Below, piece by piece: positions 1 to 64,000 of a stretch of 64,000 nt of DNA. The DNA lies in IMG/VR virus record IMGVR_UViG_3300020054_000866, positions 32,001 through 96,000 of that record; one strand, written 5' to 3'. Within the stretch, counting starts at the first letter, position 1. The number at the start of each line of letters is the position of its first letter. The notes beneath the pieces were generated by a model. It saw only the letters and a program-made list of their open reading frames with translations, was not told the origin of the DNA and searched no databases. The position numbers were made by a program, and so were the translations under genes. Source of the DNA: a virus.

Positions 1-72
1 GGTGGCGGAACCGAAACCGCCGCCGCTGGTGCTGGTGCTAACGGGATTGTGATCGTGGAGTTGTACGCATGA
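1..72 (+). CDS. 3' end of glycine-rich tail/receptor-binding protein (partial)
   Basis: Frame 1 reads GGGTETAAAGAGANGIVIVELYA-stop, similar to the G..G.V..R C-termini of the Gly-rich proteins at 344 and 3082; ATGA overlap with the next gene. Confidence 0.75.
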   Translation, partial: GGGTETAAAGAGANGIVIVELYA

Positions 73-257
73 AATACGCACTAATCAACGCTGACGGTTT
101 GGTTGTGAACGCTATCGTGTGGGACGGTCAAACCGACTACACCGCACCCGATGGGCTGGCCGTTGTTGCTATTCCTGATGGTGTTGGCGCTGGTCCCGGC
201 TGGACCTATGACGGCGCCAACTGGATCGCACCGCCGCCTGAAGAGCTCGAAGAATAG
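69..257 (+). CDS. Small tail-fibre-associated protein (assembly chaperone-like)
   Basis: MKYALIN..G.VVNAIV...G.GWTYDG..W.APP pattern shared with the small ORFs at 1612, 1893 and 3900 that follow Gly-rich proteins. Confidence 0.65.
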   Translation: MKYALINADGLVVNAIVWDGQTDYTAPDGLAVVAIPDGVGAGPGWTYDGANWIAPPPEELEE

Positions 258-343
258 CCAATTATTCTTCAACAGCTCGTAAAATCGCGGCTGCTCGTGT
301 AGTGTATAATTTGGTGAGATCTTGTGCGTTGGAGGCCGTCTAA

Positions 344-1612
344 ATGGCAATTGATTTTCCAAACTCCCCAACCACCGGTGACACGTACACTGCTGGCGGT
401 AGGACGTGGCAGTGGGACGGTACCGTCTGGGCCGCATACGGCAACTATCCCGACCCCACCGTCCTGAAGATTGATACCGGTACCAACCGTGTCGGTATCA
501 ACAACACGTCCCCCACGACCGCGTTAGACGTAACCGGTGACCTGACGGTCTCTGGCAAGGTCAATGCCACCGCCCCCACCTCTACCAAGACAGCAAGTTA
601 CACACTCGCTGCCGGTGATGAGAACACTCGCATCGTAATGAATAACGCTGGGGCGACGACCATTACTGTTGATGATGGTGTGTTTGCGGCTGGTGACACG
701 GTGTGGATTCACAACATTGGTGCTGGTACGACGACGGTTACGGCTGGTACTGCGACGGTTGATACTGCTGGTTCGTTGGACGTTGGACAGTGGGAGGGCG
801 GAAGTCTTTACTTCACATCTGCGTCCTCTGCAATCTTTTTTCGTGGTGGCGGAGCAGGCGTAGCATACGGTGCCGCTACTGGCGGCACATCCTCCACGAT
901 CACGGTTGATGGCGATTCGTACACTTTGTTGGAGTTCACTTCGTCCAGCACGTTGACCGTGACTAAGGCTGGCGTGTTTGACGTTCTTGTTGTTGGCGGT
1001 GGCGGTGGCGGCGGTACTGCTGGCTCCCTCATCTGTGGTGCTGGTGCTGCTGGTGGCTACCGCCAGTTCGACAAGGTATATTTCGACACGAACCAGACGG
1101 TCGTTGTCGGTGCTGGCGATTCGGTGAACGGCTACCGAGGCACCGGTTCACGATGCGGTCAACCGTTCGTCGGTGGAGGCGGTAGCACTAACCAATACCT
1201 GCAAGGTCGAAACGGTGCCTCCGGTGGTGGCGGTGGATACTCCACGGCTGTCGGCGGCAAGGGCGACGACGCAAGCGGCAATAACGGCGGCGGCGGTGCG
1301 TCTAGTGCTGGTGGCGGCGGCGGCGGTGCTGGGGCAGTTGGTGCTAACGCTACGTCGGGCGCAGGCGGCAACGGTGGCGACGGACTGGACGCATCGACGT
1401 TTCGCGGTGAGTCCGCAGGAACTACCTATTACGCAGGTGGAGGCGGCGGTGAAGGCGGCACGACCCGTGGCCTCGGCGGTCTTGGCGGTGGTGGAAACGG
1501 CAAAGACCCGGGCAACGCATCTACAGCAGGAGCCACCAACACAGGTGGTGGCGGTGGTGGCGACGGCTCCTCTGGTGGATCCGGCATTGTCCTAGTGAGG
1601 TTCAAGAACTAA
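344..1612 (+). CDS. Tail fibre/receptor-binding protein: MAIDFP.SP anchor domain plus Gly-rich C-terminal domain
   Basis: N-terminus MAIDFPNSPTTGDTYTAGGRTWQWDG; RVGINNTSP..ALDV.G fibre repeat; VLVVGGGGGGG...GGSGIVLVRF glycine-rich domain. Confidence 0.75.
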   Translation: MAIDFPNSPTTGDTYTAGGRTWQWDGTVWAAYGNYPDPTVLKIDTGTNRVGINNTSPTTALDVTGDLTVSGKVNATAPTSTKTASYTLAAGDENTRIVMNNAGATTITVDDGVFAAGDTVWIHNIGAGTTTVTAGTATVDTAGSLDVGQWEGGSLYFTSASSAIFFRGGGAGVAYGAATGGTSSTITVDGDSYTLLEFTSSSTLTVTKAGVFDVLVVGGGGGGGTAGSLICGAGAAGGYRQFDKVYFDTNQTVVVGAGDSVNGYRGTGSRCGQPFVGGGGSTNQYLQGRNGASGGGGGYSTAVGGKGDDASGNNGGGGASSAGGGGGGAGAVGANATSGAGGNGGDGLDASTFRGESAGTTYYAGGGGGEGGTTRGLGGLGGGGNGKDPGNASTAGATNTGGGGGGDGSSGGSGIVLVRFKN

Positions 1613-1875
1613 TGGCACATTTCGCACGCATTGACAACAACACGGTCATTGAGGTCATTGTCATTTCCGACGACAACTGCCCTGATCCTGCCCCCAACAA
1701 CGAATCAGCAGGACAGACGTTCATCGCTGACGTTCTCGGACTCGCAGGCGAATGGAAGCAAACCTCATACAACGGGAACTTCCGTGGCACCTACGCCGGA
1801 ATCGGCTACACCTACGATCCTGCTATTGATGAGTTTGTGCCGCCCCCTGTAACTGAAGAACCGACCCCCGAGTAA
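1612..1875 (+). CDS. Small fibre-associated chaperone-like protein
   Basis: MAHFARID.N.VIEVIV...WKQTSYN..FR..YAGIGYTYD...D.F.PP; TAATG coupling to the upstream gene. Confidence 0.7.
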   Translation: MAHFARIDNNTVIEVIVISDDNCPDPAPNNESAGQTFIADVLGLAGEWKQTSYNGNFRGTYAGIGYTYDPAIDEFVPPPVTEEPTPE

Positions 1876-1879
1876 GAGG

Positions 1880-1885
1880 TATAAT
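1880..1885 (+). promoter_or_regulatory. -10 box (TATAAT) of a probable leaderless transcript
   Basis: TATAAT lies 7 nt before the ATG at 1893, with no room for an SD. Confidence 0.55.
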
Positions 1886-1892
1886 CACACCT

Positions 1893-2276
1893 ATGGCACA
1901 TTACGCATTTCTTGACAACAACAACGTCGTCACTGAGGTCATCGTCGGACGTGATGAAGATGAAGTCGTTGACGGCGTTACGGACTGGGAGGCTTACTAC
2001 GGTGAGTTCCGGGGCCAGACCTGTAAGCGCACCTCGTACAACACGCAGGGCGGACAGCACACTGGTGACGGCACCCCGTACCGTAAGAACTACGCCGGTA
2101 TCGGATACACGTACGATGCCGACCGTGACGCCTTCATTCCGCCCCAGCCGTACGCTTCGTGGGTCCTGAACGAGGACACCTGCCTGTGGGACGCCCCCAC
2201 CCCGATGCCTGATGACGGACAGGAGTACACGTGGAACGAAGACACGACCTCATGGGAAGTAGTTGAGGCTGAGTAA
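1893..2276 (+). CDS. Fibre-associated chaperone-like protein, paralogue of 1612 and 3900
   Basis: MAHYAFLD.NNVVTEVIVG...RTSYNT..G.H...RKNYAGIGYTYD..RDAFIPPQPY.SWVL.EDTCLW.AP. Confidence 0.75.
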   Translation: MAHYAFLDNNNVVTEVIVGRDEDEVVDGVTDWEAYYGEFRGQTCKRTSYNTQGGQHTGDGTPYRKNYAGIGYTYDADRDAFIPPQPYASWVLNEDTCLWDAPTPMPDDGQEYTWNEDTTSWEVVEAE

Positions 2277-3082
2277 TGGCGATCAATTTCCCCGACTCTC
2301 CTTCTAACGGCGACACCGTCACCGTCGGTGACAAGACGTGGACGTGGAACGGATCGACGTGGGATGTTGTCGTATCGACCCCGATCTCTAATCAGATCGT
2401 TGATGCGGATGGCGATACCCGCGTCCACGTAGAAGAGTCCCCCGACGAAGATTACTTACGTTTCGATACTGCTGGTACCGAGCGTATGACGATCAACCCT
2501 TCAGGCAATGTCGCTATGACCGGCGATCTTACGGTTACGGGTACTATTGCTGGTGGGTCTACTACCTTTCCCACTACGTTGGATTCTGGAACGATGCCCG
2601 CAATCGAGGCGCTTCAGGCGAAGGTTGGTGTCAATAGTTCTGCTGTTGCGACTTCGCATGATTACATTCTGAATCAGCCGACCGCTTTCACGTTGAAGGC
2701 TCCGTTGGAGTTGTGGACCATTTCGGCTACAGCGGCCACAGGAACCGTGAACGTCGATCTGAAGTCGTCAGGCGCACATTATTTCACGGCGGATGCTACG
2801 GCGAACTGGACATACAATTTCCGTGGCGATGCGTCTACCAGTCTTGATTCTGTGTTGGCTGTCGGTGAATCGGTCACCGCTGTTCACGCAGTGACCAACG
2901 GCGCGACAGCTTACTATCCGACGGCGTTTCAGGTTGACGGTTCGGCGGTGACACCCAAGTGGTCGGGTGGTTCTGCACCCACTTCGGGTAATGCTAGTTC
3001 GGTTGATGCTTACCTGTTTACTGTTGTCAAGACTGCTAGCGCTACGTTTACGGTGTTGGCTCAGCAGGTTCAGTTTGCCTGA
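2276..3082 (+). CDS. Tail fibre/adaptor protein with MAINFP.SP anchor domain
   Basis: Same N-terminal anchor as 344 and 4323; DADGDT.VHVEE..D.D..RFDTAG.ERMTI module; C-terminal W.GG.APT......D.Y.F beta domain. Confidence 0.7.
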   Translation: MAINFPDSPSNGDTVTVGDKTWTWNGSTWDVVVSTPISNQIVDADGDTRVHVEESPDEDYLRFDTAGTERMTINPSGNVAMTGDLTVTGTIAGGSTTFPTTLDSGTMPAIEALQAKVGVNSSAVATSHDYILNQPTAFTLKAPLELWTISATAATGTVNVDLKSSGAHYFTADATANWTYNFRGDASTSLDSVLAVGESVTAVHAVTNGATAYYPTAFQVDGSAVTPKWSGGSAPTSGNASSVDAYLFTVVKTASATFTVLAQQVQFA

Positions 3083-3897
3083 TGCCTATTTTAGGTGCGG
3101 TTTCTCAGCCTGCTGGGGCGATCAGGTATGGCCGTCCGCCGCTAGAGGTTGAATATCTGGTTGTCGCTGGCGGCGGGGGTGGCGGAGGAGGCGACGATGC
3201 CGACGGCGGAGGCGGTGGTGGAGGCGCAGGTGGCTTCCTGACCAGTACCGTGACTTTGACGGCTGGTTCTAATTACACTGTAACAGTTGGCGGTGCTGGC
3301 GGTGGATCGCCATCGCTCAGCGTTGGCTCTAGTGGCGGAAACTCAGTATTCGATTCGGCCACAGCAATTGGCGGTGGTCGTGCCGCTAGCCGTGGCGGTG
3401 GCGGTCAAAGCGGCGGTTCCGGCGGTGGATGTTTCCGAAACGCCAATCGGGGATTGGGAACGGCTGGTCAAGGAAACGCTGGCGCAAGTAGCACGACTTC
3501 GTGGGCTGGCGGTGGCGGTGGTGGTGCCGGTGCAGGTGGTAGCAACATGAACGGTGGTGCTGGTCTTGCGTTTTATGGCACCTATTACGCTGGCGGTGGT
3601 GGTGGCGGCAGAAACGGTGCTACCGCTACTGGTTCCGGTGGTGCTGGTGGTGGCGGGAACGGTGCTGCAAACGGTTCTGCTGGTACGCACGGTCTTGGCG
3701 GTGGTGGCGGCGGTGGTCAAGGAGGATGGAATACCAACTCCTTGGGTGCCCGTGGTGGTTCTGGTGTTGTTATTCTGCGCTATCCAGACGTATATACCTT
3801 GACAGTTGCGGCAGGTCATACTGCTTCTACCACCACAAGCGGATCAACCAAGATCACTACTATTACTGCCGGTTCTGGCTCTGTTTCTTGGAGTTGA
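3082..3897 (+). CDS. Glycine-rich receptor-binding-like protein
   Basis: VEYLVVAGGGGGG...YYAGGGGGG...GGSGVVILRY; homologous to the C-terminal half of the 344 ORF. Confidence 0.75.
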   Translation: MPILGAVSQPAGAIRYGRPPLEVEYLVVAGGGGGGGGDDADGGGGGGGAGGFLTSTVTLTAGSNYTVTVGGAGGGSPSLSVGSSGGNSVFDSATAIGGGRAASRGGGGQSGGSGGGCFRNANRGLGTAGQGNAGASSTTSWAGGGGGGAGAGGSNMNGGAGLAFYGTYYAGGGGGGRNGATATGSGGAGGGGNGAANGSAGTHGLGGGGGGGQGGWNTNSLGARGGSGVVILRYPDVYTLTVAAGHTASTTTSGSTKITTITAGSGSVSWS

Positions 3898-3899
3898 CG

Positions 3900-4286
3900 A
3901 TGTGGCATTATGCTTTACTTGACGAAAACAATGTTGTGACCGATATCATCACTGGTCAAAACCCCAATGTTGTCGTGGACGGTGTTGATAACTGGGAATC
4001 GTATTACGGTGAGTTTCACGGCTGTAGGGCTGTGGGGTCTGATTGCGACATGTTTGGTGGTCAACACTTGGATGGAGGTGTTCCATTCCGCAAAAACCAT
4101 GCGTCTATCGGCGGCACCTATGATGAAAGCCGCGATGCTTTTATTCCGTCACAGCCATACCCGTCATGGGTGCTAGACGAAGATACCTGCTTGTGGAACG
4201 CTCCGGCCCCTAAACCAAATGACGGCAATGCGTATGGCTGGGACGAGGACACTGTTAGTTGGGTTCAGATCGACGAAGGTGATTGA
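3900..4286 (+). CDS. Fibre-associated chaperone-like protein (start corrected from 3726 to ATG 3900)
   Basis: MWHYALLDENNVVTDII... aligns with the 1893 ORF from its first residue; the upstream extension overlaps the previous gene. Confidence 0.75.
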   Translation: MWHYALLDENNVVTDIITGQNPNVVVDGVDNWESYYGEFHGCRAVGSDCDMFGGQHLDGGVPFRKNHASIGGTYDESRDAFIPSQPYPSWVLDEDTCLWNAPAPKPNDGNAYGWDEDTVSWVQIDEGD

Positions 4287-4322
4287 TAATGTGTTACTAT
4301 AGTTCTGACACTGGAGGGTGTA

Positions 4323-5093
4323 ATGGCAATTGATTTTCCGTCGTCCCCATCAGTAAATGACTCGTTTACCTCAGGGGGCAAAACTTGGGTATGGAACGGT
4401 ACGTACTGGAAGTTGTACGGCTCTGTTCTGCGCGGCCTGAGTCTTGAGATCTCCGACACGCCCCCTGCTTCTCCTGTATCAGGAGATATGTGGTATGAGT
4501 CAGATACGGGGCGCACGTTCACGTATTATGACGGCGCATGGGTGGAGTTAGGTAACACCGCCGCTGTTACAGCGTTCTTGACCGACGCAGATGGAGATAC
4601 CATCGTCCACGTCGAAGAGGGCACAGACGACGACACTATCCGCTTTGATACGGCAGGTAGTGAGCGTATGACCATTGACGCGAGTGGTGACGTCACCATT
4701 GGCGGCAACCTGGCAGTTGGCTCTAACACTGACGTCGAAGCCAGCATTGATGCAGTTGAAGCCGATGTTTCTAACATCAATGAACTTCAGCAGAACGAGC
4801 AGACTGGAACCACCTACACGCTGGTTCTTGCTGACGGTGGTAAGTTGGTGGAGATGAACAATGCTTCGGCAAATACGTTGACTGTTCCCCCGAACTCCTC
4901 AGTTGCTTTCCCTGTGGGTTCTCAGATTCTGGTTCTTCAGACTGGTGCTGGTCAGACGACGTTGGCCCCCGACACTGGCGTTACCATCAACTCTAAGGAC
5001 GGTAATTTGAAGTTGTCGGATCAGTGGTGTGGCGTGACGTTGATCAAGCGTGCCACTGATGTGTGGGTGGCTATTGGCGATCTGAGCGCCTGA
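4323..5093 (+). CDS. Tail fibre/adaptor protein with MAIDFP.SP anchor domain
   Basis: GGAGGG SD; anchor domain; P.SP.SGD.WY repeat; YTLVLADGGKLVEMNNASANTLTVPPN C-terminal fibre domain. Confidence 0.75.
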   Translation: MAIDFPSSPSVNDSFTSGGKTWVWNGTYWKLYGSVLRGLSLEISDTPPASPVSGDMWYESDTGRTFTYYDGAWVELGNTAAVTAFLTDADGDTIVHVEEGTDDDTIRFDTAGSERMTIDASGDVTIGGNLAVGSNTDVEASIDAVEADVSNINELQQNEQTGTTYTLVLADGGKLVEMNNASANTLTVPPNSSVAFPVGSQILVLQTGAGQTTLAPDTGVTINSKDGNLKLSDQWCGVTLIKRATDVWVAIGDLSA

Positions 5094-5103
5094 GGCTGAC
5101 AAC

Positions 5104-7824
5104 ATGAAGTTGTCTACCTTCTCCGGGTTTATTAGCGCAGTAATCGCCGGTACCCGTGCGTTGTTTTTTGGCGGTTATACGGGGTCTGCTCGTAGCGATG
5201 TAATCGACTATGTCAACATTGAGACTCTGGGTAATGCCACCGATTTTGGTGATCTAACCGTTGCTCGTAACGGTGGTGCGGCTGGGGCTTCTTCAACTCG
5301 CGCTTTATTTGCTGGCGGTTACTCCACCTCCAGAGAAAACACTATTGACTATGTAACTATCGCCACGCTGGGTAATGCAACAGACTTCGGTAATCTGACA
5401 CAGAACGCCTCCGGTCAGGCGGGTGCGTCTAACGAAACACGTTTCGTAATAGGCGGCGCAAACATTACGAGTGCGTACTACGCCTTTAGCAATCGCATCG
5501 AGTATGTGACTATTGCTTCCACGGGTAATGCTATAAACGTAGGAGGCTTGACAGTAACTAGGGCTGAGGCTGGTGGAGTTGAGTCACCTGTTCACGGTTT
5601 GTTTATGGGCGGTCAGTTCGTGAACTCAGCAGCGACCGTATTCAGCACATATAACACTATTGACTACGTTACATTTAGTTCTTTAGGTAACGCTCTGGAT
5701 TTTGGTGATCTAACACAAGCACGTTTCGTTGGCGGTCCCGCATCTAACTCTGTCAGAGGTCTGTACGCTGGCGGTGTAAGCCGAGTTGGTACGACTAGTG
5801 CTACCGTCCTAAGAGACACCATTGACTACTTGACCCTTGCGGCTAGAGGCAACTCCGCAGATTTCGGTAATCTTAGTGTCGCTTCTAGCAGTAACGCTGG
5901 GGCGGCTTCTTCATCGAGGGCACTATTCACCCTCGGTTATCCCAATTCTTACGGCAGTAACACCATTGAATATGTTGAGATTGCCACTACCGGCAACACT
6001 GTTGATTTTGGTGATCTCACCATTGCTCGTAATGCTGACGGCACCTCTGGCGGTCACGGTGGGCTGATCTTAGTTCTGCCTACTGCTGACGGTACTCGTG
6101 CGCTGTTCGGTGGCGGTCTCGTTGATGGCGGTTCTGTCAGAACGCAGATCGACACGGTACTGATCGCTTCGACTGGGAACGCCACCGACTTCGGTGACCT
6201 GACGCAGGCTCGAACTTATCTCAACGGGTTGTCTTCCTCTACAAGAGGCGTGTTTACCGGCGGCAATATCGGAAGCAGCACCCGTGTCAACACGATGGAT
6301 TATGTGACCATCGCTGAGGGTGGGACCGCCCTTGACTTCGGTGACCTGACGTTGGTTCACGACGATCATGGAACAGCATCTAATGAAACCCGAGGTCTGA
6401 ACTTCGGTGGTCAAACTCCAACTGTTCTGACTAACGTGATTGACTACATCACGATTGCTACGACTGGTAATGCTACGGACTTCGGTGACCTAAGTTGGGG
6501 TGCGAGCCGTAACCCGATGGCGGTCCAGTCTCCCATCCACGGCATCGTTCACGGCGGTTCCATCGACCAAGACGGCATCTACTACGTTGCGTTTGCGTCG
6601 ACCGGCAACACGGTGCAGTGGGGAACCCTGTATCAGACAAACTATTCGGTGAGCAACGGTGTGTCTAATGCCACCCGAGGCGTGTTCGCTGGTGGCGGCA
6701 CCGTAGCGAATGTGATCCAAGCCATTACGCTGGCATCTGCCGGAAACTCGATAGACTTTGGTGACCTGACGGTGGCAAGAGCAAAGGCGGCTGGTGCCGC
6801 TTCTCCGACCCGTGGCCTGTTTGCTTCGGGTGAGGGCTACTACAACGTGATCGACTACATCGACATCGCCACATTCGGTAATGTTGCCGACTTCGGTGAT
6901 CTCACGGAGACGATCTTGAAGCCGGGTGCCTGCTCTGACGGTCACGGTGGGCTTGGAGCGTCACCGTTGGAGTCAATCTCCAACATCGGCGTGTTCGACA
7001 ACGGGGACTACATCGAATACCTGAACATCGCTTCGACCGGTAACTCGCTGAACTTCGGCAAGTTGAGTACCGCAAGGTCACGGATGGATGCTGTCGGTTC
7101 CACTACTCGGGCCGTGTTCGGTCCCGGCTTGGGGGACGATGTTACCATTGACTATCTGACGTTCACGACCGGTGGCGACGCTACTGACTTCGGTGATACA
7201 ACGTCCGCTCGTTCAGCAATGGGCGGTTGTGGGAACTCTACCCGAGGACTGTTCGGCGGTGGCATCCCTAACTCGGACGTCATCGACTATGTGACCATCG
7301 CCACGACCGGCAACGCAACCGACTTCGGTGATCTGACGGTGAGCCGTGGTGATACGTCAGCAACATCCAACTCCACCCGAGGCTTGTTCTGCGGAGGTGC
7401 CACGACTCCCGGCCCGACAGTCCGAAACCAGATCGACTATGTGACCATCGCAACCACCGGAAACGCTACCGACTTTGGTGATCTCACGGTGGCTCGTCGT
7501 GATCTCGGTGCTTCTGCGTCCACTACTAGGGCTGTCATCGTCGGCGGTCGTGACGCTACGGCTTCCGGTTGGTACAACACGATGGATTACGTCACCATCG
7601 CTACGACAGGAAACGCTACGGACTTCGGTGACCTGACGGTTGCCCGAGGGAAATGTAAGTCTATGTCGAACACGACGAGAGGTATCTGTACCCCCGGCGA
7701 GGGTTACAACGTCATCGACTACTGGACGATCGCCACCACCGGGAACGCCACCGACTTTGGTGACGCATCGACCGCCTCCTATCACGGTGGCGCAACATCA
7801 AACTGTCATGGAGGACTGTCGTGA
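5104..7824 (+). CDS. Kelch-like repeat protein, predicted three tandem six-bladed beta-propellers
   Basis: 18 copies of IDYVTIATTGNATDFGDLTVAR...S.TRG.F.GG in three blocks of six, each block ending in HGGL. Confidence 0.75.
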   Translation: MKLSTFSGFISAVIAGTRALFFGGYTGSARSDVIDYVNIETLGNATDFGDLTVARNGGAAGASSTRALFAGGYSTSRENTIDYVTIATLGNATDFGNLTQNASGQAGASNETRFVIGGANITSAYYAFSNRIEYVTIASTGNAINVGGLTVTRAEAGGVESPVHGLFMGGQFVNSAATVFSTYNTIDYVTFSSLGNALDFGDLTQARFVGGPASNSVRGLYAGGVSRVGTTSATVLRDTIDYLTLAARGNSADFGNLSVASSSNAGAASSSRALFTLGYPNSYGSNTIEYVEIATTGNTVDFGDLTIARNADGTSGGHGGLILVLPTADGTRALFGGGLVDGGSVRTQIDTVLIASTGNATDFGDLTQARTYLNGLSSSTRGVFTGGNIGSSTRVNTMDYVTIAEGGTALDFGDLTLVHDDHGTASNETRGLNFGGQTPTVLTNVIDYITIATTGNATDFGDLSWGASRNPMAVQSPIHGIVHGGSIDQDGIYYVAFASTGNTVQWGTLYQTNYSVSNGVSNATRGVFAGGGTVANVIQAITLASAGNSIDFGDLTVARAKAAGAASPTRGLFASGEGYYNVIDYIDIATFGNVADFGDLTETILKPGACSDGHGGLGASPLESISNIGVFDNGDYIEYLNIASTGNSLNFGKLSTARSRMDAVGSTTRAVFGPGLGDDVTIDYLTFTTGGDATDFGDTTSARSAMGGCGNSTRGLFGGGIPNSDVIDYVTIATTGNATDFGDLTVSRGDTSATSNSTRGLFCGGATTPGPTVRNQIDYVTIATTGNATDFGDLTVARRDLGASASTTRAVIVGGRDATASGWYNTMDYVTIATTGNATDFGDLTVARGKCKSMSNTTRGICTPGEGYNVIDYWTIATTGNATDFGDASTASYHGGATSNCHGGLS

Positions 7825-8618
7825 CCGAACTAGCACTCACCGCATCGCAACTACCGGAACGGTACGAGCAGATGATCGACAAGGTGACCGAACTGCTCCC
7901 AAGGATCGACGCATCGAACGAGTCGTTCTACAAGTCGGACTCACAACTCAAGACCGTCTCGCTGAACGTCACCGACCTGACCGATGTTGGTGCGGCGAAG
8001 CATATCCTCGCCCGTATCGAACGGAAGCGGGAAGCGTTGAAGGAGTCCGAGTTGGGGTTGCGCCGTAAGCGGATCGAACTCGCTCAGAAACAAGACGAAC
8101 TGGAATCAGCATCCGGGTACGCCGCCGAACTGTTAGAGATCGACATTCTGGAACTGTCGTCACAGATCGAATCGACGCAGAACTACCAGCGGGGTGCCGT
8201 CCGTGAGGTGACGTTCCTCGTTCACCAGTACGAAGCAATCTGCGACAAGTTAGGTGTCGAAGTCATCACCGAAGAAATGTACGAGGCGAACGAGTCGAAG
8301 GCTCAAGTGATGCGGGCGTTCTCGCAGGCGCTCGCCGCCGCCCGCTCACGGCAGGGCTTGATCGACGAAGGCAACTTCATCTTCTTCCAAGACCTCGGCA
8401 TCAACGGTGCCGCCGCCCAACGGGAACTCATCACCTACCTCGAAATGGAACAGCAGATGCTCAACGAGGGCAAGGTGCCGACGTTCGAGGTTCAGTACGG
8501 CTGGCTGGATGCGGTCAGCGACAAGTTCGCCCCACAAGTCGCCTTGTACGCCGAGCATCGTGGACTCATCCCGCAAGTCGAAGCCGCCCTCGCACAACCG
8601 AAGGAATTAACAGTATGA
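7821..8618 (+). CDS. Coiled-coil hypothetical protein
   Basis: GTGA overlap with the propeller gene; GGAGGA SD; helical E/K/L-rich sequence. Confidence 0.7.
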   Translation: MTELALTASQLPERYEQMIDKVTELLPRIDASNESFYKSDSQLKTVSLNVTDLTDVGAAKHILARIERKREALKESELGLRRKRIELAQKQDELESASGYAAELLEIDILELSSQIESTQNYQRGAVREVTFLVHQYEAICDKLGVEVITEEMYEANESKAQVMRAFSQALAAARSRQGLIDEGNFIFFQDLGINGAAAQRELITYLEMEQQMLNEGKVPTFEVQYGWLDAVSDKFAPQVALYAEHRGLIPQVEAALAQPKELTV

Positions 8619-8890
8619 AAGTAACAACGTATACCTTGAACGCCGACGGCACGATCCCCGGGTTCGTGACTAACGGCGGCTACTTCCCCGATGCCCGTGT
8701 CGGCGACTCTCCGCAAGACTGGACACTGGTCGGCGTCTGTGCTGATGACGCTCCCGGCGACGCGATGACCGAAGCCGAACTCGTCACCTACGTCGAAGCG
8801 TTCTCACCCGTGTTCACCAACGAGATTGACGGCACGGAGACTCCGGCGGCGGATGTTGTCGCCACATGGTGGGCAGTAAACGCCCAGTAA
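8615..8890 (+). CDS. Hypothetical protein
   Basis: AAGGA SD; start overlaps the upstream stop; codon usage matches neighbours. Confidence 0.7.
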   Translation: MKVTTYTLNADGTIPGFVTNGGYFPDARVGDSPQDWTLVGVCADDAPGDAMTEAELVTYVEAFSPVFTNEIDGTETPAADVVATWWAVNAQ

Positions 8891-9016
8891 TTGCTCCCGC
8901 GCTATCGCAATAAGAACAACCATCAGGGCGCGAACTCGCTCTAATTGGGCTCTCTCACTGTGATAGAATGTTGCTGTGTCGGGTGACCGACGAAGGACGA
9001 GACATGGCGGCATAAG

Positions 9017-10000
9017 ATGACACTGTACACAGAAGACGGCGCGATTCTCTATTACGGAGAAGGTCTATACGGAGAAGGCTCGTACAACGATCCTGAAGGC
9101 CAAGACTTCGAAACCTCTGTAGTCAATAAGGCGCTAACACCGCTACCGCCGCCAGTCTTCTCAGGTCTCTTTCTACAGGAAGACGTTATTCTCGACACTT
9201 TAGTGTTGAACTCAATTGACTCAAATAATGTCATTTGGATCTGCACAGACATTGAAGGCTGGTGGGGTCTTCCAGACCCGGAGGTTCCAGACATTCCTCG
9301 CGGATGGGGAGACGGCTCTTATGAGGCAAACGGCCGCTGGGCCGCGCGACAGATAAATCTTACTGGAGTATTTTTTCCGCCAGGGCCGGAATACGTGTCT
9401 ACGGCAAGAGACACCCTAATTCGTGCAGCGTCTCTCGCTCGGCAAGGCGCGTGGCTGAAGACAAATGAATCGCCGACAAGAGCGTCATTCGTGAGACTCA
9501 GCGGCAGACCTGAGATACAAACAGTGAACTCTCGAGGGAAGACGGAGTTCTCGATCGGTCTACGCGCGTCCGACCCGATCAAATACTCTTGGGATGACTC
9601 AGACGCACTTGGTTACAGCTCAGTCACTATTCCGTGTAAAAATACGTCAACGGCAGAGACTGGCGCCGCGACAATCACCAACCTCGGAAACACTAACGTT
9701 ACGATGTTTCTTGAAATTGACGGCCCTGTAGTTGGAAACGCTACAATTAAAAACACTACAACAGACCAAACGCTTACAATCGTCGAGTCTGTTGCTTCCG
9801 GTGAGCTTCTCGAGATTGACACGTACAAGCACGAGGTCGCGCTTGACGGCGACGTTCTTGGCGCCCGCGTGTATCTCGACACTCTTACGGATTGGCTGGA
9901 GCTCACGCCAGGCAACAACTCGATAGTCTTTGAAGATCTTGGTGACGCAACATCGGACGCGGTACTCACTGTGTACTATCGCTCCGGTTGGATAGGCTAA
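9017..10000 (+). CDS. Distal tail protein (Dit)-like minor tail protein
   Basis: R.I.L.G..., L.A.DP..Y, N.G....P...I.GP, L.ID....V, W..L.PG.N.I, YRS.W signature of siphophage Dit proteins. Confidence 0.8.
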   Translation: MTLYTEDGAILYYGEGLYGEGSYNDPEGQDFETSVVNKALTPLPPPVFSGLFLQEDVILDTLVLNSIDSNNVIWICTDIEGWWGLPDPEVPDIPRGWGDGSYEANGRWAARQINLTGVFFPPGPEYVSTARDTLIRAASLARQGAWLKTNESPTRASFVRLSGRPEIQTVNSRGKTEFSIGLRASDPIKYSWDDSDALGYSSVTIPCKNTSTAETGAATITNLGNTNVTMFLEIDGPVVGNATIKNTTTDQTLTIVESVASGELLEIDTYKHEVALDGDVLGARVYLDTLTDWLELTPGNNSIVFEDLGDATSDAVLTVYYRSGWIG

Positions 10001-10006
10001 ACTACA

Positions 10007-11986
10007 ATGACAACATTTGATCCAGCGCAGCCAGTGTACCGCTACTTTGTCGCGGACCTAATGACAAACTCGGTTCTTGCCGAGATACCTTTTACAGGCG
10101 TCACGTACGACAGAGCTCTTAAAGGCGCCGGAACATTTTCAGGGCAGGTCGCTGTTCTTGACGACACAGTAGCAGCAAACCTGTACGACTACACAGTCCC
10201 GGGAAAAACCTCGCTATACATTGTAAGAAACAATGTCTGCGTATGGGGAGGAATCATTTGGGGAAGATCGTACAGCATCACTGAAAAAGTTCTAAACGTC
10301 AGTGGGTCAGAGTTTACGAGCTACCTCTACCATCGCAACATTTGGAAGACGTACAGCCATGACTTTGCCGGAACCACTGTCGTTGATGTTCTTGGTAACG
10401 CAACAACTACGTTGACATTTGGTTCATTTAACTTTGTCCCTGGCTCAACAATCGCAGTCGAGTTCTACGAGGTTGGAAACTTTCAATACAGCGGCTACTA
10501 CACAGTCCTTTCACTCGGGCTGTCGTCAACAACCGTGGCGGTTAGCATTCCAGGAATGCCTGCCGGGACGTATGACAACACGACGGTAAGAGTTCGCGTA
10601 GATACATATGACTACGTTCGGCAGCTACTCGATCAGATGAACATTGACTTCTCTGGCATACAATTTCCAAACGGAGAAATTGAGCCGACGCTTACTCTCG
10701 ACTACGACATCACGACAAAGTCACTGACTTCTAATGTAGCGACATTGACGACGTCAACTGCACACAACATGATACCCGGTCAGTCAGTTCTGGTAAAGAA
10801 CGTTGACTCGACGTTCGACGGCACGCACACGGTTGTATCAAAGACTGACACGACATTTTCGTACGCTAAGACAGCATCAAACGTTGGCAGCACCGCGGTT
10901 TCAGTTGTGTCAAGAACAGTGTCTCAAAAAGAGATGTCTGAAAACGTTGCCACTCTTACTACAAGTGTTGCTCACGGTTTTTCAGTCGGACAAACCGTTG
11001 ACATTGAAAACGTCGATTCGCTTACCTCAGACTACGTAATATTCAACGGCACTCACACGATCACGAGTGTTCCATCCTCGACTACATTTACGTACTCGGT
11101 CTTTTCATTCGAACCGAACGTCGACGCGACCGCCGTGTCTGGAACCGCGACGTTGACGCCAAGAGCTCTTTCGAGCACATACGGACCGTATCCCGCGAAT
11201 GCGGACATCGGAATCGAGTACTCGACCGCGGCGTACAGCGGCGTCAATGTTCCAAACGTCACCTACCGCGGCTACGAACTTCGCTCGATTGGTGAAGAAC
11301 TCGACGAGTACTCAGACACTGTTGACGGCTTTGAGTATCGGATTGACTGCGAATACGATTCATTGACTGGCACGTTTACTCGAACGTTCGTGCTTCTTCC
11401 GATCAACTTCCCCAACCCGCCGCCTGCTGGAGAAGCCGCTCCTCTAAGTAGATACGGCGCTGATCAGTTCGTATTCGAGTATCCTGGAAACGTAAATGAA
11501 GTTTCTATCAGCGAATCTGCTGAAAACTCAGCGACTCGATTCTTTGTTGTTGGCAACATCGGCGATCTTGGCTCAGATGCGAGTCAACCATACGCCGTTG
11601 CCGCTGATACCGGGCTACTCGACGCTGGATGGCCACTGCTCGATATGGAGGAGACGCGTGGAGAAGCGTACGACGAAAACATTCTCTACAGCTACGCCTC
11701 GCGCTATTTGGCAGAGTTTCGTCCACCGCTCACCGACATGTCGATCACAGTCAACGGCTCACTCGACCCAACTGTTGGAACGTACTCTCCAGGAGACTGG
11801 TGCGCGCTCATTGTAGACGATCCGTTCATTCAACTTCGACTTTTGAGCAACCTTGAGCCGAGAGACGACATTATTGTTCGTAAGATCGAAGGTTTCTCAG
11901 TAACAGTGCCGGACGGCAACACGTTCCCTGAGACGGTGCAGCTACAACTTGTAGCCGAGTCGGAGGTAGATAAGATTGGCGAGTAA
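10007..11986 (+). CDS. Tail hub/Tal-like minor tail protein with two inserted beta-barrel domains
   Basis: Follows Dit; YRY..ADL......E.P.....Y...L.GAG.F, RN...VWGG..W, FEYPGNV, Y.PGD; two NVATLTT..AH inserts. Confidence 0.75.
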   Translation: MTTFDPAQPVYRYFVADLMTNSVLAEIPFTGVTYDRALKGAGTFSGQVAVLDDTVAANLYDYTVPGKTSLYIVRNNVCVWGGIIWGRSYSITEKVLNVSGSEFTSYLYHRNIWKTYSHDFAGTTVVDVLGNATTTLTFGSFNFVPGSTIAVEFYEVGNFQYSGYYTVLSLGLSSTTVAVSIPGMPAGTYDNTTVRVRVDTYDYVRQLLDQMNIDFSGIQFPNGEIEPTLTLDYDITTKSLTSNVATLTTSTAHNMIPGQSVLVKNVDSTFDGTHTVVSKTDTTFSYAKTASNVGSTAVSVVSRTVSQKEMSENVATLTTSVAHGFSVGQTVDIENVDSLTSDYVIFNGTHTITSVPSSTTFTYSVFSFEPNVDATAVSGTATLTPRALSSTYGPYPANADIGIEYSTAAYSGVNVPNVTYRGYELRSIGEELDEYSDTVDGFEYRIDCEYDSLTGTFTRTFVLLPINFPNPPPAGEAAPLSRYGADQFVFEYPGNVNEVSISESAENSATRFFVVGNIGDLGSDASQPYAVAADTGLLDAGWPLLDMEETRGEAYDENILYSYASRYLAEFRPPLTDMSITVNGSLDPTVGTYSPGDWCALIVDDPFIQLRLLSNLEPRDDIIVRKIEGFSVTVPDGNTFPETVQLQLVAESEVDKIGE

Positions 11987-13511
11987 TCTTAGAAGAAGCA
12001 AAAGAACGTTCGGTCAAAGATATCTAAGAACTGAGCAAAGAGCGTCTGCGTCCTCGCGCAACCCAGCGCCGCGAAGAATCGGTGCAAGAGTTATTACGAC
12101 AAACAATATTGCACCGAGATCTGTGACTACGGTCGTGCTAGCAAACGACGTTGTTCAAGACATCGAGTACGCTCAGGCCGCTGCAAACGGTAAAAATACG
12201 ATCTACTACAGCGCAACGGAGCCGTCTGGCGGCACGTACACTGAAGGCGATTTGTGGTTCGAGACAGACAACGACAACGCGCTAGCACGCTGGGACGGCG
12301 CAGCGTGGCAGTCGTTTGGTCTGGGCAACGCGGCGTTCTCAAACATTGACGCCGGTAAGATTACATCTGGCACGATCAGCACTGCTATTCTCTTCGCGGG
12401 AGAGCTCACCGCTGCTCGAGGAACGTTTGGTGGATTTATTTCCGCTGGAAACGTTCAAATTGGCGACGGCATCTACAGCAATGCAAATTATCGCGGAGTG
12501 ACACTCGATTCTGGGAACTCGAACAACGCCTGGTACGTAGACACGTCGACTGGAAATGTGTACTTCAAGGTCGGTAGTGCAACTCAATATATGACGTGGA
12601 ACGGCACTGCGCTGAACATCGTCGGTACCATCACTGGCTCAACAATTAGCGGTACTACTATCACCACGTCGACGTTTTCCGCAGGCAATCCAACTGGCGA
12701 TGGCGTATCAATCACTGGCACTCAGGTGCTTATTAACACGACTGGCACTACCTCGAGCGCGTCTCTTAAGTTTAATACAAACGCAGGCTCTGGCACAAAC
12801 TATATTACGGGGGATAAAGCATTAGAAATTACAACAGGCGGAAGCAGTAAAACTTTCATCAACATGGGTAACACAAGCGGCTCCGGCGTGGGCAGAGTAT
12901 ACGCTGGCGCATTGTACTTTGAGACGTACAATGCAGAGGTAACTAGGCTAACGGCTAGCGTTATAGGTCAAAATAGGCTTGGCAGTACTGTTCGAGTTAG
13001 CGATTACTACGGTGTAGATATTTCTCTTAGTGATGAACTTTATGCGGGAAGGGTTACGGTTACAGGTGCTTTGAATGTGTATGGCACGAAAAACTTTTCC
13101 ATTCAGCACCCACTGGACGAAGATCGCTATCTAGTACACGCTGCTGTTGAGGGCCCTACTGCTGATCTTATATATCGAGGTACCTCTAGCCTTGAAAACG
13201 GTTTAGTTGAGGTAGAACTTCCAAGATATTTTGAGGCAGCGTCAAAATTAGAAGGTAGAACGGTGTTTATTACGCCAAAAATTGCAGATGACGGCTCTCA
13301 GTGCAACATGGCAGCTTCGTCTGTAGAAAATGGTAAGTTCACAGTTTCCACTCAAGGGTGCATTGATAGCTGTTCTCATCAGTTTGATTGGCTGGTACTT
13401 GCAATTCGTGGAGATGTTGAAACAGTCGTTGAGCCACTAAAGTCGGAGTACAATGTTAGAAAAGAAAAAGAAGTTCTGCCAGAGATAGATCCAAATCTCA
13501 CAGCGGGCTAG
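11976..13511 (+). CDS. Tail fibre/spike with C-terminal chaperone-like domain
   Basis: ANGKN.IYYS..EP...EGDLWF, IDAGKITSGTI, and C-terminal KNF.I.HPLD...YL.H..VE.P....YRG typical of fibre intramolecular chaperones. Confidence 0.7.
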   Translation: MASNLRRSKRTFGQRYLRTEQRASASSRNPAPRRIGARVITTNNIAPRSVTTVVLANDVVQDIEYAQAAANGKNTIYYSATEPSGGTYTEGDLWFETDNDNALARWDGAAWQSFGLGNAAFSNIDAGKITSGTISTAILFAGELTAARGTFGGFISAGNVQIGDGIYSNANYRGVTLDSGNSNNAWYVDTSTGNVYFKVGSATQYMTWNGTALNIVGTITGSTISGTTITTSTFSAGNPTGDGVSITGTQVLINTTGTTSSASLKFNTNAGSGTNYITGDKALEITTGGSSKTFINMGNTSGSGVGRVYAGALYFETYNAEVTRLTASVIGQNRLGSTVRVSDYYGVDISLSDELYAGRVTVTGALNVYGTKNFSIQHPLDEDRYLVHAAVEGPTADLIYRGTSSLENGLVEVELPRYFEAASKLEGRTVFITPKIADDGSQCNMAASSVENGKFTVSTQGCIDSCSHQFDWLVLAIRGDVETVVEPLKSEYNVRKEKEVLPEIDPNLTAG

Positions 13512-13598
13512 TTGACTAAGTCGATTTTGACGTCAATTTGTACACGAGATAAAAAAGAACGGGATAGAATTTCACTACACGTAGTGAAAGAGAATTCA

Positions 13599-14075
13599 AT
13601 GATACACATCAAAGACGGCGATAGAACTCTTCAGTTTAACGGAGAGCTACTGGGAAAATCATCATCGTGGCGAAGAGGATCTCTTCGCTGGATAGAATTC
13701 GAGCTTTACAAGACAGAAAATGGCTCGTATGTTCTATCAAGAGTCGGCGTGTCAGTAGTCTACCACGGCGCGGCCTGTCATCTTGTGAAGAGATACAATC
13801 TTCAAGATGCCCCAGTAGCGAATCTCCAAAGTAGAGAGAACATGGTCCCATGTGACTCATGCTCTCCATCATTCGCGGCAGAAATCGTGTTTCCGGAGAA
13901 GAATCGCCACTGGGCACAGGTAAGTGAGAATCCAGACGCCGTGCTCGAGGCGCTCTACAAATACGACGACAGCGGCGCACGCTACCTAACGCATGTAGCA
14001 CAGCGGCTTCTCGAGGAGGCGTCAAACGCCGATCGAGGCATCTCAGACGTCTACAGAGTAGAGATCATTCCATAA
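13599..14075 (+). CDS. Hypothetical protein (probable start ATG 13599)
   Basis: RW.EFELYKT..G.YVL.RVG.S.VYH motif, CxxC; TAGAAT upstream. Confidence 0.65.
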   Translation: MIHIKDGDRTLQFNGELLGKSSSWRRGSLRWIEFELYKTENGSYVLSRVGVSVVYHGAACHLVKRYNLQDAPVANLQSRENMVPCDSCSPSFAAEIVFPEKNRHWAQVSENPDAVLEALYKYDDSGARYLTHVAQRLLEEASNADRGISDVYRVEIIP

Positions 14076-14138
14076 TCTTTCGCTCTGTCACGAGATTTTT
14101 CTCGTTTCCGTGTAGTATCGAAAAGACGGAGGGATGGA

Positions 14139-15140
14139 ATGTTTATCGTCATCGAAGGCACTGACGCCTCGGGAAAGTCTACTCTTGTAGACGCTGTTGT
14201 CTCTGAACTCACCGGGCAGCGGTCAACTGCCGGCGCGATTCAGTACCACAAGGGCGCGCCGAAAGAGTTCACTCGCAAAGGCGTACTTTCAGAGTACGTA
14301 GAAGACATTCAAGACTTCAACTGGTTCTCAGCGACAGCAGTCGCTGATCGATGGCATTGGGGTGAGGTAACGTATGCTCCGATCAAGCGTCGTCATACTA
14401 ACATTGACGGCTTTGGTCTACTTGGCGTTGCTGGCTGGCGATGGACCGAGATGTTTCTTCGCGCTCGCGGCATTACTCAGTTTTGGCTGTATCAGCCGCT
14501 TGAGATTATTCAGCAAAGAATTAGAGAACGCGGAGACGACTTTGTAGAAGAGCATGAGCTCGAGCATATTTTAAGTCTCTACTCTTATGCGTTCGACAAC
14601 ACCATGTCGTGCATTAAGTTGCAGCCGTCAAACGGCGGATTAGATCAAGTAGCAAACCTGGCGCGTGACGTCATCAGCTACGCTAAGACATTGCAATCTG
14701 AAGTTCAGCATCTAGAAAGATTTACTTGGTACATCGGACCTCCAAAGCCAAAGGCGCTTCTCGTCGGTGACGAAAGAAACGACGAGACTGACACGATGTT
14801 GCCTTTCAAGCCTTCCGGTGCAAATTCAGCAGACTATTTGTTGAACGCCCTACCGTGCGAAACCTGGCGCGACTACGGAATCATAAATTCTGCCGATGTC
14901 TATGGAGAAGACATCATACGACTATATGAAGCTCTTAATCGGCCAAAAGTTATAGCCCTTGGTCGCATGGCAGAAAAGCGTCTTCGTCAATGCTCACTCT
15001 ACGAAAGTCTATACACAGTTCTTCCGCATCCTCAACATGTTAGACGATTTCACTACTCTGATCAAACAGAGTATGGTCGCGCAATTGATAGCTTCGCAAA
15101 CGGAAACACACAGGAGTATGCGTCATGGGTTCTTCGCTGA
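14139..15140 (+). CDS. Deoxynucleotide monophosphate kinase fused to a uracil-DNA-glycosylase-like domain
   Basis: P-loop IVIEGTDASGKST, DRWH.GE..Y, R..ERGD (TMP kinase family); C-terminal LLVGDE / VIALGRMA / LPHPQ resemble UDG superfamily motifs. Confidence 0.7.
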   Translation: MFIVIEGTDASGKSTLVDAVVSELTGQRSTAGAIQYHKGAPKEFTRKGVLSEYVEDIQDFNWFSATAVADRWHWGEVTYAPIKRRHTNIDGFGLLGVAGWRWTEMFLRARGITQFWLYQPLEIIQQRIRERGDDFVEEHELEHILSLYSYAFDNTMSCIKLQPSNGGLDQVANLARDVISYAKTLQSEVQHLERFTWYIGPPKPKALLVGDERNDETDTMLPFKPSGANSADYLLNALPCETWRDYGIINSADVYGEDIIRLYEALNRPKVIALGRMAEKRLRQCSLYESLYTVLPHPQHVRRFHYSDQTEYGRAIDSFANGNTQEYASWVLR

Positions 15141-15997
15141 CAGCAATTCACATCGAAGACGGAGTAAACGGCTACGTTGATCTTGTTCATCACGTGCTTG
15201 AGCACGGCCGCGAGGTGTCCCCACGCGGTGTGAAGACAAGAGAAATTGAAGACGCAACTGTATTCATAGACAACGTGTACGACGCAATGCCGATGGGCGT
15301 TGGTCGAGGTGTCGTCCCGGGCATTGGCGCCGTTGAGGCGTGCCAACTCGTCGCCGGTAGGAGCACGCCACGGACAGTGATTGCTATAGGTCCGCAGTTT
15401 ACGAATTACGCTGAGAACAACGGAGAATTTCACGGAGCGTACGGTCTACGTACAAATGGCCAGTACGCTCACGTTGTAGACAAAATCAAGAGTGACCCAG
15501 ACACGCGGCAAGCAGTCGTGACGATCTGGAACCCTGAGTTTGACAACATGCCACAGAAGCGTGACTACCCATGCACAGTTCTTCATCAGTTTAGAGTTCG
15601 TGACGGCAAACTAAATATGAGTGTCTACATGCGCTCAAACGACGTGTGGCTTGGTGCAGCGTACGACTTTTTCCAGTTCACGCGGGTGCAGTTAGCGATC
15701 TGCTCGATACTTGGAATAGAGCCAGGCACGTATGCGCATCACGTTGGGTCGCTTCACATCTACGAGTCAAATATAGATGCGGTGACTAAGTTGCGTAAGA
15801 CGAGCGCCCCTGTCGACCCAATTCCGTATTTTGCTGGCAACTCGTGGGCAGACGTCGCACTATCTGCGCAGAACTGTCTTCTCGCCGTTGACCCCGAAGC
15901 TTTGCACGTACCGGAGCTAAACGATACAGAGCTCTGGTACGTTAACGCAATGCGCTCCGCTATCGAGAGCAACGAGGCCAAACTCGGAAATGCCTAG
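15125..15997 (+). CDS. Thymidylate synthase homologue, predicted dCMP hydroxymethylase-type
   Basis: PRG..T.E, GAYG, DTRQA, catalytic PC (C150), YMRSNDVWLGAAYD with Asp181 where ThyA has Asn, SLHIYE. Confidence 0.75.
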   Translation: MGSSLTAIHIEDGVNGYVDLVHHVLEHGREVSPRGVKTREIEDATVFIDNVYDAMPMGVGRGVVPGIGAVEACQLVAGRSTPRTVIAIGPQFTNYAENNGEFHGAYGLRTNGQYAHVVDKIKSDPDTRQAVVTIWNPEFDNMPQKRDYPCTVLHQFRVRDGKLNMSVYMRSNDVWLGAAYDFFQFTRVQLAICSILGIEPGTYAHHVGSLHIYESNIDAVTKLRKTSAPVDPIPYFAGNSWADVALSAQNCLLAVDPEALHVPELNDTELWYVNAMRSAIESNEAKLGNA

Positions 15998-16202
15998 TGA
16001 TGAAAACGAAGAAGCTTTTGAGTATGCGTCTCCGATGCATGCCGCAGCGATTGGCATGCACGAGATGTACATCACGCTGAAGTCTGCCGGGTTTTCAAGA
16101 ACTGAAGCTCTCGAGTTGATAGCAAGAATGCTTTCATACGGAGTCACAGAGACTCTAATAATTGAGAGCGAGCTTGGTGACGATGACGACGACGACGACT
16201 AA
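15990..16202 (+). CDS. Small acidic hypothetical protein
   Basis: HE.Y..L..AGFSR.EALEL motif; overlaps both neighbours. Confidence 0.65.
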   Translation: MPSDENEEAFEYASPMHAAAIGMHEMYITLKSAGFSRTEALELIARMLSYGVTETLIIESELGDDDDDDD

Positions 16203-16671
16203 CGCGCGGCCATCGTGGCAGTCGACATGGCTCACCGTTGCGACTGTTATTTCGCTGCGCTCACGGTGCTCAAGAGCGCAGATGGGCGCAGTTGTAGTGT
16301 CAAAAGACCAGCGTGTCTGCGCCACCGGCTATAACGGGCCGTCGGCGTCGTGGCCTGAAAGCGGCGACTGTATCGACTGGTGCCCAAGAGCGCGCGGCGA
16401 GTCACCACTAGACAACATCTATGACCAGTGCCCGTCAATTCACGCTGAAGCAAACGCGCTGCTGTACGTAGACAGATCAAGCGTTGAAGGCGGAACAATA
16501 TACATCACAAGTCCGCCGTGTATGCAGTGCGCAAAGCTAATTACAAATTCCGGGTTGTTGCACGTCGTATGTTATATTGGCGAGCACGACATGCACCGCA
16601 ATCCGTTGGATGTCGTCGAGTACATTAAAAAGTGTGGAATAAGCGTTACGCTTGTCGCGCACTCGGAGTGA
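16183..16671 (+). CDS. dCMP deaminase
   Basis: RPSW, RS.C.R...GA.VV, TGYNG, HAEANAL and PCxxC zinc motifs; ATG 16183 preferred over TTG 16162. Confidence 0.85.
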   Translation: MTTTTTNARPSWQSTWLTVATVISLRSRCSRAQMGAVVVSKDQRVCATGYNGPSASWPESGDCIDWCPRARGESPLDNIYDQCPSIHAEANALLYVDRSSVEGGTIYITSPPCMQCAKLITNSGLLHVVCYIGEHDMHRNPLDVVEYIKKCGISVTLVAHSE

Positions 16672-16677
16672 CGTATA

Positions 16678-18495
16678 GTGGCTGATCTTTCTCAAGTACA
16701 ACTTCACCTTGTCAACAGCGTAGAGTCTGCGAATGACTTTCTTTCGTGGCTTAGCGAACGACGGCCACACAACGCCATCGCGATCGACACGGAGACGGGC
16801 GAGATACCTGGAAACCCGAGGCAGCATGCGCTGTCACCGTGGCACGGACGTCTTCGGCTAGTTCAGGTCGGTGATGGCATGCAGGGCTGGTCAATACCGT
16901 GGGACGAATGGTCGGGAGTGTTCTACCAGGCGATGGAGCGCTTTGACGGTCCGATCGTCTGCCACAACATCGCGTTCGAGGCACGCTGGTTTGAGACTCA
17001 GTCACGCTGGAAAATGCCATGGCATCGCGCGCATGACACGATGATTATGGCTCACATTGTCGACCCGCTTGGTTCAGGCGCACTGAAGCGTCTTGCCGCG
17101 CTGCACGTCGACGCGCGTGCAGTTGCATTACAAGACACTCTTGATCAAGAGCTATCAGCCAACGGTTGGACCTGGGGAACTGTTCCCACAAACTTTGAGC
17201 CGTACTGGTCGTATGGCGCGCTCGACTGCGTTCTTACAATGCGTCTCTGGGAAATGTTCTACGAAAAGTGCGGACCTAACGGCGCGTACCACAAACCGTA
17301 TGAGCTCGAGATGGCGACTCGTAAGATCGTCACGAGAATGGAGATCAACGGCGCTCGAGTTGATCTTGACTACTCGCAGAGAAAGTACAACGAGCTTAGC
17401 TCATACACCGAGTCTGTAAAGAACTGGGCTAAGAATACGTACAACGGAACTTCTATAACGAGCAACATACAACTTGTTCGGCTGTTTGAGAGTCTTGGCG
17501 CTGAGATCACTGAGTTTACTCCGACCGGTCAGAAGTCTTGCACAAAGGATCAATTGAGGCTGCTAGCACAGAGCCCGATAGCGGAGGTCGCTAATCTCGC
17601 GGACACTGTTCTCAAGCAGCGTAAGGCCGACAAACTTGCTGGAACGTACTTTCTAAACTTTCTCACTGAGTCAATTGACGGCATTGTTCACCCGTCTGTG
17701 AAGACTCTTGGCGCTCGAACGAGCAGAATGTCGATCACAAATCCGGCGCTACAGACATTGCCGAAAGGCGATGACGTTGTTCGCCGAGCGTTCATCCCAA
17801 AAGACGATGACCACGTGATTATCACTTCTGACCTCGACCAGGTTGAGTTCAGAATGTTCGCGTCTCTATCTAAAGATCCAAATCTAATTACGCTGTTCAA
17901 CAGGGCGGACGCAACTGGCTCTGACCCGTTCACGGAGATTGGCAGAGAGATCTACAACGATCCGACGATGCAGAAGTCCGATAAGCGCCGCGCGCTGATT
18001 AAAGGCACGGTGTACGGAAGACTCTATGGCGCCGGTGTCGCGAAGCAAGCCGTAACTGCCGGCGTTCCTGAGCCACAGATGCGACAAGTTTCTGATGCAT
18101 TTGATCGCAGATTTCCGGGCATGTCGTACTTTCAAAAGCAGATCGAGGACGCCGGCATGCGAAGGTTGCAGAGCGAGGGCCAAGGCTACGTATATACGTG
18201 GACAGGAAGAAGACTGCCGTGCGACGAAGACAGAGTTTACACGCTTGTGAACTACCTCATTCAGGGTGGAGCGGCAGAGGTCTTCAAAGCAAATCTTGTC
18301 AAACTCGATCAAGCCGATTTGACTGAACTTCTCATCGTCCCGGTTCACGACGAAATAGTTCTACAGGCGCCACGAAAAGACGCAGACGAGATCAAGCAGA
18401 TAGTGAAGCAATGCATGACCACGTCTGACGGCTGGGATGTGCCACTGACCGCTGACGTAGACGGCCCGCTAGAGACGTGGGGCGACAAGTACTAG
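16678..18495 (+). CDS. polA: Family A DNA polymerase with 3'-5' exonuclease
   Basis: AIDTET, HNIAFE, HDTMIMAH, Y.ALD exo motifs; TSRMS..NP.LQ; motif A DLDQVEFR; motif B R...KGTVYGRLYG; N..IQG.AA; motif C VHDE. Confidence 0.95.
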   Translation: MADLSQVQLHLVNSVESANDFLSWLSERRPHNAIAIDTETGEIPGNPRQHALSPWHGRLRLVQVGDGMQGWSIPWDEWSGVFYQAMERFDGPIVCHNIAFEARWFETQSRWKMPWHRAHDTMIMAHIVDPLGSGALKRLAALHVDARAVALQDTLDQELSANGWTWGTVPTNFEPYWSYGALDCVLTMRLWEMFYEKCGPNGAYHKPYELEMATRKIVTRMEINGARVDLDYSQRKYNELSSYTESVKNWAKNTYNGTSITSNIQLVRLFESLGAEITEFTPTGQKSCTKDQLRLLAQSPIAEVANLADTVLKQRKADKLAGTYFLNFLTESIDGIVHPSVKTLGARTSRMSITNPALQTLPKGDDVVRRAFIPKDDDHVIITSDLDQVEFRMFASLSKDPNLITLFNRADATGSDPFTEIGREIYNDPTMQKSDKRRALIKGTVYGRLYGAGVAKQAVTAGVPEPQMRQVSDAFDRRFPGMSYFQKQIEDAGMRRLQSEGQGYVYTWTGRRLPCDEDRVYTLVNYLIQGGAAEVFKANLVKLDQADLTELLIVPVHDEIVLQAPRKDADEIKQIVKQCMTTSDGWDVPLTADVDGPLETWGDKY

Positions 18496-18812
18496 TGAAT
18501 AGGTACATGGAAAAAGCGATAGAGCTCGCTCACAGCAGCAAGTGCAGGCACAAGCACGGGTGCGTTGTAGTCAAAAACGGAAAGATCATTTCAAAAGCCA
18601 CAAACAAAAAAGTCGGAGACCCGTCCGTGGAGTTTCGTCTCGCGCTTCACGCGGAGTTTGCGGCTGTTGTAGCGGCAGGAACGCACGCCGCGGGTTCAAC
18701 AGTCTATGTAGCCAGAGTCCAAGCAGACGGCTCGACTGCGCTGTCTAAGCCTTGTAAGAAGTGTGAAAATATGATGAAAAGATCTGGAGTATCTAAGGTA
18801 GTGTGGACATGA
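18477..18812 (+). CDS. Second cytidine/deoxycytidylate deaminase-family protein
   Basis: H.HG.VVVK.GKII....N, HAE, SKPCKKC; the true start may be 18495 or 18507. Confidence 0.75.
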   Translation: MGRQVLVNRYMEKAIELAHSSKCRHKHGCVVVKNGKIISKATNKKVGDPSVEFRLALHAEFAAVVAAGTHAAGSTVYVARVQADGSTALSKPCKKCENMMKRSGVSKVVWT

Positions 18813-19273
18813 CAATTTATTTGTGCGTCGATCCAGGAAAAATGAGCGGTATAGCCGCCATAAGCTACGACCATCAAGAAGCGCCAGAGCTAGTCGCGTC
18901 AGGCGAGTACGACGCCAGAAACTATCATAAGCCGATCATAGAAACTATTGTAGCGTCTTATTACACTAAGACACCGATCAAGGTGATTTGTGAAAGGTTT
19001 ACGATCAACGCGCAGACTGTTAAGAACTCTCAAGCGCCGTACAGTCTAGAGCAGATCGGAGTTCTCAAGCACTTGATGCTTGTAAATGGGCTTGAACCCG
19101 ACGACATAGTGTTTCAGTCACCGTCAGACGCAAAGAGAATGTTTGACAACAGCGCACTGAAAAAGTTAGACTTTTGGCACAAAGGTGGAGACGGCCATGC
19201 GCTTGACGCGATACGTCACGGTTTGTTGGCAGTCACAAAGGATGGCTGGGTGCCTCGTGCTTTGTTACAATAG
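18803..19273 (+). CDS. RuvC-like Holliday junction resolvase
   Basis: LCVDPG..SG.A, ICERF, IG.L, H..DA..H RNase H-fold pattern. Confidence 0.75.
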   Translation: MDMTIYLCVDPGKMSGIAAISYDHQEAPELVASGEYDARNYHKPIIETIVASYYTKTPIKVICERFTINAQTVKNSQAPYSLEQIGVLKHLMLVNGLEPDDIVFQSPSDAKRMFDNSALKKLDFWHKGGDGHALDAIRHGLLAVTKDGWVPRALLQ

Positions 19274-19362
19274 ATACTGAAGAAAAAACTTCAACATGTG
19301 CATACTTTGCACTGTAATATGTGATACAGTGATGATTACTCAACGACGACAAGAGGTTTTTA

Positions 19363-21159
19363 GTGGCAGTTCAGGTAGAACTAAGTCAAGACGGCTCCTC
19401 AATTCACATTCATGCTGAGTGGCGATACAAAGAGCTATGTAAGAGCATCCCCGGCGCGTCGTGGGCTGCAAAAGATGGTGTTTGGAAGGTTCCTACAAGT
19501 TGGGCCTCGTGCTTGGCACTGCGATCTGTCTTTCGCGAAGAACTTGAGATCGGTAGCAGACTAACAGACTGGGCAGTCAATGAGCGCACGTCACGAGTAG
19601 ACCCGTGTAATTCACTCCGTGAGCTCGAGGCACTTCCAGACGGCGACGGCTACAATGAAGATCTGTTCCCGCACCAGCGCGCTGGAGTCGAGTTTCTCGC
19701 TGCTGCACGTCGCGCGCTTCTCGCCGATGAGCCGGGGCTAGGAAAAACAGCACAGGCTATTCGAGGATTAAAGAAAATCCAAGATCTCGGTGATGAGGTA
19801 TTCCCGGCTCTCATCGTTTGCCCGAACACCGTCAAGAAAACTTGGAAACGCGAGTTTTCTCTTTGGTGGCCAGAGGTAAACGTTCAGGTTATCGCCGGGT
19901 CTGCGGCTCAGAGACGCAAGCAGTTTGAAGAAGAAGCAGACGTCTACGTGATCAACTGGGAATCTCTTCGAGCGCACTCAAGGCTTGCGCCATACGGGTC
20001 TGTTGCGCTTGCTCGATGCGTTGAGTGCGGGGGTCACGACGACAAAGTCAGTGAGACTCGTTGCGAGGTCCACCAACGTGAGCTAAATCAGATTGATTTC
20101 AAGGCGGTTGTAGCCGACGAGATCCACAGATCGAAGGACCCAAAGAGCAAGCAGACGCGTGCGCTATGGTCTGCGACTGGCGAGGCCGACATTAGATTCG
20201 CGATGACTGGCACTCCAATCGCTAATGACGTTCTTGATTTTTGGCCGATTCTGCATTGGATTTCCCCCGAGGAGTGGCCGAGCAAGACTAGGTGGATCGA
20301 CAGAATGGTCGACATCATGCTCAACGCATTTGGTGGCATGATGGTTCTTGGCGTAAAGCCGCACATGCGCGATGAGTTCTACGCCGCAATCAACCCGAGG
20401 ATGCGTAGGATGCTTAAAGAGCGCGTGCTCCCATGGCTCCCGCCCGTAATCATGGACAGACGCGATGTCGAGATGTCGGCTAAGCAACGAAAAGCGTACA
20501 CTCAGATGCAGGAAGTAATGATCGCCGAACTGGAGCACGGCGATGCTATTACTGCGCCAAGTCCGTTGACACAGACACTTCGTCTACTTCAATTTGCAAG
20601 CTCTTTTGCGGAGATAGACGTAGACGAAATGACTGGAGAAATCCAAGTAAAGCTCGCTGAGCCATCGTGCAAGGTCGACGCGTTGATGGACGATATACAG
20701 AACGGAGACTTTGGAGATGACTCAGTTGCCGTCTGCGCTGTTTCTAGGCAGCTAATTGAACTGCTGAGCGCGCGCCTAGAAAAAGCCAAAATTCCTCACG
20801 GGCTAATCACAGGCGCACAGGACGAAGACGAGCGTCAGCAGGCAATTGATGATTTCCAAGAAGGAAGAATCAAGTGGATTCTCTTCACCGCGCAGGCGGG
20901 TGGCGTTGGAGTGACGTTGACTGCTGCTCGGCGGCTTATCATGCTTCAGCGCCCGTGGTCACTTGTCGACTACAAACAGGCACTAGACAGAGTTCATCGC
21001 ATCGGGTCAGAGATTCACGACTCTATTTTGATCACGGACTACGTTACCGAGGGCACTATTGAGGAGAGAGTCATTGACGTGCTGGACGTAAAATCTGAGA
21101 ACTTTGAAGAAGTCGTTCAAGATAAAGCAAAGCTTCTCAAGATGCTAAAGGGAGAGTGA
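19363..21159 (+). CDS. SNF2-family (SF2) helicase
   Basis: LFPHQ..GV, LLADEPGLGKT, DEIH, MTGTP, GG.G.TLT.A, QA.DR.HRIG. Confidence 0.92.
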   Translation: MAVQVELSQDGSSIHIHAEWRYKELCKSIPGASWAAKDGVWKVPTSWASCLALRSVFREELEIGSRLTDWAVNERTSRVDPCNSLRELEALPDGDGYNEDLFPHQRAGVEFLAAARRALLADEPGLGKTAQAIRGLKKIQDLGDEVFPALIVCPNTVKKTWKREFSLWWPEVNVQVIAGSAAQRRKQFEEEADVYVINWESLRAHSRLAPYGSVALARCVECGGHDDKVSETRCEVHQRELNQIDFKAVVADEIHRSKDPKSKQTRALWSATGEADIRFAMTGTPIANDVLDFWPILHWISPEEWPSKTRWIDRMVDIMLNAFGGMMVLGVKPHMRDEFYAAINPRMRRMLKERVLPWLPPVIMDRRDVEMSAKQRKAYTQMQEVMIAELEHGDAITAPSPLTQTLRLLQFASSFAEIDVDEMTGEIQVKLAEPSCKVDALMDDIQNGDFGDDSVAVCAVSRQLIELLSARLEKAKIPHGLITGAQDEDERQQAIDDFQEGRIKWILFTAQAGGVGVTLTAARRLIMLQRPWSLVDYKQALDRVHRIGSEIHDSILITDYVTEGTIEERVIDVLDVKSENFEEVVQDKAKLLKMLKGE

Positions 21160-21160
21160 C

Positions 21161-22111
21161 ATGACAGTTCTAGAGACTCCGGTAGAAATCAAGCCAATAC
21201 GCATATCCAACTCCGAGATTCAAACGTTTAAAGACTGTAGAAGAAAGTGGTGGCTAAGCTACTATAGAAGACTTCAGCCACGTGCACAAAAATACACTGG
21301 CCCACTGGCGCTCGGCACCAGGGTCCATGCGGCTCTAGACGAGTACTACTCGCAAGGAGTACCGCTTCTTGAGTCGTACGCAAAGTACGTCGAGATCGAC
21401 AAGCAAGCGCTCATTGACTCGTTTAGGGACACAGTTGAACTTGACACTGAAGCCGAACTCGGCAGAATCATGCTTGAGGGCTACCTCGAGTGGGTAGAGG
21501 AAAACGGAATTGACGCAGAACTAGAGATGATCTCGACTGAGGAGATCATCAGCATGCCACTCTTCGATGGCAGAGTCGAGTTGCAGGGAAAACTTGACAT
21601 GCGAGTCCGCAGAAAGGCGGACGGTGTTCGACTGTTTAGAGACTTCAAGACAGTCGGTGGCTCGTTTGCAGAGTTCGCCAGTCTTGCTCACATGAATGAG
21701 CAGATTCTTACGTACATGCTTCTTGAAGCGTATCAGAACAAAGATGGCGAGCGCTGCGACGGTGGCATCTTTACGATGCTCAAGAAGGTGAAAAGAACTG
21801 CTAATGCAAAGCCTCCGTTCTACGATCAGATAGAGGTTCGGCATAATCAGTTTACGCTAAGAACTTTTTGGAATCGCATACACGGAGTAATTCAAGACAT
21901 GCTTCGAGTACGTGACGCTCTTGACGAAGGCTCTGACCCGCACTACGTTGCGTACCCGAGCCCCAGCCGAGATTGCAAGTGGAAATGTCAGTTTTTCGCT
22001 GTGTGCCCGCTGTTTGACGACGGTAGCGCAGCAGAGCAAGCACTTGAGGAGCTTTTCATTACAGATGACCCGTACAGCTATTATCAGACAAATGAGCCGA
22101 AAGGTAACTAA
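21161..22111 (+). CDS. Cas4/RecB-like PD-(D/E)XK exonuclease
   Basis: IS.S....F..C.R.W, G...H.AL, GKLD, DFKT, Q...Y, C-terminal C.W.C.F...C. Confidence 0.85.
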   Translation: MTVLETPVEIKPIRISNSEIQTFKDCRRKWWLSYYRRLQPRAQKYTGPLALGTRVHAALDEYYSQGVPLLESYAKYVEIDKQALIDSFRDTVELDTEAELGRIMLEGYLEWVEENGIDAELEMISTEEIISMPLFDGRVELQGKLDMRVRRKADGVRLFRDFKTVGGSFAEFASLAHMNEQILTYMLLEAYQNKDGERCDGGIFTMLKKVKRTANAKPPFYDQIEVRHNQFTLRTFWNRIHGVIQDMLRVRDALDEGSDPHYVAYPSPSRDCKWKCQFFAVCPLFDDGSAAEQALEELFITDDPYSYYQTNEPKGN

Positions 22112-22114
22112 CAC

Positions 22115-22864
22115 ATGAGTGGTATTCAACGGTCGTTGACCATTATGGTCTACGGCGAGTCAAAGGTCGGAAAGTCGACATTCGCAGTGACAGCACCGTA
22201 CCCGCGTCTCATGCTCGACGTGGAGGGCGGACACAGATTCCTCCCGATCAACGTAAAGTACTGGGACCCGATGCGCGAGGAGCCTCCTGTAGCAGATGGA
22301 AGCTGGGACACGTGCGTTGTCAACGTGACCGAGTACGACACTGTTCTCAAGGCGTACCAGTGGCTGCAGCTCGGTAAGCATCAGTTCAAGTCGCTGATCA
22401 TCGACTCGATCTCAGAGCTCCAGGTAAAGTGCGTCGACAGCATTGCTGGAAAGAATCAAATGCAGATGCAACAGTGGGGCGAGCTTCTTCGTCACATGGG
22501 CGGTCTGCTTCGAGATCTCCGCGATCTTACGATGCACCCAGTCGCGCCTCTGGAGGCGATCGTACTTACCGCGATGGCAAGAATGGGTCAAGACGGTCGC
22601 TATCGTCCGTACCTCCAGGGGCAGCTTGCCATTCAGGCACCGTACTTCTACGACATTCTCGGCGCGGTTACCGTCGAGACATTCCCAAATCCTGACCCAA
22701 CGCAGCCGCCAATCAAGGCGCGTCAAATGTACGTCGAGCGTACTAGCGACTACGAGGCAGGCGAGCGTGTTCAGGGACGACTTGGTAAAGTCGTCGATCA
22801 ACAGAATCTCAGCGTCGAGTCGATGCTGGACATTGTCTTCGGCCCTCGGCCGAGTGAAAGCTAA
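22115..22864 (+). CDS. Sak4-like AAA ATPase / single-strand annealing recombinase
   Basis: VYGESKVGKST, LD.EGG, IIDSISE; lies between the nuclease and SSB as usual for Sak4. Confidence 0.8.
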   Translation: MSGIQRSLTIMVYGESKVGKSTFAVTAPYPRLMLDVEGGHRFLPINVKYWDPMREEPPVADGSWDTCVVNVTEYDTVLKAYQWLQLGKHQFKSLIIDSISELQVKCVDSIAGKNQMQMQQWGELLRHMGGLLRDLRDLTMHPVAPLEAIVLTAMARMGQDGRYRPYLQGQLAIQAPYFYDILGAVTVETFPNPDPTQPPIKARQMYVERTSDYEAGERVQGRLGKVVDQQNLSVESMLDIVFGPRPSES

Positions 22865-22889
22865 CAACAACAACAACACCAAAGGATAG

Positions 22890-23495
22890 GTGATAGACAT
22901 GACTAGCCTCAACTGGGGTGACCTCATCAGCGAAGCAGGGGATGTTGGCTACGAGCCACTTCCCGACGGCGACTACGATCTCAAGATCGTGGAGGCAAAC
23001 GCCAAGGTGACTCAGACTGGAAAGACGATGTTCGCAGTCAAGGCGCAGGTTACGACTGGCGCCCACGCGAAGCGTCTCGTCTGGGACAATCTCGTCGTTT
23101 CGACCGACAACCCGAACGCTCTCGCGATCTTCTTCAGGAAGATGGGAGCTCTCGGTCTCGGTCGTGACTTCTTCTCAACCAACCCGAGCAACGCTCAGAT
23201 CGAGCAGGCGCTTGTAGATCGCCCGTTCCGCGGGCAGGTTGGCAGCCGCACTTGGCAGGGCCAGAAGAAGAACGAGATCAAGGCGTACTACTCGGCCAAT
23301 CCGGCGAACGCCGTTGCCGCGTCTGCCCCTCCCGCCGCAGCTGCGGCCCCTCCCGCTGCTGCGCCAGCGCCGCCCACGGCGCCGGCTCCGGCTCCGGCCG
23401 CGCCGGTCGCTGCGCCAGAGGCCGCGCCTGTTGCGGAAGCAGCGCCCGCTGCTGCTGAGGCAGCCCCCTCAGCGCCGCCTGCTGCGCCGTTCTGA
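22890..23495 (+). CDS. Single-stranded DNA-binding protein (DUF669-like)
   Basis: EPLPDGDY...I..A, GK.M, N.IK; Ala/Pro-rich tail ending PF. Confidence 0.75.
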   Translation: MIDMTSLNWGDLISEAGDVGYEPLPDGDYDLKIVEANAKVTQTGKTMFAVKAQVTTGAHAKRLVWDNLVVSTDNPNALAIFFRKMGALGLGRDFFSTNPSNAQIEQALVDRPFRGQVGSRTWQGQKKNEIKAYYSANPANAVAASAPPAAAAAPPAAAPAPPTAPAPAPAAPVAAPEAAPVAEAAPAAAEAAPSAPPAAPF

Positions 23496-23500
23496 TAGCT

Positions 23501-23560
23501 GTAGGTGAGTCGCCCGCTCCGTCTTCAGGGGCGGGCGGCTAGCCTGCAATTTCTTTTCTA
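23501..23560 (+). terminator. Intrinsic terminator after SSB
   Basis: GC-rich hairpin AGTCGCCCGCTCC / GGGGCGGGCGGCT followed by ATTTCTTTTCT. Confidence 0.65.
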
Positions 23561-23569
23561 AGGACACAA

Positions 23570-24772
23570 ATGCGTATTCTAATGACAGGTTTTACCGCTC
23601 TGCAAATAAACACAGAGCGTAGAACGATCAAGAAGATCGACGTGCCAGCGTCTATTGCCGAAGCACTCGAGTCTCGAGGGCACTCTGTCGACTGGAGAAG
23701 AGTGACTCCCGGGGAAGATCTCTCATCATACGACGTCGCCTGGGTAAACCTTGCGCCGCTAAACTCGCTGAACGGTCGCCAGGGCGCGATGGGTGCGCTG
23801 TACACGCTCTCCTCTGGTCTGCCCGCCGTTGGATTCTTCGATGACTGGCAATTCGCCGCAGTGTTTAACGCGTCACGAGCGTTGAAGCGACATCCAGAGC
23901 TTCTGTATAAGTATCTATTGTCTGGGCCGAGAGGCGATGAGCCGGCGACGTACTACTCGTATGATGACGCGAAGGCAGCACTTGATCGCGTCGCGGCGAA
24001 GAACCCTGAGGACGCAGCGAAATGCGGTCTTGGGCGGTACTTCTTCAATGACACTGACGAGAACATCAAGCTTTACGAAAACCAACTTGTCGCTGCTGGA
24101 GAGTCTATGCTCGCTGAGCGCTGGGCAGCAGGCCTTGTTCCGGCGTGCCCAATGTACGCGTTTGGTGATAGGCAGCTCGTAAGAAAGCGAATGCCTAAGG
24201 AAATGAATGGCATAGAAGCGCTCGACCCGAGCTCGACTATCTATAACATCCTAGCGAGCAGCGAGCCGCTGCCACCGGAGAGCAAGCAGAGATCGTGGGT
24301 TCTCGGCGCGCTGATGCCGCACGATACGTGGCTAGAAAAGAAGAAGCCCGAGTGGCCGGTAGAAATCATCGGAAGCAGAAAGCTTATTAAGAAGTTCGGC
24401 GGGCAGCGTCTTGACACGGAAGAAGACGTTCTAGCGTTCTACAACAATCACTGGGGGATTCTGTCTCCGCCGTATCCACACGCTGGCAGCGGTTGGTGGA
24501 GAAGCAGATTTATGTACGCCGCTCGAGTTAGGTCTATTCTTGTAGTAGATAAAGGCGAAGGCGACCCTATCGGTGACGCGTACAAAATCACAATCAAACA
24601 AGTCGAGAGTATGAGCGACGCTGAGCTCGAGGAAACTGCCAGAGCGCAGGCCGAGTCTCTTCGCCCGTACATGCCAAGCTACGATTCTTTTGTAGATCAC
24701 TGCGAAAGAATTGTTCTTAGGGCGATCAACGAAGACAAAGGTTTGAAGATACACCCAGACGGAAGTAGATGA
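23570..24772 (+). CDS. GT-B DNA glycosyltransferase, T4 beta-glucosyltransferase-like (copy 1)
   Basis: MRILMTG, DLSSYDVAWVN...N..NG, GFFDDWQ (aligns by eye with BGT YLFTDIR), VEIIGS, W.RSR...A....LVVD, Q...L C-terminal helix. Confidence 0.6.
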   Translation: MRILMTGFTALQINTERRTIKKIDVPASIAEALESRGHSVDWRRVTPGEDLSSYDVAWVNLAPLNSLNGRQGAMGALYTLSSGLPAVGFFDDWQFAAVFNASRALKRHPELLYKYLLSGPRGDEPATYYSYDDAKAALDRVAAKNPEDAAKCGLGRYFFNDTDENIKLYENQLVAAGESMLAERWAAGLVPACPMYAFGDRQLVRKRMPKEMNGIEALDPSSTIYNILASSEPLPPESKQRSWVLGALMPHDTWLEKKKPEWPVEIIGSRKLIKKFGGQRLDTEEDVLAFYNNHWGILSPPYPHAGSGWWRSRFMYAARVRSILVVDKGEGDPIGDAYKITIKQVESMSDAELEETARAQAESLRPYMPSYDSFVDHCERIVLRAINEDKGLKIHPDGSR

Positions 24773-25794
24773 TGAAAAACATCGCGGTGACTGGGATGAC
24801 AGCATCTCAGTACTCAAGATCGCGCAATTCATCGTCACTAAGCTTTGTCGCCTGTCTAAGCGACGCTGCTACCATGTATGGAGACGACGTCCGTGTTTCG
24901 TGGATAAAGCCGTCTGTCTCTCACGCGCAAAGCGACTTTGAAGAATACGATGCGATACTTGTCGGTCTTTCTCCTCTTCTAAGTCTTGCTTCTCACTGCG
25001 CGTACGGCGTTCTTAATGTCGTCGGCATGCTAAAGGGCGATCAACGACTGCACTTCTATATTGACGCTCCTGACCCGGCAAAGATACGTCAAAGTCTGAG
25101 CGCGATTGTAAAGACGCCAGAGTCGTTGAAAAAGCCGATCTATAAGAATAGAAACGAGTACTCTAAAGTTTCTGGCTCAAGTGAGATTGTAGACAGGCTC
25201 GCTGAGTCTGCTGAGTATCTGTATTCAGACAAAAACTACAGAGTGCTGTACCCAGCGTTCTCGTTCACAGACGACGTTCACGTATCAAGAAAGTTGTTCG
25301 GGGAGGACTCGCTGAGAATGGTTCCGTTCAACTTCGATGCTCTATACACGAGGCAGGAAGTTGACGCAGTAATTTCAGCGGAGAAAAGCAAGCTATGGCT
25401 TGTAGAAAATCACAAGACGCGCTGGTTTGAGAGAATGAAAAATCTTCTTTCATATGACTGGGAACCGGTCAAAATTAAAAGAATGCAGCCGGACACCGTG
25501 TCACTAGACAGAATTTGCAGATCCACGGGAACAATCATATGCCCGCAAAACGACTCAATTACGTGGTGGACGTACAGATTAGTGCAATCTTTAGCAGCTC
25601 TAGTCCCGGTTTGTACAGAATGGCGAGATACAATCTCTATCGGGCAGTCATGGTCTGCCATACCGCAGGCCGTCGAGTCGATGAGCATAGCGGAGAGATA
25701 CTCTCTAGCATTAGAACAACTGGAGCAATACTCTCTATCTATTAGAGACGCAGAGACAGAGACATCTAGACTATTTAAGGAGCTTTCACTCTAA
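24769..25794 (+). CDS. GT-B DNA glycosyltransferase-like (copy 2, paralogue)
   Basis: IAVTGMTA.Q, DFEEYDAILVGL.PL.SL, FYIDAP, WW.YR..Q; colinear with copy 1; ATGA overlap. Confidence 0.55.
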   Translation: MMKNIAVTGMTASQYSRSRNSSSLSFVACLSDAATMYGDDVRVSWIKPSVSHAQSDFEEYDAILVGLSPLLSLASHCAYGVLNVVGMLKGDQRLHFYIDAPDPAKIRQSLSAIVKTPESLKKPIYKNRNEYSKVSGSSEIVDRLAESAEYLYSDKNYRVLYPAFSFTDDVHVSRKLFGEDSLRMVPFNFDALYTRQEVDAVISAEKSKLWLVENHKTRWFERMKNLLSYDWEPVKIKRMQPDTVSLDRICRSTGTIICPQNDSITWWTYRLVQSLAALVPVCTEWRDTISIGQSWSAIPQAVESMSIAERYSLALEQLEQYSLSIRDAETETSRLFKELSL

Positions 25795-26267
25795 TGAACA
25801 TTCTATTTAATCAGTGGCTTGAAAAGACAAAGAAGCTTCAATCAGAAGTCTACGGTGTAGATTACTCCGTGTTTCATAGCGACAGCCCAGAAGATCTTCG
25901 AGCGCTTATCGAGTACATCCGCTGGAACATGCTTGCTATTGATGACGAGCTCTCGGAGGTTCGCAAGGCGATTTCTTGGAAGCCTTGGCAGCACGACGAG
26001 CCGTACGCTGATCGCCGCGAGATTCTCAAGGAATGCGTAGACGTTCTTCATTTTGTCGCTAACATTCTCTGCGCCGCTGGTGCACTTGATGAAGATCTTG
26101 ATTCTGAGTACATCGCAAAGATGCAAATCAACGCGAATAGACAGAAGGCCGGGTACAGAGTTCTTGATGACGGCATGAAGTGCAAACTGTGCGCGCGTGC
26201 CTTAGACGACTACGACACCTCCTCGTGTAAGGAAGACGGGTGCCCGCAGCGTCATGGAGTCGTCTGA
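25794..26267 (+). CDS. All-alpha dimeric dUTPase/dCTPase (MazG superfamily) with C-terminal Cys knuckle
   Basis: DEL.E....SWKPW...E.VD.LHF...Y..K...N..RQ; CxxC...C...C tail. Confidence 0.8.
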   Translation: MNILFNQWLEKTKKLQSEVYGVDYSVFHSDSPEDLRALIEYIRWNMLAIDDELSEVRKAISWKPWQHDEPYADRREILKECVDVLHFVANILCAAGALDEDLDSEYIAKMQINANRQKAGYRVLDDGMKCKLCARALDDYDTSSCKEDGCPQRHGVV

Positions 26268-26499
26268 GTTCGCGTGGGTTGATGTTTCAGCCCAGACAAT
26301 CAAGCAAGGTGACGTACTGCGAGTAAAGCTCGATGCGTACACGACTTCTGCTGGAAAAATGCACAACGGGCGGCTAGTTCGAGTAAGAGAAGTAAAAGAC
26401 GGAGACGTAAGAGTACACACTATTGACTTAAAGACACCACATATCAACGACGCGAGGCACGCGCCTCATCGTCTTGAACGGAAGGTAAGCGTTTTATGA
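26254..26499 (+). CDS. Small SH3/KOW-like hypothetical protein
   Basis: GDVLRVK.DAY....G..HNGR...V..V.DG.V.V. Confidence 0.55.
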   Translation: MESSEFAWVDVSAQTIKQGDVLRVKLDAYTTSAGKMHNGRLVRVREVKDGDVRVHTIDLKTPHINDARHAPHRLERKVSVL

Positions 26500-26690
26500 G
26501 AGCAATAGTAAGATTTACAGCCGTCGGTAGTGACATCGAAGAGCTGCTATCAAAACTTAGAGAAGAATGGGCGTCGCTGTCAAATGGAAAAGACTTCCCA
26601 AGAGACAGCTCGATTGACATAGACAAGTTAGAAGAAACTGACGAAAAATACAGGGCCGTGTGCACCGCTCGAGTTAATATAGAAACCTGA
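26496..26690 (+). CDS. Hypothetical protein
   Basis: ATGA overlap; fills the operon gap. Confidence 0.55.
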   Translation: MRAIVRFTAVGSDIEELLSKLREEWASLSNGKDFPRDSSIDIDKLEETDEKYRAVCTARVNIET

Positions 26691-26695
26691 GGAAA

Positions 26696-27004
26696 ATGAC
26701 AAAAAAGATTGAAACCACGAGCGAGTCTCCAAGAGAGAAGATGCTTTCGGAGGCAGCAAAAATTATCTCTGGAGAGCGTGATCTTCAGTACGGCGGACCG
26801 GAAGACAATTTCCAAAGAATCGCGTCGCTATGGTCAGTCATTTTTGACAGAGACTTCAGCAAAGAAGATGTCGCAATGGCAATGATCGCAGTAAAACTCG
26901 CGCGATTTTCTTCCAACTACGGATTTCAACCAGACACCTGGACGGACATCGCGGGGTACGCGGCGTGCGGTTACGAGGTCGGGTTGATCGACTCAGGAGA
27001 GTGA
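26696..27004 (+). CDS. DUF6378-like phage protein
   Basis: L.EA..I..G.R...YG.PEDNF.RIA.LWS...DVA..M...K.AR...D.W.DIAGYAA. Confidence 0.75.
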   Translation: MTKKIETTSESPREKMLSEAAKIISGERDLQYGGPEDNFQRIASLWSVIFDRDFSKEDVAMAMIAVKLARFSSNYGFQPDTWTDIAGYAACGYEVGLIDSGE

Positions 27005-27005
27005 C

Positions 27006-28253
27006 ATGAGCACGAAAAAGTTTATCGACTGCAACGGCCTCGCTGGCTTCATGAGCCTTGGCTTTGTAAACTCCGGAATGGAGATGCTGGCAAGGACTGG
27101 GACGTTGAACTTCGGTAATCCAGTTGCAGAAGTGAATAGACATCATCTCGGCAACTCGTGGAACTCGTCATTCTCCGATGATCCGAGCGACTGGCCTGAT
27201 ATGGAAGCAGACATTGTTCTCGGCTGCCCGCCGTGCTCTGGATGGTCTCTATGGTCTGGCCCGGCAAACCGCGGGCCTGATGCTAAGGCTCACGAGCATA
27301 CTCGCGCGTTCATGAGATACGCAGCTCGCATCAAGCCGAAGATGATTGTCTTTGAATGTGTGCAGCAAGCGTACACTCAAGGACGACCAATGATGAATCA
27401 GTATCGTCAAATGGTAGAGGATCTCTCAGGCAAGCAGTACGATCTCTATCACGTCAAGCACAACAATCTCCAGGTCGGCGGATTCTCATATCGCATGCGG
27501 TACTTCTGGGTTGCTGTTGAAAAAGGCATGCCGTTTGGCGCTCACGCTGAGACGCCTAGCGAGATGCCTAGAATGATAGACGTAATTGGTGACCTCGAGC
27601 ACTGCGAGATCACGTGGGACCGACAGGCGTACTCCAACGACGGGTCGAAGTACGTTGCCGATCTCAGAAACCAAGACGGTACTGTTGACGGTCACATGAA
27701 CAAGACAAATCTCGAGTCGCAGAGAATTCAAGAAATCTTTGACATCATCGGCAACGATGGTTGGAAGCCGATGAAGCAGATGAACGAGGCTCTTAAGCTC
27801 GCCGTCGAGATGAACGGAGGGTACTTTCCACAGAGCTGGAGCAACAAAGAAGACAAGATTCGCGCCAATGACTTCTACATGGGGTTCTCACTCCCAGCAA
27901 GATGGGACGCTGAATCTTTCTGCCACGTGCTCACCGGTAGCGCGCTCGATCACGTCGTGCACCCAACGCAGCCGAGAAGAATCACTCACAGGGAGGCGGC
28001 AAGAATTCAAGGCCTTCCCGATGATTGGGAAATCGTCGCCGCGAAGGACTACACCCCGCAGAGCGCGACTTGGGGCAAGGCAGTGGCGGTGCAGGCGGCT
28101 AACTGGATCGGAGAGGCCTGCTCAGCGGCCTTAGACGGCCAGCCAAACGGTCCACAGGGTGAATTGATTGGTGATCGCGAATACCTTCTCGACACTGACA
28201 AGGGCTTTAGTAGAAACTTCGTCAAGAAGAACTTCTACCAGCGAGAAGACTAA
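27006..28253 (+). CDS. Atypical C5-cytosine DNA methyltransferase homologue
   Basis: Motif IV G.PPC.G.S (C77), motif VI FECV, motif VIII R.R.F.VA, motif IX HP...R.IT.REAARIQG.PDDW, motif X WGKAV; motif I altered to DCNGLAG. Confidence 0.85.
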   Translation: MSTKKFIDCNGLAGFMSLGFVNSGMEMLARTGTLNFGNPVAEVNRHHLGNSWNSSFSDDPSDWPDMEADIVLGCPPCSGWSLWSGPANRGPDAKAHEHTRAFMRYAARIKPKMIVFECVQQAYTQGRPMMNQYRQMVEDLSGKQYDLYHVKHNNLQVGGFSYRMRYFWVAVEKGMPFGAHAETPSEMPRMIDVIGDLEHCEITWDRQAYSNDGSKYVADLRNQDGTVDGHMNKTNLESQRIQEIFDIIGNDGWKPMKQMNEALKLAVEMNGGYFPQSWSNKEDKIRANDFYMGFSLPARWDAESFCHVLTGSALDHVVHPTQPRRITHREAARIQGLPDDWEIVAAKDYTPQSATWGKAVAVQAANWIGEACSAALDGQPNGPQGELIGDREYLLDTDKGFSRNFVKKNFYQRED

Positions 28254-28324
28254 GTCGTTCTAAAGAAAGCGCCATTTGATATAGTGGCGGCAGACAGTAG
28301 CTGTCAACTAATACGGAGCGACGC

Positions 28325-28837
28325 ATGCAATCATTTCTAGTCTCGACTGACTCGTTTGAGACAACAGCAAAAGTACTAGACAACAAGCGCCTGCATAAGC
28401 AGACTCTTGAGGCATGGCAGTGCTTGCTAACAATCTCTGGCCTAGACCCAGAGGGCAACGACCGAAACCCTAAGGGCTGGGTGAATCACCCAGTTGTAAA
28501 AATGTGGCGCGGCTACGAGACAGTGTTTGTCTCATACATCTCGGCTACGTACTTCGAGTGGCGATCGCGCGGGTACAAATCAACTCTTCTTGAGAAAACG
28601 TACAGAACGTACGATCTAGCAGTCTCACTAGGCCGTGTCTCTTCCGAGTATCGACTCCCACCATGGATGCAAGACTCTACGTACTTTAGCAGCCTATGTT
28701 CTACTCATCGGACCGCACTCCTGTGCAAGAACTACGAGTGGTACCATCAGTTCGGCTGGCCAGAGGACTCGGGGACTGCACCAGAGACGTACGAGTACTT
28801 GTGGCCTCATCAAGACGGCTACGTCATCGCCGGCTAA
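28325..28837 (+). CDS. Pyrimidine-dimer DNA glycosylase (DenV / MSMEG_6728-like)
   Basis: MQSFL....F...A..LD.KRL.KQ..E..Q...GW.NHP.V.MW.GY...PPW...HR..L..K..E.Y. Confidence 0.8.
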   Translation: MQSFLVSTDSFETTAKVLDNKRLHKQTLEAWQCLLTISGLDPEGNDRNPKGWVNHPVVKMWRGYETVFVSYISATYFEWRSRGYKSTLLEKTYRTYDLAVSLGRVSSEYRLPPWMQDSTYFSSLCSTHRTALLCKNYEWYHQFGWPEDSGTAPETYEYLWPHQDGYVIAG

Positions 28838-28923
28838 TCGGCTGAGATGGCCCTAGAGTTCCGCACAATAAACTCTACGATATTGCTCCGATAAGCAATG
28901 GTCATAGTATAGAATTATTCGGT

Positions 28924-29265
28924 ATGAATGATTCACGCCCGGGCGAGACTCTATGGTCTGAGTGGTTAGGTGAAGACTACTCTTTATTCTCGAGCGGCGG
29001 AATTGTCTACTACACTATCGAGCACGTGGACATCGAGAATGAAGTTGTAAAGCGCGCTTTGGCATCGTCTCTTCAAAGAGATGGAGTAGCTCTCTCCTTA
29101 GGTGAAGGCTACAAATTTGTCGAGTCAGGTGTGCCGACACATGGATACGTCGGATACACAGACGGAGACGACGAGCCAACAGTTTGCGATTCCGACGGAG
29201 AGACATACTACGGTGACGAAATCGACGAGGTGCTAGAAGCTACCTGGGTCGAAATCGATGCCTAG
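28924..29265 (+). CDS. Acidic hypothetical protein
   Basis: TAGAAT 8 nt upstream; coupled to whiB. Confidence 0.6.
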   Translation: MNDSRPGETLWSEWLGEDYSLFSSGGIVYYTIEHVDIENEVVKRALASSLQRDGVALSLGEGYKFVESGVPTHGYVGYTDGDDEPTVCDSDGETYYGDEIDEVLEATWVEIDA

Positions 29266-29761
29266 CGGTCTAAGTAGATTCGACTGGCAAGACAACGCAG
29301 AGTGTAAGAAGCCAGAGAATAAGCATCTTGCCCCCAACTTCTTTTCTGCCGAGCTCAGGGACAGATACGACGCTAAGAATCTTTGCTACTCGTGTCCCGT
29401 AAGAAAAGACTGCCTCAAGTACGCTCTTGAAGAAAAAGAACTTTGGGGCGTGTGGGGTGGCAAGGACGAGTCTGAAATACGAAGAGCGTTGTCAGTTTCT
29501 CACGAGGGCAAGGAAATACGACGAACAAGATTCCCGAATTGCCCATATTGCGGAGCCCGTCCGGTCAAGCTTCAAGTTCTTGTGCGCCCATCACCTGAAG
29601 GCGGACGTTGGCCGACAATGCGATTAGTAAATTGCACAGAGTGCGACTTCACCTGGAGAAGTAGAACAAGCGCAAACGCTGTAAGCGCATATCATTCAGC
29701 GCGAGAGAAGTCTAAAAAGAAGGCCGAGTCTTCAAAAAAGAGAAAGCCTAAGAAGACGTAA
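29258..29761 (+). CDS. whiB: WhiB-family Fe-S transcription factor with extra C-terminal zinc ribbon
   Basis: W...A.C...FF...AK..C..CPV...CL.YAL...GVWGG; then CPYC...CTEC.F.W and a Lys-rich tail. Confidence 0.88.
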   Translation: MPSGLSRFDWQDNAECKKPENKHLAPNFFSAELRDRYDAKNLCYSCPVRKDCLKYALEEKELWGVWGGKDESEIRRALSVSHEGKEIRRTRFPNCPYCGARPVKLQVLVRPSPEGGRWPTMRLVNCTECDFTWRSRTSANAVSAYHSAREKSKKKAESSKKRKPKKT

Positions 29762-29762
29762 G

Positions 29763-29918
29763 TCAGTCGTGGCTGTGATCTCTTGCCGCAGCAAGAGACT
29801 GAGAAAGCGACGACACAGTCGCTTCTAGCATCGCAATCTTCTGCGCCTGCTGCGCGATCTGCGCGGTGAGACTGTTAATCACCTGCTGGACATCAAGTTG
29901 CATGTCTGGGTTTTCCAT
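29763..29918 (-). CDS. 51-aa coiled-coil protein (not in the ORF track)
   Basis: MENPDMQLDVQQVINSLTAQIAQQAQKIAMLEATVSSLSQSLAAARDHSHD; TAATG overlap with the upstream gene. Confidence 0.65.
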   Translation of the reverse strand: MENPDMQLDVQQVINSLTAQIAQQAQKIAMLEATVSSLSQSLAAARDHSHD

Positions 29919-30184
29919 TACGTGTACCTCTGTCTTTTTACGAAGTCAATCAGCTCTTGATCGACCGCTACGTGATTCGGGGATAATTTTATACCGAGAT
30001 CGCTAGGAAAGTTTAGACCAACGTTAGTTTGAGCCGGAACCGCTAAGATTCTTCCCGCGGTCTCGCAAATAAAGCACGACTCGTCATCTACCCAACTTAC
30101 ACCGCAGTCTGAGCAACAGTAAAGTGTAGAGTTCTTGTCTAGTGCTGAGAAGACAATGTCAGACGCGAAGTCTTCTACCTTCAT
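29918..30184 (-). CDS. Small zinc-finger protein
   Basis: C..C.V.W.....C..C; TAGAAT 7 nt before the ATG. Confidence 0.6.
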   Translation of the reverse strand: MKVEDFASDIVFSALDKNSTLYCCSDCGVSWVDDESCFICETAGRILAVPAQTNVGLNFPSDLGIKLSPNHVAVDQELIDFVKRQRYT

Positions 30185-30198
30185 GCGCGATATTCTAA

Positions 30199-31830
30199 CT
30201 ACCGAGCTTCCTTAGCACTGAACGAAGCGGCAGTATTGGCAAAGAACTGATTCATAGTGTTCGCGCTTCCGCCAAGAACAGTGGCAGTGTTGTTGATGAA
30301 TCGGTACATCACAGAAGTGCCAGATGACGCGCCGTGAGTGTCGACAACTCTAACAAAAATTGGCGCGTACTGTTGCTGAAGAGTTCCGCCAGAGTTTTCT
30401 TCAGTAGCGCCAACTTGAACGCTCTGAACGTCTGTCCATGAGCTTCCGCCGTTAGTGCTTCTTTGTAGAAGCAAATACGGCTCTTCGTCTGTCGCAGTCA
30501 CAGACTGAAAGACTCCACCCAGTTCTACAACGTTCTTCGTAAATCCACTAGTTACGGTCACTGTCACAGACGCAGCGGATCCGTTAGCATCCTGTATTGG
30601 CGAACCGTCCGTGATAGAAGCGTTTGCGTTAGACCCAGCGGCAGTGAGGTTGACGTCTGCCGTGTCTCCTTCGTATGTTGATAACGGGCTCGGTGAAAAG
30701 TTTGATCCGTCATAAACTAAGAAGTCTCCGGCTGCCGGTGGGGAAAATCCCATTGACACATCTGAAAGAGTGTCAAGATCGATTGGCCTGTTGATCCAAT
30801 CTGCTCCGTCAAAGTACAGATGATCTCCAGATGTAGGAGTGACTACTGTAAAGTCAGTGTCGCTAAGATCACCTAACGCGTGATTGGCGATGCTACTGAC
30901 AGTCCCAGTGAATGTCGCATCGGTGCCGTCAGTGCCATTGTCGAGAATCTTAGACGTTCCGTTTCCAGCATAGATGTCGCCAGTGACACTGCCTGTAACG
31001 TCACCAGTGACATTTCCAGAGAGACTGGCAGTAACACTATTGAACGTGACGTTGTCCGTGGTCCCGACGGCTTGGCCAATAGCGATTGACGGTATCGACC
31101 CTTCTCCAATTGTCCCGCTTAGAATTACACCGGTGCCAGCAGTCAATGACTCGACATAGTCGCCTGTGGTGTCAGTGCCGAGCGCAACTGCGCCGCTTTG
31201 CACAGTTGTTGAAACAGTTATCGTTCCATTAGCAAGATCAGTAAGCGTCGCGCTTGCTGAACCTGCCACGTCTCCAGTGAGGGTTACGGTGATCTCAGGG
31301 TCCGGCTTGTTGAGAACATTTGACCAGTCGACCTGCGCGTCGATCTCTCCGATTGTACCTGAGAACACCTCAGAGCTATTCGTCGCGTCTGGGACGAACG
31401 TGAATTTGCCGGTGGAATCGTCAAAGCCAAAGAAGCCGACTTTTGCTGCTGCACCATTATGCCAGCGGAACTCGACACCGCGATCTTTGTTGTCGTCAGA
31501 CGCTGGAGCAGTGTCTCCACCAAGAGTGAAGATCGGATCATCAACAGTAACAGTCGTCGAGTTTGTTGTCGTTGTTGTGCCGTTGACGGTTAAGTTCCCT
31601 GTCACCGTAAGGTTACCGCCAATTGATCCGGCGCCGCTCACAGTCAACGAAGTGAGCGTCCCGACGGACGTAAGACTTGAGCCAAGAACGGTTGAGGCAA
31701 GAGAATACGACGGCGAAGAGTACGTAAATCTCTCGTCAATTGCTTGAATAGCAGTATTTAACGTAGAACCCCAGCCGGTGTCTCCGTTTTCTGGGAGCGG
31801 CGTCGCTCCATCAATTAAATATGTAGCCAT
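30199..31830 (-). CDS. Tail fibre-like virion protein
   Basis: LP..G...WG..LN..I..ID; SSLTSVGTL, V.GNLTV.GTTT, D.DRG.EF, L..LSD......G..L.YDG..W fibre repeats; follows tape measure. Confidence 0.7.
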   Translation of the reverse strand: MATYLIDGATPLPENGDTGWGSTLNTAIQAIDERFTYSSPSYSLASTVLGSSLTSVGTLTSLTVSGAGSIGGNLTVTGNLTVNGTTTTTNSTTVTVDDPIFTLGGDTAPASDDNKDRGVEFRWHNGAAAKVGFFGFDDSTGKFTFVPDATNSSEVFSGTIGEIDAQVDWSNVLNKPDPEITVTLTGDVAGSASATLTDLANGTITVSTTVQSGAVALGTDTTGDYVESLTAGTGVILSGTIGEGSIPSIAIGQAVGTTDNVTFNSVTASLSGNVTGDVTGSVTGDIYAGNGTSKILDNGTDGTDATFTGTVSSIANHALGDLSDTDFTVVTPTSGDHLYFDGADWINRPIDLDTLSDVSMGFSPPAAGDFLVYDGSNFSPSPLSTYEGDTADVNLTAAGSNANASITDGSPIQDANGSAASVTVTVTSGFTKNVVELGGVFQSVTATDEEPYLLLQRSTNGGSSWTDVQSVQVGATEENSGGTLQQQYAPIFVRVVDTHGASSGTSVMYRFINNTATVLGGSANTMNQFFANTAASFSAKEAR

Positions 31831-31864
31831 GTCGTCTCCGTTCTCAGACCTTATTCATAATATC

Positions 31865-34800
31865 TTAGACAAACGCGCCTTTGCGTAGTTGAAATGCTAG
31901 TTGACGTGAAACCATCGCCGCGAGTTCTGCTTCATCCATGCCAGCAGACGGGTATACGTTCAGCGTAATTCCGCCGCCAGAGAGCTGCTGAATGATTGCG
32001 CGATCTCGAGTCGACAAACCCTGCTCGTCGAGCGGCTCAACGCGCTCTCTACGACCACCTTCACCGATCACAGCGAGCATTCCGCCGGACACCGCTGGGA
32101 CAATTCCACCCTCAGCAAGGCCGCCGGCAAACGCTCGCATGTTCGCAGCAAGAGCCGCGCGATCTCGTCCCGCCGATATCTGCACGGCTTGGAACAACGA
32201 TGTGTTGTCGCCGACCGTTGTTGCGTTCTCGAACGTCGGGATTTTGGGGACCGAGATGCTTCTTCCGCCAATAACGGGAATCCAGTCCGGGGCAGTCCAA
32301 CTTAGCTTACCAGCAGTATTATTCCAAATGTTTGCAACGAAGTTAAATGCCGTTTTGAACGCTCCAGTAATTGCCCCAGCAACTCCAGAAATAAAGCTAC
32401 CAACCTTTTGGAAGCCGAGACCGATTCCGTTAAGAACGCCTTCTACGACGTCAGAAACCACACTAAACGCGGTGCTAAAGATATTTCCGATCCCAGAGAT
32501 AACGCCTGTGATAAAGCCCCACGCCTTTGAGAACGCTGTCTTGATCCCTTCCCAAACTCCTCCGATAAAGTCTCCGATACCAGAGAAGATCGCGCGAATG
32601 TCGACACCGAAGATGTCTTCTACCCAGTCGAGAATCTTACCGAAGATCTCCTTAAGAAAGTCCCACGCGAACTGAATCGCAGTCGAGATCGCGCCCTTGA
32701 TCTTTTCCCACGCTTTTCCGAAGTGTTCGCTGACGCCGTCCATGTCGCCTTTGAACAGCGCAAAGATTCCTTGCACGAACTCCCAGACGCCCTGGAACAC
32801 TTGAATGATTGACGAAACTATCCCGATGAAGTAAGAGATCGCTATAGCGGCAACGTCAATTGCCTCAACAAGAAGAAATTGAATCAACGGGATAATGTAC
32901 GTCCCCATGAAGTCGCCAACCTGGCCCATCCAATAGTTGAGCGACTCCCAGGCTCCGTTCATACCGCCAAACGGCTCGAGCGCTGCATCGATAGCTTCTT
33001 TAATGGTGTAAAAGGCGTTAGTTAGTGCTACGAACACTCCGGAGACAAGATCCATTACGGCAGTTCTAAACGTCTCGCTGTTCTGCCACATCAAAACCAA
33101 CGCGCCGATGACAGCGCCGATAGCTGCTACCGCTCCGCCGCCAGAGAGAAGAACTCTAAATAGCGAGGTCCCTTTGGCTGCTAACAGCTCGCTAAGCGCA
33201 TGGATGCCGCCACGAAACTTCTTCACTACATCGAACGCTTTAATGAAGTATCCAGCGAACACCTTGCCAAAGAACCCACTGACCTTTAGCATGAGTTGTA
33301 CGCCTTTTGCAGCACCCAAGAACGCGGCTGTCATGAGGAATATCTCACGCACTGTTTCATTTGCAAGAGCCTTGTTTAGATACTCAAGGCCTGTTGTAAG
33401 AACACCAAAGAAGTTCTCAATTGACTCGGACTCGGTGAAGTACGCTAGTGTTTCACCAAGCGTTAACATGAACTCTGCAACGGCAGGTCCGGTGCTTGTT
33501 AGCGTATCAAATGCCCCCTCGAGCATCTGCAACCCGCCGCCCTGATTGAGGGTGTCAAAGAATCCCTTGATTCCCGGGTTGTTGCCGAGACGAATAAATA
33601 CTCCTGTAAGTCCAGCAAGAAATCGCGATATTGACGCAAAGTTTTCTGCGATTTCAATGAAGAACGTCTCCAGTCGGCCGTCCTCGAGTGCCTCTTCAGT
33701 GAACGTTGCCCAGCGCTCTGTTGCCTCCTGGAACAGATCTAAAAGATTCTGACCGCCGCTACCCGGACCGGCTGCAGCCGCTCCGAGATTCATAAGAGCA
33801 TCACCGATGTTACTAAAGATCTCACCGAGCTGCGCAGCTACGTCGCCGGCTCTGTTGAAGTACTCCGTGAGCTCACTTACTTCGCCCTCAGCGGCCGAGT
33901 TCATGTCCTCGAGAGATGTCTTCCATCTCTCGGTAACTGTGACGATCCAGTCAACGAACCGCTGAATCAGTGGCCCAGCAGCGTCAAGAAGCGAGAGAAG
34001 CACATCGTAGAGATTACCAAACGCCTCACCAAGACCTTCGATGACGTAGACGTTCGTGTCGCCAATTCTCTCCAGCTCTTCGAGATTGCGCGCCTCAGTA
34101 ACTACATCAGCGATGTGAACGGCGACTCGGCCAAGAGCACCGCCTGTCTTCTCAAGTATTCTCTCAAGAACTGGGAAAAGATCGTCAACCAGTTTCTGAA
34201 TCGCTTGCTCGAGAGGTCCAAACAGTTCTCGGCCCGCGGCGTGCTTGAGCTTTAGCATGTCGCCCTCGAGCCCGACAATGAACTCCGCGAATCTTCTAGC
34301 CTCGTCGCTAAGCTTGTCGAGAGCAGACGTTGTCGAGGCCGCCGCGTCTTCAGTCCCTTTACGCGCTTTCTCGAGCTCCTTCTCCGCCTCGAGCTGCGCG
34401 CGGATCGCGTCACGCTCTGCTCTTGCCTTGTCGTCAATGGCTTCCTGAACTCTCTCAGTAGCGGCGACAACCTCGTCAGAACCTTCAACACCCTTGCGGT
34501 TTGCCTCTTCTGTCTCAGCAGCAAGATCGGAGTTGCGATCTTTCGCGCGGCGAAGATTTAGATCTGCTTCAGCGTACGCAAGTTCAGCCTCGCGACGAGC
34601 TCTTGAGTTTGGTGGCAGATCCTGCACCCTAGCGAGTGTCTCACGCGCTTTCTCAAGCTCGATTGCAGCACGGCGCTCTGAGATTGCAGCGTCTTCTGCG
34701 TCAAAGTTTAGTTGCTGAAGACTTTCGGCAGCTTCTTTTCTCGCCTCGGTGAGATCTCGCTCGGCTCTCTCTAGATTCTTGTCAGCGCGAGCAAGAGACT

Positions 34801-35326
34801 CTCTGTTTGACTCAAGAACACGAAGAAGCCTGTTCTCGGCTTGCTCGATTCTTTCGGCATTGTCTTTTGCAGCCTTACTTGGCTTCTTGAGCTCTTTGAT
34901 CGCGTCGCCCATGCCGCTAAACGCCAGTTTAGCTGCCAGTGCACCCTGGCCTATTGCAGCGAATATTCCAGGAAGAACGATAAGAGCCGGAGCGGCCGCA
35001 AGAGCCGCGGAGGTGACTGCGAATAGTCCAGTGACAAGCGCTGAAATGCTGCTGATGACACCAGCGATAGCGGGCCCTAGAGCATACCCGGTGGTGACCA
35101 TCTTAAAGAACGCGTCATTTGCTTGTAGAGCAGCTTGTCTGAACTTTGCAAACGCTCCACTCGTTCTGTTAAGATTTTTTCTTACTCCAGCCGAGAACTG
35201 GTTACCGGCACGATTTCCAATTCTACCAAAGTCCTTCGCGGAATCGTTAAGAGCGTCTTTGATCTGATTTTGGAAGCCAATTGTGATCGCATTTACGGTA
35301 ATAAACGCAGAACCGACTACAGCCAC
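31865..35326 (-). CDS. Tape measure protein
   Basis: MAVVGSAFITV start; long helical Ala/Gly-rich body with periodic W/F repeats; LAEGGIV..IGE.G..E.V.PL end; downstream of the chaperones. Confidence 0.92.
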   Translation of the reverse strand: MAVVGSAFITVNAITIGFQNQIKDALNDSAKDFGRIGNRAGNQFSAGVRKNLNRTSGAFAKFRQAALQANDAFFKMVTTGYALGPAIAGVISSISALVTGLFAVTSAALAAAPALIVLPGIFAAIGQGALAAKLAFSGMGDAIKELKKPSKAAKDNAERIEQAENRLLRVLESNRESLARADKNLERAERDLTEARKEAAESLQQLNFDAEDAAISERRAAIELEKARETLARVQDLPPNSRARREAELAYAEADLNLRRAKDRNSDLAAETEEANRKGVEGSDEVVAATERVQEAIDDKARAERDAIRAQLEAEKELEKARKGTEDAAASTTSALDKLSDEARRFAEFIVGLEGDMLKLKHAAGRELFGPLEQAIQKLVDDLFPVLERILEKTGGALGRVAVHIADVVTEARNLEELERIGDTNVYVIEGLGEAFGNLYDVLLSLLDAAGPLIQRFVDWIVTVTERWKTSLEDMNSAAEGEVSELTEYFNRAGDVAAQLGEIFSNIGDALMNLGAAAAGPGSGGQNLLDLFQEATERWATFTEEALEDGRLETFFIEIAENFASISRFLAGLTGVFIRLGNNPGIKGFFDTLNQGGGLQMLEGAFDTLTSTGPAVAEFMLTLGETLAYFTESESIENFFGVLTTGLEYLNKALANETVREIFLMTAAFLGAAKGVQLMLKVSGFFGKVFAGYFIKAFDVVKKFRGGIHALSELLAAKGTSLFRVLLSGGGAVAAIGAVIGALVLMWQNSETFRTAVMDLVSGVFVALTNAFYTIKEAIDAALEPFGGMNGAWESLNYWMGQVGDFMGTYIIPLIQFLLVEAIDVAAIAISYFIGIVSSIIQVFQGVWEFVQGIFALFKGDMDGVSEHFGKAWEKIKGAISTAIQFAWDFLKEIFGKILDWVEDIFGVDIRAIFSGIGDFIGGVWEGIKTAFSKAWGFITGVISGIGNIFSTAFSVVSDVVEGVLNGIGLGFQKVGSFISGVAGAITGAFKTAFNFVANIWNNTAGKLSWTAPDWIPVIGGRSISVPKIPTFENATTVGDNTSLFQAVQISAGRDRAALAANMRAFAGGLAEGGIVPAVSGGMLAVIGEGGRRERVEPLDEQGLSTRDRAIIQQLSGGGITLNVYPSAGMDEAELAAMVSRQLAFQLRKGAFV

Positions 35327-35384
35327 GTGTCATCACCTCCTTCCATACGTGTCATGCAACATAACTATTCTAGCCCACTTGAGA

Positions 35385-35825
35385 CTACCCTAGAGGCTCG
35401 TCTAGTGCCGCGCCGAATGGCAGTCTCGAGTTCTCATTGACACGGGTTGGCGGAATGTACGGCTTAGTCTCTCTCGAGCGCTGGAACGGATCTATTGGCG
35501 TGGGAATATCCTCTACCTCGAGATCCTCATCTAACGGCCCGCCGATTCCAGGAGATGCGGCAGTGCGCTTTGTAGTAGGCGCAGCGTATCTGTACTCTCT
35601 GTGGTATAACTGACTGTAGAGCATAGACCTAGACTTGTCTCGCGCTTCTGCCTGCTCTCCAGTCGTGATGTGAATGAAATCTTCCTCGAAGAAGAAGTGC
35701 AACACATCGAGCATATCGCTCATTGGGAGCTGCTTAAGATCTACGCCTAGAGTTATTGCTTTGCCGTTGACGTACGGCCAGAGATCTAACGCCCAGTGGG
35801 TTAAGCTTCTGGCCGCGACGTAGGG
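35385..35825 (-). CDS. Tail assembly chaperone GT extension (-1 frame)
   Basis: The frame of the 35385..35723 ORF is open upstream to a TGA at 35829-35831 and overlaps the end of the G ORF. Confidence 0.7.
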   Translation of the reverse strand, partial: PYVAARSLTHWALDLWPYVNGKAITLGVDLKQLPMSDMLDVLHFFFEEDFIHITTGEQAEARDKSRSMLYSQLYHREYRYAAPTTKRTAASPGIGGPLDEDLEVEDIPTPIDPFQRSRETKPYIPPTRVNENSRLPFGAALDEPLG

Positions 35826-36148
35826 CGCTCAGAGTACGTCTCCATCAGCCATGTGACAATCTCCATAATCTGATCAATCTGAATCAGCTTATCTGGGTCC
35901 TTGCACATTTCATCAAAACGCTTGTACTCTTCTTCACCAGAAAGAACTGCCTTAAAAAAGTCGTCAATAACAGCAGCGTTTGCCGCAGGGTTGCTGTCGT
36001 CGCCGGTTCTAGAAGCAAGATCAATCATAACCTTGCCAGGAATACCGCGACGGCAGTTGAATGTTTCTCCATAGAGAGAAAACTGAACTTCTTCAGCATC
36101 TTCTTCAATAGTAGGTGAACCAAAGTCTTTAAACTTCGCCATTGTCAT
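35801..36148 (-). CDS. Tail assembly chaperone G
   Basis: Acidic ~115 aa protein ending Y..RPT, two genes before the tape measure. Confidence 0.8.
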   Translation of the reverse strand: MTMAKFKDFGSPTIEEDAEEVQFSLYGETFNCRRGIPGKVMIDLASRTGDDSNPAANAAVIDDFFKAVLSGEEEYKRFDEMCKDPDKLIQIDQIMEIVTWLMETYSERPTSRPEA

Positions 36149-36222
36149 CTCCGTGTATGTGTCAGCACTTCATTCCTGTGCATGTCATTAATATTTTATC
36201 TTGTAGAGACGTTGAAGGTGCT

Positions 36223-36615
36223 CTACGTGATAGCTAGATACAGATTGTTTGATAGATACCTGTTTGCACGAGTACCTGGGTGATCTACGCGCTCAGTATG
36301 CACAATTGCGCCACCGCGACCGCGGAATCGCAATGTCTTACCGGGACTAGGAAGAATAACGTGCGGTCGTGTGCCCTCGTGATGCATATACGCGTAATTG
36401 AGATCAGATCCTACGAGCATCTGTTGCCCATACGCAGTTCTGTTGTGCTCTAGGTGAATTGACGCCTTAAGTGCTCCGGTCTTTACCCCCACCTGCGCTT
36501 GCGCGGCCACCTTAACCTTAAGAGCGCGACGCTCCAGATCTCGCCCTACAGCACCGCCGCGCGACTTTAAAAGCACGTCAAGTGCAGGGTAGTTCCAAAC
36601 TATTGTAGTAGTCAT
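36223..36615 (-). CDS. HK97 gp10-like tail completion protein (start corrected to 36615)
   Basis: V.TG.L..SI...VGS...YA...HEGT.PH.I...V.HPGT..N.YL; TAATG overlap. Confidence 0.75.
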   Translation of the reverse strand: MTTTIVWNYPALDVLLKSRGGAVGRDLERRALKVKVAAQAQVGVKTGALKASIHLEHNRTAYGQQMLVGSDLNYAYMHHEGTRPHVILPSPGKTLRFRGRGGAIVHTERVDHPGTRANRYLSNNLYLAIT

Positions 36616-37118
36616 TACGGGATAGCCAGAGTTAGCTGCATTGTAGTAAGTTGAAAGCCGCCCTGAGGTGGTGGAGTATCTACAGTTCCAATTACTCCAA
36701 GGCCGAAACCAGTTTCGTCCCACTGATCAAACAAGTCAATTGCCTGTAGTAGAACCCAGGCGTCAACTGCTGTGATCTTAGAGGCGTCTTGAATGTTTGC
36801 TGCTGTCGGCGGACGACCGTTCACTGAAACTATCGGTATTTCTCGTGCAACCGTGACAAGAACAACAGCAGTTCTAGGGACGTTGCACCTCTGCGGTGTA
36901 GACGCTTGATCCCCAGGCGGCCCAAGATACGCTTGAAGAAGTGTAACTGTCAACTGCTCGCAATCAATTGCTGTCTGGCCAACAGTGTAGTACCTTCTAG
37001 ACGGTATCGGGACATTGTACGACTCAAACGTAGACACAGTTCTAGTAAGAACTCCATCAAGAAGAGTGACAATGTTTAGAGCGTCGCTAGACACACCAGA
37101 AATATCAACTATCGACAT
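36615..37118 (-). CDS. Tail terminator-like protein (probable start 37118)
   Basis: Position between adaptor and gp10-like gene; DC.QL.V and P.GG motifs. Confidence 0.6.
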   Translation of the reverse strand: MSIVDISGVSSDALNIVTLLDGVLTRTVSTFESYNVPIPSRRYYTVGQTAIDCEQLTVTLLQAYLGPPGDQASTPQRCNVPRTAVVLVTVAREIPIVSVNGRPPTAANIQDASKITAVDAWVLLQAIDLFDQWDETGFGLGVIGTVDTPPPQGGFQLTTMQLTLAIP

Positions 37119-37119
37119 A

Positions 37120-38484
37120 TCACGAGCCAATCGTGTACGTAGAAACGACGTTAGACGCAAGAGCGATTCTTAGATTTCCAGAAGTAACGTACACTGTTTC
37201 TTCTGCACCGCCACTTGTTCTTGTTGCGTATAGGTCCCACGAGCCGCTGTCAATCATTCCCAGCACTGATAGAGCGTCCTCGTACGTAACAGTTACAGTA
37301 AGCCTGTCGTCAGTTACCGACTCAGCAGTTCCAGCTACAGCAGTTTCCGCGACGTCTGATGCGACCCTGTCGTACGTAAATGTTGTAGACGTCGGGACGG
37401 TCTCAATGGTGTACGTGCCATCGAACGTTGAATCGATGCCTGAAACTACAACCTCAGTACCGACATAGAATCCGTGGTTCGACGATGTAGTTAGCGTAAC
37501 AAGATTAGAAGAAAGCTCGGCAGTTGACACAGACACTGTTGTCGGCGTTGGGTCAGTAATAGTGGCTGCCCCTTCGAGCTCTAGCGACTCGGTCTCGGCG
37601 TAGCTTCTGATGTACACTTTAGTCGACCACCCGCCTGCGGCTAAGAACAGAGCGTTTAGCGAAGAAAGAGAGACGTCTGTGCTGCCTGAGCCGCTGCTTG
37701 CTGAGACGTCAATATCTGCAATGCCGCTCGGGTACTTCAATGGCTTGGGCGCATTGCGCCTAGCTCTTGGAACATCTGGCGTAAACACTCTTGCGCGGGC
37801 CCTGGCTCGATCCGGGTTAGACGCTCTTAAGAACAGGTCAACGGCGTATATGCCAGTTTTAAGTTCGTCGATAAAGTCTTGATTGTCAAGAATAGTGTAG
37901 GAAACACCCTGTCTTGATATAGAAGTTACACGCTCTGGAAGATCGCACGGGTCGCCAGCCCACAGTTTTGCGAACTCCATCGCAAGTGTTCTTGCGGCCA
38001 TCTTACCAATGGTTGGCGGTTCTACTCCGTAGGAGTAAGTGACTTCAATGTTGCAAGGTGTCCACGCAACACCGTCTCGTGCTTGAAGTGTTGAGTGATC
38101 GACTAGATAGTATTTGTCTGGGCTGATTATAGTGCCCACTCTGTTTCTTACTGTGTGAATCTTAGTCACAGGCCGACCGCGAAGACGAATACGTGAAGAC
38201 GGTGTAGTACCGTCTGAGGTCATGTCTTCATAAAAGTCAATGTCGTCTGAGTAGTAATTGTACATGTCGCCTTCGATAAGAGCAGCCTCAATGTTTCTGT
38301 AGCTTGGCCCAAATCTAAACGACCGACCCGCGCAAATGTAGCGCTCAGTTACCGTAGTCGTCCCGCTATACTTTCTTCCAGACAACGCCCAGAGAAGATT
38401 AGAAGCCGATTTCGCCGCTTCGTATGAAAACTCAGTCTCAGCGTAGTCGCCAAGTTCTTCTGGCGTAACCCATAAATTTGGCAT
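37120..38484 (-). CDS. Head-to-tail adaptor with C-terminal accessory domains
   Basis: A...LWALSGR.Y, VTY.YG..PP..G..A...LA.E.AK...C.LP.RVTSISRQGVS, TG...VD.F....NP. Confidence 0.8.
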   Translation of the reverse strand: MPNLWVTPEELGDYAETEFSYEAAKSASNLLWALSGRKYSGTTTVTERYICAGRSFRFGPSYRNIEAALIEGDMYNYYSDDIDFYEDMTSDGTTPSSRIRLRGRPVTKIHTVRNRVGTIISPDKYYLVDHSTLQARDGVAWTPCNIEVTYSYGVEPPTIGKMAARTLAMEFAKLWAGDPCDLPERVTSISRQGVSYTILDNQDFIDELKTGIYAVDLFLRASNPDRARARARVFTPDVPRARRNAPKPLKYPSGIADIDVSASSGSGSTDVSLSSLNALFLAAGGWSTKVYIRSYAETESLELEGAATITDPTPTTVSVSTAELSSNLVTLTTSSNHGFYVGTEVVVSGIDSTFDGTYTIETVPTSTTFTYDRVASDVAETAVAGTAESVTDDRLTVTVTYEDALSVLGMIDSGSWDLYATRTSGGAEETVYVTSGNLRIALASNVVSTYTIGS

Positions 38485-38510
38485 CGTTCTCTACCTCTTT
38501 TGCAGCAAAT

Positions 38511-38557
38511 GCAGACGGCGCGTCCTATGTATTCTATACACAGAACGCGCCGCCTAC
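38511..38557 (-). terminator. Long hairpin after the major tail gene
   Basis: Minus strand CGGCGCGTTCTGTGTAT-AGA-ATACATAGGACGCGCCG; 17+ bp stem with G-U pairs; weak U tract. Confidence 0.55.
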
Positions 38558-38571
38558 CAGGTAGTTTAGAC

Positions 38572-39615
38572 TCAGGCTACTGGGTCCTCTGTTGAAGCAA
38601 TGATGAAGTCGATGTCCTCATCGGCGTTGTAGTCCGTGGCTCCAGGTACGTTGTACTCAGTGGTTGAACCCTGAGAAGTAAAGTCACTGACCGCGCGGCT
38701 GTTCTTCGCGACGTCGGCTGTGCCACTGTCAGCAGTAGACGCGATATCGGACGCAGTCTTAGCGTACGTAAACGTTGTTGTCGATGGGACATCGACGATT
38801 GTAAACGTGCCGTTAAGATCTGTGTTCGTGAGACCAGCAACAACAACTGTGTCGCCAGCGGCAAAGTTATGAGCCGCCGCTGTAGTGATTGTCGCGACGT
38901 TCGACGTGAGCTCGACATTATTGACTGTCGCGCTGAGATCGCCGTGCCATGTGTAGAAGCCCTTGCGGCCAGTCGGCGCCCAGTCTGAACGAGCGTAGGC
39001 GTACGGACGCTCTGTCGCAGTTGCGAACTCCCAGCGGTCGTCGAGGCCGTCGCCGAACGCTGAGTTACCGAGACCATAGCCCTCAAACGTTGTCGCGATC
39101 ATGCCGTTTTCGATGACGCGATCGCCAGAGAGGCGAAGTCGACAGTATGGGAACACCCAATGGAAGTACGGGTTGGTCGCAGCGCGCTTGCCGTCGGCAA
39201 CCGCGAATGACCAACACTCGATCGCAACACCGAGACCGGAGGGATCGTCACCAACACCAGGAGACGCCCAGCCGATGCTCTTACGGTCGGGGCTAACAAA
39301 CGTGCCGTAGTTCTTGCGAAGAAGAAGGCCGCTTGACATGAGCTGAGTCAGCTCTGGGTCTGGCTCACAGATCGCTAGCTCCATGGTGACTCTCTTCAGA
39401 GTGTCTGGGGCCTGATATGAAACGCAGATGGTGCCGTCAGCGGACTTTTCAGTGATCTCATCGCCAGCCTCGTACTCAGGCGTAAACGACAAGCGCATAA
39501 ACGCTGACGTGGTGTAGCTATCACCATCGTTGTTTAGAAGGTTACCGGCGGCATCAAGACGCGTCACGCGAATTGACACACCCTGGATGCTCGCGGCGTA
39601 GTCTTGGGTCGCCAT
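38572..39615 (-). CDS. Major tail protein with C-terminal accessory domain
   Basis: G..IRVTRLD..G, E.GDEI..K.A.G..C, L..C..DP, A.E.WS, Y..WVFP; AAGGAG SD. Confidence 0.85.
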   Translation of the reverse strand: MATQDYAASIQGVSIRVTRLDAAGNLLNNDGDSYTTSAFMRLSFTPEYEAGDEITEKSADGTICVSYQAPDTLKRVTMELAICEPDPELTQLMSSGLLLRKNYGTFVSPDRKSIGWASPGVGDDPSGLGVAIECWSFAVADGKRAATNPYFHWVFPYCRLRLSGDRVIENGMIATTFEGYGLGNSAFGDGLDDRWEFATATERPYAYARSDWAPTGRKGFYTWHGDLSATVNNVELTSNVATITTAAAHNFAAGDTVVVAGLTNTDLNGTFTIVDVPSTTTFTYAKTASDIASTADSGTADVAKNSRAVSDFTSQGSTTEYNVPGATDYNADEDIDFIIASTEDPVA

Positions 39616-39658
39616 TTCTGTTTATCTCCTTCAGTGAGGCGGTGTTCTAGTTCCTATT

Positions 39659-40753
39659 TTAGACGGTCAAATCGACCTTGACTGTGTAGTGTATCGCTGG
39701 ATCGAAGTAGACCGCTGCTGGGCGCAGGGCCTTGATTAGCATGTCATTTTGGTTTCCAGACACGTTATATCCCTGAGCTAATGTCTCATTGACAACTTCT
39801 GGCTTACCAAGATGAACGTCTACACAGCCAGTGGCGAAAATCCACTTCGTAGTTGTTGATCCGACCATTTGTGCAAGCCCTGATGCAGACGTAGAGGTTA
39901 CGTTCGCCGCTGTCTTAGCGTAAGTGAACGTGGTAGACGTGGGGGTACCGGTCACGGTGAACGTCCCATTGAATGTTGAATCAACACCAGAAACACTTAC
40001 AGTGTCGCCGGTAGTCAAATTGTGGGTAGCAGATGTTGTCAATGTGGCAACGTTGCTAGTAAGAGCTTTGTTAGTGACTGCCACAAATGGACCGTCACCA
40101 GTGTAGCCAGAGCCAACAATCACTGGAGTTCCGTTAACTGTCTCCAAGTGCTCTCGACCGTCGGAGTTCTTAACTCTAATAAGCGGCCCGTCGGACACTG
40201 CCTGAATTGCAACATCTCTAGATACGTGAATCACTCCCTGCTCCCCAGCAGGCGATCCTGCCATGGCGCCCTCAAGAATAGCAATCGCGCGCCAGGCTGA
40301 GACTGGTGTCGAAGCCGATGACCCAGCAGCAAGAGTGTACTCGCCGGCTTCTGTCAGATATTGACTAGTAGTCGAATCACTTCTTACTACGTAGCCATTC
40401 CATAGCTCTCGCTCAACAGCTTTCTGTGTAGCTGCCTCGAGCTGCTTGACAACTAACGCCATTCGATCTTCACCAGTAAGACCAAATGTAGATCTTGAGT
40501 CTTCTACTTCGATGAAGAATGGCTTGACTTCAACATACTGCGCCAGCCCAGTGCCGTTGAAAATCTCGTGCGCTGACGTGCCGGTGTCCTCGAGAAGGCG
40601 AACGGTCGGCTCAGAATCGTATTCGAAAGAGAATCCACGAATCCAGCGCTCGTCGTACGCCCTTGCGGTGTGAGACATCACACGGGCGACGCTGAGAATA
40701 CCAAAGACAGATGGCTTTAACTCCGATGCAGGGTATACACCGCGAAATGCCAT
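39659..40753 (-). CDS. Major capsid pentamer protein
   Basis: Directly follows the hexamer gene; FG..SVA, W..G, PF, L.......VE..LW.G, A.A.LE, G.IH, T..GTPV..G.GY, W.FATG.V. Confidence 0.7.
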   Translation of the reverse strand: MAFRGVYPASELKPSVFGILSVARVMSHTARAYDERWIRGFSFEYDSEPTVRLLEDTGTSAHEIFNGTGLAQYVEVKPFFIEVEDSRSTFGLTGEDRMALVVKQLEAATQKAVERELWNGYVVRSDSTTSQYLTEAGEYTLAAGSSASTPVSAWRAIAILEGAMAGSPAGEQGVIHVSRDVAIQAVSDGPLIRVKNSDGREHLETVNGTPVIVGSGYTGDGPFVAVTNKALTSNVATLTTSATHNLTTGDTVSVSGVDSTFNGTFTVTGTPTSTTFTYAKTAANVTSTSASGLAQMVGSTTTKWIFATGCVDVHLGKPEVVNETLAQGYNVSGNQNDMLIKALRPAAVYFDPAIHYTVKVDLTV

Positions 40754-40821
40754 TTTATTCTCCTTTGGTCCTCAACGCCGCCCGTGGATGTACTACTTAT
40801 TTCTTGTGACTATTACTGGGA

Positions 40822-42855
40822 TCAGTACTCGATCGCAGCAGCCGCGGCGCCGCCAGTCGTGTCACGGAGGGCCGCAGCCACACCGTTGACCGAGATGGTG
40901 GATGTCACGACGAGCGACTCAATACCAACCTTAGCAACACCCTCGAAGGTCTCAACGAACATCTTGTAGTCGTTGGTGCCAACCAGTGTAGAGTCACGGA
41001 TGATTCCGAGGTCCAGCGTGCCGCCGTCGAGGAACAGGAACGTTCCCTCGGCGAACAAGTACCAGGTGAAGGTGTCGCCGAACTCGTTCAGCGCGCCTGC
41101 GCTCTGGGCGCCAGCAACGTTGAGGTCATGTGAGTACGTGACGTTGACGTTGCGAGCCGCGAGGTAGCCGTCGATCTCACCGGCAGCCGCCATGGTGTCG
41201 TCACCAGGCATCGCAAGTGTGAGGTCGGCAACCATAGCGTCCTTGATCCAGTGAGGAGCAACGACGCGGAGCTGCGCGCTTGAGTCGAGACGGTGACGGC
41301 TGCGGTATAGAGCCGCGGCGCGACCGACCTGAACTAGGAAGTCACGAGCCACGCCGATGAGGCTGGTGGACGTGACCGCTGTTGAACCGCTGGTGAGCTT
41401 ACCGAGCAGGTACTGCTCAGCCTCACGGGCGTGCTGAATCAGAGCGAGCTCGTTGTGACGAGCGACGAGCTCTGGGTACGCACGTGTCATGAGATTGCCG
41501 AACTGGAGCTGCAGGGTCACAGCGTCGGTAGCGACGGTGGTCTCTGTAGCCGCAGTGACGGTGAGGCTGTCCTTAGTGGAGGAAGCCGCGATGTCATCAG
41601 CGTTTGTCCAGACACCGACAGCGTTCGCGTGATCAGCGAGCACCGGCGGGACGATGTAGCGAATGCCGCCACGATCGGCCTGGAAACGAGGCAGCGAGTC
41701 ACGGACCGGACGATCGCCAACACCGAATCCGAAGATGTCGTACTTGACCTCGAACGGGGTGCTGTGACCACCAGAAGCGACGAGAGCCTCTGGGCCGGAC
41801 ACTTCCTTGATCTTCGTGATGTTGCTGTCAACGTCCTGACCGAGCACGCGGGACTCCGGGTACTTGGTTGTGAATGAAGCAACGATGTGCTGCTCGCCGT
41901 CGCCACCCTTAACACGGCGAAGACCGTGCAGACGGGAGACGAACGCCTCAGCGACCTCGTTGACGTTGCTAAGTGTCGCGCCGGCCGTGTAGCCAGGGAT
42001 GTCAGCGCCAGCGGTGATCACCACTGGAGCCGCAGCCTCGGTCTGTACGGGACGACGGTCTTCTGGAGCCTGGACTTCTACATCCATGCCCTCATCTGCG
42101 GCGGCAGTCATTGGTGCCTCCTGACCTTCCTGCTCTTCCTGAGCGATTTCAATGTTTTCTGATTGGAGTTCAGCAGCTGTCTCGGTCTCCTCAACAGCAA
42201 CTTCTTCAGTCTGGAGTTCAGCAGCTGTCTCGGTCTCCTCAACAGCAACTTCTTCAGTCTGGAGTTCAGCCTCGGGCGCCTCTTCAGCAACCTCTTCCTC
42301 AACGGCAAGCTCGGCCTCTGGCTCAACCTCAGCGGCAGCTTCGTCAGGGGCCGCAGCCTCTTCCTCAGCGTCTTCCTCTGGGTCGCCAGCGGCAACTACC
42401 GCCTCGTCAGAAGCAGCCTCTTCGGCAGCCTCGGCAACTTGTTCATCTTGTGTGGTCGAAAGCTCAGCCTCTACCTCAGTGTCAGTTGAAGCGACAGACA
42501 TTGACTTCTCCTCTTCTTTCTCTTCCTCGGGCATGTCTGGAGTTTCCTCCATGTCCGATTCTGGAGCTTCAGCGGTGTCATCCATGTCACCCTCTCCATC
42601 CTTCATGCCCTTGACACGGTATGCGGCCTCGGCGGCGCGTGCAGCGAGCTCTTCAGCAAGTGCAGTGCGACGCTTCGACTCATCGCGAACGGTGTCAAGC
42701 ATGTCGGCGAGAGTTGTCATCTTCTCTACTGACTCTGGAGTAGGATCTTCACCCTCGACCGCTTCAAACTCGCCTACAATTGCATCCTGAAGCTCGATTA
42801 CTTGATCATCGGTCAGTTCAGCAATCGTGTCGAGCATTTGCTTGATACGGTCCAC
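40822..42855 (-). CDS. Major capsid (hexamer) protein with N-terminal scaffold-like acidic region
   Basis: ALVASGG...P....YD, RPVRD.LP.FQA.RGG, GN...RAYPE, G.F..LDGG.LDLGI.RDS.L...NDY..F.E.FE; GGAGG SD. Confidence 0.88.
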   Translation of the reverse strand: MDRIKQMLDTIAELTDDQVIELQDAIVGEFEAVEGEDPTPESVEKMTTLADMLDTVRDESKRRTALAEELAARAAEAAYRVKGMKDGEGDMDDTAEAPESDMEETPDMPEEEKEEEKSMSVASTDTEVEAELSTTQDEQVAEAAEEAASDEAVVAAGDPEEDAEEEAAAPDEAAAEVEPEAELAVEEEVAEEAPEAELQTEEVAVEETETAAELQTEEVAVEETETAAELQSENIEIAQEEQEGQEAPMTAAADEGMDVEVQAPEDRRPVQTEAAAPVVITAGADIPGYTAGATLSNVNEVAEAFVSRLHGLRRVKGGDGEQHIVASFTTKYPESRVLGQDVDSNITKIKEVSGPEALVASGGHSTPFEVKYDIFGFGVGDRPVRDSLPRFQADRGGIRYIVPPVLADHANAVGVWTNADDIAASSTKDSLTVTAATETTVATDAVTLQLQFGNLMTRAYPELVARHNELALIQHAREAEQYLLGKLTSGSTAVTSTSLIGVARDFLVQVGRAAALYRSRHRLDSSAQLRVVAPHWIKDAMVADLTLAMPGDDTMAAAGEIDGYLAARNVNVTYSHDLNVAGAQSAGALNEFGDTFTWYLFAEGTFLFLDGGTLDLGIIRDSTLVGTNDYKMFVETFEGVAKVGIESLVVTSTISVNGVAAALRDTTGGAAAAAIEY
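42164..42270. repeat. Perfect 48-bp tandem repeat (2.2 copies) in the capsid gene
   Basis: TGGAGTTCAGCAGCTGTCTCGGTCTCCTCAACAGCAACTTCTTCAGTC starts at 42164 and 42212, partial copy at 42260; encodes ELQTEEVAVEETETAA. Confidence 0.95.
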
Positions 42856-42856
42856 T

Positions 42857-42926
42857 GTCCCTCCTCCGGGCCAGTCACGGCAACATCACTATAATGTTGC
42901 CTCGGGTTTCTGTCCAAGGGAGGGAC
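42857..42926 (-). promoter_or_regulatory. Structured 5' leader of the capsid gene
   Basis: GTCCCTCC (42857-64) / GGAGGGAC (42919-26) inverted pair encloses the GGCAACAT/ATGTTGCC hairpin (42879-42901). Confidence 0.5.
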
Positions 42927-42977
42927 TCAAGCCATGGAAGGCAGAGGCACTCTCCTAGAAAACATTGTAACATATAA

Positions 42978-43541
42978 CTAGGTTAGTAGGCGCAGAAGAG
43001 TGCTCATTTCAGAAGAAACTTCCCCCTGAGAAAAGACGTCACTTCCAGACATATATCCTTTAAGTTTCTTTGTTGGCTCTTCTGCATCTTCGGCGCCGAT
43101 CTTCTCTTCTACTCTGCTGATCATGTCTTTGACAAGATCTCGCAGTACTGGCGGAAGATCACTGAACTTAACTTTCTCGACTTCCTCGCCGAACGGCAGC
43201 GGAAGATTCGCCATGACTTCTCCTAGAAGTCTAGCCGATTCCCTAACGTTTTCAAGGGATGTGGCGTTTAATGCGCCTTCATCAAGTCTCGTTAGTAGCG
43301 TTTGCAGTTTCGCGGCGCTTGCCGCGGCAGCAGCGTAGTTTCCAGCACTATCGAGGTTCTCAAGCTCCTCAACACGTTCTACAGCGCGTTGAAGACCTGA
43401 CGTACCGAGGTTCTCTTTGATCCTAGCGAGAACAACACGAAACTTACCCTTTGCGTCTCGTGGTTGATCGACTCCCGAGGTATAGATAGTGTTTTCGCGG
43501 TCATATTTTGCCGCAGCAGAAACTGCTTTTACACCCGTCAT
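42978..43541 (-). CDS. Head-associated hypothetical protein with QPRD.KG.F motif
   Basis: Between protease and capsid genes; ATGA overlap. Confidence 0.65.
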   Translation of the reverse strand: MTGVKAVSAAAKYDRENTIYTSGVDQPRDAKGKFRVVLARIKENLGTSGLQRAVERVEELENLDSAGNYAAAAASAAKLQTLLTRLDEGALNATSLENVRESARLLGEVMANLPLPFGEEVEKVKFSDLPPVLRDLVKDMISRVEEKIGAEDAEEPTKKLKGYMSGSDVFSQGEVSSEMSTLLRLLT

Positions 43542-43825
43542 TCTGAGGTCTTACCTTTCACTACACCGTCGGGAATTAGGGCAAATCTGCAATATCCCAT
43601 GGGTTCGACTTCCGCTGAGATGATTTTGCACTCAGTGCCTCCCGCGTAGAGAATACAGTTTTGGCAGGTGACGCCAATTTCAGCATTCTCATTTTCAGCC
43701 GCAGTTTCGTATCCAGCCCAGACACCGGTATCATCTTCGTTGAACTTGCCGTACTTCTGAGTTATCGCAATTAGCGCGTCAGCAAGCTCTTGCTCTTCTG
43801 CAATGATTTTGCCAACGGCAATCAC
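43538..43825 (-). CDS. HiPIP-like Cys4 protein
   Basis: C-terminal CQNC..Y.....C......V.P.GYC pattern. Confidence 0.6.
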   Translation of the reverse strand: MIAVGKIIAEEQELADALIAITQKYGKFNEDDTGVWAGYETAAENENAEIGVTCQNCILYAGGTECKIISAEVEPMGYCRFALIPDGVVKGKTSE

Positions 43826-46800
43826 TGCATCGGCGGCGCTTTTGGGTCAGCATCACCACTCTCAACGGCAGCACGAATCGTAAGGCTCTGCACTCTTGCC
43901 TTGATGCCATCAACAACGTCGTCGTCTACGAGACCTGCGTTCTTCCACTTCTCTGGGATAAGGTCAGCTCGCTTGAGAGAACGCGCGCGCTTCATAATGT
44001 GACGGCGCACCGCGGCTCGCTTGCTCGGCTTTGAGCGTCCGTACGCTTGAATCGCGTCCTTGAGCTCCTCGATATTTCTGATCGGGTACGAACCGTCCGG
44101 AAGAGCCTTACCCTCTTTAGCAAGCTTTTCGCGCGTCTTGGTCGAGATGTATCCGAGCTCATCGTACGCGAACGTGCTACGCACCCTGTTAGAAAGCTCT
44201 TCGGCCTTAGACTTAGTATCTTCACTAACTACCGAGAGTTTTTCAAGAGCGTCAAGTCTCTTCTTCATGTCCTGAAGAGGGTCGCTCTTCATTCTCGCCA
44301 GTGTAGACGCACCGGCAGCAACAAGAGCGTATACCTGGCCACTCGCTACTCGAGCTCTAGCGATTGGGAAGCCGGGGACGTTGACCTGACACACGGCGAC
44401 GAGCTCTAGCGAACCACCAATAGGCCGCCAGTCACCGGACGGCGCAGAAGCGCGAAGAGCTCTGATCTGCTCAGGCGTGGCTGTAGTGCGAAGAGAGCCA
44501 GCTACCCAGATGCCATATGAATCTTCCCCAGCGTGCACGTCGGCGATGGCAGAGCCAGTGTCGTCGTAGTGACGTGCTGCGTCTGAAGCGCTAGCCTCGA
44601 GAGGCGCGTGACCGCCGGCGAGAGTTAACTGCCCGACTGGGTAGTCGTTGCCGTCATCTGCTCGGAGAACTCCTGTATGGAAGTACGAGTACTTGCTCTT
44701 GCTTCTCGGTGGCTTTGTCCCGTACGCCATTCCGATGTGATCAACGTGCCATGCAGCGATATGGCCGTACACTTGACCCTCGTCTGTCACTGTAAGCGGC
44801 GTCGCCTTAGTGAGCTTGGGGTTCTGGAACCATTCGGCGGGCGGAACAATAGGTATCGAGCCAGCAACCATGCCACAGGCGACTAGCGCCTGTGCGTCAA
44901 GATCGTTGAGGTCCTCGACGTAGATTCCGTCAGGGGTGACTTCCATTTCTTCCTCCTGAGACTGAAGATCTTCGCTATCTTCGTCTTCTATGTAGATCCT
45001 GCATTCCTGGAACGCTGGCTTAGGTACTATTGTAACTGCCATTACTCGGGCCTTATCGACCTCGATTTTCCCTCCGCCGATCTTCTTGACCTTTTTCTTG
45101 ACCTCTTCAAGAAGCTCTTCCGCTTTTTCATCAGAGTCGTCGCCAAGAATTTCGTCGTCGTCATCATCACTTTCGCTGGCCTCGAACATGTCCAGGTCCG
45201 CCGATACTCCTCGGATGAATCCGTTTTTCACAAGACGCTCTGCCTCGGCGCCGTACGCGCCCGTGTCGAAGACGCCATACGCGTTTCCGATCCCGTCATC
45301 AGTTCGCTCCATGTGATCAATTCGACCAACAACAACAGATCCGTTGTGCCCATCGCCTGTCTTGATCTGCCACAGAAGCGGCAGCGGGAGCTCACGGAGA
45401 GTGATCGCGCCTTTCTTAAAGACTCTTCCGTCTCCGGTTTCTGCACCTTCTGGGATTACGAGAGGGATCTTGAACTTACACCCGCCGTAAGAATTCTTAT
45501 AGCCTCCGGCGACAAGAACTCTGCTCTTCGCGTCAGCGACTTTTGCTCGTAGAATGCTTGTCTCGATGATCTGCTCTTCAGAAAGAACATCGTACAGATC
45601 TTCAGCGCTTCCGCGAACGCTCTTCTTCTTCTTTCCAACGTTGTACTTACTGCCAGGCCAGACTCCAGTCATCTCCTTGTGACGAAGTGAGCAGTAGCCT
45701 TTCGCGCGAGGGCCCATGTACTTACGTAGATGGCGGTAGCAACGTGTCCAATCGCCTGGAGTGTTCCAGCGAATCTTAAGAGCGCCGCGGCCAATTGTCC
45801 AATATCTTCTGAGCTTCTCAGCTTTGCCGCGATTTCTATCAAGGCCGCCGGCAGCCATCAGGGTGTTCAACGGCTCAACACCGTACATCTCAAGGAGACG
45901 TCTCTCATTTTCATCAAACACGTAGACGTAGTTCCCAGACGCCGTCATCGTTTGATCGACCTGGGCCAAAACGTCATCGTAGACCTCGCCTGTAAGAGCG
46001 ACTACAGGCGGAGGTGTTGCTGATGTTAGGTCAGCAAGAATCTGCTCGTCCTTAACCCATTCACCGTCTTCGCGAATAAACGTTGTCGGTGATGTCGATG
46101 TAGACGACGCTGGAACTACGCTTACAAGATCCATGACCGCTTGCGGATCATCAGGTGAGACTATAGCGACGTACATTGGCTCGACGTCGCTTGTCTCTGG
46201 TGTAAGCTCTTCACCAGGCTTAGACGGTTCAACGGTGTTTTCGTTGATGTCGTACGCGGTAGACGTTATTGGACTGTACCAAATCTTACTTTCTTTTGGC
46301 TTCTTTTTAAAGTAGTCCTGAAGAAGCGGATGATGCTCTGCTCTTTTAGTGAACAGCTCTTCTCCGCTCTCTCTTTCCATGTTGCGAATGTAGTCGGACT
46401 TTTGATACTCCGGCGCGCGATCGCCAGCAGGTTGAATTTTCTGCCCACGGACACGCTTATCTTGTAGATCGGCCCCGCCGCTGCGCTGCTCCATTACCCA
46501 CGCTGGATAATTATTGACAATTTTTTGTAGGTCCTCAGAGCGTAGTGCTGGTAGACCGCCAGGAATTGCTGCCTTTGGTCTGTCAATCGGCGCGCGTGGC
46601 TCGCCAAGAATTCCTCGAGTATCGAGCGGCATCCCAGGTGTATCGGTGAGAGGGCCAGTCTGCATCGCCGGCTGTGTACCCTCCGCCTGGACCCTGTTCG
46701 CACGAACTGTCTGACTTGAGCCATCGTCCATCTTCAGAGTGACGCTCTGAGTGTCTGGGTCAATCCCGCTAATCGAGCCGGACTTCGACGCATCGCCGTC

Positions 46801-47949
46801 AACTACAACTCGCCCACCCATCTTAGCGAAGCGGCCGCTTTTGTCGCGAACTTGCTTTCGTGCCTTTGCTGATCGCTCCTCGGGAGTATATTCGCCGTCA
46901 GCGTCACTCTCTTCTCCGGCGGCGGTGAGCACTGAGTCGATCTCGCCCCAGTCAATTTGATCAGCGGCCGCAGCAGCAAGCTCGGCTTCTTCCTCATTGA
47001 GTGAGTAGACAGACACGCTTGTGAACGGGCGCTCCTGAAGGTGCGCGGAAATAATCAACGCGGTTTGCGGATCAATAAGAATGTGGCGCTTTTCTACGAC
47101 ATCATACGGATCGTCAAGAGACCGATCGTACGTGTAGATATCGCTGTCGACGTGACCGAGATCGTCCCAGTCACCATCGTCCCAAACGTAGATAACCTCA
47201 TCGAGACCGAGCATGTAGAGACGATCAATTCCGCTGCCGTCAAGACGAACACGAGCGATGAACTCTGGGCAATCGCCGTCACTAATGTTTTGTGCAAGAT
47301 CAAAGACATCAATGGCAGGCTTAGCGTATCTACTAATTGACATTGACTCTTGGTCGCTGTACTCTTCGTACGGGTCTACGACCGTCTCGCCGCTGGCAGT
47401 CTTCGCCTTCTTATTTTCACGCTCAACGATGTTTTTGGCCCAGCGCCACGCCGAATCTCCACCCCATAGCGCCCAGGCAATTCTTCCATTCGACGGGTAG
47501 CCATCTTCTCCAGGGTCGTAGCCTTTTGCCTTCTTATCAATCTCGTGACGAGGAAAGTACTTAGCGATATGGCGAACCTTTTTAATTCCAATTTGCCCGC
47601 CGGCGGCTAAAGTTCTTGCCGTGCTGATGCCGACCGGCGTCCCGCCTCTTTTGTACTCTTTTCTCCACTCAAGAGCCTTCTTTGCTTCAGCCTGTACACC
47701 CTTTGGGATAGTGTACATTCTGGCAGAAGCAGTCAACGCAACGACACGAAGGTCGGAGAGAGCGGCAGATGCAAGCTCGTGCATTACGTCGGAGGGCTCA
47801 CTATCGCACGGCCCCCAAGGCATTAGATACGACATCTCCGAAAGCATTCCGGAGTCTTCTACCATATTAGTTTCGGAGTTTACAACTACGCCCCTAGAGC
47901 CGTCTGTAAAGAGAACCAGATTCTCTGACTCGCCATGAACGGTGATCAT
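43822..47949 (-). CDS. Multidomain capsid maturation (prohead) protease
   Basis: PEG.ETGDGR.F, LPL.WQ....GH....VG.I, GVS.D, T.V..PAF; second YGH.A.W...HYD...GED..GIW.AG...SGDWR...VN.PGF domain; several accessory domains. Confidence 0.8.
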   Translation of the reverse strand: MITVHGESENLVLFTDGSRGVVVNSETNMVEDSGMLSEMSYLMPWGPCDSEPSDVMHELASAALSDLRVVALTASARMYTIPKGVQAEAKKALEWRKEYKRGGTPVGISTARTLAAGGQIGIKKVRHIAKYFPRHEIDKKAKGYDPGEDGYPSNGRIAWALWGGDSAWRWAKNIVERENKKAKTASGETVVDPYEEYSDQESMSISRYAKPAIDVFDLAQNISDGDCPEFIARVRLDGSGIDRLYMLGLDEVIYVWDDGDWDDLGHVDSDIYTYDRSLDDPYDVVEKRHILIDPQTALIISAHLQERPFTSVSVYSLNEEEAELAAAAADQIDWGEIDSVLTAAGEESDADGEYTPEERSAKARKQVRDKSGRFAKMGGRVVVDGDASKSGSISGIDPDTQSVTLKMDDGSSQTVRANRVQAEGTQPAMQTGPLTDTPGMPLDTRGILGEPRAPIDRPKAAIPGGLPALRSEDLQKIVNNYPAWVMEQRSGGADLQDKRVRGQKIQPAGDRAPEYQKSDYIRNMERESGEELFTKRAEHHPLLQDYFKKKPKESKIWYSPITSTAYDINENTVEPSKPGEELTPETSDVEPMYVAIVSPDDPQAVMDLVSVVPASSTSTSPTTFIREDGEWVKDEQILADLTSATPPPVVALTGEVYDDVLAQVDQTMTASGNYVYVFDENERRLLEMYGVEPLNTLMAAGGLDRNRGKAEKLRRYWTIGRGALKIRWNTPGDWTRCYRHLRKYMGPRAKGYCSLRHKEMTGVWPGSKYNVGKKKKSVRGSAEDLYDVLSEEQIIETSILRAKVADAKSRVLVAGGYKNSYGGCKFKIPLVIPEGAETGDGRVFKKGAITLRELPLPLLWQIKTGDGHNGSVVVGRIDHMERTDDGIGNAYGVFDTGAYGAEAERLVKNGFIRGVSADLDMFEASESDDDDDEILGDDSDEKAEELLEEVKKKVKKIGGGKIEVDKARVMAVTIVPKPAFQECRIYIEDEDSEDLQSQEEEMEVTPDGIYVEDLNDLDAQALVACGMVAGSIPIVPPAEWFQNPKLTKATPLTVTDEGQVYGHIAAWHVDHIGMAYGTKPPRSKSKYSYFHTGVLRADDGNDYPVGQLTLAGGHAPLEASASDAARHYDDTGSAIADVHAGEDSYGIWVAGSLRTTATPEQIRALRASAPSGDWRPIGGSLELVAVCQVNVPGFPIARARVASGQVYALVAAGASTLARMKSDPLQDMKKRLDALEKLSVVSEDTKSKAEELSNRVRSTFAYDELGYISTKTREKLAKEGKALPDGSYPIRNIEELKDAIQAYGRSKPSKRAAVRRHIMKRARSLKRADLIPEKWKNAGLVDDDVVDGIKARVQSLTIRAAVESGDADPKAPPMQ

Positions 47950-48695
47950 TTCTCTACACCTTTTTGTTGTAGCTTATCGTCAGTAATCGGCCCGCCGGTC
48001 GCCCAGGCAGCACACGTTCTAGCAGAGGCGCATTTGAAGTCAAAGGCTTCACAATACCCAAGCTCGCCGGCGTCGATAGAGTCCCACGGGTCGGTTGCGC
48101 CGTCTGTGCCGCCAAGACCTTCAGCAATACAGTTCTTAACACTGGTTGTTACGTAGAAAAACACGCAATTGCCGCACAGGCTCTTTTTAGCATCTTCTGG
48201 AGAGACACTCCAGCGATCCGCCATATCTTTCCAGTACATATCGTTTGGCTGCTCTGGGTTGAGTGGCCCGTATTCAGCAACCTCGATCGCGCGCTGGCGA
48301 TTCTTGATATTCAAGGCAATATCAGACGTTGCCGGAGGGCACTTACCGTCCTCTACAGCCGCTGTGACCGTGGTCGGATCGCCGTCCTTATCGGAAAAAT
48401 CCTCGACCTTGAGAACTGGAACTCGTTCGCCTTTAACCTGTCTGGTGTCAAAGTATTTGATGAAATCGACGTTCACATACTCGGTGTAGTACTTCGGGTC
48501 GTCAATTTCATCAAAGAAGTTTTCATCGATTTGAACCCACGAGCCGTTGTCTCTGATGAACGTTCTGCCTTTTTGCTCGCTAGCAAAAACAAGGTATACT
48601 CCGTCATCGACGTCAGAATCGACAACAACGTAGAGGTCGTCTCTGGGGCCGATCGATGTTGGCCACACTGGGACGCTAGCGGTCTTACTTGCCAT
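47946..48695 (-). CDS. Head-region protein with Cys-rich HiPIP-like C-terminal domain
   Basis: CP.AT.D...N..NR..AI....YGP.NP; CGNC..F...C...GYC..F.FKCA..RTC.AW..GGP. Confidence 0.65.
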   Translation of the reverse strand: MASKTASVPVWPTSIGPRDDLYVVVDSDVDDGVYLVFASEQKGRTFIRDNGSWVQIDENFFDEIDDPKYYTEYVNVDFIKYFDTRQVKGERVPVLKVEDFSDKDGDPTTVTAAVEDGKCPPATSDIALNIKNRQRAIEVAEYGPLNPEQPNDMYWKDMADRWSVSPEDAKKSLCGNCVFFYVTTSVKNCIAEGLGGTDGATDPWDSIDAGELGYCEAFDFKCASARTCAAWATGGPITDDKLQQKGVEK

Positions 48696-48700
48696 AGCAG

Positions 48701-48973
48701 TCAGTCTCTCATCTCATCAGACGGGTTTACCGAATCATCGGAAGCGCGTTCAACTGTCATTCTATACTGTACTCCACGACTCGAGAATGATATTTCGCCA
48801 TTTTCAAAGTCACTAAGAGGTTCTGACAGCGGTAGAACCTTATATTTGTCAAAGCTACTTAGCTGAATTGCCGGATTTTCATCATTGAAGACAAGTGCAG
48901 AATTCCAATATTGGACCCTGTTCGTGTATTCTCCAGTCAACTCTTTTATCGTGATTCCAGTGTATTCAATCAT
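48701..48973 (-). CDS. Small hypothetical protein directly after the giant ORF
   Basis: Starts 3 nt after the giant ORF stop; AT-richer than the core genes. Confidence 0.6.
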   Translation of the reverse strand: MIEYTGITIKELTGEYTNRVQYWNSALVFNDENPAIQLSSFDKYKVLPLSEPLSDFENGEISFSSRGVQYRMTVERASDDSVNPSDEMRD

Positions 48974-48976
48974 AGT

Positions 48977-51900
48977 TTAATAAATCCGCTCGAACAATAC
49001 AAAGAAGTCTTCAACAGGCACTCCGTTTATTTCAGATATACCACGAGCTTCTAGACTCACGAGTATATTTTCACGCACTTGCGTTCCTACGTGCACTTTC
49101 TTAATAGCAGAAGGCGATATCGCGCCTTTAACAAGAATCTCGTACGCGTCGAATGAAGTCATTTCATTGTACGGATCTCTCTCCGACCGAGCGCCAAATC
49201 TGTCAGTCTCGTTTGCCCATATGTCTAACCGACTGAGAATGACGTCTGGATCAAGTTCAAACGCGTAGTTTGTAGTCGAGTACGTCGATGTCGGGTCCAT
49301 TTGAATAGATCTCGGGGTAGCTCTAGAAATGTACGCGTATTCAGCAGAGCCAGTTCCGTAGTCGGCGTACGACGACTGGCCTTCGATGCCTATGCCGGAA
49401 TCAAATCTCTTTCTAGAACTGACAATGCCAGGTACTCCCGCGCCTATATCATCTGGCTCACTAAGCCCGAGCACTCGAAGAACTACCTTTGCGGCGGCCT
49501 CGCTCTCAGTTATCCAAGAGTCATCAAAAGTCTCTGAATAGGACGCTGGAAGATTGCCAGCGTGCCAGAACGACTCGCCGCCTCCAAGCGCGATTCTTTT
49601 CCTTAGAGCGTCGACAAGCTCTTGAGAGTGTCGAATCTCGACCTTGCCGGTTGCAGGATCTGTTGCTACAGTGTAGTCAAAAAGACTCGGATACAACTGC
49701 CGCAGCTCTTGAACTATTCTATCTCTATTTGCCCCCGAGGTCGTGAACGCCGGGTTGTTGTAGTTGCCTTCTGAACTAAGAACGCTAATCGCTCTATTTT
49801 CTACAAGGAGCTCGATGTCCTGCTCTGTTGCCGGTCTTGGGTCGCGAACGCCGGCTACTTTCATTGCTAGTTCAACGACTTCACTTGAGGGATTGTCGTC
49901 GTCAAAAAGAATACGAACTCTGTTTACGTCTGCAATAAGATTGTCAGATCCGCCCTGGACAGCTCCACCTTCTTCATTGTACAGCCCCGTGTATGGACTA
50001 CTGTATGAGCTGCCAGAAGAGGTTGTTGCAATTCTTATTGAAAAACCATCTCCTTGATACACGAGCTCTTGCATAGATCTATCAAGGTAGAGTCTTCCGT
50101 TACCGTCTTCTTTTCTAATGTCATTTGACTCGCCTACATACTTTACGCCGTTGTCGTCGACTTGAATAAAAGTGTTGTATAGCGCGTAACCGATCACGGT
50201 GTTTCTCATACGATCAGTGCCAGTTGAAGTGCTAACTGACCACCCGGAGTCATCGTCTCTAGCCCGCTGTTTAGCGACAGCAGTAAGTCTTTCAGCAGCC
50301 CAGGCGGTAAGTTTGAATGACATTTGTGTCTTAACTTTGTCGCTAAAGTTGCGCTTGACTCGAGATATCTCCACCTCACCGTCTTCTATGTCTGAACCAT
50401 CAAACAATGTAGAAGTTGCTATCGACTTCTTGTCAGCAGAGTTGGCTATACTAATAGCTTCAGTCATAGACGGTACGTCGTCAAACGCCGAGCTCGTTAA
50501 CGGAAGAACGTCTACGTCTTCTCTAAGCTCTCTCCCTGGCCCGAGGAATCGTGACGCGGCCACCCGCGCCGCTAGTGCCGGGTCTGACATAAACAGTTTT
50601 GAGACCTTTCTAGCCGCTTCTGGGTTGTCAGCCATTATTCGTTTAATGGATTCGATGCTCTCGCGAAGAGTAGTGGCGACAGCAACCCACGAATCTTTCC
50701 CGCCGACTGCGTTCTTTCCAATTGATGACTGATTCTTCTTACTAATTGTCCAGTCGTCTTTTACCTCGATGTCTTTAAATCTGCCGTTAATAAGAGCGTT
50801 CTTAAACTCTCCTAGTACAGCACGAACTTCAGGATCTGTCGCTTCTCCTATTGCAGCATGAAGATATATTGAAGCCCCAACTACGTCGCCTTGACTAATC
50901 ATCGCGAGGGTCTGAGTTTCAATAGCCCCGTTGTACGGCTTAGCGTCTCCATCAGGAGTATCAGGTCTTCTATTATAGTTGATATCGACCGCCGCCACTC
51001 GCGCAAAATTAAGAATATCGCGGATGCGAGCGAGCTCGCCTAAGTACCCTCTCTCGCTCTTGTCAATTTCTGAAGAGTACGCGTGCCTAACAGCAGCCAC
51101 TACAGCCATAGTGTTGCCCATAACTGTCTCAGGAATGCCTTGCTCATCAAAAATCTGTCTATATTCTTTTGCAAGGACCTCAGAAATTTCATCTACCTCA
51201 AAAGGATCTTCGTTGCTGTAGTCCGTGAAATTCTTAGACATCTTTGCAGTCTCGGCGCGCGCGCGGAGTGCTTCTGAGTGTCTTTCCAAAAGCTCTGGCA
51301 TGAATTCGTCGAGAGACGGGTGTAGCTCGCCGGTTCCGACCATGCGTAGGAGCTCATCAGCGGTGAAGAATTTAATTTCTGACGTCTCGTTATCGCTGAT
51401 TTTCGCGCTCTTCGCGTCTTCAGCAGAAACTGTGAAGCCAACTGTAGAGTACCGCCAGTCCTGCGTGACATCGTTCTCATGTATGAAGTCGGGGACTGTC
51501 AACGCGTTGATAGAAATTCCAATTTCCTCTGCGGTCTCTTCAATCGCGGTTGTTCTAGGGTCTTCTGCATTTCTTCTGTTTCTATGCGCTCCACCAGGCA
51601 GACCCCACTTCCCCCCTCCTCCTGGGATCCACGTTGCTCTTTTGCCAAGAACGTACTTAACTTCTCCATCATCGTCAACAAACGAGATTAGCGCGCCGCC
51701 GGCGCCGTATCTTCCCCAAAATCTTTGCTTCTCCGCCGAGAAGAAATAACCTTCGCCAGCGCTATCTGCTCCACCGTCACCCATCGGTATAAACATTGGT
51801 AGTAGAACATCGGGATCGTCAACGTTGACGTCGTATCTATCTATAAACGACTCCGCCACCCAGACATCGTCGTCTATCTGACTAAATTCTACTCCCTTGT

Positions 51901-54900
51901 ACGTAGCTTTTTGGAGAGGGTAGATACTCTTCTGATTTGATATTTCTCCAGAAGAATTAATGTTCTGCTCAACCCACTCGGGATCAGCATCCTCGATGTA
52001 CTTTCTCCATTTACCACTTTCTACTTTGGCTTTGAGATCACCTTCAATGAAGTAAAAGACCTTGTTGGTCTGAGGAGTAGTCAACCTTCCTTCATAGTCT
52101 GGCAATATTCCAGCGTTGTCGTACGTCTCTTCAAGTTGCGAATTAAGCACTCGACTCCACGCGATGTGATGCGGGCTGCCGACACGAAATGGATTGAGAC
52201 TCTCTAGCGCTTTGACAACTATTTCCCGAGTCGGTCTAGGGTGACGAGCATCTACGAGATTTGCGTCAAGCCACTCGTCTGATGCGATTGAGTAATAGTC
52301 GCGGGCAAGTTCTTTGCTCGGGCTTTCTGAGTACGTATCGTGTTTTTCCGAGACTGCCTTTGCGATATTCTCGATAAAGAGCTGTACTTTTTGCTCGGTG
52401 AAATCAGACTGGGACTTTCCCTGCTCTTCTCTCTGACTATCTATTATTCTCAACGCTGAAATTCGGTACGAAGCATCTTCTACTGACCCTGGCTCAAACC
52501 CTGCACCTTCAATAATGGCACGTTCAGAATCTGAGAACTCGCCGGCATCAGAGTCATCACCATCGACCGGGCTATCTACATCGGAAGTTTCTGTATCTTG
52601 AGTGTTTTCTTCGAGAGATTTAACTTTTTCTTCTAAAGATTCAGATTTCTGCGACTTCACGAGCTTAACGTAGTACGAGCCGTCTCCGCGATCTTCGACT
52701 GAGTCTACTTTGAACGAGCCGTACGCGATAACCTCTCCCTCATCCCATGTCGATAGTTCGCTTACATCTACTCCAATTGCATCTTCTCCATCGACTTCTA
52801 GAATGATGTCTCCGAATTCTTCTGATGTTTCTACGTCCTTTGAAAAAGATCGAGGCGGGATAGTAACTGTAGATCCTTCTGTTATGAAGTCCTCAGTGCT
52901 CTCATTGTTGACAATCCCTCTGTACATTTTTCCACTGTAGGGAGAAGACTCTGAAAGTCGCGTAAGTAGACGAAAGAAAGCGCCAGCAACTGATGGCTCT
53001 TCTCCGCCTATCTGTTCTTCTCCTTGTACTAGTTTTAATTGTGATCTAAGAAGATCTCCATACGACACTGGAAGTTTGTTTTCTTGAGCAAACTTAACAA
53101 CGTCTTTCATCGAGCTAGGCTTGTCAATCTTGCTAAGCGCTCCCCCTAGATAGCGCTCCGTCGTGCCGTACCCGTCTAAAATTCCGCCGTCAAAGAATGT
53201 TAGAAACGCGACTAAGGCTCTTAGAGCTTCTTTCTTCTTTACGTCGTCAGATTCTGCAAACTCTATGCGTTCCGATACTACGTCCTTAAGACCAATATTG
53301 TCGTCGTCTTGTAGAGCATTGGATAAGACGTCGACTAGATCGTCTAAGTACTCATTCTCTTCTTTTGAATTATTTTCTAGATACTCTTCTAACAGCGAGA
53401 TAGTTCTGTCTGCAACATCTCTAGACTGTAAGAATCCGGCCAACTCAAATTCGGATGTAAGCTCATCGTCATCGCTGTACAGAACATCATCTGGCTCGAA
53501 ATTCTTAATTTTTTCAGATACTTCAGATTCAGCATCGACTGTTGGAGAATCTACAAGGTCGCTGATGTCGTAGTCTTCGTCTAGGACTATCACCTCGTGG
53601 TATTTGCCATTGCGCGTCACATGGACTGCTGCAATTCTCTCAACGGGGACTAACTCCTCGACAACGTTGTCACCAAACTGCTCTACAAACTCTCTTGTAG
53701 TCGCCCAGTTTGTTGTCGACTTCTTTTTCTGAGCACCGACAGCGCGAAACAACGGAACGGTGTCACCATACTGCGAACGAAGAGCTTCTCTAGTCGCCTT
53801 AAAGGCGTCGTAAAAATCTTGTGGCGATGTTTCTGGATCATCGCCGTCCATAATTTTGTCTACGTCTGTATCAGCATTGAAAAATACTCCGGAGGCAGCA
53901 CTCTTTATTGCCGTGTACACTCCTTTATTTTTGAACAGATCTTTGTATGCGGCCAAGTTAGTTTCTGGAGAAAGAGTGCTCAGCCTTTCAGCAGCATCAG
54001 CGACGTCTTCTACTGATGCTTTTGCGTCTTTTCTTCTATCGAAACGTAGCTCATTTATTCTTTTTGATAACGCGACGTACTCTTCGGCTTCTTCCCTTGT
54101 TAGTCCACCTTTGGCCTCAAAGACTTTGATTCTTTCTTTAAGCTGCTTTTCCTCAGCGAGAGCGTCGTTGTTTGGCGCCCCCTCAGGGGCGTCAACTTTT
54201 GGGGAATCACCAACAACTGCAATAGCGTCGGATCGACGTATTGTTGTTTCAAAGCCACTCGGTGGACTAATCGTAATGAACGTATCGTCTGGCGACGTCT
54301 GACCAATTTCTTCTCGAAGAAGATCTTTGATCGTCTCATCGTCTGCCGTATACTCCGGATTCTCAGAATCTCGTAAAGCTTCTGTGATGTTTTTTGAAGC
54401 TTGCGCCACGTCGGTACCAGGAGACTCAGGACGATCAGACTCCTCGCCTGTCCAGGCGTCATCTCTTCTATTGTCCTCGACGTTTTCACGAAGAGCCTCT
54501 GTAGTTCCGGCTGGCGCTTCGCCCGAGTCCCCGCTGTCGTCTGGCTTTGGAGACGGCGGCTCGACACCCATCGGACCTTCACCGTCATCGTCGCCCATCT
54601 TACGAAGTTCTTCGAGCTGCGAGTCAAGGTTCTTCGGCTTCTTGCCTTCAGGAACCTTACCGCTGTCAATCCACGGCGAGTTGTCGTCGCCGTCCTTGAT
54701 TACTGTAAGCGCAGTTGTGCCTTTACTGTCGATGTACTTCTTAGGACCATAGCTCTTCTTCGCTTTTTCACCAAGCTTGTCTGGGTCGCGATGATCAATG
54801 TCCTTAAGAATGTAGACATTGACGTATCCGCCACTTTCGTTGTACCGAACAACTGTGCCGGCATAGCCCCACTTATCTCGAACTCGCATCCCAGGCTTGA

Positions 54901-57900
54901 TGAACACGCCGTCCTTACTAAACCCAAGACCGCTACCCTCTGGCGGAAGACCCTTGCCAATCTCAGCAGGTCCATACACCGAGCCGTCAAGAATTCTTCT
55001 TGCGTCACGCACTGATCCGTGCGCAAAGTCGTAGTCGAGCTTTGTCTTGCCAGTCGAGGTAGAGAACTCGTCAAGCCCGTCCTCCTCGTTGCGCAAACGA
55101 GATACTGCCTCGCTGAGAGAAATCTTCCCGTCGGTGTAGTCTGAAATCGCGTCAATCGCTCTTTGAAGAGCGTCCTTGAACTTCTTACCAGTTGAGCCCT
55201 TGCTATAGATATCGTCCTTAACCATCTCAAGGTCGTCTGTGGCTTCTGACAAGTCGTCGCCGAATGTCTTCTGGGTCTTAGGATCAAACGCGACTTCTTC
55301 AATGATTGCGCCAGATGTGTCAACCGGAGCCTCGTCTGGAGAAGGAGGCGGCAGCGGCATGTCACCTTCGAGAGCCTCAGGAGACTCCGGAGTCCCGCCT
55401 GGCGCGACTTCGTCACGTGTCTCAGCAACTTCTTCGCTCGCTGAGAGTCTTGAGTCAACGACCTCGCCAACGCGTTCGTTGTACATCTCGACGATTTCTT
55501 CTTGAGTCGGGGCAGTCCCGATTGACTGACCGTCAACCCACGCTTCCCAGGTGTCTGAGAACATCTGTCGAATGTAGCTATTTTCGCTTCCGACAGCGTC
55601 AAGCTCGCCTTCACCGAGATCTTCAAGATTGTACTTCGCTACTTCAGCGGCGCGACGCTCTGGGTCGATCTCCACGGGTACTGGCGGAGCTTCTGGAGCT
55701 TCTGGAGCTTCTGGGACATCAGCCTCAGGAGCGCTAGGCAGATTGGGCGACTCGTCTGCTTCAGTTGTATATCCGTAGATGTACTCAAGAGAGCCTGGAT
55801 CAAGTTGTTTCTGCGCGCGTGTAACAGCAACGTACGCAAGACGCAGCTCTTCATCCGCTGGCATAATTGTTGCGCCAGTTTCGCCGTCGACTCTTGGTCC
55901 TCTGAAGTCATCGCCAATACGAACACGATCCCACTCGAGACCTTTAGCTCTGTGCGCCGTGCTAACTACGACGTCAGGTCTGTCCGCTGATCCGTCGCCA
56001 GCAAGCTTCGAGCGAAGCTCATTCAATGTCCGCGCGCGGTTGTCGTCGCCCTTGATTGAGCGCACCCAGCTCTTGTCAGCGGCGTTCCACTTAAATCCGA
56101 GAGCCTTGATCGACTCTTTAGTGTCAAATGTTTTTCCGGAGAGTTTTACTCTGTCTCCAGAAACCTCGAACATAACGCCATTAGCAACTTCGCCAGACGA
56201 ACCGCTCGCAACTTCTGATGGCATAAGCGGCGGCGCGCTCGGAAGCTCGTCAGATGACACGTCAGCGTTAGTAGTGTACGGGATTAGACGACCTAGCATG
56301 TCGTACAGTCCGTCGACGCCTTCGCTGTCTACAAGATCGACAAGAAATTCCAGCTTCTTATTGTCTTCGTCTTCGAGAGACTTGACAACTTCATCCCACG
56401 ACGAGAACGGCGCAAGATCTTCGTGCATCTGCGGTCGATCGTCTAGTCTTGCCCCAGACTTCAACCAATCAGCGTGGCGAACAAATCTCTCTAGGTCTTC
56501 TTTAAACGACTTAGTTACACCGACTTTTCTTCCAGCCTCGAGCTCTCTGTAGATTTCTCGAACTGCGCCGGCGTTTGAGCGAACAAGAACCGCGTCAGCA
56601 TCGGGCATGCCCCCTCTCGGGAGGATCTTGCCGTCTGGGCCGCCGCCTTCGATTCTGTAGTCCGAACCAAGAGCTGCTAAGAACCTGTTACCGATTCCGG
56701 CTATCTGCGGGCCGAATCTCCAAGACTTTGTTAATGGCAGATCATTCGGAGCACTGATTTTTTGTAGCTCGTCTTCAGCACCGCGGAAACCGTAGATCGC
56801 TTGATTACCGTCTCCAACGTACACAACCTGCGCGGTCTGATCTGCAATGACCTTTCCGATTACAGGGTTGATGTCCTGTGCTTCGTCAAAGAAGATGACA
56901 TCGGCTTTGTAGTCAAGTCCGGAGCCGTCGGCAGATAGATCAGGGCGAGACAACGCCCAGATCTTCGTCGCGTGGTTGTTGTTGAACGGAAGAACGCCAC
57001 TCGGGCTCTTAAGATCGTCCCAAATTTCTCCGGCCTTAGCAATCCATTCGTCTGGGACGTTGTCAAACTCGAAGTGCTGAGGGCCAATCTCATCATCGGC
57101 GCTAATCGTATAGTTTGTGACCGCCTTATTGATCGCGCGATACACCTGAGTAGCCGTCATGTCCTTGTCTGGCTCGTCTGGGCTTGGCTGCCCAGTTATT
57201 CCGAGGTCATTGGCAAGTTTACTTGGCTTGTTGTTGAAGCGGTTTTTCTTACGCTTGTCTGTGAGACTCGAGCCAATTGCTCTCCACGCGATTGAGTCGC
57301 CAGTACGTGACTCAACGTTGCCTGGCATTGTCGCATCAGCCTCGAGCTGAATTGACTTGTTGAACGCGACGTACGCTATTCTCTTCTTAGGCTGCTCTTT
57401 CTTCAAGCGCCTTGCAATAAGCTTAAGAGTGCTCGTCTTACCAGTCCCGGCAAGAGCACGAACAACAACATTTTCACCAGTAAGCACGGCGTCAACAACA
57501 TCGCGCTGTTGAGCCGTCGGTGGGAACTTCTCGTCAGCGTAGGGATCCTTGACGTTTACGCCATCTTTCTCAGGACGCTCAACAACTCCGTCATCAAGAG
57601 CATCTGCCATTGAGACGTTGCTGTCTGTTGCGCCGCCAGGTACGCCTTCGGGGTCTACAATCGACTCGTCTGGAGTCGCATTGTTGATCATGTCGTCTGG
57701 GTCTGGCACGTCGCACGGGCCTTCTCCATCACCGACTGCCGCTGTGATGCCGGCGCCGCCGCAGTTCCACGCGGCCGCTACGGCCTTAGCGGCTTCGTAG
57801 TCAGCGAGCTCGTCCTTGTACACCGACATTGCAGCGTCGTACTCTGCGCGGTCTTGGGCGATCTTTTCAGCCTCACGGCCATCGAACGACTCTGTAGAAA

Positions 57901-60900
57901 CGTCAGCATCAGGCGCCGATGCGCGGGTTAGCATCGCGTCAGTAATGTCCCAGGCGGCTTCGGCATCAGCGTCAGCGCGGTGCCAGTTGCCGAGCTCTAC
58001 ACCGAGGTACTCAGCGACAGGGCCGAGGCTGTTCGACGAACGCCTCTTGCCGTCGCGGCCTACCTGCGAAGGACCGTCTGGAGAGCCAGACGACCACGTT
58101 GGCAGAGTCCCTCTTGCCATTGGCAGAGAATCAATAGTTCCACCAATCTCGAGTTCGAGGCCCTGCTCGCCTAGAGTACGCTGTAGTACTTCAGTATCAA
58201 ACGGAACGTTCTGTCCGCCAAGAATCGGACGATCTCCAACAAACTCGATGAATCGCTCGTGCGCCTCGCGCATTGATGGCTGAGTCTCTAGCCACTCGTC
58301 GGTGACAAGCTCCCCGTCCTCGCGCTTTAGATTCTCTTTTGACCAATCCGAGAGTCTAAACTCTGGATTCATGTACATGTTGAATCTATCGACGACCTCG
58401 CCGTTGACAATTCGAACAGCACCGATCTGCACAGGACGGTTGAGTTCGCCGTCTCCAATGCCAGTTGTCTCATAGTCAAAGTAGACGATCTCAGTTCCGC
58501 GAATGATCTCCGCGACTTCTTCCCAGCTCTCTGCGCCCTCAAGAAGATCTCGCATGTCGCCACTGAACGTCTCTTGACTTCTAGGCGAGTACGGTCTCTT
58601 TGGTCGATGAAGCGCGGGCTTATCGCCCTTTGGAGGTGTCGTACCGCCGCGGCTAACTTCAATCTCAGTGTCTTCGTTCCACTCCTTGCGCTGAGACTCG
58701 TGGCCAGGGTAGTATCCTTGAATACTTACCTTGCCTTTTGGAGTTTCGGAATCGCGGAAAACTTTTTCGACGACAAATGAATCAGTCGCGGTAATGTCGC
58801 CTGGCACTAGGTCCTGCGCCTGGTAGCCCATCGCGTCAGTGAGCGGCTCTGGATCTGGGAAAAGATCGGGATCGTCTTGGCCTTCTTGAATCCCGAAGCG
58901 ATCAAGAATCGACTGGCGACGAGCCTTCAAGCGCTCCTTAAGAAGAGCGGCATCATCTGGATCCGAGACAATTGAATCTACTGTTTCGTCAATCTGCGAC
59001 GGAGTGATGTCACGAAGTCTCTTCGCGGCAGCCTGCAATGTTGCATCATCGATATCGCCAAAGACTGACGCCGCCTGCGGATTTAGATCTGGGTCGCGAA
59101 GAGTGTCGAGCTCTGTTACGTTGTTGCCAAACGCCGAGCCTTTCTCAGCGCCACGAGCACGATACATCAACGAGCCGCCTGGGTCGAGACGCACCGGGTC
59201 TCCATTGCCGTCTGTGACGATGTTGTCATAGACCAGCCCAACGCTGTCCCAGTTTGCTAGCCAGGCGTCAGCAACAAATCCTTGACGGACCTTGTCGAGA
59301 TACTCAGTGTCTCCACCGTCGACCCTAAACTCAAAGTCACCGGTGTCGGCGTCTTCAATTAATGTAGAGACGATTCTTGTGTCGCCATCTTCACGACCGA
59401 GGCGAACACGTGCTGCCGGCACTCCGAGCATCTCGTAGAATGCGGATGCAAGAACTTCGTTCTCCGCGTGAGACTGCGATCTCGGCGACTTGACGTAGTA
59501 TCTTCTGCCATCGGGAGTCTCATAGAACCCACCCGGGTTCGATCCCGCCTGGCCGCCAGTGCGAGACCATGTTTCAATGTCGTCGGCGTCTGGATCGTAC
59601 GCTGTAGCAGCAGACGGCGCTTCAGGCGCCGCCGCATCGGCTCTACGAACTTGAACAATAGTCTCAACACCAAACTCATTACTCTGCTCGCGGACAGACA
59701 CTACCTGTAGCTCTCCGAAGCCGATCCATTCCTGCTCGTCTGGGACAAACGACATGTCTGACACGTTAAGGCTGTCAATCTCGCCTGGTGGCACCTCAAG
59801 AACAATTCTACGCTCATTCACGCCGGTGGGGAAGAACAGACGACTCATTAGAGAGCCATCGGCAATCTCCTGCGCAGTGAATGGGCGAGCATCCATAGAA
59901 AACGTCGAACCCTCAGTCAGAAGAGTCTCGATCTCCGGATTATCTTTGTGAATGTTAAGGACTCTATAGAGTGGCCGATTATTCGGTGACGCGGCGGAAG
60001 AAACAATTCTGTAGAACGCGGCAGCGGTAGTGTCCGCCGACAGATCGTCAGAGCCAGACGAAATTGCTTTCTTACCATTGATGTAGTCGGCGTACTGGCC
60101 GTACTCTTCGATCATCTCGTAGTACGCGTCTTCTGCTATTGATGCAATGTCACCGTCTACTCCGTCTCTCTCAAGAATATTGCTGATAGCACCGAGCATT
60201 CGCATTCTTGAGTCTTCGGGGGAGATTACGTCTGGTTCAGCGAGATCTCCGCCGTCTCCACCGTCAATAGACATGACGATACCCCAGAACGCTCTGAACG
60301 CTTCGCGATCTGCTGGGTCGTCGGACTTCGATAGTGGGTAGAATCTTTCAAACGCTTCATCAAACGACAAAACCGGATCGTCGCTGCGGCCGAAGATAAT
60401 TTGATCCGCGATTTCTTTGATCTTTGGATTTGTTTCTTCGTGAGAGCGCATAAGCTCAACAGCGCGTTGCGCTCGCTCGTTGTCTAAGCTCTGCCCAGTT
60501 CGCTGAGCTTTCTGCGCCGTGACTCTGTCGGCCTCGCCTTGCGTCTGAGGTATTTCGGAGCGTGCCGGGCTGTACTCAGGCGAATCAAACATGTCGCCTT
60601 TAAACTCTTGTAGTCTTTCGACGTTGCTGACACGGTTAGGGTCATCAAACGCCGAGTCGTAGATGCCCGCAAGAATTATGTCGGCATCGACACCTGACAT
60701 TTGAAGCGCTTCATAGAGCGCCTCAGCAGGCACAGTTTCATCTCCGTCTGAGAACTCAAGATTGCCGAGACCTTCAGCACGGTCCCCACTCTCGCTAGGC
60801 ATGACAGCTTCGCGCAGAGCCTTGGCAAGCTCTTCCTGCGAAAATCTTGTCGAAAGCTCAGAAGGATCGTCTGTGTAGTCTTCGCTTGTCTCATCGGTGC

Positions 60901-63900
60901 GACCACGGGGCTCGTACATCGAGTAGATGTCAACCTTGTGCGCGCCATCTGGGACCTCGAACATCGAGTCAAACTCGCTCTCGAATTCTGGAGAAATCCC
61001 AGACGGAGTCTTAGACTCGCTTGGCATCGGCGAGATTTTGTCAATAGAGAACGTTCTCTCTTCCATCTCGCCATCGACGTCTAAGAACCCGACGACGTTA
61101 GTTAGCCCGTTCTTCGGGTTACTGTAAATGCGACTTGGAGTAAACGTTCTCTCCTTGCCGCTGTACATGAACCGAACTGTTCCGCCGGCCTCCATCGCGT
61201 CTTCTATTGCAGATCTAATGCCGAAGAAGCTCGTATCTGTAATATCAGCGGGCCCGCCAGTGTATAGCTCTGGGTCTATGTCTGGAGTAACCCCGTCAAA
61301 GATGTCTGGGTCGCCGTCACCTTCGGTTAGTTTCTGGAAAAGCTCGGCGTTCTCCTCGTCATCGTTGCTGAAACGTGCGTTAAGTGCACCGTCAGTCTCA
61401 GCGTCGCCAAGGAAGCTGCGAGCCTCCTCTGGAGTCAGCCTAGGCTTATCAAACGTAACAACAACCTTGCGTTCATCGCCCATTCCAAGAGGAGACCCGT
61501 CAAGACTGTCGTACAGACTGTCATTCTCTTCGATGTACCCGCCGGCGTCATTAACACGCTTAACGAGATCTTCGGTGAAGTCCTCTTCAACCATTGGGAA
61601 CGCAATTTGAACGCCATCGCCCTTAGGCTTAGTGTTCATTGGGCTAAGCGGATCGCTGCCGTCACCTTCGGTCGGAGGCGTGATGTCGTCATCGGTTGGC
61701 TTGAAGAAGTCAAGAACCTCTTGGCCGAAGTTATCTCTGATCTCAGCGTCAAAGTCAGTAACTGACGGATCGCTTGAGTCTGCTCTGAACGCGACCTCGA
61801 CGTCTTCTTCAGCGTCCTCTGGCGCGCGAACAATGGCAGTGACAATGTAGTTGCCAGGGCTTGGCTCCTCAAGAAATACCTCAGCGAGCTCGCCTTCGTA
61901 CTCTGCGCTTATTGAGCCCTCTCGGTACTCACTCGAGGATACGGGAACCTGGCCTTCTGGGGTCTTGCCTTCTACAATGTCCTCAAGTTCGCCGTAGAAA
62001 TCTTCTGTATCGTCGTCACCGTAGTAGAACGAGATTTTGTCGAAGTCGGCAACGTCTTCCCAGGACACTCTTTGAGTATCTGGAGAAGAAAGTCTTACTC
62101 CGTTCTCGTCGTGAGTGTACGTTACGTCAAAGCCGTCTTCGTCAGACTCAGTTACTACGCCGTAACCGTTCGGGCCCTGGACAATTGTCGCAATTCCTCT
62201 CTCGAGTTCGTCTTTTTCGGAAGGTTGGCGATCTACTTTCTTGAGAGTGGTGCCAGGTCTGCCTGTTTCGTCGCCTTTTGACTTGTCGTAGTCGATGACG
62301 CGGTCCATGACGTCTGTGATTTGAGAGTCCCTGCTTGGAGTTTCAGCAGCAGGTTTGCCGGAGTCAAGCTCGGGGAAGAACATGCCAGCCTGACCAGGCC
62401 TGTAGACCGTGTAGCCCTCATCGCCAGCAGCGTAGTCCCCATAGTACTTGGGCTTTCTTGGCCCACTCTTAGCAACTTCGTAGCCGCGGGACTGTAACTC
62501 CGCGATAATGGAACTAGCAGAGTACTCAGACTTATCCGCAAACAGTGAATAGCCTCTGTCAAACGGTCTCTCCGCTCTCTTGCCATGTTTTGCGAGCTCC
62601 GCCATGAGCTCTTCGTCTGTCATCTGCTCGAGCTCTTTAGCCTTCTTGTCGTCGCGCTTTGGCCGAGGCTTCACTGGCTTCACTGGGGGGAAGAGATCAC
62701 GTCTCTCCTCCTCAAGGAACTTTTCTATAGCTTTTCGAGCATCTCTCTCTGCGCGCTCTGCTTCTTTCTTTTCGCGCTCTTCTTCTTTTCTTCTCTCTTC
62801 GACAATTCTTGAGGTGTCCATCGGGCTAATCGGGTAGCCATCTGGAAACACGTCTTTTGGAAATACACCTGGCTCATCAGCACGACTGTTTATCCACTTA
62901 CGCCATTCCTCGTAAGTCATGTCTCGTGGGCCTGCGCCAATTTGATTCTTCCACGCCTCGTACGCCTCGCGGGAGTCGTCAAACATTTTTTCTCCGCTAG
63001 GGAAACGCGCCTCAGCAGCGTCTACCTCGCGGGCACCCTCTACAATCCTCTCGAGTTCACCATAGAAATCTTCTTGCTCCTCGGGTCTGAATGAAACTTC
63101 TTGGAAGTCCTCAGTGACGTCTCCCCAGGCAACTGTCCGAGTTTCTGGAGAATCAAGTTTGTTCCCGTCCCTGTCGTGCGTGTACAGGATGTCGATGCCG
63201 TCGTCATCTATATCGGTGATTAGGCCAGAGCCGTTTGGCTCACTGACAATTGTCGCAATATCATTCTCGATTTCCTCTCGTTCGAGGACATCCTCTCTTA
63301 TGTAGTCAGATTTGAGAGCTCGATCTATAACGTCTGCAATTTGAGAGTCTCGGGTCGGGAATTCAGTGGCACCCTCTGCGTCAGCAGCCTCCTGTAGAAC
63401 CTTCTCATATGCCGGCGAGTCATCTTTCGCGGCGCGCTGCACGTCAGCCCACGACTTGCCGTCAGCGACCTTTTCGCCAATGGAGTTGTCTGTGAGATCA
63501 GCACGATGGAGACTGTAGTCTCCGGTCTCAAGATTCTTTCGAACGAAGTAGCCGTCATCAGATACGAACTGCTCAAAGCCGGCGTCACCGCTATCTGCTC
63601 TCGACCACCCCGTGGGAGCGTCGAGACGACTGATTTCTCCTTCTCGAACGAGCGACTCGCGGCCGCCGGTAACTCTGTCGAGCTCTACCTCCGGGATCTC
63701 CTTAAGCGCTTCTCTCGAGATAATCGCCTTCGAAGACACGCCCTTTGACGAAGGGAGCGCGTAGATGCCGCCTGGAAGACTTGGGCTGTCAGTGATCTCG
63801 ATCTCGATGTCATCGTCGCCAGACGCTCCAACAACACGTCCGGAGACTGAGAAAATGCTGCCATCAAGATCTAAGTTGAAGCTAAAGCCGCCGCCCATGA

Positions 63901-64000
63901 AGGCGAATCGACCGTAACGATCGCGTCGCTGCATTCTCGCGCGAAGCGAGCGAGCAGCTCTTGAGTTGCCACCGATGCCGAAGCCACCAACAGCAACAAT
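48977..64000 (-). CDS. Giant polyvalent protein (>5000 aa, 5' end outside the window)
   Basis: The frame is open through position 64000 (IVAVGGFGIGGNSRAARSLRAR precedes the tracked Met). Contains WYL-like, ART, HipA/PI3K-like kinase, DEDDh exonuclease, UvrD helicase and Nudix motifs. Confidence 0.9.
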   Translation of the reverse strand: MVAVGGFGIGGNSRAARSLRARMQRRDRYGRFAFMGGGFSFNLDLDGSIFSVSGRVVGASGDDDIEIEITDSPSLPGGIYALPSSKGVSSKAIISREALKEIPEVELDRVTGGRESLVREGEISRLDAPTGWSRADSGDAGFEQFVSDDGYFVRKNLETGDYSLHRADLTDNSIGEKVADGKSWADVQRAAKDDSPAYEKVLQEAADAEGATEFPTRDSQIADVIDRALKSDYIREDVLEREEIENDIATIVSEPNGSGLITDIDDDGIDILYTHDRDGNKLDSPETRTVAWGDVTEDFQEVSFRPEEQEDFYGELERIVEGAREVDAAEARFPSGEKMFDDSREAYEAWKNQIGAGPRDMTYEEWRKWINSRADEPGVFPKDVFPDGYPISPMDTSRIVEERRKEEEREKKEAERAERDARKAIEKFLEEERRDLFPPVKPVKPRPKRDDKKAKELEQMTDEELMAELAKHGKRAERPFDRGYSLFADKSEYSASSIIAELQSRGYEVAKSGPRKPKYYGDYAAGDEGYTVYRPGQAGMFFPELDSGKPAAETPSRDSQITDVMDRVIDYDKSKGDETGRPGTTLKKVDRQPSEKDELERGIATIVQGPNGYGVVTESDEDGFDVTYTHDENGVRLSSPDTQRVSWEDVADFDKISFYYGDDDTEDFYGELEDIVEGKTPEGQVPVSSSEYREGSISAEYEGELAEVFLEEPSPGNYIVTAIVRAPEDAEEDVEVAFRADSSDPSVTDFDAEIRDNFGQEVLDFFKPTDDDITPPTEGDGSDPLSPMNTKPKGDGVQIAFPMVEEDFTEDLVKRVNDAGGYIEENDSLYDSLDGSPLGMGDERKVVVTFDKPRLTPEEARSFLGDAETDGALNARFSNDDEENAELFQKLTEGDGDPDIFDGVTPDIDPELYTGGPADITDTSFFGIRSAIEDAMEAGGTVRFMYSGKERTFTPSRIYSNPKNGLTNVVGFLDVDGEMEERTFSIDKISPMPSESKTPSGISPEFESEFDSMFEVPDGAHKVDIYSMYEPRGRTDETSEDYTDDPSELSTRFSQEELAKALREAVMPSESGDRAEGLGNLEFSDGDETVPAEALYEALQMSGVDADIILAGIYDSAFDDPNRVSNVERLQEFKGDMFDSPEYSPARSEIPQTQGEADRVTAQKAQRTGQSLDNERAQRAVELMRSHEETNPKIKEIADQIIFGRSDDPVLSFDEAFERFYPLSKSDDPADREAFRAFWGIVMSIDGGDGGDLAEPDVISPEDSRMRMLGAISNILERDGVDGDIASIAEDAYYEMIEEYGQYADYINGKKAISSGSDDLSADTTAAAFYRIVSSAASPNNRPLYRVLNIHKDNPEIETLLTEGSTFSMDARPFTAQEIADGSLMSRLFFPTGVNERRIVLEVPPGEIDSLNVSDMSFVPDEQEWIGFGELQVVSVREQSNEFGVETIVQVRRADAAAPEAPSAATAYDPDADDIETWSRTGGQAGSNPGGFYETPDGRRYYVKSPRSQSHAENEVLASAFYEMLGVPAARVRLGREDGDTRIVSTLIEDADTGDFEFRVDGGDTEYLDKVRQGFVADAWLANWDSVGLVYDNIVTDGNGDPVRLDPGGSLMYRARGAEKGSAFGNNVTELDTLRDPDLNPQAASVFGDIDDATLQAAAKRLRDITPSQIDETVDSIVSDPDDAALLKERLKARRQSILDRFGIQEGQDDPDLFPDPEPLTDAMGYQAQDLVPGDITATDSFVVEKVFRDSETPKGKVSIQGYYPGHESQRKEWNEDTEIEVSRGGTTPPKGDKPALHRPKRPYSPRSQETFSGDMRDLLEGAESWEEVAEIIRGTEIVYFDYETTGIGDGELNRPVQIGAVRIVNGEVVDRFNMYMNPEFRLSDWSKENLKREDGELVTDEWLETQPSMREAHERFIEFVGDRPILGGQNVPFDTEVLQRTLGEQGLELEIGGTIDSLPMARGTLPTWSSGSPDGPSQVGRDGKRRSSNSLGPVAEYLGVELGNWHRADADAEAAWDITDAMLTRASAPDADVSTESFDGREAEKIAQDRAEYDAAMSVYKDELADYEAAKAVAAAWNCGGAGITAAVGDGEGPCDVPDPDDMINNATPDESIVDPEGVPGGATDSNVSMADALDDGVVERPEKDGVNVKDPYADEKFPPTAQQRDVVDAVLTGENVVVRALAGTGKTSTLKLIARRLKKEQPKKRIAYVAFNKSIQLEADATMPGNVESRTGDSIAWRAIGSSLTDKRKKNRFNNKPSKLANDLGITGQPSPDEPDKDMTATQVYRAINKAVTNYTISADDEIGPQHFEFDNVPDEWIAKAGEIWDDLKSPSGVLPFNNNHATKIWALSRPDLSADGSGLDYKADVIFFDEAQDINPVIGKVIADQTAQVVYVGDGNQAIYGFRGAEDELQKISAPNDLPLTKSWRFGPQIAGIGNRFLAALGSDYRIEGGGPDGKILPRGGMPDADAVLVRSNAGAVREIYRELEAGRKVGVTKSFKEDLERFVRHADWLKSGARLDDRPQMHEDLAPFSSWDEVVKSLEDEDNKKLEFLVDLVDSEGVDGLYDMLGRLIPYTTNADVSSDELPSAPPLMPSEVASGSSGEVANGVMFEVSGDRVKLSGKTFDTKESIKALGFKWNAADKSWVRSIKGDDNRARTLNELRSKLAGDGSADRPDVVVSTAHRAKGLEWDRVRIGDDFRGPRVDGETGATIMPADEELRLAYVAVTRAQKQLDPGSLEYIYGYTTEADESPNLPSAPEADVPEAPEAPEAPPVPVEIDPERRAAEVAKYNLEDLGEGELDAVGSENSYIRQMFSDTWEAWVDGQSIGTAPTQEEIVEMYNERVGEVVDSRLSASEEVAETRDEVAPGGTPESPEALEGDMPLPPPSPDEAPVDTSGAIIEEVAFDPKTQKTFGDDLSEATDDLEMVKDDIYSKGSTGKKFKDALQRAIDAISDYTDGKISLSEAVSRLRNEEDGLDEFSTSTGKTKLDYDFAHGSVRDARRILDGSVYGPAEIGKGLPPEGSGLGFSKDGVFIKPGMRVRDKWGYAGTVVRYNESGGYVNVYILKDIDHRDPDKLGEKAKKSYGPKKYIDSKGTTALTVIKDGDDNSPWIDSGKVPEGKKPKNLDSQLEELRKMGDDDGEGPMGVEPPSPKPDDSGDSGEAPAGTTEALRENVEDNRRDDAWTGEESDRPESPGTDVAQASKNITEALRDSENPEYTADDETIKDLLREEIGQTSPDDTFITISPPSGFETTIRRSDAIAVVGDSPKVDAPEGAPNNDALAEEKQLKERIKVFEAKGGLTREEAEEYVALSKRINELRFDRRKDAKASVEDVADAAERLSTLSPETNLAAYKDLFKNKGVYTAIKSAASGVFFNADTDVDKIMDGDDPETSPQDFYDAFKATREALRSQYGDTVPLFRAVGAQKKKSTTNWATTREFVEQFGDNVVEELVPVERIAAVHVTRNGKYHEVIVLDEDYDISDLVDSPTVDAESEVSEKIKNFEPDDVLYSDDDELTSEFELAGFLQSRDVADRTISLLEEYLENNSKEENEYLDDLVDVLSNALQDDDNIGLKDVVSERIEFAESDDVKKKEALRALVAFLTFFDGGILDGYGTTERYLGGALSKIDKPSSMKDVVKFAQENKLPVSYGDLLRSQLKLVQGEEQIGGEEPSVAGAFFRLLTRLSESSPYSGKMYRGIVNNESTEDFITEGSTVTIPPRSFSKDVETSEEFGDIILEVDGEDAIGVDVSELSTWDEGEVIAYGSFKVDSVEDRGDGSYYVKLVKSQKSESLEEKVKSLEENTQDTETSDVDSPVDGDDSDAGEFSDSERAIIEGAGFEPGSVEDASYRISALRIIDSQREEQGKSQSDFTEQKVQLFIENIAKAVSEKHDTYSESPSKELARDYYSIASDEWLDANLVDARHPRPTREIVVKALESLNPFRVGSPHHIAWSRVLNSQLEETYDNAGILPDYEGRLTTPQTNKVFYFIEGDLKAKVESGKWRKYIEDADPEWVEQNINSSGEISNQKSIYPLQKATYKGVEFSQIDDDVWVAESFIDRYDVNVDDPDVLLPMFIPMGDGGADSAGEGYFFSAEKQRFWGRYGAGGALISFVDDDGEVKYVLGKRATWIPGGGGKWGLPGGAHRNRRNAEDPRTTAIEETAEEIGISINALTVPDFIHENDVTQDWRYSTVGFTVSAEDAKSAKISDNETSEIKFFTADELLRMVGTGELHPSLDEFMPELLERHSEALRARAETAKMSKNFTDYSNEDPFEVDEISEVLAKEYRQIFDEQGIPETVMGNTMAVVAAVRHAYSSEIDKSERGYLGELARIRDILNFARVAAVDINYNRRPDTPDGDAKPYNGAIETQTLAMISQGDVVGASIYLHAAIGEATDPEVRAVLGEFKNALINGRFKDIEVKDDWTISKKNQSSIGKNAVGGKDSWVAVATTLRESIESIKRIMADNPEAARKVSKLFMSDPALAARVAASRFLGPGRELREDVDVLPLTSSAFDDVPSMTEAISIANSADKKSIATSTLFDGSDIEDGEVEISRVKRNFSDKVKTQMSFKLTAWAAERLTAVAKQRARDDDSGWSVSTSTGTDRMRNTVIGYALYNTFIQVDDNGVKYVGESNDIRKEDGNGRLYLDRSMQELVYQGDGFSIRIATTSSGSSYSSPYTGLYNEEGGAVQGGSDNLIADVNRVRILFDDDNPSSEVVELAMKVAGVRDPRPATEQDIELLVENRAISVLSSEGNYNNPAFTTSGANRDRIVQELRQLYPSLFDYTVATDPATGKVEIRHSQELVDALRKRIALGGGESFWHAGNLPASYSETFDDSWITESEAAAKVVLRVLGLSEPDDIGAGVPGIVSSRKRFDSGIGIEGQSSYADYGTGSAEYAYISRATPRSIQMDPTSTYSTTNYAFELDPDVILSRLDIWANETDRFGARSERDPYNEMTSFDAYEILVKGAISPSAIKKVHVGTQVRENILVSLEARGISEINGVPVEDFFVLFERIY

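Follow-up and report, generated by a model that had tools for sequence, protein, structure and literature searches.

A predicted T4-like route to glycosylated 5-hydroxymethylcytosine in a freshwater phage of plausible actinobacterial host

Overall pathway

We analyzed a 64,000-nucleotide stretch of DNA (hereafter the window) from IMG/VR record IMGVR_UViG_3300020054_000866 and found genes with which a phage probably replaces its cytosine with 5-hydroxymethylcytosine (5hmC) before replication and glycosylates the modified base after replication, a T4-like strategy predicted from sequence comparison and structure models. Folds, signature residues, homology to T4 gp42 and gp56, synteny and co-occurrence are observed, and several independent computational lines support the core of this reading, namely that a T4-like route yields a cytosine that is oxygenated at C5 and glycosylated. 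The T4 pathway comprises the dCTPase gp56, the dCMP hydroxymethylase gp42, the dNMP kinase gp1, the deaminase cd, and an alpha- and a beta-glucosyltransferase. The strategy in the window is that of T4, but it is built from different, mostly unnamed proteins; as a prediction it is well supported, and it adds a new case to an established class of pathways.

In the proposed scheme, the gp56-like pyrophosphatase would convert dCTP (and dUTP) to the monophosphate, and a thymidylate synthase (TS) homologue would turn dCMP into 5-hydroxymethyl-dCMP with methylene-tetrahydrofolate. A translationally coupled YorR/TMPK-like kinase would then form the diphosphate, and host NDP kinase would complete 5hm-dCTP for incorporation by the phage family A polymerase. 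The dCMP deaminase would send part of the dCMP to dUMP, feeding host dTMP synthesis. Finally, two paralogous GT-B glycosyltransferases resembling T4 beta-glucosyltransferase (BGT) would glycosylate the hydroxymethyl groups in DNA with an NDP-sugar as donor, either at different sites or in succession to give a disaccharide. All of these enzymatic activities are inferred, as are the sugar and how much of the cytosine is replaced. The pathway logic and the order of steps equal those of T4. Against this reading, general gene annotation identified no T4-type nucleases that destroy cytosine-containing DNA. Nor did it reveal equivalents of denA, denB, alc or arn.

Phage assignment and module organization

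The freshwater phage has a genome of roughly 110 kb, and the IMG/VR record is only about 82% complete. The preliminary description of an actinobacterial siphovirus is plausible. An actinobacterial host is indicated because the window encodes WhiB and Actinomycetia phage DSL-LC01 is its nearest relative in GenBank; a siphovirus is indicated because the window encodes a portal, a major capsid protein, a major tail protein and a tape measure, and no sheath protein was seen among the window proteins scanned. The family A DNA polymerase (16678..18495, + strand; PF00476, E 2e-54) carries a 3'-5' exonuclease domain (PF01612). The polymerase, together with the predicted virion type and host, distinguishes this phage from T4.

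As previously described, the pathway genes are all present, in frame and on the + strand, in two blocks on either side of the replication genes. Between the blocks lie genes for an SNF2 helicase, a PD-(D/E)XK nuclease, an AAA_24 protein (annotated as RecA-like in DSL-LC01) and DUF669. The clustering is not due to chance, because about 80 IMG/VR loci show the same arrangement of genes; synteny of the module covers about 80 IMG/VR contigs and the cultured Gordonia phage Sixama.

The predicted dCMP 5-hydroxymethylase

The TS homologue (15125..15997, + strand; PF00303, E 4e-27) is a predicted dCMP 5-hydroxymethylase and the functional counterpart of T4 gp42. Its PF00303 alignment spans only model positions 2-221 of 266, it scores under every NCBIfam TS cut-off, and its best PDB sequence matches include the CMP hydroxymethylase MilA. 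Neither a second TS homologue nor ThyX was found in the record. In the alignment with T4 gp42, residues C150, D181 and E40 correspond to C148, D179 and E60, D147 falls at the L143 position, and the MRSND motif is kept, with D173 at the D169 position. The protein thus has the Cys, the Glu, the L143-position Asp, the MRSND motif and the specificity Asp of gp42, and the Asp earlier noticed at the TS specificity position is borne out at the Asn177 position. The resulting signature, with the catalytic Cys (C146), N177D, L143D and D169 retained, is identical in all 82 of 82 related loci.

The combination of N177D and L143D with D169 retained is the mark of T4-type 5hmdCMP synthases and MilA, while 5-hydroxy-dCMP synthases carry D169N (PMC13326640); these product-type rules for L143 and D169 were drawn from a small number of characterized enzymes. 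A plain thymidylate synthase is disfavoured by the signature, in which the catalytic Cys is accompanied by N177D and L143D. L143D likewise disfavours a methyl product, and the retention of D169, without D169N, disfavours a 5-hydroxy-dCMP synthase. The diagnostic residues therefore point to 5-hydroxymethyl over 5-hydroxy as the predicted cytosine modification. Of the two bases left open in the preliminary description, glycosylated 5-hydroxymethyl- or 5-hydroxycytosine, the common core stands, and L143D, N177D and the retained D169 would narrow it to the former.

A close comparison for this gene pair is with the 5-hydroxycytosine arabinosylation/glycosylation clusters of RB69, DLP3 and RL38J1, in which a YorR/TMPK-like kinase likewise adjoins a TS homologue that carries N177D together with L143D/E (Lee et al. 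2026, PMC13326640). GT-B transferases are present in all of these systems, and relatives carry sugar-nucleotide genes, either Glf or an APH kinase with HAD and NTP-transferase genes. We regard it as very improbable, however, that the TS homologue makes 5-hydroxy-dCMP in a flavin-dependent reaction of this type, with the glycosyltransferases linking sugar directly to 5-hydroxycytosine (5hoC) by an ether. The Asp-type, L143D/E enzymes of RB69 and DLP3 do make 5hoC (PMC13326640), and the APH/HAD/NTP-transferase cassette, which occupies a position equivalent to that of Glf in one group of relatives (L005-type loci), resembles the RB69 arabinose genes. A member of one of the window's glycosyltransferase families (GT400, below) also occurs in the T4-like Providencia phage PSTRCR_121 with a D169N-type TS homologue, beside SIS and NTP-transferase genes. 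Yet the enzymes with a 5hoC product carry D169N, which is absent here: the Asp of MRSND is retained in the window and in each of the 82 related loci, just as in T4 gp42 and the gp42 orthologue of Aeromonas phage 25.

Kinase, pyrophosphatase and dCMP deaminase

Position 14139, previously taken as the start of a series headed by the TS homologue, is the start of the kinase gene (14139..15140, + strand; phrog_761 'thymidylate kinase', E 6e-14), whose stop overlaps the start of the TS homologue at 15125. It encodes a fusion of a P-loop dNMP kinase (residues about 1-190) with a UDG-superfamily-like domain at the C terminus (residues about 195-333). A profile built from 26 homologues matches SPbeta YorR (2axp/3kb2) with E 1e-9 and TMP kinases weakly; together with the UDG-like fusion, this separates it from the gp1-like kinase of T4. 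It had been counted as a step beyond the T4 pathway, but it is better read as the expected pathway kinase, because YorR-like kinases also occur in the RB69, DLP3 and RL38J1 clusters. The UDG-like domain matches PF03167 at only E 0.025. An Atlas feature search returned viral clusters with PF03167 in 18-36% of members, and an Atlas structure search gave a TM of 0.66 to a PF03167 family; its conserved motifs are GDxRN, LPFxPxxxNSGxFL and HPQ.

The all-alpha dimeric dUTPase_2/MazG-like dNTP pyrophosphatase (25794..26267, + strand; PF08761, E 3e-11; phrog_18650 dUTPase), a predicted dCTPase/dUTPase with the motif ISWKPWQ, is homologous to T4 gp56 (BLASTP E 3e-10, 26% identity over 136 aa, motifs in common). 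It is predicted to fill the gp56 role, in agreement with the earlier assignment. The dCMP deaminase (16162..16671, + strand; PF00383, E 3e-17; phrog_174, E 2e-40), in the role of T4 cd, was found in 81 loci.

Two BGT-like GT-B proteins

The replication and nucleotide module contains two GT-B genes, flanked by DUF669 and the gp56-like gene. The first encodes a predicted 5hmC-DNA glycosyltransferase of 400 aa (GT400; 23570..24772, + strand) with no sequence match in Pfam, NCBIfam or PDB. T4 BGT is the top match of its AF2 model (pLDDT 97; Foldseek E 2e-7; VIA Z 19.4, 307 aligned, rmsd 3.9), as it is for the model of the second, a protein of 341 aa (GT341; 24769..25794, + strand; pLDDT 91.5; Foldseek E 1.5e-5; VIA Z 16.8, 299 aligned, rmsd 4.0). 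These models uphold the earlier view of two BGT-like glycosyltransferases. By profile comparison, GT341 and the GT400 family are distant paralogues (hhalign probability 100%, E 4.5e-40). The GT400 family has 601 representatives, and GT341 homologues occur in 44 loci and as Sixama gp125.

Unlike the fold, for which BGT is the best match, the sequences have no similarity to alpha- or beta-gt of T4; none was detectable between the GT families and T4 BGT (hhalign probability 5.6%). Generic GT-B enzymes, many of them GT4-type, trail T4 BGT by only 1.5-3 Z units as matches to the two models. Comparable Foldseek similarity to T4 BGT (E 1e-5 to 1e-7) is found in GT-B enzymes that glycosylate 5hmC in DNA (10.1101/2023.12.21.572611). 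The same study mined MT/5mYOX (TET)/GT-B and ThyS-associated GT-B DNA glycosylation clusters from IMG/VR, where ThyS-associated GT-B contigs are common and GT-B pathways are linked to ThyS more frequently than to 5mYOX. The window differs from the MT/5mYOX/GT-B clusters in that its 5hmC is predicted to arise before replication through the TS homologue rather than through MT plus TET.

GT-family homologues are confined to 41 GenBank phage records. The co-occurrence check proposed earlier came out in favour of a DNA substrate: an enzyme making C5-hydroxy(methyl)cytosine is co-encoded with the GT family in 6 of 6 GenBank phage lineages tested. An Asp-type TS homologue accompanies the family in the window, DSL-LC01, Sixama and a Manatee Spring siphovirus, Aeromonas phage 25 combines a member with a true gp42 orthologue, and Providencia PSTRCR_121 combines one with its D169N-type TS homologue. 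In phage C48C1 the GT gene adjoins a TET/JBP gene and is placed between it and Glf, a layout shared with the MT/5mYOX/GT-B clusters; Glf lies at an equivalent genomic position in DSL-LC01, Aeromonas phage 25 and C48C1. The family also includes fusions of GT with dUTPase_2 (P0162) and of C5-MTase with GT (P0265). Co-occurrence and domain fusions thus link the GT-like genes to DNA cytosine chemistry.

This evidence makes it quite unlikely that 5hmC (or 5mC) is left bare in the DNA while the GT-B pair glycosylates some other target, such as a small molecule, proteins of the virion or polymers of the host envelope. Such a reading draws on the great diversity of GT-B enzymes, the narrow Z margin over generic GT4-type folds and the lack of sequence similarity to BGT. 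The Glf of DSL-LC01 could also in principle serve envelope chemistry, because galactofuranose is a component of actinobacterial walls. But the GT genes sit within the replication and nucleotide module, the six lineages extend to T4-like phages of Gram-negative bacteria and to a TET-carrying phage of a cyanophage family, and the fusion partners are dUTPase_2 and C5-MTase; for the 5mC version, L143D speaks against a methyl product. Glycosylation of 5hmC in the phage DNA is the reading we prefer.

An atypical C5-methylase-like protein

Absent from the T4 pathway is a conserved gene for an atypical protein with the C5-cytosine-methylase fold (27006..28253, + strand; PF00145, E 8e-23; under the NCBIfam dcm cut-off). 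Its PDB alignments include 3g7u, chains of plant DNA (cytosine-5)-methyltransferase 1 and, as judged by residue range, M.HaeIII. The protein has CPPC, retains the Cys, the Glu and RxR, and reads PCS for PCQ, ECV (or ESV) for ENV and GKAV for GNAV; its motif I-like segment is atypical. These motifs are kept in 8 relatives (60-100% identity) and in Sixama gp120 (35%). Both this Lys-variant protein and the UDG-like domain are parts of the conserved module outside the proposed pathway steps.

A C5-methylase requires cytosine with an unsubstituted C5, so a conserved gene of this kind is hard to square with full cytosine replacement. It is conceivable, though doubtful, that replacement is partial or the modification two-layered, with mostly glycosyl-5hmC and another C5 group, perhaps a Cx-SAM-derived carboxymethyl, that the Lys-variant enzyme would place at a specific motif, either on the remaining cytosines or in host DNA. 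Consistent with this, the gene belongs to a module conserved from freshwater phages through Sixama, and its invariant Lys occupies the position of the motif X Asn (HhaI N304), which is Arg350 in the DNA cytosine C5-carboxymethyltransferase CmoX and N374K in engineered M.MpeI, both users of Cx-SAM (PMC12783734); the C5-MTase fold and the catalytic Cys are further features in common. However, CmoX is defined by SPPC and Arg (PMC12783734), whereas the window has CPPC and Lys, with the changed ENV motif and atypical motif I as further differences. Neither CmoA nor CmoY was found in the record, and the gp56-like enzyme is predicted to leave little dCTP for incorporation. Replacement by glycosylated 5hmC remains the favoured reading.

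Accessory neighbours

Two further genes had been placed within a 'complete' modification toolkit. The core genes of that toolkit are present, but the word 'complete' does not hold, with denA, denB and alc lacking identified counterparts and these two genes falling outside the pathway. Only 13 of the loci retrieved contain the small CDA-fold deaminase of 111 aa (18477..18812, + strand; PF00383, E 2e-13); it is accessory, carried by a minority of relatives, rather than a pathway step. The DenV-like pyrimidine-dimer DNA glycosylase (28325..28837, + strand; PF03013, E 7e-15; NF038085, 87 bits) is probably an accessory neighbour that acts in UV repair rather than in modification.

Organization of the predicted cytosine modification module

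The genes of interest form a series on the plus strand of a 109,822 bp record (CheckV completeness ~82%), of which the window covers bases 32001–96000. The closest GenBank relative is DSL-LC01, a lake metagenome-assembled Actinomycetia phage, with synteny extending over the entire region. All genes named in the preliminary description are present in the window, and the observation as a whole was confirmed. Its core interpretation, a genome carrying a glycosylated, C5-oxygenated cytosine, is supported by our sequence and structure predictions, which sharpen the likely base to 5-hydroxymethylcytosine (5hmC). One boundary had to be corrected: the thymidylate synthase (TS) homologue is present as described, but the start at position 14139 belongs to the kinase open reading frame, and the TS homologue itself spans 15125–15997.

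The window also holds a minus-strand block encoding a portal, a major capsid protein, a head–tail adaptor, a major tail protein, and a 1153-residue tape measure protein, with no tail sheath among the window proteins scanned. A WhiB gene follows the modification region. Because of this structural gene set without a sheath, the WhiB gene, and the kinship with DSL-LC01, the virus can fairly be described, as before, as an actinophage whose tail is of the siphovirus type and whose polymerase belongs to family A. Directly upstream of the kinase gene lies a gene for a 187-residue protein (13512–14075, plus strand) without a family match; it is kept in 76 fetched loci at ~68% identity and may be a member of the module.

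The TS homologue carries a dCMP hydroxymethylase signature

The TS homologue matches PF00303 (E = 4e-27) and retains the catalytic cysteine (E. coli C146) as C150. The whole record contains no second TS homologue and no ThyX. The HMMER alignment to solved thymidylate synthases, in which the query reads YMRSNDVWLGAAYDFF and the structure sequence YQRSADVFLGVPFNIA, places Asp181 at the Asn177 specificity position (the Asn of the TS PFNI motif) and Asp147 (DYPC) on Leu143 (LAPC). Comparison with gp42, the dCMP hydroxymethylase from the T4 record, identified invariant columns at Cys150 (C148 in gp42), Asp181 (D179), Glu40 (E60), Asp147, and the MRSND segment. The proposed Asp at the specificity position is thus borne out by its alignment with D179 of gp42.

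According to residue rules tested by Lee et al. 2026 (PMC13326640), N177D gives TS-fold enzymes their dCMP specificity. Where L143 is replaced by an acidic residue, as it is in T4 gp42 and MilA, the product is hydroxymethylated instead of methylated, while D169N is the mark of the flavin-dependent 5-hydroxy-dCMP synthases of RB69, DLP3, RL38J1, and others (PMC13326640). The window protein keeps Asp at the D169 position (D173 in MRSND). Two controls behaved as expected: td of Aeromonas phage 25 reads QRSVD and carries Asn at the N177 position, and in Providencia phage PSTRCR_121 the D169 position of a TS homologue is occupied by Asn. All 82 related loci fetched share the signature E40-D147-C150-MRSND173-D181 without change.

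These features bear on two alternatives. The first, a plain dUMP-methylating TS, had been named as a finding that would overturn the proposal; it was rejected because of the Asp at N177, a score far under all NCBIfam thymidylate-synthase equivalog cut-offs, and a PF00303 match confined to the first 221 of 266 model positions, which leaves the C-terminal part of the model unmatched. The second is a 5-hydroxycytosine synthase, since the base had initially been given as 5-hydroxymethyl (or 5-hydroxy) cytosine. The combination of N177D and L143D with a retained D169 favors the 5-hydroxymethyl option, and the retained D169 led us to reject the 5-hydroxy one; the predicted product, as far as sequence can tell, is 5-hydroxymethyl-dCMP.

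Two paralogous putative glycosyltransferases with a BGT-like fold

The module encodes two putative glycosyltransferases (GTs), of 400 residues (23570–24772, plus strand) and 341 residues (24769–25794, plus strand). Searches of Pfam, NCBIfam, and PDB sequences (the last with phmmer and profile hmmsearch) returned no match for either protein, and PHROGs offered nothing useful except one unknown-function PHROG for the 400-residue protein. The family of the latter comprises 601 representatives at 50% clustering. By word-based search the 341-residue protein yielded two clusters only and appeared to be an orphan; tblastn of the loci fetched with the TS homologue revealed relatives in 44 related loci, at the same position and with 28–46% identity. 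An hhalign comparison of the two families gave a probability of 100% (E = 4.5e-40) over the full length, identifying them as distant paralogues.

AlphaFold2 models of the 400- and 341-residue proteins (mean pLDDT 97.2 and 91.5, respectively) both adopt the GT-B fold with two Rossmann domains. For both, the best PDB match was T4 beta-glucosyltransferase (BGT), with Foldseek E values of 2e-7 and 1.5e-5 and VIA-align Z scores of 19.4 (307 aligned residues, rmsd 3.9) and 16.8 (299 aligned residues, rmsd 4.0), respectively. T4 alpha-glucosyltransferase was within the first dozen structural matches, and SenB and generic GT4 enzymes scored 1–3 Z units lower. In the two models, strand 4 is followed by D92 (DDWQ), which is nearly invariant, and by the invariant D99; these residues were considered as possible counterparts of BGT D100, the catalytic Asp after beta-4. 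An hhalign comparison of the family profile with T4 b-gt (CAZy GT63) was not significant (probability 5.6%). The modeled proteins thus share the fold of BGT and lie outside the b-gt sequence family; the original label, two BGT-like glycosyltransferases, applies to the fold.

Genomic context points to DNA as the probable glycosyltransferase substrate

Four lines of sequence evidence, namely position, fusions, distribution, and sugar-nucleotide neighbors, say yes to the prediction that both proteins act on DNA. The GT genes lie between DUF669 and the gp56-like gene, within the replication and nucleotide module, and this order is kept in ~80 IMG/VR loci. Among metagenomic members of the 400-residue family, P0162 is fused to a dUTPase_2 domain and P0265 to an N-terminal C5-cytosine DNA methylase, while P0156 and P0173 carry class I methyltransferase domains; a search of viral and metagenome contigs based on P0265 returned no loci.

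A tblastn search of 50,697 GenBank phage records found the 400-residue family in only 41. We looked for a cytosine-C5-oxygenating enzyme in six of the lineages with this family, leaving out the Erwinia record, and the proposed co-occurrence held in each: 6/6 lineages also encode a 5hmC- or 5-hydroxycytosine-making enzyme. Asp-type TS homologues occur in DSL-LC01, in Gordonia phage Sixama, and in a Manatee Spring siphovirus, whose copy keeps D169. Aeromonas phage 25 encodes an orthologue of T4 gp42 (55% identity), and in Providencia phage PSTRCR_121 (MW385300) the second TS homologue is of the D169N type, which has been published as the signature of 5-hydroxy-dCMP synthases. Phage C48C1 (Kyanoviridae) lacks a TS homologue and instead has a TET/JBP gene directly upstream of the GT. 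Because C48C1 pairs this gene with the GT in a genome lacking a TS homologue, the 400-residue family would serve a post-replicative 5hmC route as well.

Sugar-nucleotide genes vary around a constant core

UDP-galactopyranose mutase (Glf) adjoins the GT in DSL-LC01, Aeromonas phage 25, and C48C1. In Aeromonas phage 25 (locus L114, NC_008208; 3896–6077), Glf (PF03275, E = 5e-54) is directly upstream of a GT of the 400-residue family (hhalign 99.9%). We considered the neighbors of this GT as counterparts of the 341-residue protein and rejected them; they are not similar to that family, and one is Glf itself. This T4-like phage has been listed with genes 42 and 56 and without a glucosyltransferase (Petrov et al. 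2010), and a search run without a positive control found no b-gt homologue in it. Glf and the GT together are candidates for the "missing" hmC-glycosylation system of the phage, perhaps acting by galactofuranosylation. In C48C1 (L120, OQ984149; 4586–8033), the gene order is TET/JBP dioxygenase (PF12851, E = 3e-17), GT of the same family, and UDP-galactopyranose mutase. In Providencia phage PSTRCR_121 (L121/L124), the GT is located downstream of the DNA polymerase, between a SIS-domain protein (isomerase) and a nucleotidyltransferase.

Some IMG/VR relatives of the window (L005, 18145–20662; L043, 10160–13144) have, in place of the two GTs, a different protein of ~412 residues together with a kinase of the APH type, a HAD hydrolase, and an NTP transferase, while the TS signature is unaltered. 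The make-up of this cassette resembles the NDP-sugar cassettes of RB69/DLP3 and of the heptosylating MT/5mYOX (TET-type enzyme) cluster. As the GTs are swapped among relatives and the sugar-nucleotide genes differ with the TS signature remaining constant, the GT position looks like an exchangeable "sugar cassette" that lies downstream of an unchanging, putatively 5hmC-making core.

Nucleotide enzymes, a kinase fused to a UDG-like domain, and accessory genes

The 157-residue protein (25794–26267) is a dUTPase_2/MazG-like all-alpha pyrophosphatase (PF08761, E = 3e-11). It is also homologous to T4 gp56, the dCTPase (BLASTP E = 3e-10), with IDDE, WKxW, ExVDxxHF, and NxxRQxxGY as common segments; family membership and homology both agree with the gp56 role assigned earlier, the activity being predicted. 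The 169-residue protein (16162–16671) is a dCMP deaminase by sequence.

The 333-residue protein (14139–15140) has a nucleotide kinase as its N-terminal half; a profile built from 26 homologues matched SPbeta YorR (E = 1e-9) and, weakly, TMP kinases. YorR/TMPK-like "nucleotide kinases" adjoin the TS homologue and GTs in the DLP3, RB69, and RL38J1 clusters (PMC13326640). In the window, the stop of the kinase gene overlaps the start of the TS homologue, which suggests that their expression is coupled. The C-terminal 140 residues contain the conserved motifs GDxRN, LPFxPxxxNSGxFL, and HPQ, which are similar to those of family 4 uracil-DNA glycosylases (UDGs), yet lack the Fe-S cysteines. The match to PF03167 is below the cut-off (E = 0.025; 15 bits against 24). 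The feature neighbors of this domain in a protein atlas are viral clusters with PF03167 in 18–36% of members, and the atlas structure search led to the family-4-type UDG family (PF03167). A UDG-like domain is the best reading. The Sixama kinase is a stand-alone protein of 198 residues without this domain; the fusion is particular to the freshwater clade.

Two genes of the original list are set apart from the pathway. The DenV-like protein (28325–28837) was correctly identified, being a true member of PF03013 (E = 7e-15; 55.7 bits against a cut-off of 23). Because this family repairs UV dimers, we dismissed it as a modification step and regard the gene as a mere neighbor. The 111-residue deaminase (18477–18812), put forward as an extra pathway step, was found in just 13 of the fetched loci and is better described as an accessory gene.

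An atypical C5-methylase-like protein

The methylase-like protein (27006–28253) has a C5-methyltransferase fold (PF00145, E = 8e-23) and scores under the NCBIfam dcm cut-off. It keeps the catalytic Pro-Cys, the motif VI Glu, and motifs VIII and IX. Its oddities comprise PCS for PCQ, ECV for ENV, GKAV for GNAV, and an atypical motif I; the odd residues are invariant in eight relatives at 60–100% identity, and Sixama gp120 (35% identity) retains PCS, ESV, and GK. In CmoX, a natural carboxymethyltransferase, the place of HhaI Asn304 is taken by Arg350, which binds the Cx-SAM carboxylate, and engineered M.MpeI N374K behaves like CmoX (PMC12783734). CmoX is defined by SPPC together with Arg at the HhaI N304 position, whereas the methylase-like protein has CPPC and Lys (GKAV), which places it outside that definition. 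At E ≤ 1, the CmoA (Cx-SAM synthase) model TIGR00740 matched nothing in the record (110 kb, 82% complete). The "class I SAM MTase" beside the methylase in DSL-LC01 has neither a Pfam/NCBIfam match nor a homologue in the window. Conservation of this gene sits oddly with a pathway expected to leave no unsubstituted C5; cytosine replacement may be only partial, or the protein may act on host DNA, on RNA, or on 5hmC itself.

Relation to known systems and implications

The window shares its pathway logic with T4 and its architecture (TS homologue, YorR-like kinase, GT-B, and sugar-nucleotide genes) with RB69, DLP3, and RL38J1, but carries the 5-hydroxymethyl rather than the 5-hydroxy signature. Phage GT-B enzymes with equal Foldseek similarity to T4 BGT glycosylate 5hmC in DNA (10.1101/2023.12.21.572611). 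In the same preprint, which mined ~25,000 contigs with GT genes, the majority of them from IMG/VR, ThyS was a more frequent neighbor of GT-B pathways than 5mYOX. Given this mining of ThyS-associated GT-B pathways, the pathway class is already known, and the clade of the window may be within that contig set. Our literature search found no paper on modified cytosine in actinophages and no experimental data on hydroxymethylcytosine in actinophages, DSL-LC01, or Aeromonas phages. As far as checked, the new elements are the host group, the paralogous GT pair from unnamed families, the fusion of kinase and UDG-like domain, the conserved Lys-variant methylase, and the link between the GT family and Aeromonas phage 25.

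A speculative reading, which we consider unlikely, goes further: virion DNA in the widespread freshwater actinophage clade and in Gordonia phages like Sixama would carry an undescribed cytosine modification, in part 5hmC bearing a di- or branched glycan added by the paralogous GTs. The sugar would vary among relatives (galactofuranose, arabinose-like, heptose-like), the natural Lys-variant of the C5-methylase fold would add a second, motif-specific C5 adduct (perhaps using a non-SAM cofactor or acting on 5hmC), and the UDG-like domain fused to the kinase would act as a check on uracil, 5hmU, or unmodified cytosine.

The cultured soil phage Sixama (MN484601; L125/L126) contains the whole second block in the order of the window, with gp127 (similar to the 400-residue GT), gp126 (GT), gp125 (similar to the 341-residue GT), gp122 (MazG), gp120 (methylase-like), and gp118 (WhiB); the kinase–TS pair is also present (L085, gp179–gp180). 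Sixama is thus a practical and harmless cultured test system for the entire module, including the methylase-like enzyme with Lys at the cofactor-deciding position of CmoX. If the proposed pathway is correct, T4-style cytosine replacement and DNA glycosylation would be common in abundant freshwater actinobacterial phages and soil Gordonia phages, and would be no speciality of T4-like myoviruses. This would bear on the escape of these phages from restriction and CRISPR and on the recovery and sequencing of their DNA in metagenomes. It would also enlarge the pool of DNA-glycosylating enzymes for biotechnology. The analysis further proposes a candidate for the glycosyltransferase "missing" from those Aeromonas T4-like phages that carry gene 42.

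Genes outside the module

Beside the portal-containing gene (43822–47949), a single minus-strand open reading frame of more than 4985 codons occupies positions 48977–64000 and continues past the end of the window. Downstream of WhiB, the minus strand of DSL-LC01 (L002, 23767–26411) is annotated as encoding a further glycosyltransferase and a tryptophan halogenase; at the matching place, the window has a structural-protein-like gene (30199–31830).

Follow-up and report, generated by a model that had tools for sequence, protein, structure and literature searches.

The open reading frame at 27006-28253 of the window, the 64,000-nucleotide stretch of phage DNA analysed here, encodes an enzyme with the fold of a cytosine C5-methyltransferase that, judged from sequence and gene context, probably performs a non-methyl reaction on DNA, because it consistently accompanies genes predicted to substitute sugar-coated hydroxymethylcytosine for cytosine. 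C5-methyltransferases belong to the most thoroughly studied DNA enzymes, and to our knowledge all natural ones were thought until 2025 to transfer a methyl group. By its motifs, the side of this enzyme that attacks cytosine is intact, while the cofactor side is remodelled. We tentatively take its activity to be SAM-independent covalent chemistry, in which a cysteine engages C6 and the 5-hydroxymethylcytosine (5hmC) side chain is altered; that 5hmC DNA is the substrate, how Lys358 takes part and which reaction is performed are all what we infer. It is possible, though short of probable, that this is the first natural enzyme of the C5-methyltransferase fold to have given up SAM, rewriting 5hmC in DNA through exocyclic methylene substitution.

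The product scores above the gathering score of Pfam PF00145 (E 8e-23; 81.8 bits, cutoff 22) and below the cutoff of the NCBIfam dcm model (TIGR00675; 48.8 bits, cutoff 100.65), and databases label it as a methyltransferase. Its AlphaFold2 model (pLDDT 97) has the C5-methyltransferase fold, with a catalytic domain and a target recognition domain. VIA-align gives a Z of 30.4 with DNMT1, 29.3 with M.HaeIII, 26 with M.HhaI and 23.8 with the phage enzyme SpCmoX. The recognition domain is nearest to those of DNMT1, MET1 and ZMET2 (profile E 4e-16; Z 30). The gene and its motifs are:

27006..28253, plus strand: Lys-type C5-methyltransferase-fold enzyme, 415 aa (open ORF and translation)
27027..27050, plus strand: rebuilt motif I, DCNGLAGF, residues 8-15; in a profile alignment with M.HaeIII, Asn10 matches the motif I Phe and Leu12 the first Gly
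27099..27101, plus strand: Gly32 at the acidic (ribose-binding) position of motif II, opposite the Glu of M.HaeIII ANEY (profile alignment)
27228..27239, plus strand: motif IV PPCS, residues 75-78, with catalytic Cys77 and with Ser78 replacing Gln (sequence; context GCPPCS)
27354..27362, plus strand: motif VI ECV (Glu117-Cys118-Val119) replacing ENV, in the context FECV (aligned to M.HaeIII ENV)
27492..27500, plus strand: motif VIII Arg163-x-Arg165, in YRMRYF (family conservation)
28077..28079, plus strand: AAG codon of Lys358, which takes the place of the motif X Asn, in WGKAV (codon read; three alignments)

Together with ARTGTLNFG (residues 29-37) and motif IX (RITHREAARIQGLPDDW), which is present, these motifs all read as the first-pass annotation had quoted them. 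Its division of the enzyme into an intact catalytic side and a remodelled cofactor side agrees with the motif alignments and with conservation across the family. Lys358 lies opposite the Asn of GNAV in ZMET2 and, by profile alignment, in M.HaeIII, and opposite Arg350 of SpCmoX (alignment, with the Arg350 numbering checked), so that the proposed equivalence of Lys358 and the motif X Asn holds. Leu12 and Phe15 may fill the SAM pocket.

The enzyme belongs to a family of 138 representative clusters (E <1e-30) whose members are known from viral and metagenomic sequence only. No close relative was found in 185,579 prokaryote species genomes, in which the best match has 26% identity, and a phage collection contains 15 records with the enzyme, the same number for every representative used as query. 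Conservation was counted over 122 representatives at 27-60% identity. At the motif X position 117 of them have Lys; three have Arg there, and the other two Ser or Gln. With Lys in 117/122, neither a sequencing error nor a mutation confined to this phage accounts for Lys358, and the conservation in homologues on which the earlier proposal depended is indeed seen. The catalytic positions Cys77 (119/122), Glu117 (121/122), Arg163 (119/122) and Arg165 (122/122) are each at least 97% conserved. The positions around them have changed: residue 78 is Ser in 106/122, the Asn of ENV (position 118) is Ser in 114/122 and Cys in 5/122, and the motif II acid position is Glu in 79/122, Ser in 16/122 and Gly, as here, in 12/122. 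The family consensus reads D-x-Q-G-F-A-G-G at motif I instead of FxGxG, NPPCSGFS at motif IV instead of PCQ, ESV at motif VI instead of ENV and GK at motif X instead of GN. At motif I, the Phe has drifted to Gln, His, Asn or Glu and the first Gly to Phe or Leu, and the sub-clade of this protein has diverged further (Asn10, Leu12, Phe15, Gly32, Cys74 and Cys118). A C-terminal extension (residues 375-415) with a conserved G-x-P-G ... G-D-R-E is specific to the family. From these alignments, the machinery that attacks cytosine is under strict selection and the methyl-donor pocket is rebuilt across the clade. Some ligand may still bind the Rossmann site, because Gly14, Gly19, Gly24 and Gly37 of the glycine-rich N-terminal loops and Asn44 are nearly invariant and the motif II Glu persists in about 65% of members.

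Most family members are stand-alone proteins. One relative, P0257, is fused to a 5-hmdU (5-hydroxymethylpyrimidine) DNA kinase helical domain (E 5e-40), and eight representatives are fused to O-methyltransferase-type domains of the FkbM family or UbiG-like kind; a hydroxyl group is the expected target of such enzymes. One of the FkbM-fused members sits within the same MazG/glycosyltransferase module as the enzyme described here. Neither P0257, with its kinase domain, nor P0185 yielded any related loci, and phmmer found no separate copies of the fused FkbM, UbiG-like or HMUDK domains in the 109.8 kb phage genome.

The substrate proposed for the enzyme is suggested by a pathway encoded upstream in the window:

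14139..15140, plus strand: P-loop dNMP-kinase-like protein overlapping the thymidylate-synthase homologue (weak dTMP kinase matches; PHROG thymidylate kinase, E 5.6e-14)
15125..15997, plus strand: thymidylate-synthase (TS) homologue with the 5hm-dCMP synthase signature (PF00303, 95 bits)
16162..16671, plus strand: dCMP deaminase (PF00383, E 2.6e-17; PHROG dCMP deaminase, E 1.7e-40)

The signature of 5hm-dCMP synthases consists of L143D, a retained D169 and N177D (PMC13326640). Aligned to TS and MilA, the homologue has DYPC (L143D), RSND (D169 kept) and AAYD (N177D), in line with the earlier prediction that the phage makes 5hmC. The same three states are found in the TS homologues of 11/11 genomes tested, a co-occurrence count that is not independent because the compared phage lineages share ancestry. 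Joined by the GT-B enzyme and the all-alpha NTP pyrophosphatase described below, the TS homologue and the dNMP kinase complete the T4-type gene set for 5hmC replacement and glycosylation here, all activities being predicted, and full replacement of cytosine by 5hmC is the predicted outcome. A route to 5-hydroxycytosine (PMC13326640) was considered and rejected, since its diagnostic D169N is absent from all TS homologues examined. A search of the genome with the TET/JBP profile (PF12851) gave no match, and its control also matched nothing anywhere, so that this search is uninformative.

The immediate neighbours of the enzyme gene are:

23570..24772, plus strand: GT-B glycosyltransferase 1 (GT1), candidate DNA glycosyltransferase (AF2 model and Foldseek)
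24769..25794, plus strand: second tandem ORF, putative paralogous glycosyltransferase (from position and N-terminal pattern only)
25794..26267, plus strand: MazG / dimeric-dUTPase-like NTP pyrophosphatase, the upstream partner (PF08761, dUTPase_2, E 2.6e-11; PHROG dUTPase)
26696..27004, plus strand: small DUF6378 protein, encoded after the MazG-like gene and before the enzyme (PF19905, E 1.4e-26)
28325..28837, plus strand: DenV-like pyrimidine-dimer DNA glycosylase, directly downstream of the enzyme (PF03013, E 6.7e-15)

Related loci were compared in four phage lineages at 33-40% identity. A MazG-like gene lies just upstream of the enzyme in 22/23 of them, sometimes with small ORFs intervening, and the module runs from an SNF2 helicase through a PD-(D/E)XK nuclease, AAA_24, DUF669 and glycosyltransferase/sugar genes to MazG and the enzyme. 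GT1 has no Pfam match. Its AF2 model (pLDDT 87) is best matched by GT-B enzymes in Foldseek, with T4 beta-glucosyltransferase (1qkj) at rank 2, and an Atlas feature search returned T4-Gluco-transf clusters at 0.95-0.96, which serves as a lead only. The second tandem ORF matches neither Pfam nor PHROG and has homologues in the same position in DSL-LC01 and GMA2. Among the compared loci, the DUF6378 gene is conserved in DSL-LC01 only, where the DenV-like glycosylase is also kept downstream of the enzyme. Just ahead of its enzyme gene, DSL-LC01 in addition encodes a small (170-aa) class I methyltransferase, which resembles none of the fused FkbM, UbiG-like or HMUDK domains and no protein of the 109.8 kb genome, and has no NCBIfam match.

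In the mechanism that we tentatively favour, the enzyme would act after replication on the phage's own 5hmC DNA, taking no methyl group from SAM. The DNMT1-like recognition domain would bind duplex DNA and the base would be flipped out, upon which Cys77 would attack C6 with Glu117, Arg163 and Arg165 holding the cytosine ring. Near C5, the small Ser78 and Cys118 and the cationic Lys358 would give the 5-CH2-O(H/R) group a spacious pocket with positive charge. Lys358 could then serve as a general acid or anion binder while the oxygen leaving group departs, yielding an exocyclic methylene intermediate of the kind that thymidylate synthase forms. This intermediate would be captured by a nucleophile, or the group would be otherwise transformed, and Cys77 would be eliminated afterwards. 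In favour of this reading, the catalytic residues and Lys358 are near-invariant while the positions that hold the adenosine drift. It is further supported by the MazG/glycosyltransferase module, the TS homologue signature, the GT1 fold, the fusions to enzymes expected to be hydroxyl-directed and the lack of a close relative among the cellular genomes scanned. Against it, the motif X Lys and the PPCS shared with CmoX point to an anionic SAM analogue instead of no cofactor at all.

CmoX is a natural DNA cytosine C5-carboxymethyltransferase from Synechococcus phage S-B43 (PDB 8YF3), linked to a phage CmoA (Cx-SAM synthase) and an AMP-forming amide ligase, CmoY; it showed that a single pocket residue is able to change the donor, and in SpCmoX Arg350 contacts the Cx-SAM carboxylate and F25, E47, F48 and D69 contact the adenosine (PMC12783734). 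The Lys-type enzyme could be its counterpart, using Cx-SAM or another anionic SAM analogue to place a carboxymethyl-type group on unmodified C5, with Lys358 pairing with the carboxylate. Lys358 stands opposite both Arg350 and the M.MpeI Asn whose change to Lys gives Cx-SAM activity, PPCS occurs in both families and most members retain the motif II Glu. However, by alignment all four adenosine contacts are replaced in the enzyme (Asn10, Gly32, Thr33, Asn53, or unalignable), and structurally the model lies no nearer to CmoX than to the usual methyltransferases (Z 26-30). The class I methyltransferase-fold fusions could in principle be cofactor synthases like CmoA, and the small gene upstream in DSL-LC01 could be read likewise, but by profile score the fused domains belong with FkbM or UbiG-like proteins and not with CmoA. 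The first-pass annotation had seen no CmoA in the window; in a search (TIGR00740) of the source genome (82% complete) and nine further enzyme-bearing phage genomes (DSL-LC01, GMA2, Kurnik and six from IMG/VR), CmoA was found in 0/10, with SpCmoA recovered as control at E 2.5e-34. Likewise, tblastn with SpCmoA found nothing in the Lys-type loci or the source genome, whereas CmoA lies within 6 kb in 64/80 close CmoX loci, each of which has 86% identity or more to SpCmoX and carries Arg at the pocket position. Genes like CmoA, which the annotation had proposed to seek in the host, are rare in the Actinomycetota sampled: among 301 genomes none passes the CmoA cutoff, and three, one of them an unpublished genome, reach the score range of SpCmoA. 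No Pfam family of a CmoY-like ligase is present among the 30 plus-strand window ORFs scanned, and C5 is predicted to be already occupied. We therefore regard carboxymethyl transfer as unlikely, and 5hmC-directed chemistry, the annotation's second suggestion, fits the gene context better. The idea of non-methyl chemistry survives in part: plain methylation is unlikely given the predicted synthesis of 5hmC by the phage, while the missing CmoA and the lost adenosine contacts speak against its carboxymethyl form. As a novelty, a natural carboxymethyltransferase has been pre-empted by CmoX, which has an Arg, canonical FxGxG and ENV motifs and a linked CmoA (PMC12783734).

The score above the PF00145 threshold, the complete fold with all catalytic motifs and the database annotation would suit a 5-methylcytosine methyltransferase that uses SAM in the ordinary way despite its unusual motifs and acts on residual cytosines or host DNA. 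Such an activity is improbable, to the point of being a small chance, given that the SAM-binding consensus is broken at motifs I, II, VI and X with deviations conserved at 27-60% identity, that the dcm cutoff is not reached and that the enzyme constantly co-occurs with a pathway predicted to block C5. Phages with hmC distinguish host C-DNA from their own DNA, as established for T4. The enzyme could accordingly direct its Cys-C6 chemistry at unmodified host cytosine, or serve as a base-flipping or DNA-recognition subunit that presents 5hmC to partner enzymes (glycosyltransferases, kinase, O-methyltransferases) and forms no product of its own. Fusion to several different hydroxyl-modifying domains, as for a shared DNA-handling module, a recognition domain resembling those of DNMT1, MET1 and ZMET2 and the DenV-like DNA glycosylase directly downstream in this clade are consistent with this. 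The strict conservation of Cys77, Glu117, Arg163, Arg165 and Lys358 nevertheless argues for turnover and not binding alone, most members stand alone and the analysis gave no sign of a host-directed role, which makes these possibilities decidedly doubtful. Neither methylation nor CmoX-type chemistry explains the family, because C5 is predicted to be already occupied in the phages that carry it.

If the favoured 5hmC chemistry is correct, actinobacterial phages would carry a cytosine hypermodification not described before, and knowledge of the reaction could bring to light a new DNA base in actinophages that are abundant in fresh water and soil. It could likewise be the natural precedent for SAM-free 5hmC chemistry that has so far been confined to in vitro work, and the enzyme could serve as a new tool for labelling or sequencing 5hmC. 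Direct tests are possible, as the cultured Gordonia phages GMA2, Phendrix and Sixama and the Micrococcus phage Kurnik exist together with their hosts.

Among known systems, the canonical C5-methyltransferases (M.HaeIII, 1DCT; M.HhaI; prophage CP-933R, 3G7U; and DNMT1, MET1 and ZMET2) share the fold over about 290-360 residues (Z 26-30), and the enzyme keeps their motifs IV (PC), VI (Glu), VIII (RxR) and IX. It differs from them in lacking FxGxG, the motif II acid, the ENV Asn, the PCQ Gln and the motif X Asn, and in having the family-specific C-terminal extension.

The motif X Asn-to-Lys change is said to turn Dcm (N436K) into a carboxymethyltransferase. For M.MpeI N374K, the first-pass annotation's description as an engineered carboxymethyltransferase is confirmed by the published work, which also covers M.CviPI Y205K/R (PMC13288465). 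These mutants have their Lys at the structurally equivalent pocket position, beside the transferable group of the cofactor. They are, however, point mutants of otherwise canonical SAM-binding enzymes acting on unmodified CpG or GpC, whereas the Lys-type family is also altered in motifs I, II, IV and VI and occurs in phages in which C5 is predicted to be already substituted.

Like the enzyme described here, CmoX is phage-encoded, has the C5-methyltransferase fold, a cationic residue in place of the motif X Asn and a Ser after the catalytic Cys, and is the first enzyme of a hypermodification route. The two proteins share 21% pairwise identity. CmoX has a canonical motif I (FAGGGG) and ENV, whereas the enzyme has DCNGLAGF and ECV and lacks the motif II acid; where CmoX has SPPC, the enzyme has CPPC and its family consensus NPPC. 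The pocket residue is Arg in CmoX and Lys in the enzyme, with Arg in only 3/122 Lys-type representatives, which lowers the case for membership of CmoX but not the analogy, because a Lys there could do what Arg does, as the N374K change in M.MpeI illustrates. Furthermore, CmoX adjoins CmoA and often an amide ligase, whereas the enzyme adjoins an NTPase and glycosyltransferases in a phage predicted to make 5hmC.

Phage hypermodification clusters are also known that combine a cytosine methyltransferase, a TET-like dioxygenase and a glycosyltransferase, and in which the methyltransferase and the TET enzyme make 5hmC on DNA; neither report mentions actinophages or MazG (PMC8256090; bioRxiv 2023.12.21.572611). 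They likewise place a C5-methyltransferase-family gene beside DNA glycosyltransferases, but here 5hmC is predicted to be made as a nucleotide via the TS homologue, and the enzyme pocket is non-canonical.

According to Liutkeviciute, Klimasauskas and co-workers (2009-2014), C5-methyltransferases without SAM can reportedly, by covalent activation of C6 through their Cys, replace the hydroxymethyl group of 5hmC with nucleophiles or remove it as formaldehyde in vitro. These are promiscuous laboratory reactions of true methyltransferases, and we know of no dedicated natural enzyme for SAM-independent 5hmC chemistry. In M.HhaI, the replacement of Gln82 and Asn304 by smaller residues is said by the same authors to enlarge the pocket and improve the SAM-independent activity on 5hmC, and the natural substitutions of the Lys-type family run in the same direction.

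The Lys-type enzyme lies in a window cut as bases 32001-96000 from a 109.8 kb IMG/VR virus record with an estimated completeness of 82%.

27006-28253 (+): Lys-type enzyme, 415 residues, Pfam DNA_methylase (PF00145, E 8e-23)
28077-28079 (+): AAG codon of Lys358

The protein also matches PHROG DNA methyltransferase families, while its NCBIfam dcm score (48.8 bits) is well under the cutoff of 100.65. An AlphaFold2 model made with an alignment of 76 relatives as input (mean pLDDT 97, pTM 0.94) overlays in VIA-align on complete C5-methyltransferases: DNMT1 (Z 30.4), the CP-933R prophage enzyme 3G7U (29.4), M.HaeIII (29.3) and M.HhaI (about 26), with CmoX (8YF3) at 23.8.

All motif strings quoted in the first-pass annotation are found in the translation of this ORF. 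The catalytic set is intact and comprises Cys77 (GCPPCS), Glu117 (FECV), Arg163 and Arg165 (YRMRYF) and motif IX. In the alignment of the family profile to M.HaeIII, Asn10 and Leu12 fall on the Phe and the first Gly of motif I, Gly32 on the Glu of motif II, Ser78 on the Gln of PCQ and Cys118 on the Asn of ENV. The same alignment confirms the proposed equivalence of Lys358 to the motif X Asn, as does a pairwise match to ZMET2 (GKAVAV versus GNAVAV).

Querying 1.84 billion cluster representatives gave 138 family matches at E < 1e-30, and conservation was counted over 122 aligned near-full-length representatives (27-60% identity). Lys358 is no private change, being Lys in 117 and Arg in three. 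Cys77 is found in 119, Glu117 in 121, Arg163 in 119 and Arg165 in all 122, whereas position 10 varies (Gln 61, His 16, Asn 10, Glu 8), position 12 is Phe in 68 and Leu in 42, and the motif II acid at position 32 is Glu in 79. Position 118 is Ser in 114 and Cys in five, and position 78 is Ser in 106. The catalytic side and Lys358 are thus more constrained than the canonical adenosine-holding positions. The sub-clade of the window protein diverges further in motif I, at positions 32 and 74, and in a conserved RG-x-DS-x-IN-x-CMW segment. As the glycine-rich loops are conserved and the motif II Glu is partly kept, some ligand may still fill the Rossmann site.

The family is confined to viral and metagenomic sequence. 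A scan of 185,579 prokaryotic species (one genome each) detected no close relatives; the methyltransferases it did detect are distant, at 26% identity or less. The only isolated phages with the family are Actinomycetia phage DSL-LC01, the Gordonia GMA2/Phendrix/Sixama group and Micrococcus phage Kurnik.

The first-pass annotation presupposed that cytosine C5 is already blocked in the phage DNA, a premise backed by sequence signatures in the nucleotide-metabolism genes.

15125-15997 (+): thymidylate-synthase homologue (L143D, D169, N177D)
16162-16671 (+): deaminase-family ORF
18477-18812 (+): second deaminase-family ORF of only 111 codons, overlapping the end of the DNA polymerase gene region

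The divergent thymidylate-synthase homologue is present in all 11 genomes examined, each time with Asp at E. coli ThyA positions 143, 169 and 177. N177D selects dCMP, an acidic residue at position 143 accompanies hydroxymethylation, and D169N is the mark of 5-hydroxy-dCMP synthases (criteria summarised in PMC13326640). By these criteria the homologues are predicted 5hm-dCMP synthases; an identity as 5-hydroxy-dCMP synthases was rejected, since position 169 is still Asp in all 11 genomes and D169N is missing. Together with the P-loop kinase adjacent to it, the NTPase and the deaminase, the homologue in the window mirrors the T4 pathway. The shorter deaminase-family ORF could be a copy that has been truncated or has specialised.

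The gene order in the window runs from an SNF2 helicase through a PD-(D/E)XK nuclease, AAA_24, DUF669, two tandem ORFs and a MazG/dUTPase_2-like NTPase to small ORFs including a DUF6378 protein, the Lys-type enzyme, a DenV-like glycosylase and WhiB.

23570-25794 (+): tandem ORFs of 400 and 341 aa, neither with a Pfam family
26696-27004 (+): DUF6378 protein, between the MazG-like gene and the Lys-type enzyme
28325-28837 (+): DenV/T4 endonuclease V-like pyrimidine-dimer DNA glycosylase, immediately downstream of the Lys-type enzyme

The tandem ORFs are a candidate DNA glycosyltransferase pair, of which the 400-aa member has a predicted GT-B glycosyltransferase fold (pLDDT 87) with T4 beta-glucosyltransferase among its top structural matches. 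The same module occurs in DSL-LC01, GMA2, Kurnik, nineteen IMG/VR loci (phages of roughly 60-90 kb) and one 188 kb metagenomic contig, and in 22 of 23 loci the enzyme gene is closely preceded by a MazG-like gene. Between DUF669 and MazG the gene content varies, consisting of glycosyltransferases or enzymes of sugar-nucleotide metabolism. Relatives of ~60-90 kb have RGP/STELLO-like glycosyltransferases there together with an NAD-dependent sugar epimerase (L008, L015, L017, L018; ~5.5-9.5 kb in each locus), and DSL-LC01 has a UDP-galactopyranose mutase. The attached sugars may therefore be furanoses or pentoses, perhaps differing among lineages. The position of the DenV-like glycosylase is kept in DSL-LC01 but not in other lineages.

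Several further features were observed. The PHROG label 'phosphofructokinase' on DUF6378 families looks like an inherited misannotation. On the 188 kb contig, which carries an FkbM-fused enzyme, a 2'-5' RNA ligase/LigT-like phosphoesterase gene (L065:8364-9080, +) lies between deaminase and enzyme. No tRNA genes were found in window 1-64000; Gordonia phage GMA2 has a block of 17 a few kb upstream of its homologous module. Two long ORFs lie on the structural-gene strand.

43822-47949 (-): ORF of 1,375 codons, upstream of the next
48977-63934 (-): single ORF of 4,985 codons, whose DSL-LC01 counterpart bears the implausible annotation 'ALK tyrosine kinase receptor'

Some family representatives carry additional domains. 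A C-terminal FkbM-family methyltransferase domain is found in P0147, P0179, P0185, P0199 and P0271, and a Methyltransf_23/UbiG-like domain in P0175, P0181 and P0209. P0257 has the helical domain (HMUDK_hel, E 5e-40) of 5-hydroxymethyl-dU DNA kinases, P0142 a C-terminal winged-helix domain, and P0226 a Hint/LAGLIDADG intein close to its N terminus, ahead of the matched C-terminal domain part. All fused representatives retain the Cys, Glu, both Arg and Lys. Separate copies of the FkbM, UbiG-like and HMUDK domains are not encoded in the 109.8 kb genome. DNA kinases of the 5-hmdU type, O-methyltransferase-like domains and glycosyltransferases are all hydroxyl-acting, and these fusions and neighbours thus link the Lys-type enzyme with the hydroxymethyl side chain and not with bare C5.

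The reaction is probably non-methyl. The best fit to the evidence, a tentative proposal with confidence well short of even, is that the enzyme acts on 5hmC-containing phage DNA through a covalent Cys-C6 mechanism and substitutes the C5 side chain. Together with Lys358, the small side chains at 78 and 118 would make a roomy cationic pocket around the C5 substituent; Lys358 would serve as acid or anion binder, allowing the oxygen leaving group to depart, after which another nucleophile would capture the methylene. The same type of reaction is sluggish in vitro for true methyltransferases without SAM. Ordinary methylation is consistent with the fold and the intact catalytic set but is improbable next to the altered cofactor positions and the predicted 5hmC. 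A role directed at host DNA, or in presenting bases to partner enzymes, is rather unlikely. The proposed side-chain substitution is open to direct study in the cultured Gordonia and Micrococcus phages.

Use of an anionic SAM analogue as donor is unlikely, though less so than those two readings; part of the probability falls to none of the readings named. The donor question is best weighed against a published case of December 2025 (PMC12783734), the Synechococcus phage S-B43 protein CmoX, which naturally carboxymethylates DNA cytosine at C5. There the motif X Asn position is taken by Arg350, which touches the carboxylate of carboxy-SAM (Cx-SAM); Phe25, Glu47, Phe48 and Asp69 grip the adenosine, a phage CmoA synthesises the cofactor, and glycine is added by the ligase CmoY (PMC12783734). 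The engineered M.MpeI N374K result, as the first-pass annotation had stated, stands in PMC13288465; with CmoX published, natural C5 chemistry other than methylation has ceased to be a new idea. A TIGR00740 search found no CmoA in this genome (109.8 kb, 82% complete), in the complete genomes of DSL-LC01, GMA2 and Kurnik, or in five IMG/VR genomes of at least 97% completeness, and the same search detects the S-B43 CmoA (SpCmoA, E 2.5e-34). Of 80 close CmoX loci, 64 have a tblastn match to SpCmoA no more than 6 kb from CmoX; Lys-type loci and this genome have none. None of 301 Actinomycetota genomes passed the CmoA cutoff. Three score 132-152 bits, a range comparable with the 115.6 bits of the phage CmoA. 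Five genomes of the sample are flagged unpublished, among them G009, one of the three. Corynebacterium glutamicum, in the control panel, gave no CmoA match, even a loose one. By score, the class I methyltransferase domains of the fusions are FkbM or UbiG-like rather than CmoA. Furthermore, all four CmoX adenosine contacts are lost in the aligned window protein. Cx-SAM use is hence possible but not the leading reading. The first-pass interpretation is supported in part, and its underlying observation is confirmed.

For comparison, SpCmoX and SpCmoA were taken from the S-B43 record; the published homologue set was defined by SPPC and Arg350 (PMC12783734). Arg350 aligns with Lys358, and PPCS is common to both enzymes. 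However, CmoX retains FAGGGG and ENV, which the Lys-type enzyme does not, and the Lys-type family is distinct from the published description of CmoX.

Follow-up and report, generated by a model that had tools for sequence, protein, structure and literature searches.

A 5188-residue protein of a phage head module, assigned to an undescribed sub-family of polyvalent effectors

Phage P1 DarB (2255 aa) and the N4 virion RNA polymerase are enzymatically active proteins whose capsid packaging and ejection have been shown experimentally, and size is therefore no bar to delivery. T4 Alt (~70 kDa) has a single domain and a capsid-targeting sequence that is cleaved off. It is a head-packaged arginine ADP-ribosyltransferase and provides a precedent for an injected ADP-ribosyltransferase (ART) that modifies host proteins (PMC9503650), and a virion RNA polymerase of ~3500 aa is ejected by N4-like phages (PMC13434306). 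In the polyvalent proteins (Iyer, Burroughs, Anand, de Souza & Aravind 2017, PMC5512222) several (2–15) unrelated effector or enzyme domains share one polypeptide, encoded by a portal-terminase phage or by a conjugative element, with published lengths of up to 12,242 aa (PMC5512222), and for those encoded next to virion genes packaging and injection have been predicted (PMC5512222; PMC9503650). In the text of PMC5512222 the word 'exonuclease' appears a single time, WYL is named solely as a sensor associated with CRISPR, and UvrD is confined to giant proteins of actinomycete plasmids. MuF-fused effectors and MuF polymorphic toxins (SPP1 gp7 / Mu gp30 type) are encoded after the portal and carry an N-terminal module followed by variable cargo, an arrangement that resembles the one analysed here.

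The window, a 64,000-nucleotide stretch of a 109,822-bp virus record, holds a minus-strand open frame (the giant) that extends from a TAA stop (48977–48979) to the window edge at 64000. When followed past this edge the frame starts at a GTG at genome position 96543 (window-equivalent 64543) and encodes 5188 aa, with residues 182–5188 and the stop inside the window; the ORF of over 5000 aa proposed in the initial annotation is real. This far-upstream start is favoured because homologues align from residue ~4 onward, and the GTG overlaps the stop of the preceding ORF (GTGA). The giant and its downstream neighbours are:

48977–64000 (full gene to 64543), minus strand: giant ORF, an open frame whose whole length is covered by independent contigs
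48701–48973, minus strand: 90-aa ORF directly downstream of the giant, with no family match
47946–48695, minus strand: 249-aa ORF, syntenic in most relatives, with no family match
43822–47949, minus strand: 1375-aa head protein, with residues ~1033–1217 matching PHROG 'head maturation protease'
40822–42855, minus strand: 677-aa ORF, probable major capsid protein

The origin of the sequence in a metagenome-derived virus record and the uneven GC content along the ORF would both suit a chimeric assembly, or a pseudogene in decay that reads as one frame by chance. However, a protein identical to the giant (P0001) was called on a separate contig, and sequencing runs on other samples, taken in other habitats and years, cover every part of the gene: independent assemblies from salt marsh (2018), estuary (2024) and freshwater (2017) contain it, with 30 of 30 bins covered. 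Independent contigs of 2.7–9.4 kb also bridge its domain borders, the indels listed across these assemblies keep the frame, being multiples of three (345 nt), or restore it as a −1/+1 pair, and homologues are collinear with the giant at 40–66% identity. Some of the matches come from RNA libraries, where presence is no proof of transcription. Because independent metagenomes from three habitats and different years cover the whole length, the gene is not a chimera, an outcome named beforehand as one that would overturn the proposal, and the chimera or pseudogene reading is effectively refuted, with a probability close to nil. The low GC content of the ART2 to Nudix region (0.45–0.48 over window 50–54 kb versus 0.53–0.54 on both flanks) would fit recent gain of a cassette.

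The gene order at this locus is terminase (TerL), portal, DUF5824, giant, two small ORFs, the 1375-aa protease-bearing protein and capsid, with the 223-aa DUF5824 protein lying just before the giant and translationally coupled to it. Matching order is found in the genome of Actinomycetia phage DSL-LC01, is kept in the cultured Microbacterium phage Pumpernickel (portal gp80, 2235-aa gp82) and in most of 36 IMG/VR loci, and in 33 of these 36 a homologue of the 1375-aa protein lies downstream of the C-terminal domain. The DSL-LC01 homologues of that protein carry the annotation 'capsid maturation protease', and the probable assignment of the 677-aa ORF as major capsid protein draws on its syntenic position and on how the homologue in DSL-LC01 is annotated. 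The phage carrying the giant probably infects Actinomycetota. The giant had been described as immediately upstream of the prohead protease genes, and it does lie upstream, but the 90-aa and 249-aa ORFs separate the two. Its place within the head-morphogenesis module is that expected of MuF-linked and polyvalent proteins, as had been suggested. Of the two upstream partners to be looked for, the portal was found but MuF was not: neither a six-frame search of the entire 110-kb record at E <= 1 nor the protein scans gave a match to Phage_Mu_F (PF04233). The searches also revealed no portal fusion and no domain known to target capsids. Any virion anchoring would have to fall to the uncharacterised N-terminal domain. 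Unlike MuF-fused effectors, the giant has no Phage_Mu_F, carries a cargo that is 10–20 times larger with many enzymes, and ends in a conserved C-terminal module.

From the N- to the C-terminus, the giant contains the following segments:

63374–64000, minus strand: conserved N-terminal domain, residues 1–390 (1–181 beyond the window), with 360 matching cluster representatives
61958–63355, minus strand: variable acidic region with two copies of a ~110-aa acidic segment, residues 397–505 and 736–862
61013–61255, minus strand: WYL domain, residues 1097–1177, by homology to the WYL segment of P0006
60614–60991, minus strand: conserved domain, residues 1185–1310, motif PxG...DDP...GxExVxxEA, in 35 homologues
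59636–60301, minus strand: ART1, predicted R-S-E type ADP-ribosyltransferase fold, residues 1415–1636, from an AF2 model and structure search
58883–59593, minus strand: CtkA/HipA/PI3K-like kinase domain, residues 1651–1887, from predicted fold and motifs
58559–58828, minus strand: small conserved beta-rich module, residues 1906–1995, in 39 homologues
57944–58486, minus strand: DEDDh 3'-5' exonuclease, residues 2020–2200, Pfam RNase_T (PF00929) 5e-14
55781–57520, minus strand: UvrD/SF1A helicase, residues 2342–2921, Pfam UvrD-helicase and UvrD_C
54608–55156, minus strand: conserved domain, residues 3130–3312, in 24 homologues
53579–53791, minus strand: 'ART-like' stretch, candidate only, residues 3585–3655, common only to P0002
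52688–53062, minus strand: ART2, residues 3828–3952, paralogue of ART1
51329–51682, minus strand: Nudix hydrolase domain, residues 4288–4405, Pfam NUDIX 2e-8
48980–50506, minus strand: conserved C-terminal module, residues 4680–5188, with beta-rich and helical subdomains followed by a DarT-like ART
48980–49621, minus strand: DarT-like ART domain, residues ~4975–5188, from an AF2 model and structure searches

Eight of the nine enzyme and sensor domains called in the initial annotation hold when assessed by Pfam, homology, AlphaFold models with structure searches, and paralogy: a WYL-like region (61030–61220), an ART (59680–60020), a HipA/PI3K-like kinase (58895–59580), a DEDDh exonuclease (57930–58495), an SF1 UvrD helicase (55800–57530), a further ART (52660–52990), a Nudix domain (51290–51785) and a C-terminal toxin-like domain. 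The 'ART-like' segment called at 53580–53790 was not borne out, as only the closest homologue, P0002, has it and neither the ART1 HMM nor the PF03496 segments of relatives match it. Pfam, PHROG, NCBIfam and PADLOC scans of the two halves of the giant gave only the exonuclease, the helicase, the Nudix domain and a weak WYL. Assignment of the kinase and the three ART folds rests on predicted folds and motifs, because these did not reach Pfam thresholds.

The exonuclease scores 53.6 bits for RNase_T against a cut-off of 24, has PolC/DnaQ matches in PDB and NCBIfam, and its Exo I–III motifs (D2023, E2025, D2116, H2188, D2193) are all invariant. The helicase gives 46.6 bits for UvrD-helicase and 39.9 bits for UvrD_C, matches FBH1 (9xzj) at 5e-17, and retains Walker A (GTGKT), DEAQD, motif III and motifs V–VI intact, with VGDxNQAIYxFRGA and TRA present. 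The Nudix domain likewise lies above its Pfam cut-off (34.6 versus 21.1 bits) and matches RenU (6uuf) at 3e-10, but compared with the canonical GX5EX7REUXEEXGU its Nudix box is non-canonical, reading GG-x8-E...IEETAEEIGI, with Arg replaced by Glu and a longer loop, and with the EE pair kept.

The predicted kinase fold resembles CtkA of Helicobacter pylori and HipA/HipT, with CtkA (3akk) matching at Z 17.0 over 224 aligned residues in a VIA search, followed by HipT (Z 12.4), HipA 3dnv (Z 11.1) and PI3Ks (Z ~9.5). The ATP-binding Lys (YYVK) and the putative catalytic D..N and D (DAWLANWD...DN and DPG) are also present together with a G-loop, GSNPGG, and K1685, D1759, N1764 and D1787 are invariant among homologues. 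It differs from CtkA and HipA/HipT in being embedded in a polyvalent protein and in having no sequence match to HipA_C (PF07804) or PI3_PI4_kinase (PF00454) in a six-frame search of the entire record at E <= 1, and it may be distinct from the truncated kinases that PMC5512222 describes in polyvalent proteins. The PI3_PI4_kinase domain of P0076 was considered as a relative and rejected as not homologous.

The ART1 model (pLDDT 84.6) was matched by Foldseek to Certhrax, Vis and HopU1 at about 1e-4 and by VIA to Tre1 (6drh_B, Z 9.5) and XopAI (Z 9.4). Its motifs are LYR, RPFT and EQE, so that Pro replaces the motif Ser of relatives, which mostly have RSFT. ART2 is matched by the ART1-family HMM (iE 1.2e-15) and itself matches the ART1 positions of relatives, has an intact R / S / ExE set (MYR, RSFS, EGE), and shows a weak Pfam DRAT match at residues 3898–3917. 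Six-frame searches of the whole record gave no match to ADPrib_exo_Tox (PF03496) at E <= 1 or to ART-PolyVal (PF18760). The ADPrib_exo_Tox cassettes of P0006 and P0014, which a global alignment had misplaced onto the ARTs of the giant, were rejected as not homologous to any of them. As with T4 Alt, an R-S-ExE ART is here encoded with late or head genes; the giant (~570 kDa) differs from Alt in embedding two such ARTs and in having no PF03496 match. Judged from their motifs, with Pro in place of the ART1 Ser and the non-canonical Nudix box, some domains of the giant may be inactive.

The WYL assignment comes from homologue P0006, whose Pfam-positive WYL segment (5.8e-10) aligns to residues 1097–1177 of the giant with iE 1e-21, and the PADLOC WYL model gives a weak match at E 0.002. 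The duplicated acidic domain noticed at the outset is present as two copies, read by eye in the protein and seen as a DNA self-match at 67% identity, and was missed by protein self-BLAST of the giant. This region is common to almost no homologue. The X15 strain skips ~1.2 kb within it. Profile searches against PDB gave no significant match for the conserved domains at residues 1185–1310 (alignment A6), 1906–1995 and 3130–3312.

The C-terminal AF2 model (pLDDT 77.7, pTM 0.83) had DarT proteins as its best Foldseek matches, and in a VIA-wide search of 48,161 chains the four best were all DarT (Z 10.9, 10.6, 8.6 and 8.5), with the next family, Tpt1, at Z 6.4. The likeness to DarT (8baq, 7omu, 7omv) lies in the fold of the last ~210 residues, which align to DarT1 8baq over 159 residues (Z 10.9, rmsd 3.5, identity ~15%), and in a conserved His...Tyr...Glu pattern. 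In alignment A4, built from locus reference sequences, H4994, R5046, S5057, Y5069 and D5114 are invariant and E5135 is present in >= 90% of sequences; the catalytic Glu of DarT is E152/E160 (PMC11543638). The sole candidate for Pfam DarT (PF14487) in six frames of the genome lies here, a weak match over the Glu region (residues ~5123–5169) with 11.8 bits against a cut-off of 22.5, and ESM Atlas returned only weak ART-clan leads. The profile of the module gave no significant match against PDB, its model gave no BFVD fold match at E <= 0.001, and Pfam scans of 22 homologues of the C-terminal domain gave nothing consistent. Taken as a predicted structure, the DarT-like ART fold at the end of the giant is confirmed, and it differs from DarT in its sub-cut-off Pfam score, its ~15% identity and its fusion to the end of a phage giant. 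DarT of DarTG ADP-ribosylates ssDNA bases and has DarG or NADAR as its antitoxin partner, whereas the DarT-like domain of the giant is a fusion, and scans of the giant and its neighbours gave no Macro or NADAR match.

The N-terminal domain matches 360 protein cluster representatives, in every case at the N-terminus, and contains a QRRDRxGRFAxMGGG motif (residues 205–219) that is invariant in its family. The Q.RD..GRF motif previously noticed is this element, present in the giant as QRRDRYGRF (residues 205–213, window 63928). No PDB (profile search), Pfam or ESM Atlas match was obtained for this domain, and we propose that it is a virion-incorporation module. Siblings that share it carry variable cargo, including ArdC-N, MPTase-PolyVal, GNAT, ART and Nudix domains, with ArdC-N/MPTase-PolyVal present in three of 12 sampled siblings and in P0034–P0049. 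The family has two fixed ends, an N-terminal one of ~390 aa and a C-terminal one of ~500 aa, between which enzyme cassettes are inserted, lost and swapped. Its minimal form, Nterm-ART-kinase-Cterm, is ~2500 aa, to which the giant adds the WYL domain, the DEDDh exonuclease, the UvrD helicase, the second ART and the Nudix domain.

The combination and size of the giant had been thought exceptional, which the family does not support. Among the best 150 of the 360 clusters lengths range from 248 to 7004 aa, with five of at least 5000 aa, 24 giant homologues also have ART1, the kinase and the C-terminal domain, and longer polyvalent proteins are already published (PMC5512222). We place the giant, as one of its large members, in a sub-family of phage polyvalent effectors that is itself undescribed. 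It holds at least nine domains, including conserved ones without assignment, and is encoded in a portal-terminase phage in a virion-gene context. Like the polyvalent proteins of PMC5512222, it joins many enzymes of biological conflict (ART, kinase, helicase and Nudix domains) in one polypeptide encoded beside virion genes, and ArdC-N and MPTase-PolyVal occur in siblings with which it has both termini in common. The hallmark domains ArdC-N, MPTase-PolyVal and ART-PolyVal are absent from the giant itself (Pfam scan; ART-PolyVal search), and the sub-family differs from described polyvalent proteins in its own undescribed N-terminal domain and DarT-like C-terminal module. DarB and the N4 virion RNA polymerase are likewise very large enzymatic proteins, but their sequences and domains are unrelated to those of the giant.

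We infer that the giant is packaged and co-ejected, and we consider it fairly probable that it is a polyvalent effector of a tailed phage which is packaged and injected as proposed. It could instead be a late cytoplasmic multi-enzyme protein or polyprotein that stays unpackaged and works in the producing cell, with tasks such as shutting off the host late in infection, processing or protecting DNA ahead of its packaging, or excluding other phages, and with its place in the head operon reflecting timing only. The failure to find a known capsid-targeting domain in the giant would suit such a role, and the exonuclease-helicase pair and Nudix domain would be equally useful in the cytoplasm. However, the exact slot between portal and protease/capsid is kept in distant relatives, the invariant N-terminal domain beside variable cargo resembles a delivery or anchoring module, and the ArdC-N/MPTase-PolyVal domains of siblings are typical of transferred polyvalent proteins, all of which make a purely cytoplasmic protein unlikely.

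T7 core proteins and P22 ejection proteins are models for another role, in which the giant would be mainly structural, an internal head or ejectosome component that aids DNA across the actinobacterial envelope, with the enzymes as secondary additions. The place right after the portal fits ejection and internal proteins, and no enzymatic signature is seen in the large conserved modules at the two ends or in three conserved domains. Nevertheless, scans of the giant revealed no transmembrane, lytic-transglycosylase or peptidase domains. Catalytic residues are conserved across 21–25 homologues, and in six enzyme domains they do not vary within the family, so that selection acts on the enzymology; a mainly structural role is quite improbable.

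If the giant is a packaged and injected effector, it would be made late, alongside the head proteins, and a few copies would enter the procapsid via the N-terminal domain, where the prohead protease might cut it at Pro/Glu/Ala-rich linkers. It would then be ejected together with the phage DNA, and in the new host its domains would work ahead of any phage gene expression. The R-S-ExE ARTs and the CtkA/HipA-like kinase would modify host proteins, like T4 Alt and T7 gp0.7, the exonuclease-helicase pair could work on DNA ends in anti-restriction or host DNA processing, the Nudix domain may hydrolyse NAD/ADP-ribose-type nucleotides or signals, and the DarT-like domain may ADP-ribosylate nucleic acid. 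More tentatively, and on balance doubtful, the giant may stand for a widespread (actino)phage lineage with 'bookended' cargo, in which a non-MuF QRRDRxGRF head-incorporation domain and interchangeable enzymes are followed by a terminal DarT-like ART that is injected and would ADP-ribosylate host DNA, or mark the phage's own, at entry. To our knowledge, the DarT fold has so far been known in bacteria as an anti-phage toxin against phage DNA, and such a lineage would make offensive use of it, the phage-borne version reversing the known roles.

The polyvalent protein concept has been known since 2017 and the giant is a large yet not unique member; what is new are the previously undescribed conserved end domains of its sub-family. 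If the giant is packaged and ejected, at least six enzymatic activities would be delivered before phage gene expression, which would give it one of the richest payloads for host takeover or anti-defence known from a single protein. The 360 clusters offer a natural catalogue of candidate injected cargo domains, and the N-terminal domain is a candidate new capsid-targeting module for loading proteins into actinophage capsids.

Within the 109,822-bp IMG/VR virus record, of which the window covers bases 32001-96000, the giant open reading frame (ORF) continues past the window edge and encodes a phage protein in which residue r falls at window base 64543-3(r-1). Its GTG start shares bases with the stop codon of the 223-aa ORF before it (GTGA), and alternative ATG starts would give products of 5079 or 4985 aa; because homologues align from residue ~4 onward, the long 5188-aa form is likely to be the correct one. 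The ORF and the domains matched within it by Pfam are listed here.

Giant ORF: TAA stop at window 48977-48979, frame open to the window edge and on to GTG at genome 96543, minus strand, 5188 aa full length.
RNase_T exonuclease: residues 2020-2199, minus strand, Pfam.
UvrD helicase: residues 2344-2914, minus strand, Pfam.
NUDIX: residues 4288-4405, minus strand, Pfam.

The possibility that this ORF is an assembly chimera, which the initial annotation had raised against itself, did not hold. P0001, a homologue from the length-matched protein search, is an identical 4072-aa fragment of the giant on another contig, and the central 10 kb was present in 23 public runs, including salt-marsh metagenomes (2018), estuary metagenomes (2024), a freshwater metagenome (2017) and six metatranscriptomes. 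Four runs mapped to the whole gene covered 30/30 bins, with a salt-marsh run other than the source at least 99% identical, and estuary and freshwater strains 90-99% alike, their single contigs aligning over at most 4.6 kb. The indels listed comprised a -1/+1 pair that cancels out, plus differences of 345 nt (115 codons) in the N-terminal variable region. Given the identical fragment, coverage across independent runs and frame-keeping indels, both a chimera and a pseudogene can in practice be ruled out.

Relative to the window, the estuary (2024) and freshwater (2017) strains share one indel of 345 nt (115 codons) that keeps the frame, at L004:13313-13674 in sequence slice L004 (window 61313-61674, residues ~957-1075), and the estuary strain diverges from or is without ~1.2 kb of the acidic repeat region (L004 14087-15327). 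Between 24 and 80% of window 49000-58999 was found in six salt-marsh metatranscriptomic libraries; these contigs may come from phages actively infecting cells at the site or from carried-over DNA, and do not in themselves prove transcription. GC content was 0.45-0.48 at window 50001-54000 (residues ~3500-4850, which include the putative 'ART-like' stretch, the second ADP-ribosyltransferase (ART) domain and Nudix) against 0.53-0.54 on both sides, and this drop suggests that the ART2-to-Nudix region is a recently acquired cassette.

The exonuclease, helicase and Nudix assignments made from sequence motifs were matched by Pfam, and searches of PDB and NCBIfam concurred (PolC/DnaQ for the exonuclease, FBH1/UvrD for the helicase and RenU Nudix at 3e-10). 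All exonuclease and helicase motifs were invariant across 21 homologues. The nearest solved relative of the Nudix domain is mycobacterial RenU (6uuf); the Nudix box of the giant is non-canonical at window 51500-51560 (residues ~4317-4343), reading GG-x8-E followed by IEETAEEIGI with a longer G...E loop, and the box Arg is replaced by Glu (EETAEE). Likewise, the proposed WYL domain was backed by a Pfam-positive WYL segment of a second numbered homologue, P0006, which aligns to residues 1097-1177 (1e-21), and by the PADLOC WYL model (0.002).

Using AlphaFold2 with a 25-sequence alignment we modelled residues 1370-1900 (mean pLDDT 84.6), and the predicted folds bore out the ART and kinase calls. 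The kinase (residues ~1651-1887) matched H. pylori CtkA at Z 17.0 (224 residues), followed by HipT (12.4), HipA (11.1) and PI3-kinases (~9.5), while the first ART, ART1 (residues ~1391-1636), matched the R-S-E ARTs Tre1 (Z 9.5) and XopAI (Z 9.4) and, by Foldseek, Certhrax, Vis and HopU1 at ~1e-4. The kinase Lys and D..N/D residues, among them K1685 and D1759, and the ART Arg and ExE, with glutamates E1603 and E1605, were invariant among homologues; the ART1 motif Ser is Pro in the giant of the present record. An HMM of the ART1 family also recovered the second proposed copy, ART2, at residues 3828-3952 (iE 1e-15), with motifs MYR / RSFS / EGE, the two glutamates of the last being E3935 and E3937. 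The putative 'ART-like' stretch (residues 3585-3655) matched no profile and is common only to the nearest homologue. None of the ART and kinase domains reached any Pfam threshold; these are divergent domains, assigned from modelled fold together with motif.

The C-terminal module (residues 4680-5188), modelled on a 22-sequence alignment from locus references (pLDDT 77.7, pTM 0.83), gave DarT as the top Foldseek matches. Exhaustive VIA-align comparison with 48,161 chains placed four DarT structures first (Z 10.9, 10.6, 8.6 and 8.5), with Tpt1/KptA at Z 6.4 and then other ARTs below. H4994, R5046, S5057 and Y5069 were invariant in the 22-sequence alignment and E5135 was kept in at least 90% of sequences; across the genome, the Pfam DarT model has a single candidate match, which covers this conserved Glu (residues ~5123-5169) at 11.8 bits, below the cut-off. 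A limited literature search found no virion-borne DarT-like domain.

PDB-profile searches of the N-terminal domain (residues 1-390) and of conserved modules at ~1185-1310, 1906-1995 and 3130-3312, together with ESM Atlas for the former, detected no relatives of known fold or family. In the closest GenBank record, metagenome-assembled Actinomycetia phage DSL-LC01, a further ORF, located right after the portal (annotated 'cytoplasmic protein', record 50225-50458; L006:8226-8459 in our slice), also carries a GGNS...QRRDRxGRF...MGGG core with 50% identity to giant residues 198-274. The core therefore may be a portable module, and it is present in one copy only in the giant's own genome.

Upstream of the giant lie genes for the large terminase, an endolysin-like ORF, the portal (PHROG portal, 1e-104) and the 223-aa DUF5824 protein. 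Of the portal or MuF anticipated there, the portal was found; six-frame search of the whole record gave no Phage_Mu_F match at E <= 1. Downstream are ORFs of 90 and 249 aa, without family match, then a 1375-aa protein and ORFs of 187, 677 and 364 aa. The placement immediately upstream of prohead protease genes was right in substance, with the two small ORFs intervening.

Endolysin-like ORF between large terminase and portal: genome 101415-101999 (slice L003:7415-7999), minus strand, PHROG endolysin, ~1e-9.
223-aa ORF between portal and giant: genome 96543-97211 (L003:2543-3211), just beyond the window, minus strand, Pfam DUF5824, 4.6e-10.
1375-aa head protein: window 43822-47949, minus strand, residues ~1033-1217 match PHROG 'head maturation protease', 8e-57.

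The GTGA overlap suggests translational coupling of the DUF5824 ORF, whose product could be an adaptor or chaperone, with the giant. The 1375-aa protein had no Pfam match, and its residues 832-1259 match PHROGs labelled portal, head maturation protease and virion structural protein; because relatives have counterparts of 1330-1940 aa, or split genes, we regard it as an unusually large protease-bearing head protein. Gene order is the same in DSL-LC01: TerL and portal come first, followed by a 3289-aa 'hypothetical protein' left undiscussed in the phage's paper, the capsid maturation protease genes, the gene for the major capsid protein and the tail genes; a 'peptidoglycan-binding protein' takes the slot of the endolysin-like ORF. 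In cultured Microbacterium phage Pumpernickel, portal gp80 and a small ORF precede 2235-aa gp82, which starts with the same N-terminal motif; Cece and Big4 are further cultured relatives. Judged solely from these nearest relatives, the host phylum is probably Actinomycetota. Most of the 36 IMG/VR loci retrieved through the C-terminal domain have its gene followed by homologues of the 249-, 1375-, 187-, 677- and 364-aa proteins, the 1375-aa homologue being downstream in 33/36.

The length-matched search gave 67 relatives of 2.9-6.6 kaa, and exhaustive HMMER with the N-terminal 400 residues gave 360 cluster representatives at E <= 0.001. In each of the best 150, the match fell at the called protein's N-terminal end or close to it; they span 248-7004 aa (median 2627), with five of at least 5000 aa. 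The initial impression of an exceptional combination and size does not find support within this family. The minimal form in the IMG/VR loci (~2500 aa) is N-terminal domain, ART1, kinase and C-terminal module, richer forms adding exonuclease, helicase, WYL and others, sometimes in a different order. Cargo in 12 distant members sampled included Nudix, ArdC-N with MPTase-PolyVal, GNAT, ADPrib_exo_Tox, RNase_T or UvrD. Since the ends are constant and the cargo shifts across loci, the family reads at sequence level as fixed ends with a modular middle.

Architecture, conserved catalytic residues, conserved head-module position and N-terminal constancy are established for the giant. We infer that it would be made late together with head proteins, enter the procapsid through its N-terminal domain, possibly be cut by the prohead protease at Pro/Glu/Ala-rich linkers, and be ejected along with DNA. 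The main rival is that the giant is a late cytoplasmic enzyme that is not packaged. Capsid capacity is not a problem for packaging, because one ~570-kDa copy by our own estimate takes up about as much volume as a few hundred bp of packaged DNA, and N4-like phages are described as ejecting a 3500-aa polymerase (PMC13434306). A lesser rival is that it is mainly a structural ejection protein. As a packaged effector, its ARTs and kinase would act early on host proteins, and its exonuclease-helicase and DarT-like domain early on DNA; the Nudix would act on NAD/ADP-ribose-type nucleotides, and WYL may be a ligand sensor.

Polyvalent proteins were defined as proteins of phages or plasmids that combine 2-15 conflict domains and reach up to 12,242 aa; ~35% of them come from portal-terminase phages, with packaging and injection predicted (Iyer et al. 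2017, PMC5512222), and a later survey emphasised head-packaged ARTs and Nudix domains (PMC9503650). The giant fits the class in architecture, in context and through the hallmark domains of its siblings. It departs from the class in having a putative anchor other than MuF, a conserved end module of DarT-like fold, and, among its cargo, a DEDDh exonuclease, WYL, a CtkA-like kinase and UvrD, the last reported there only for actinomycete plasmid giants (PMC5512222).
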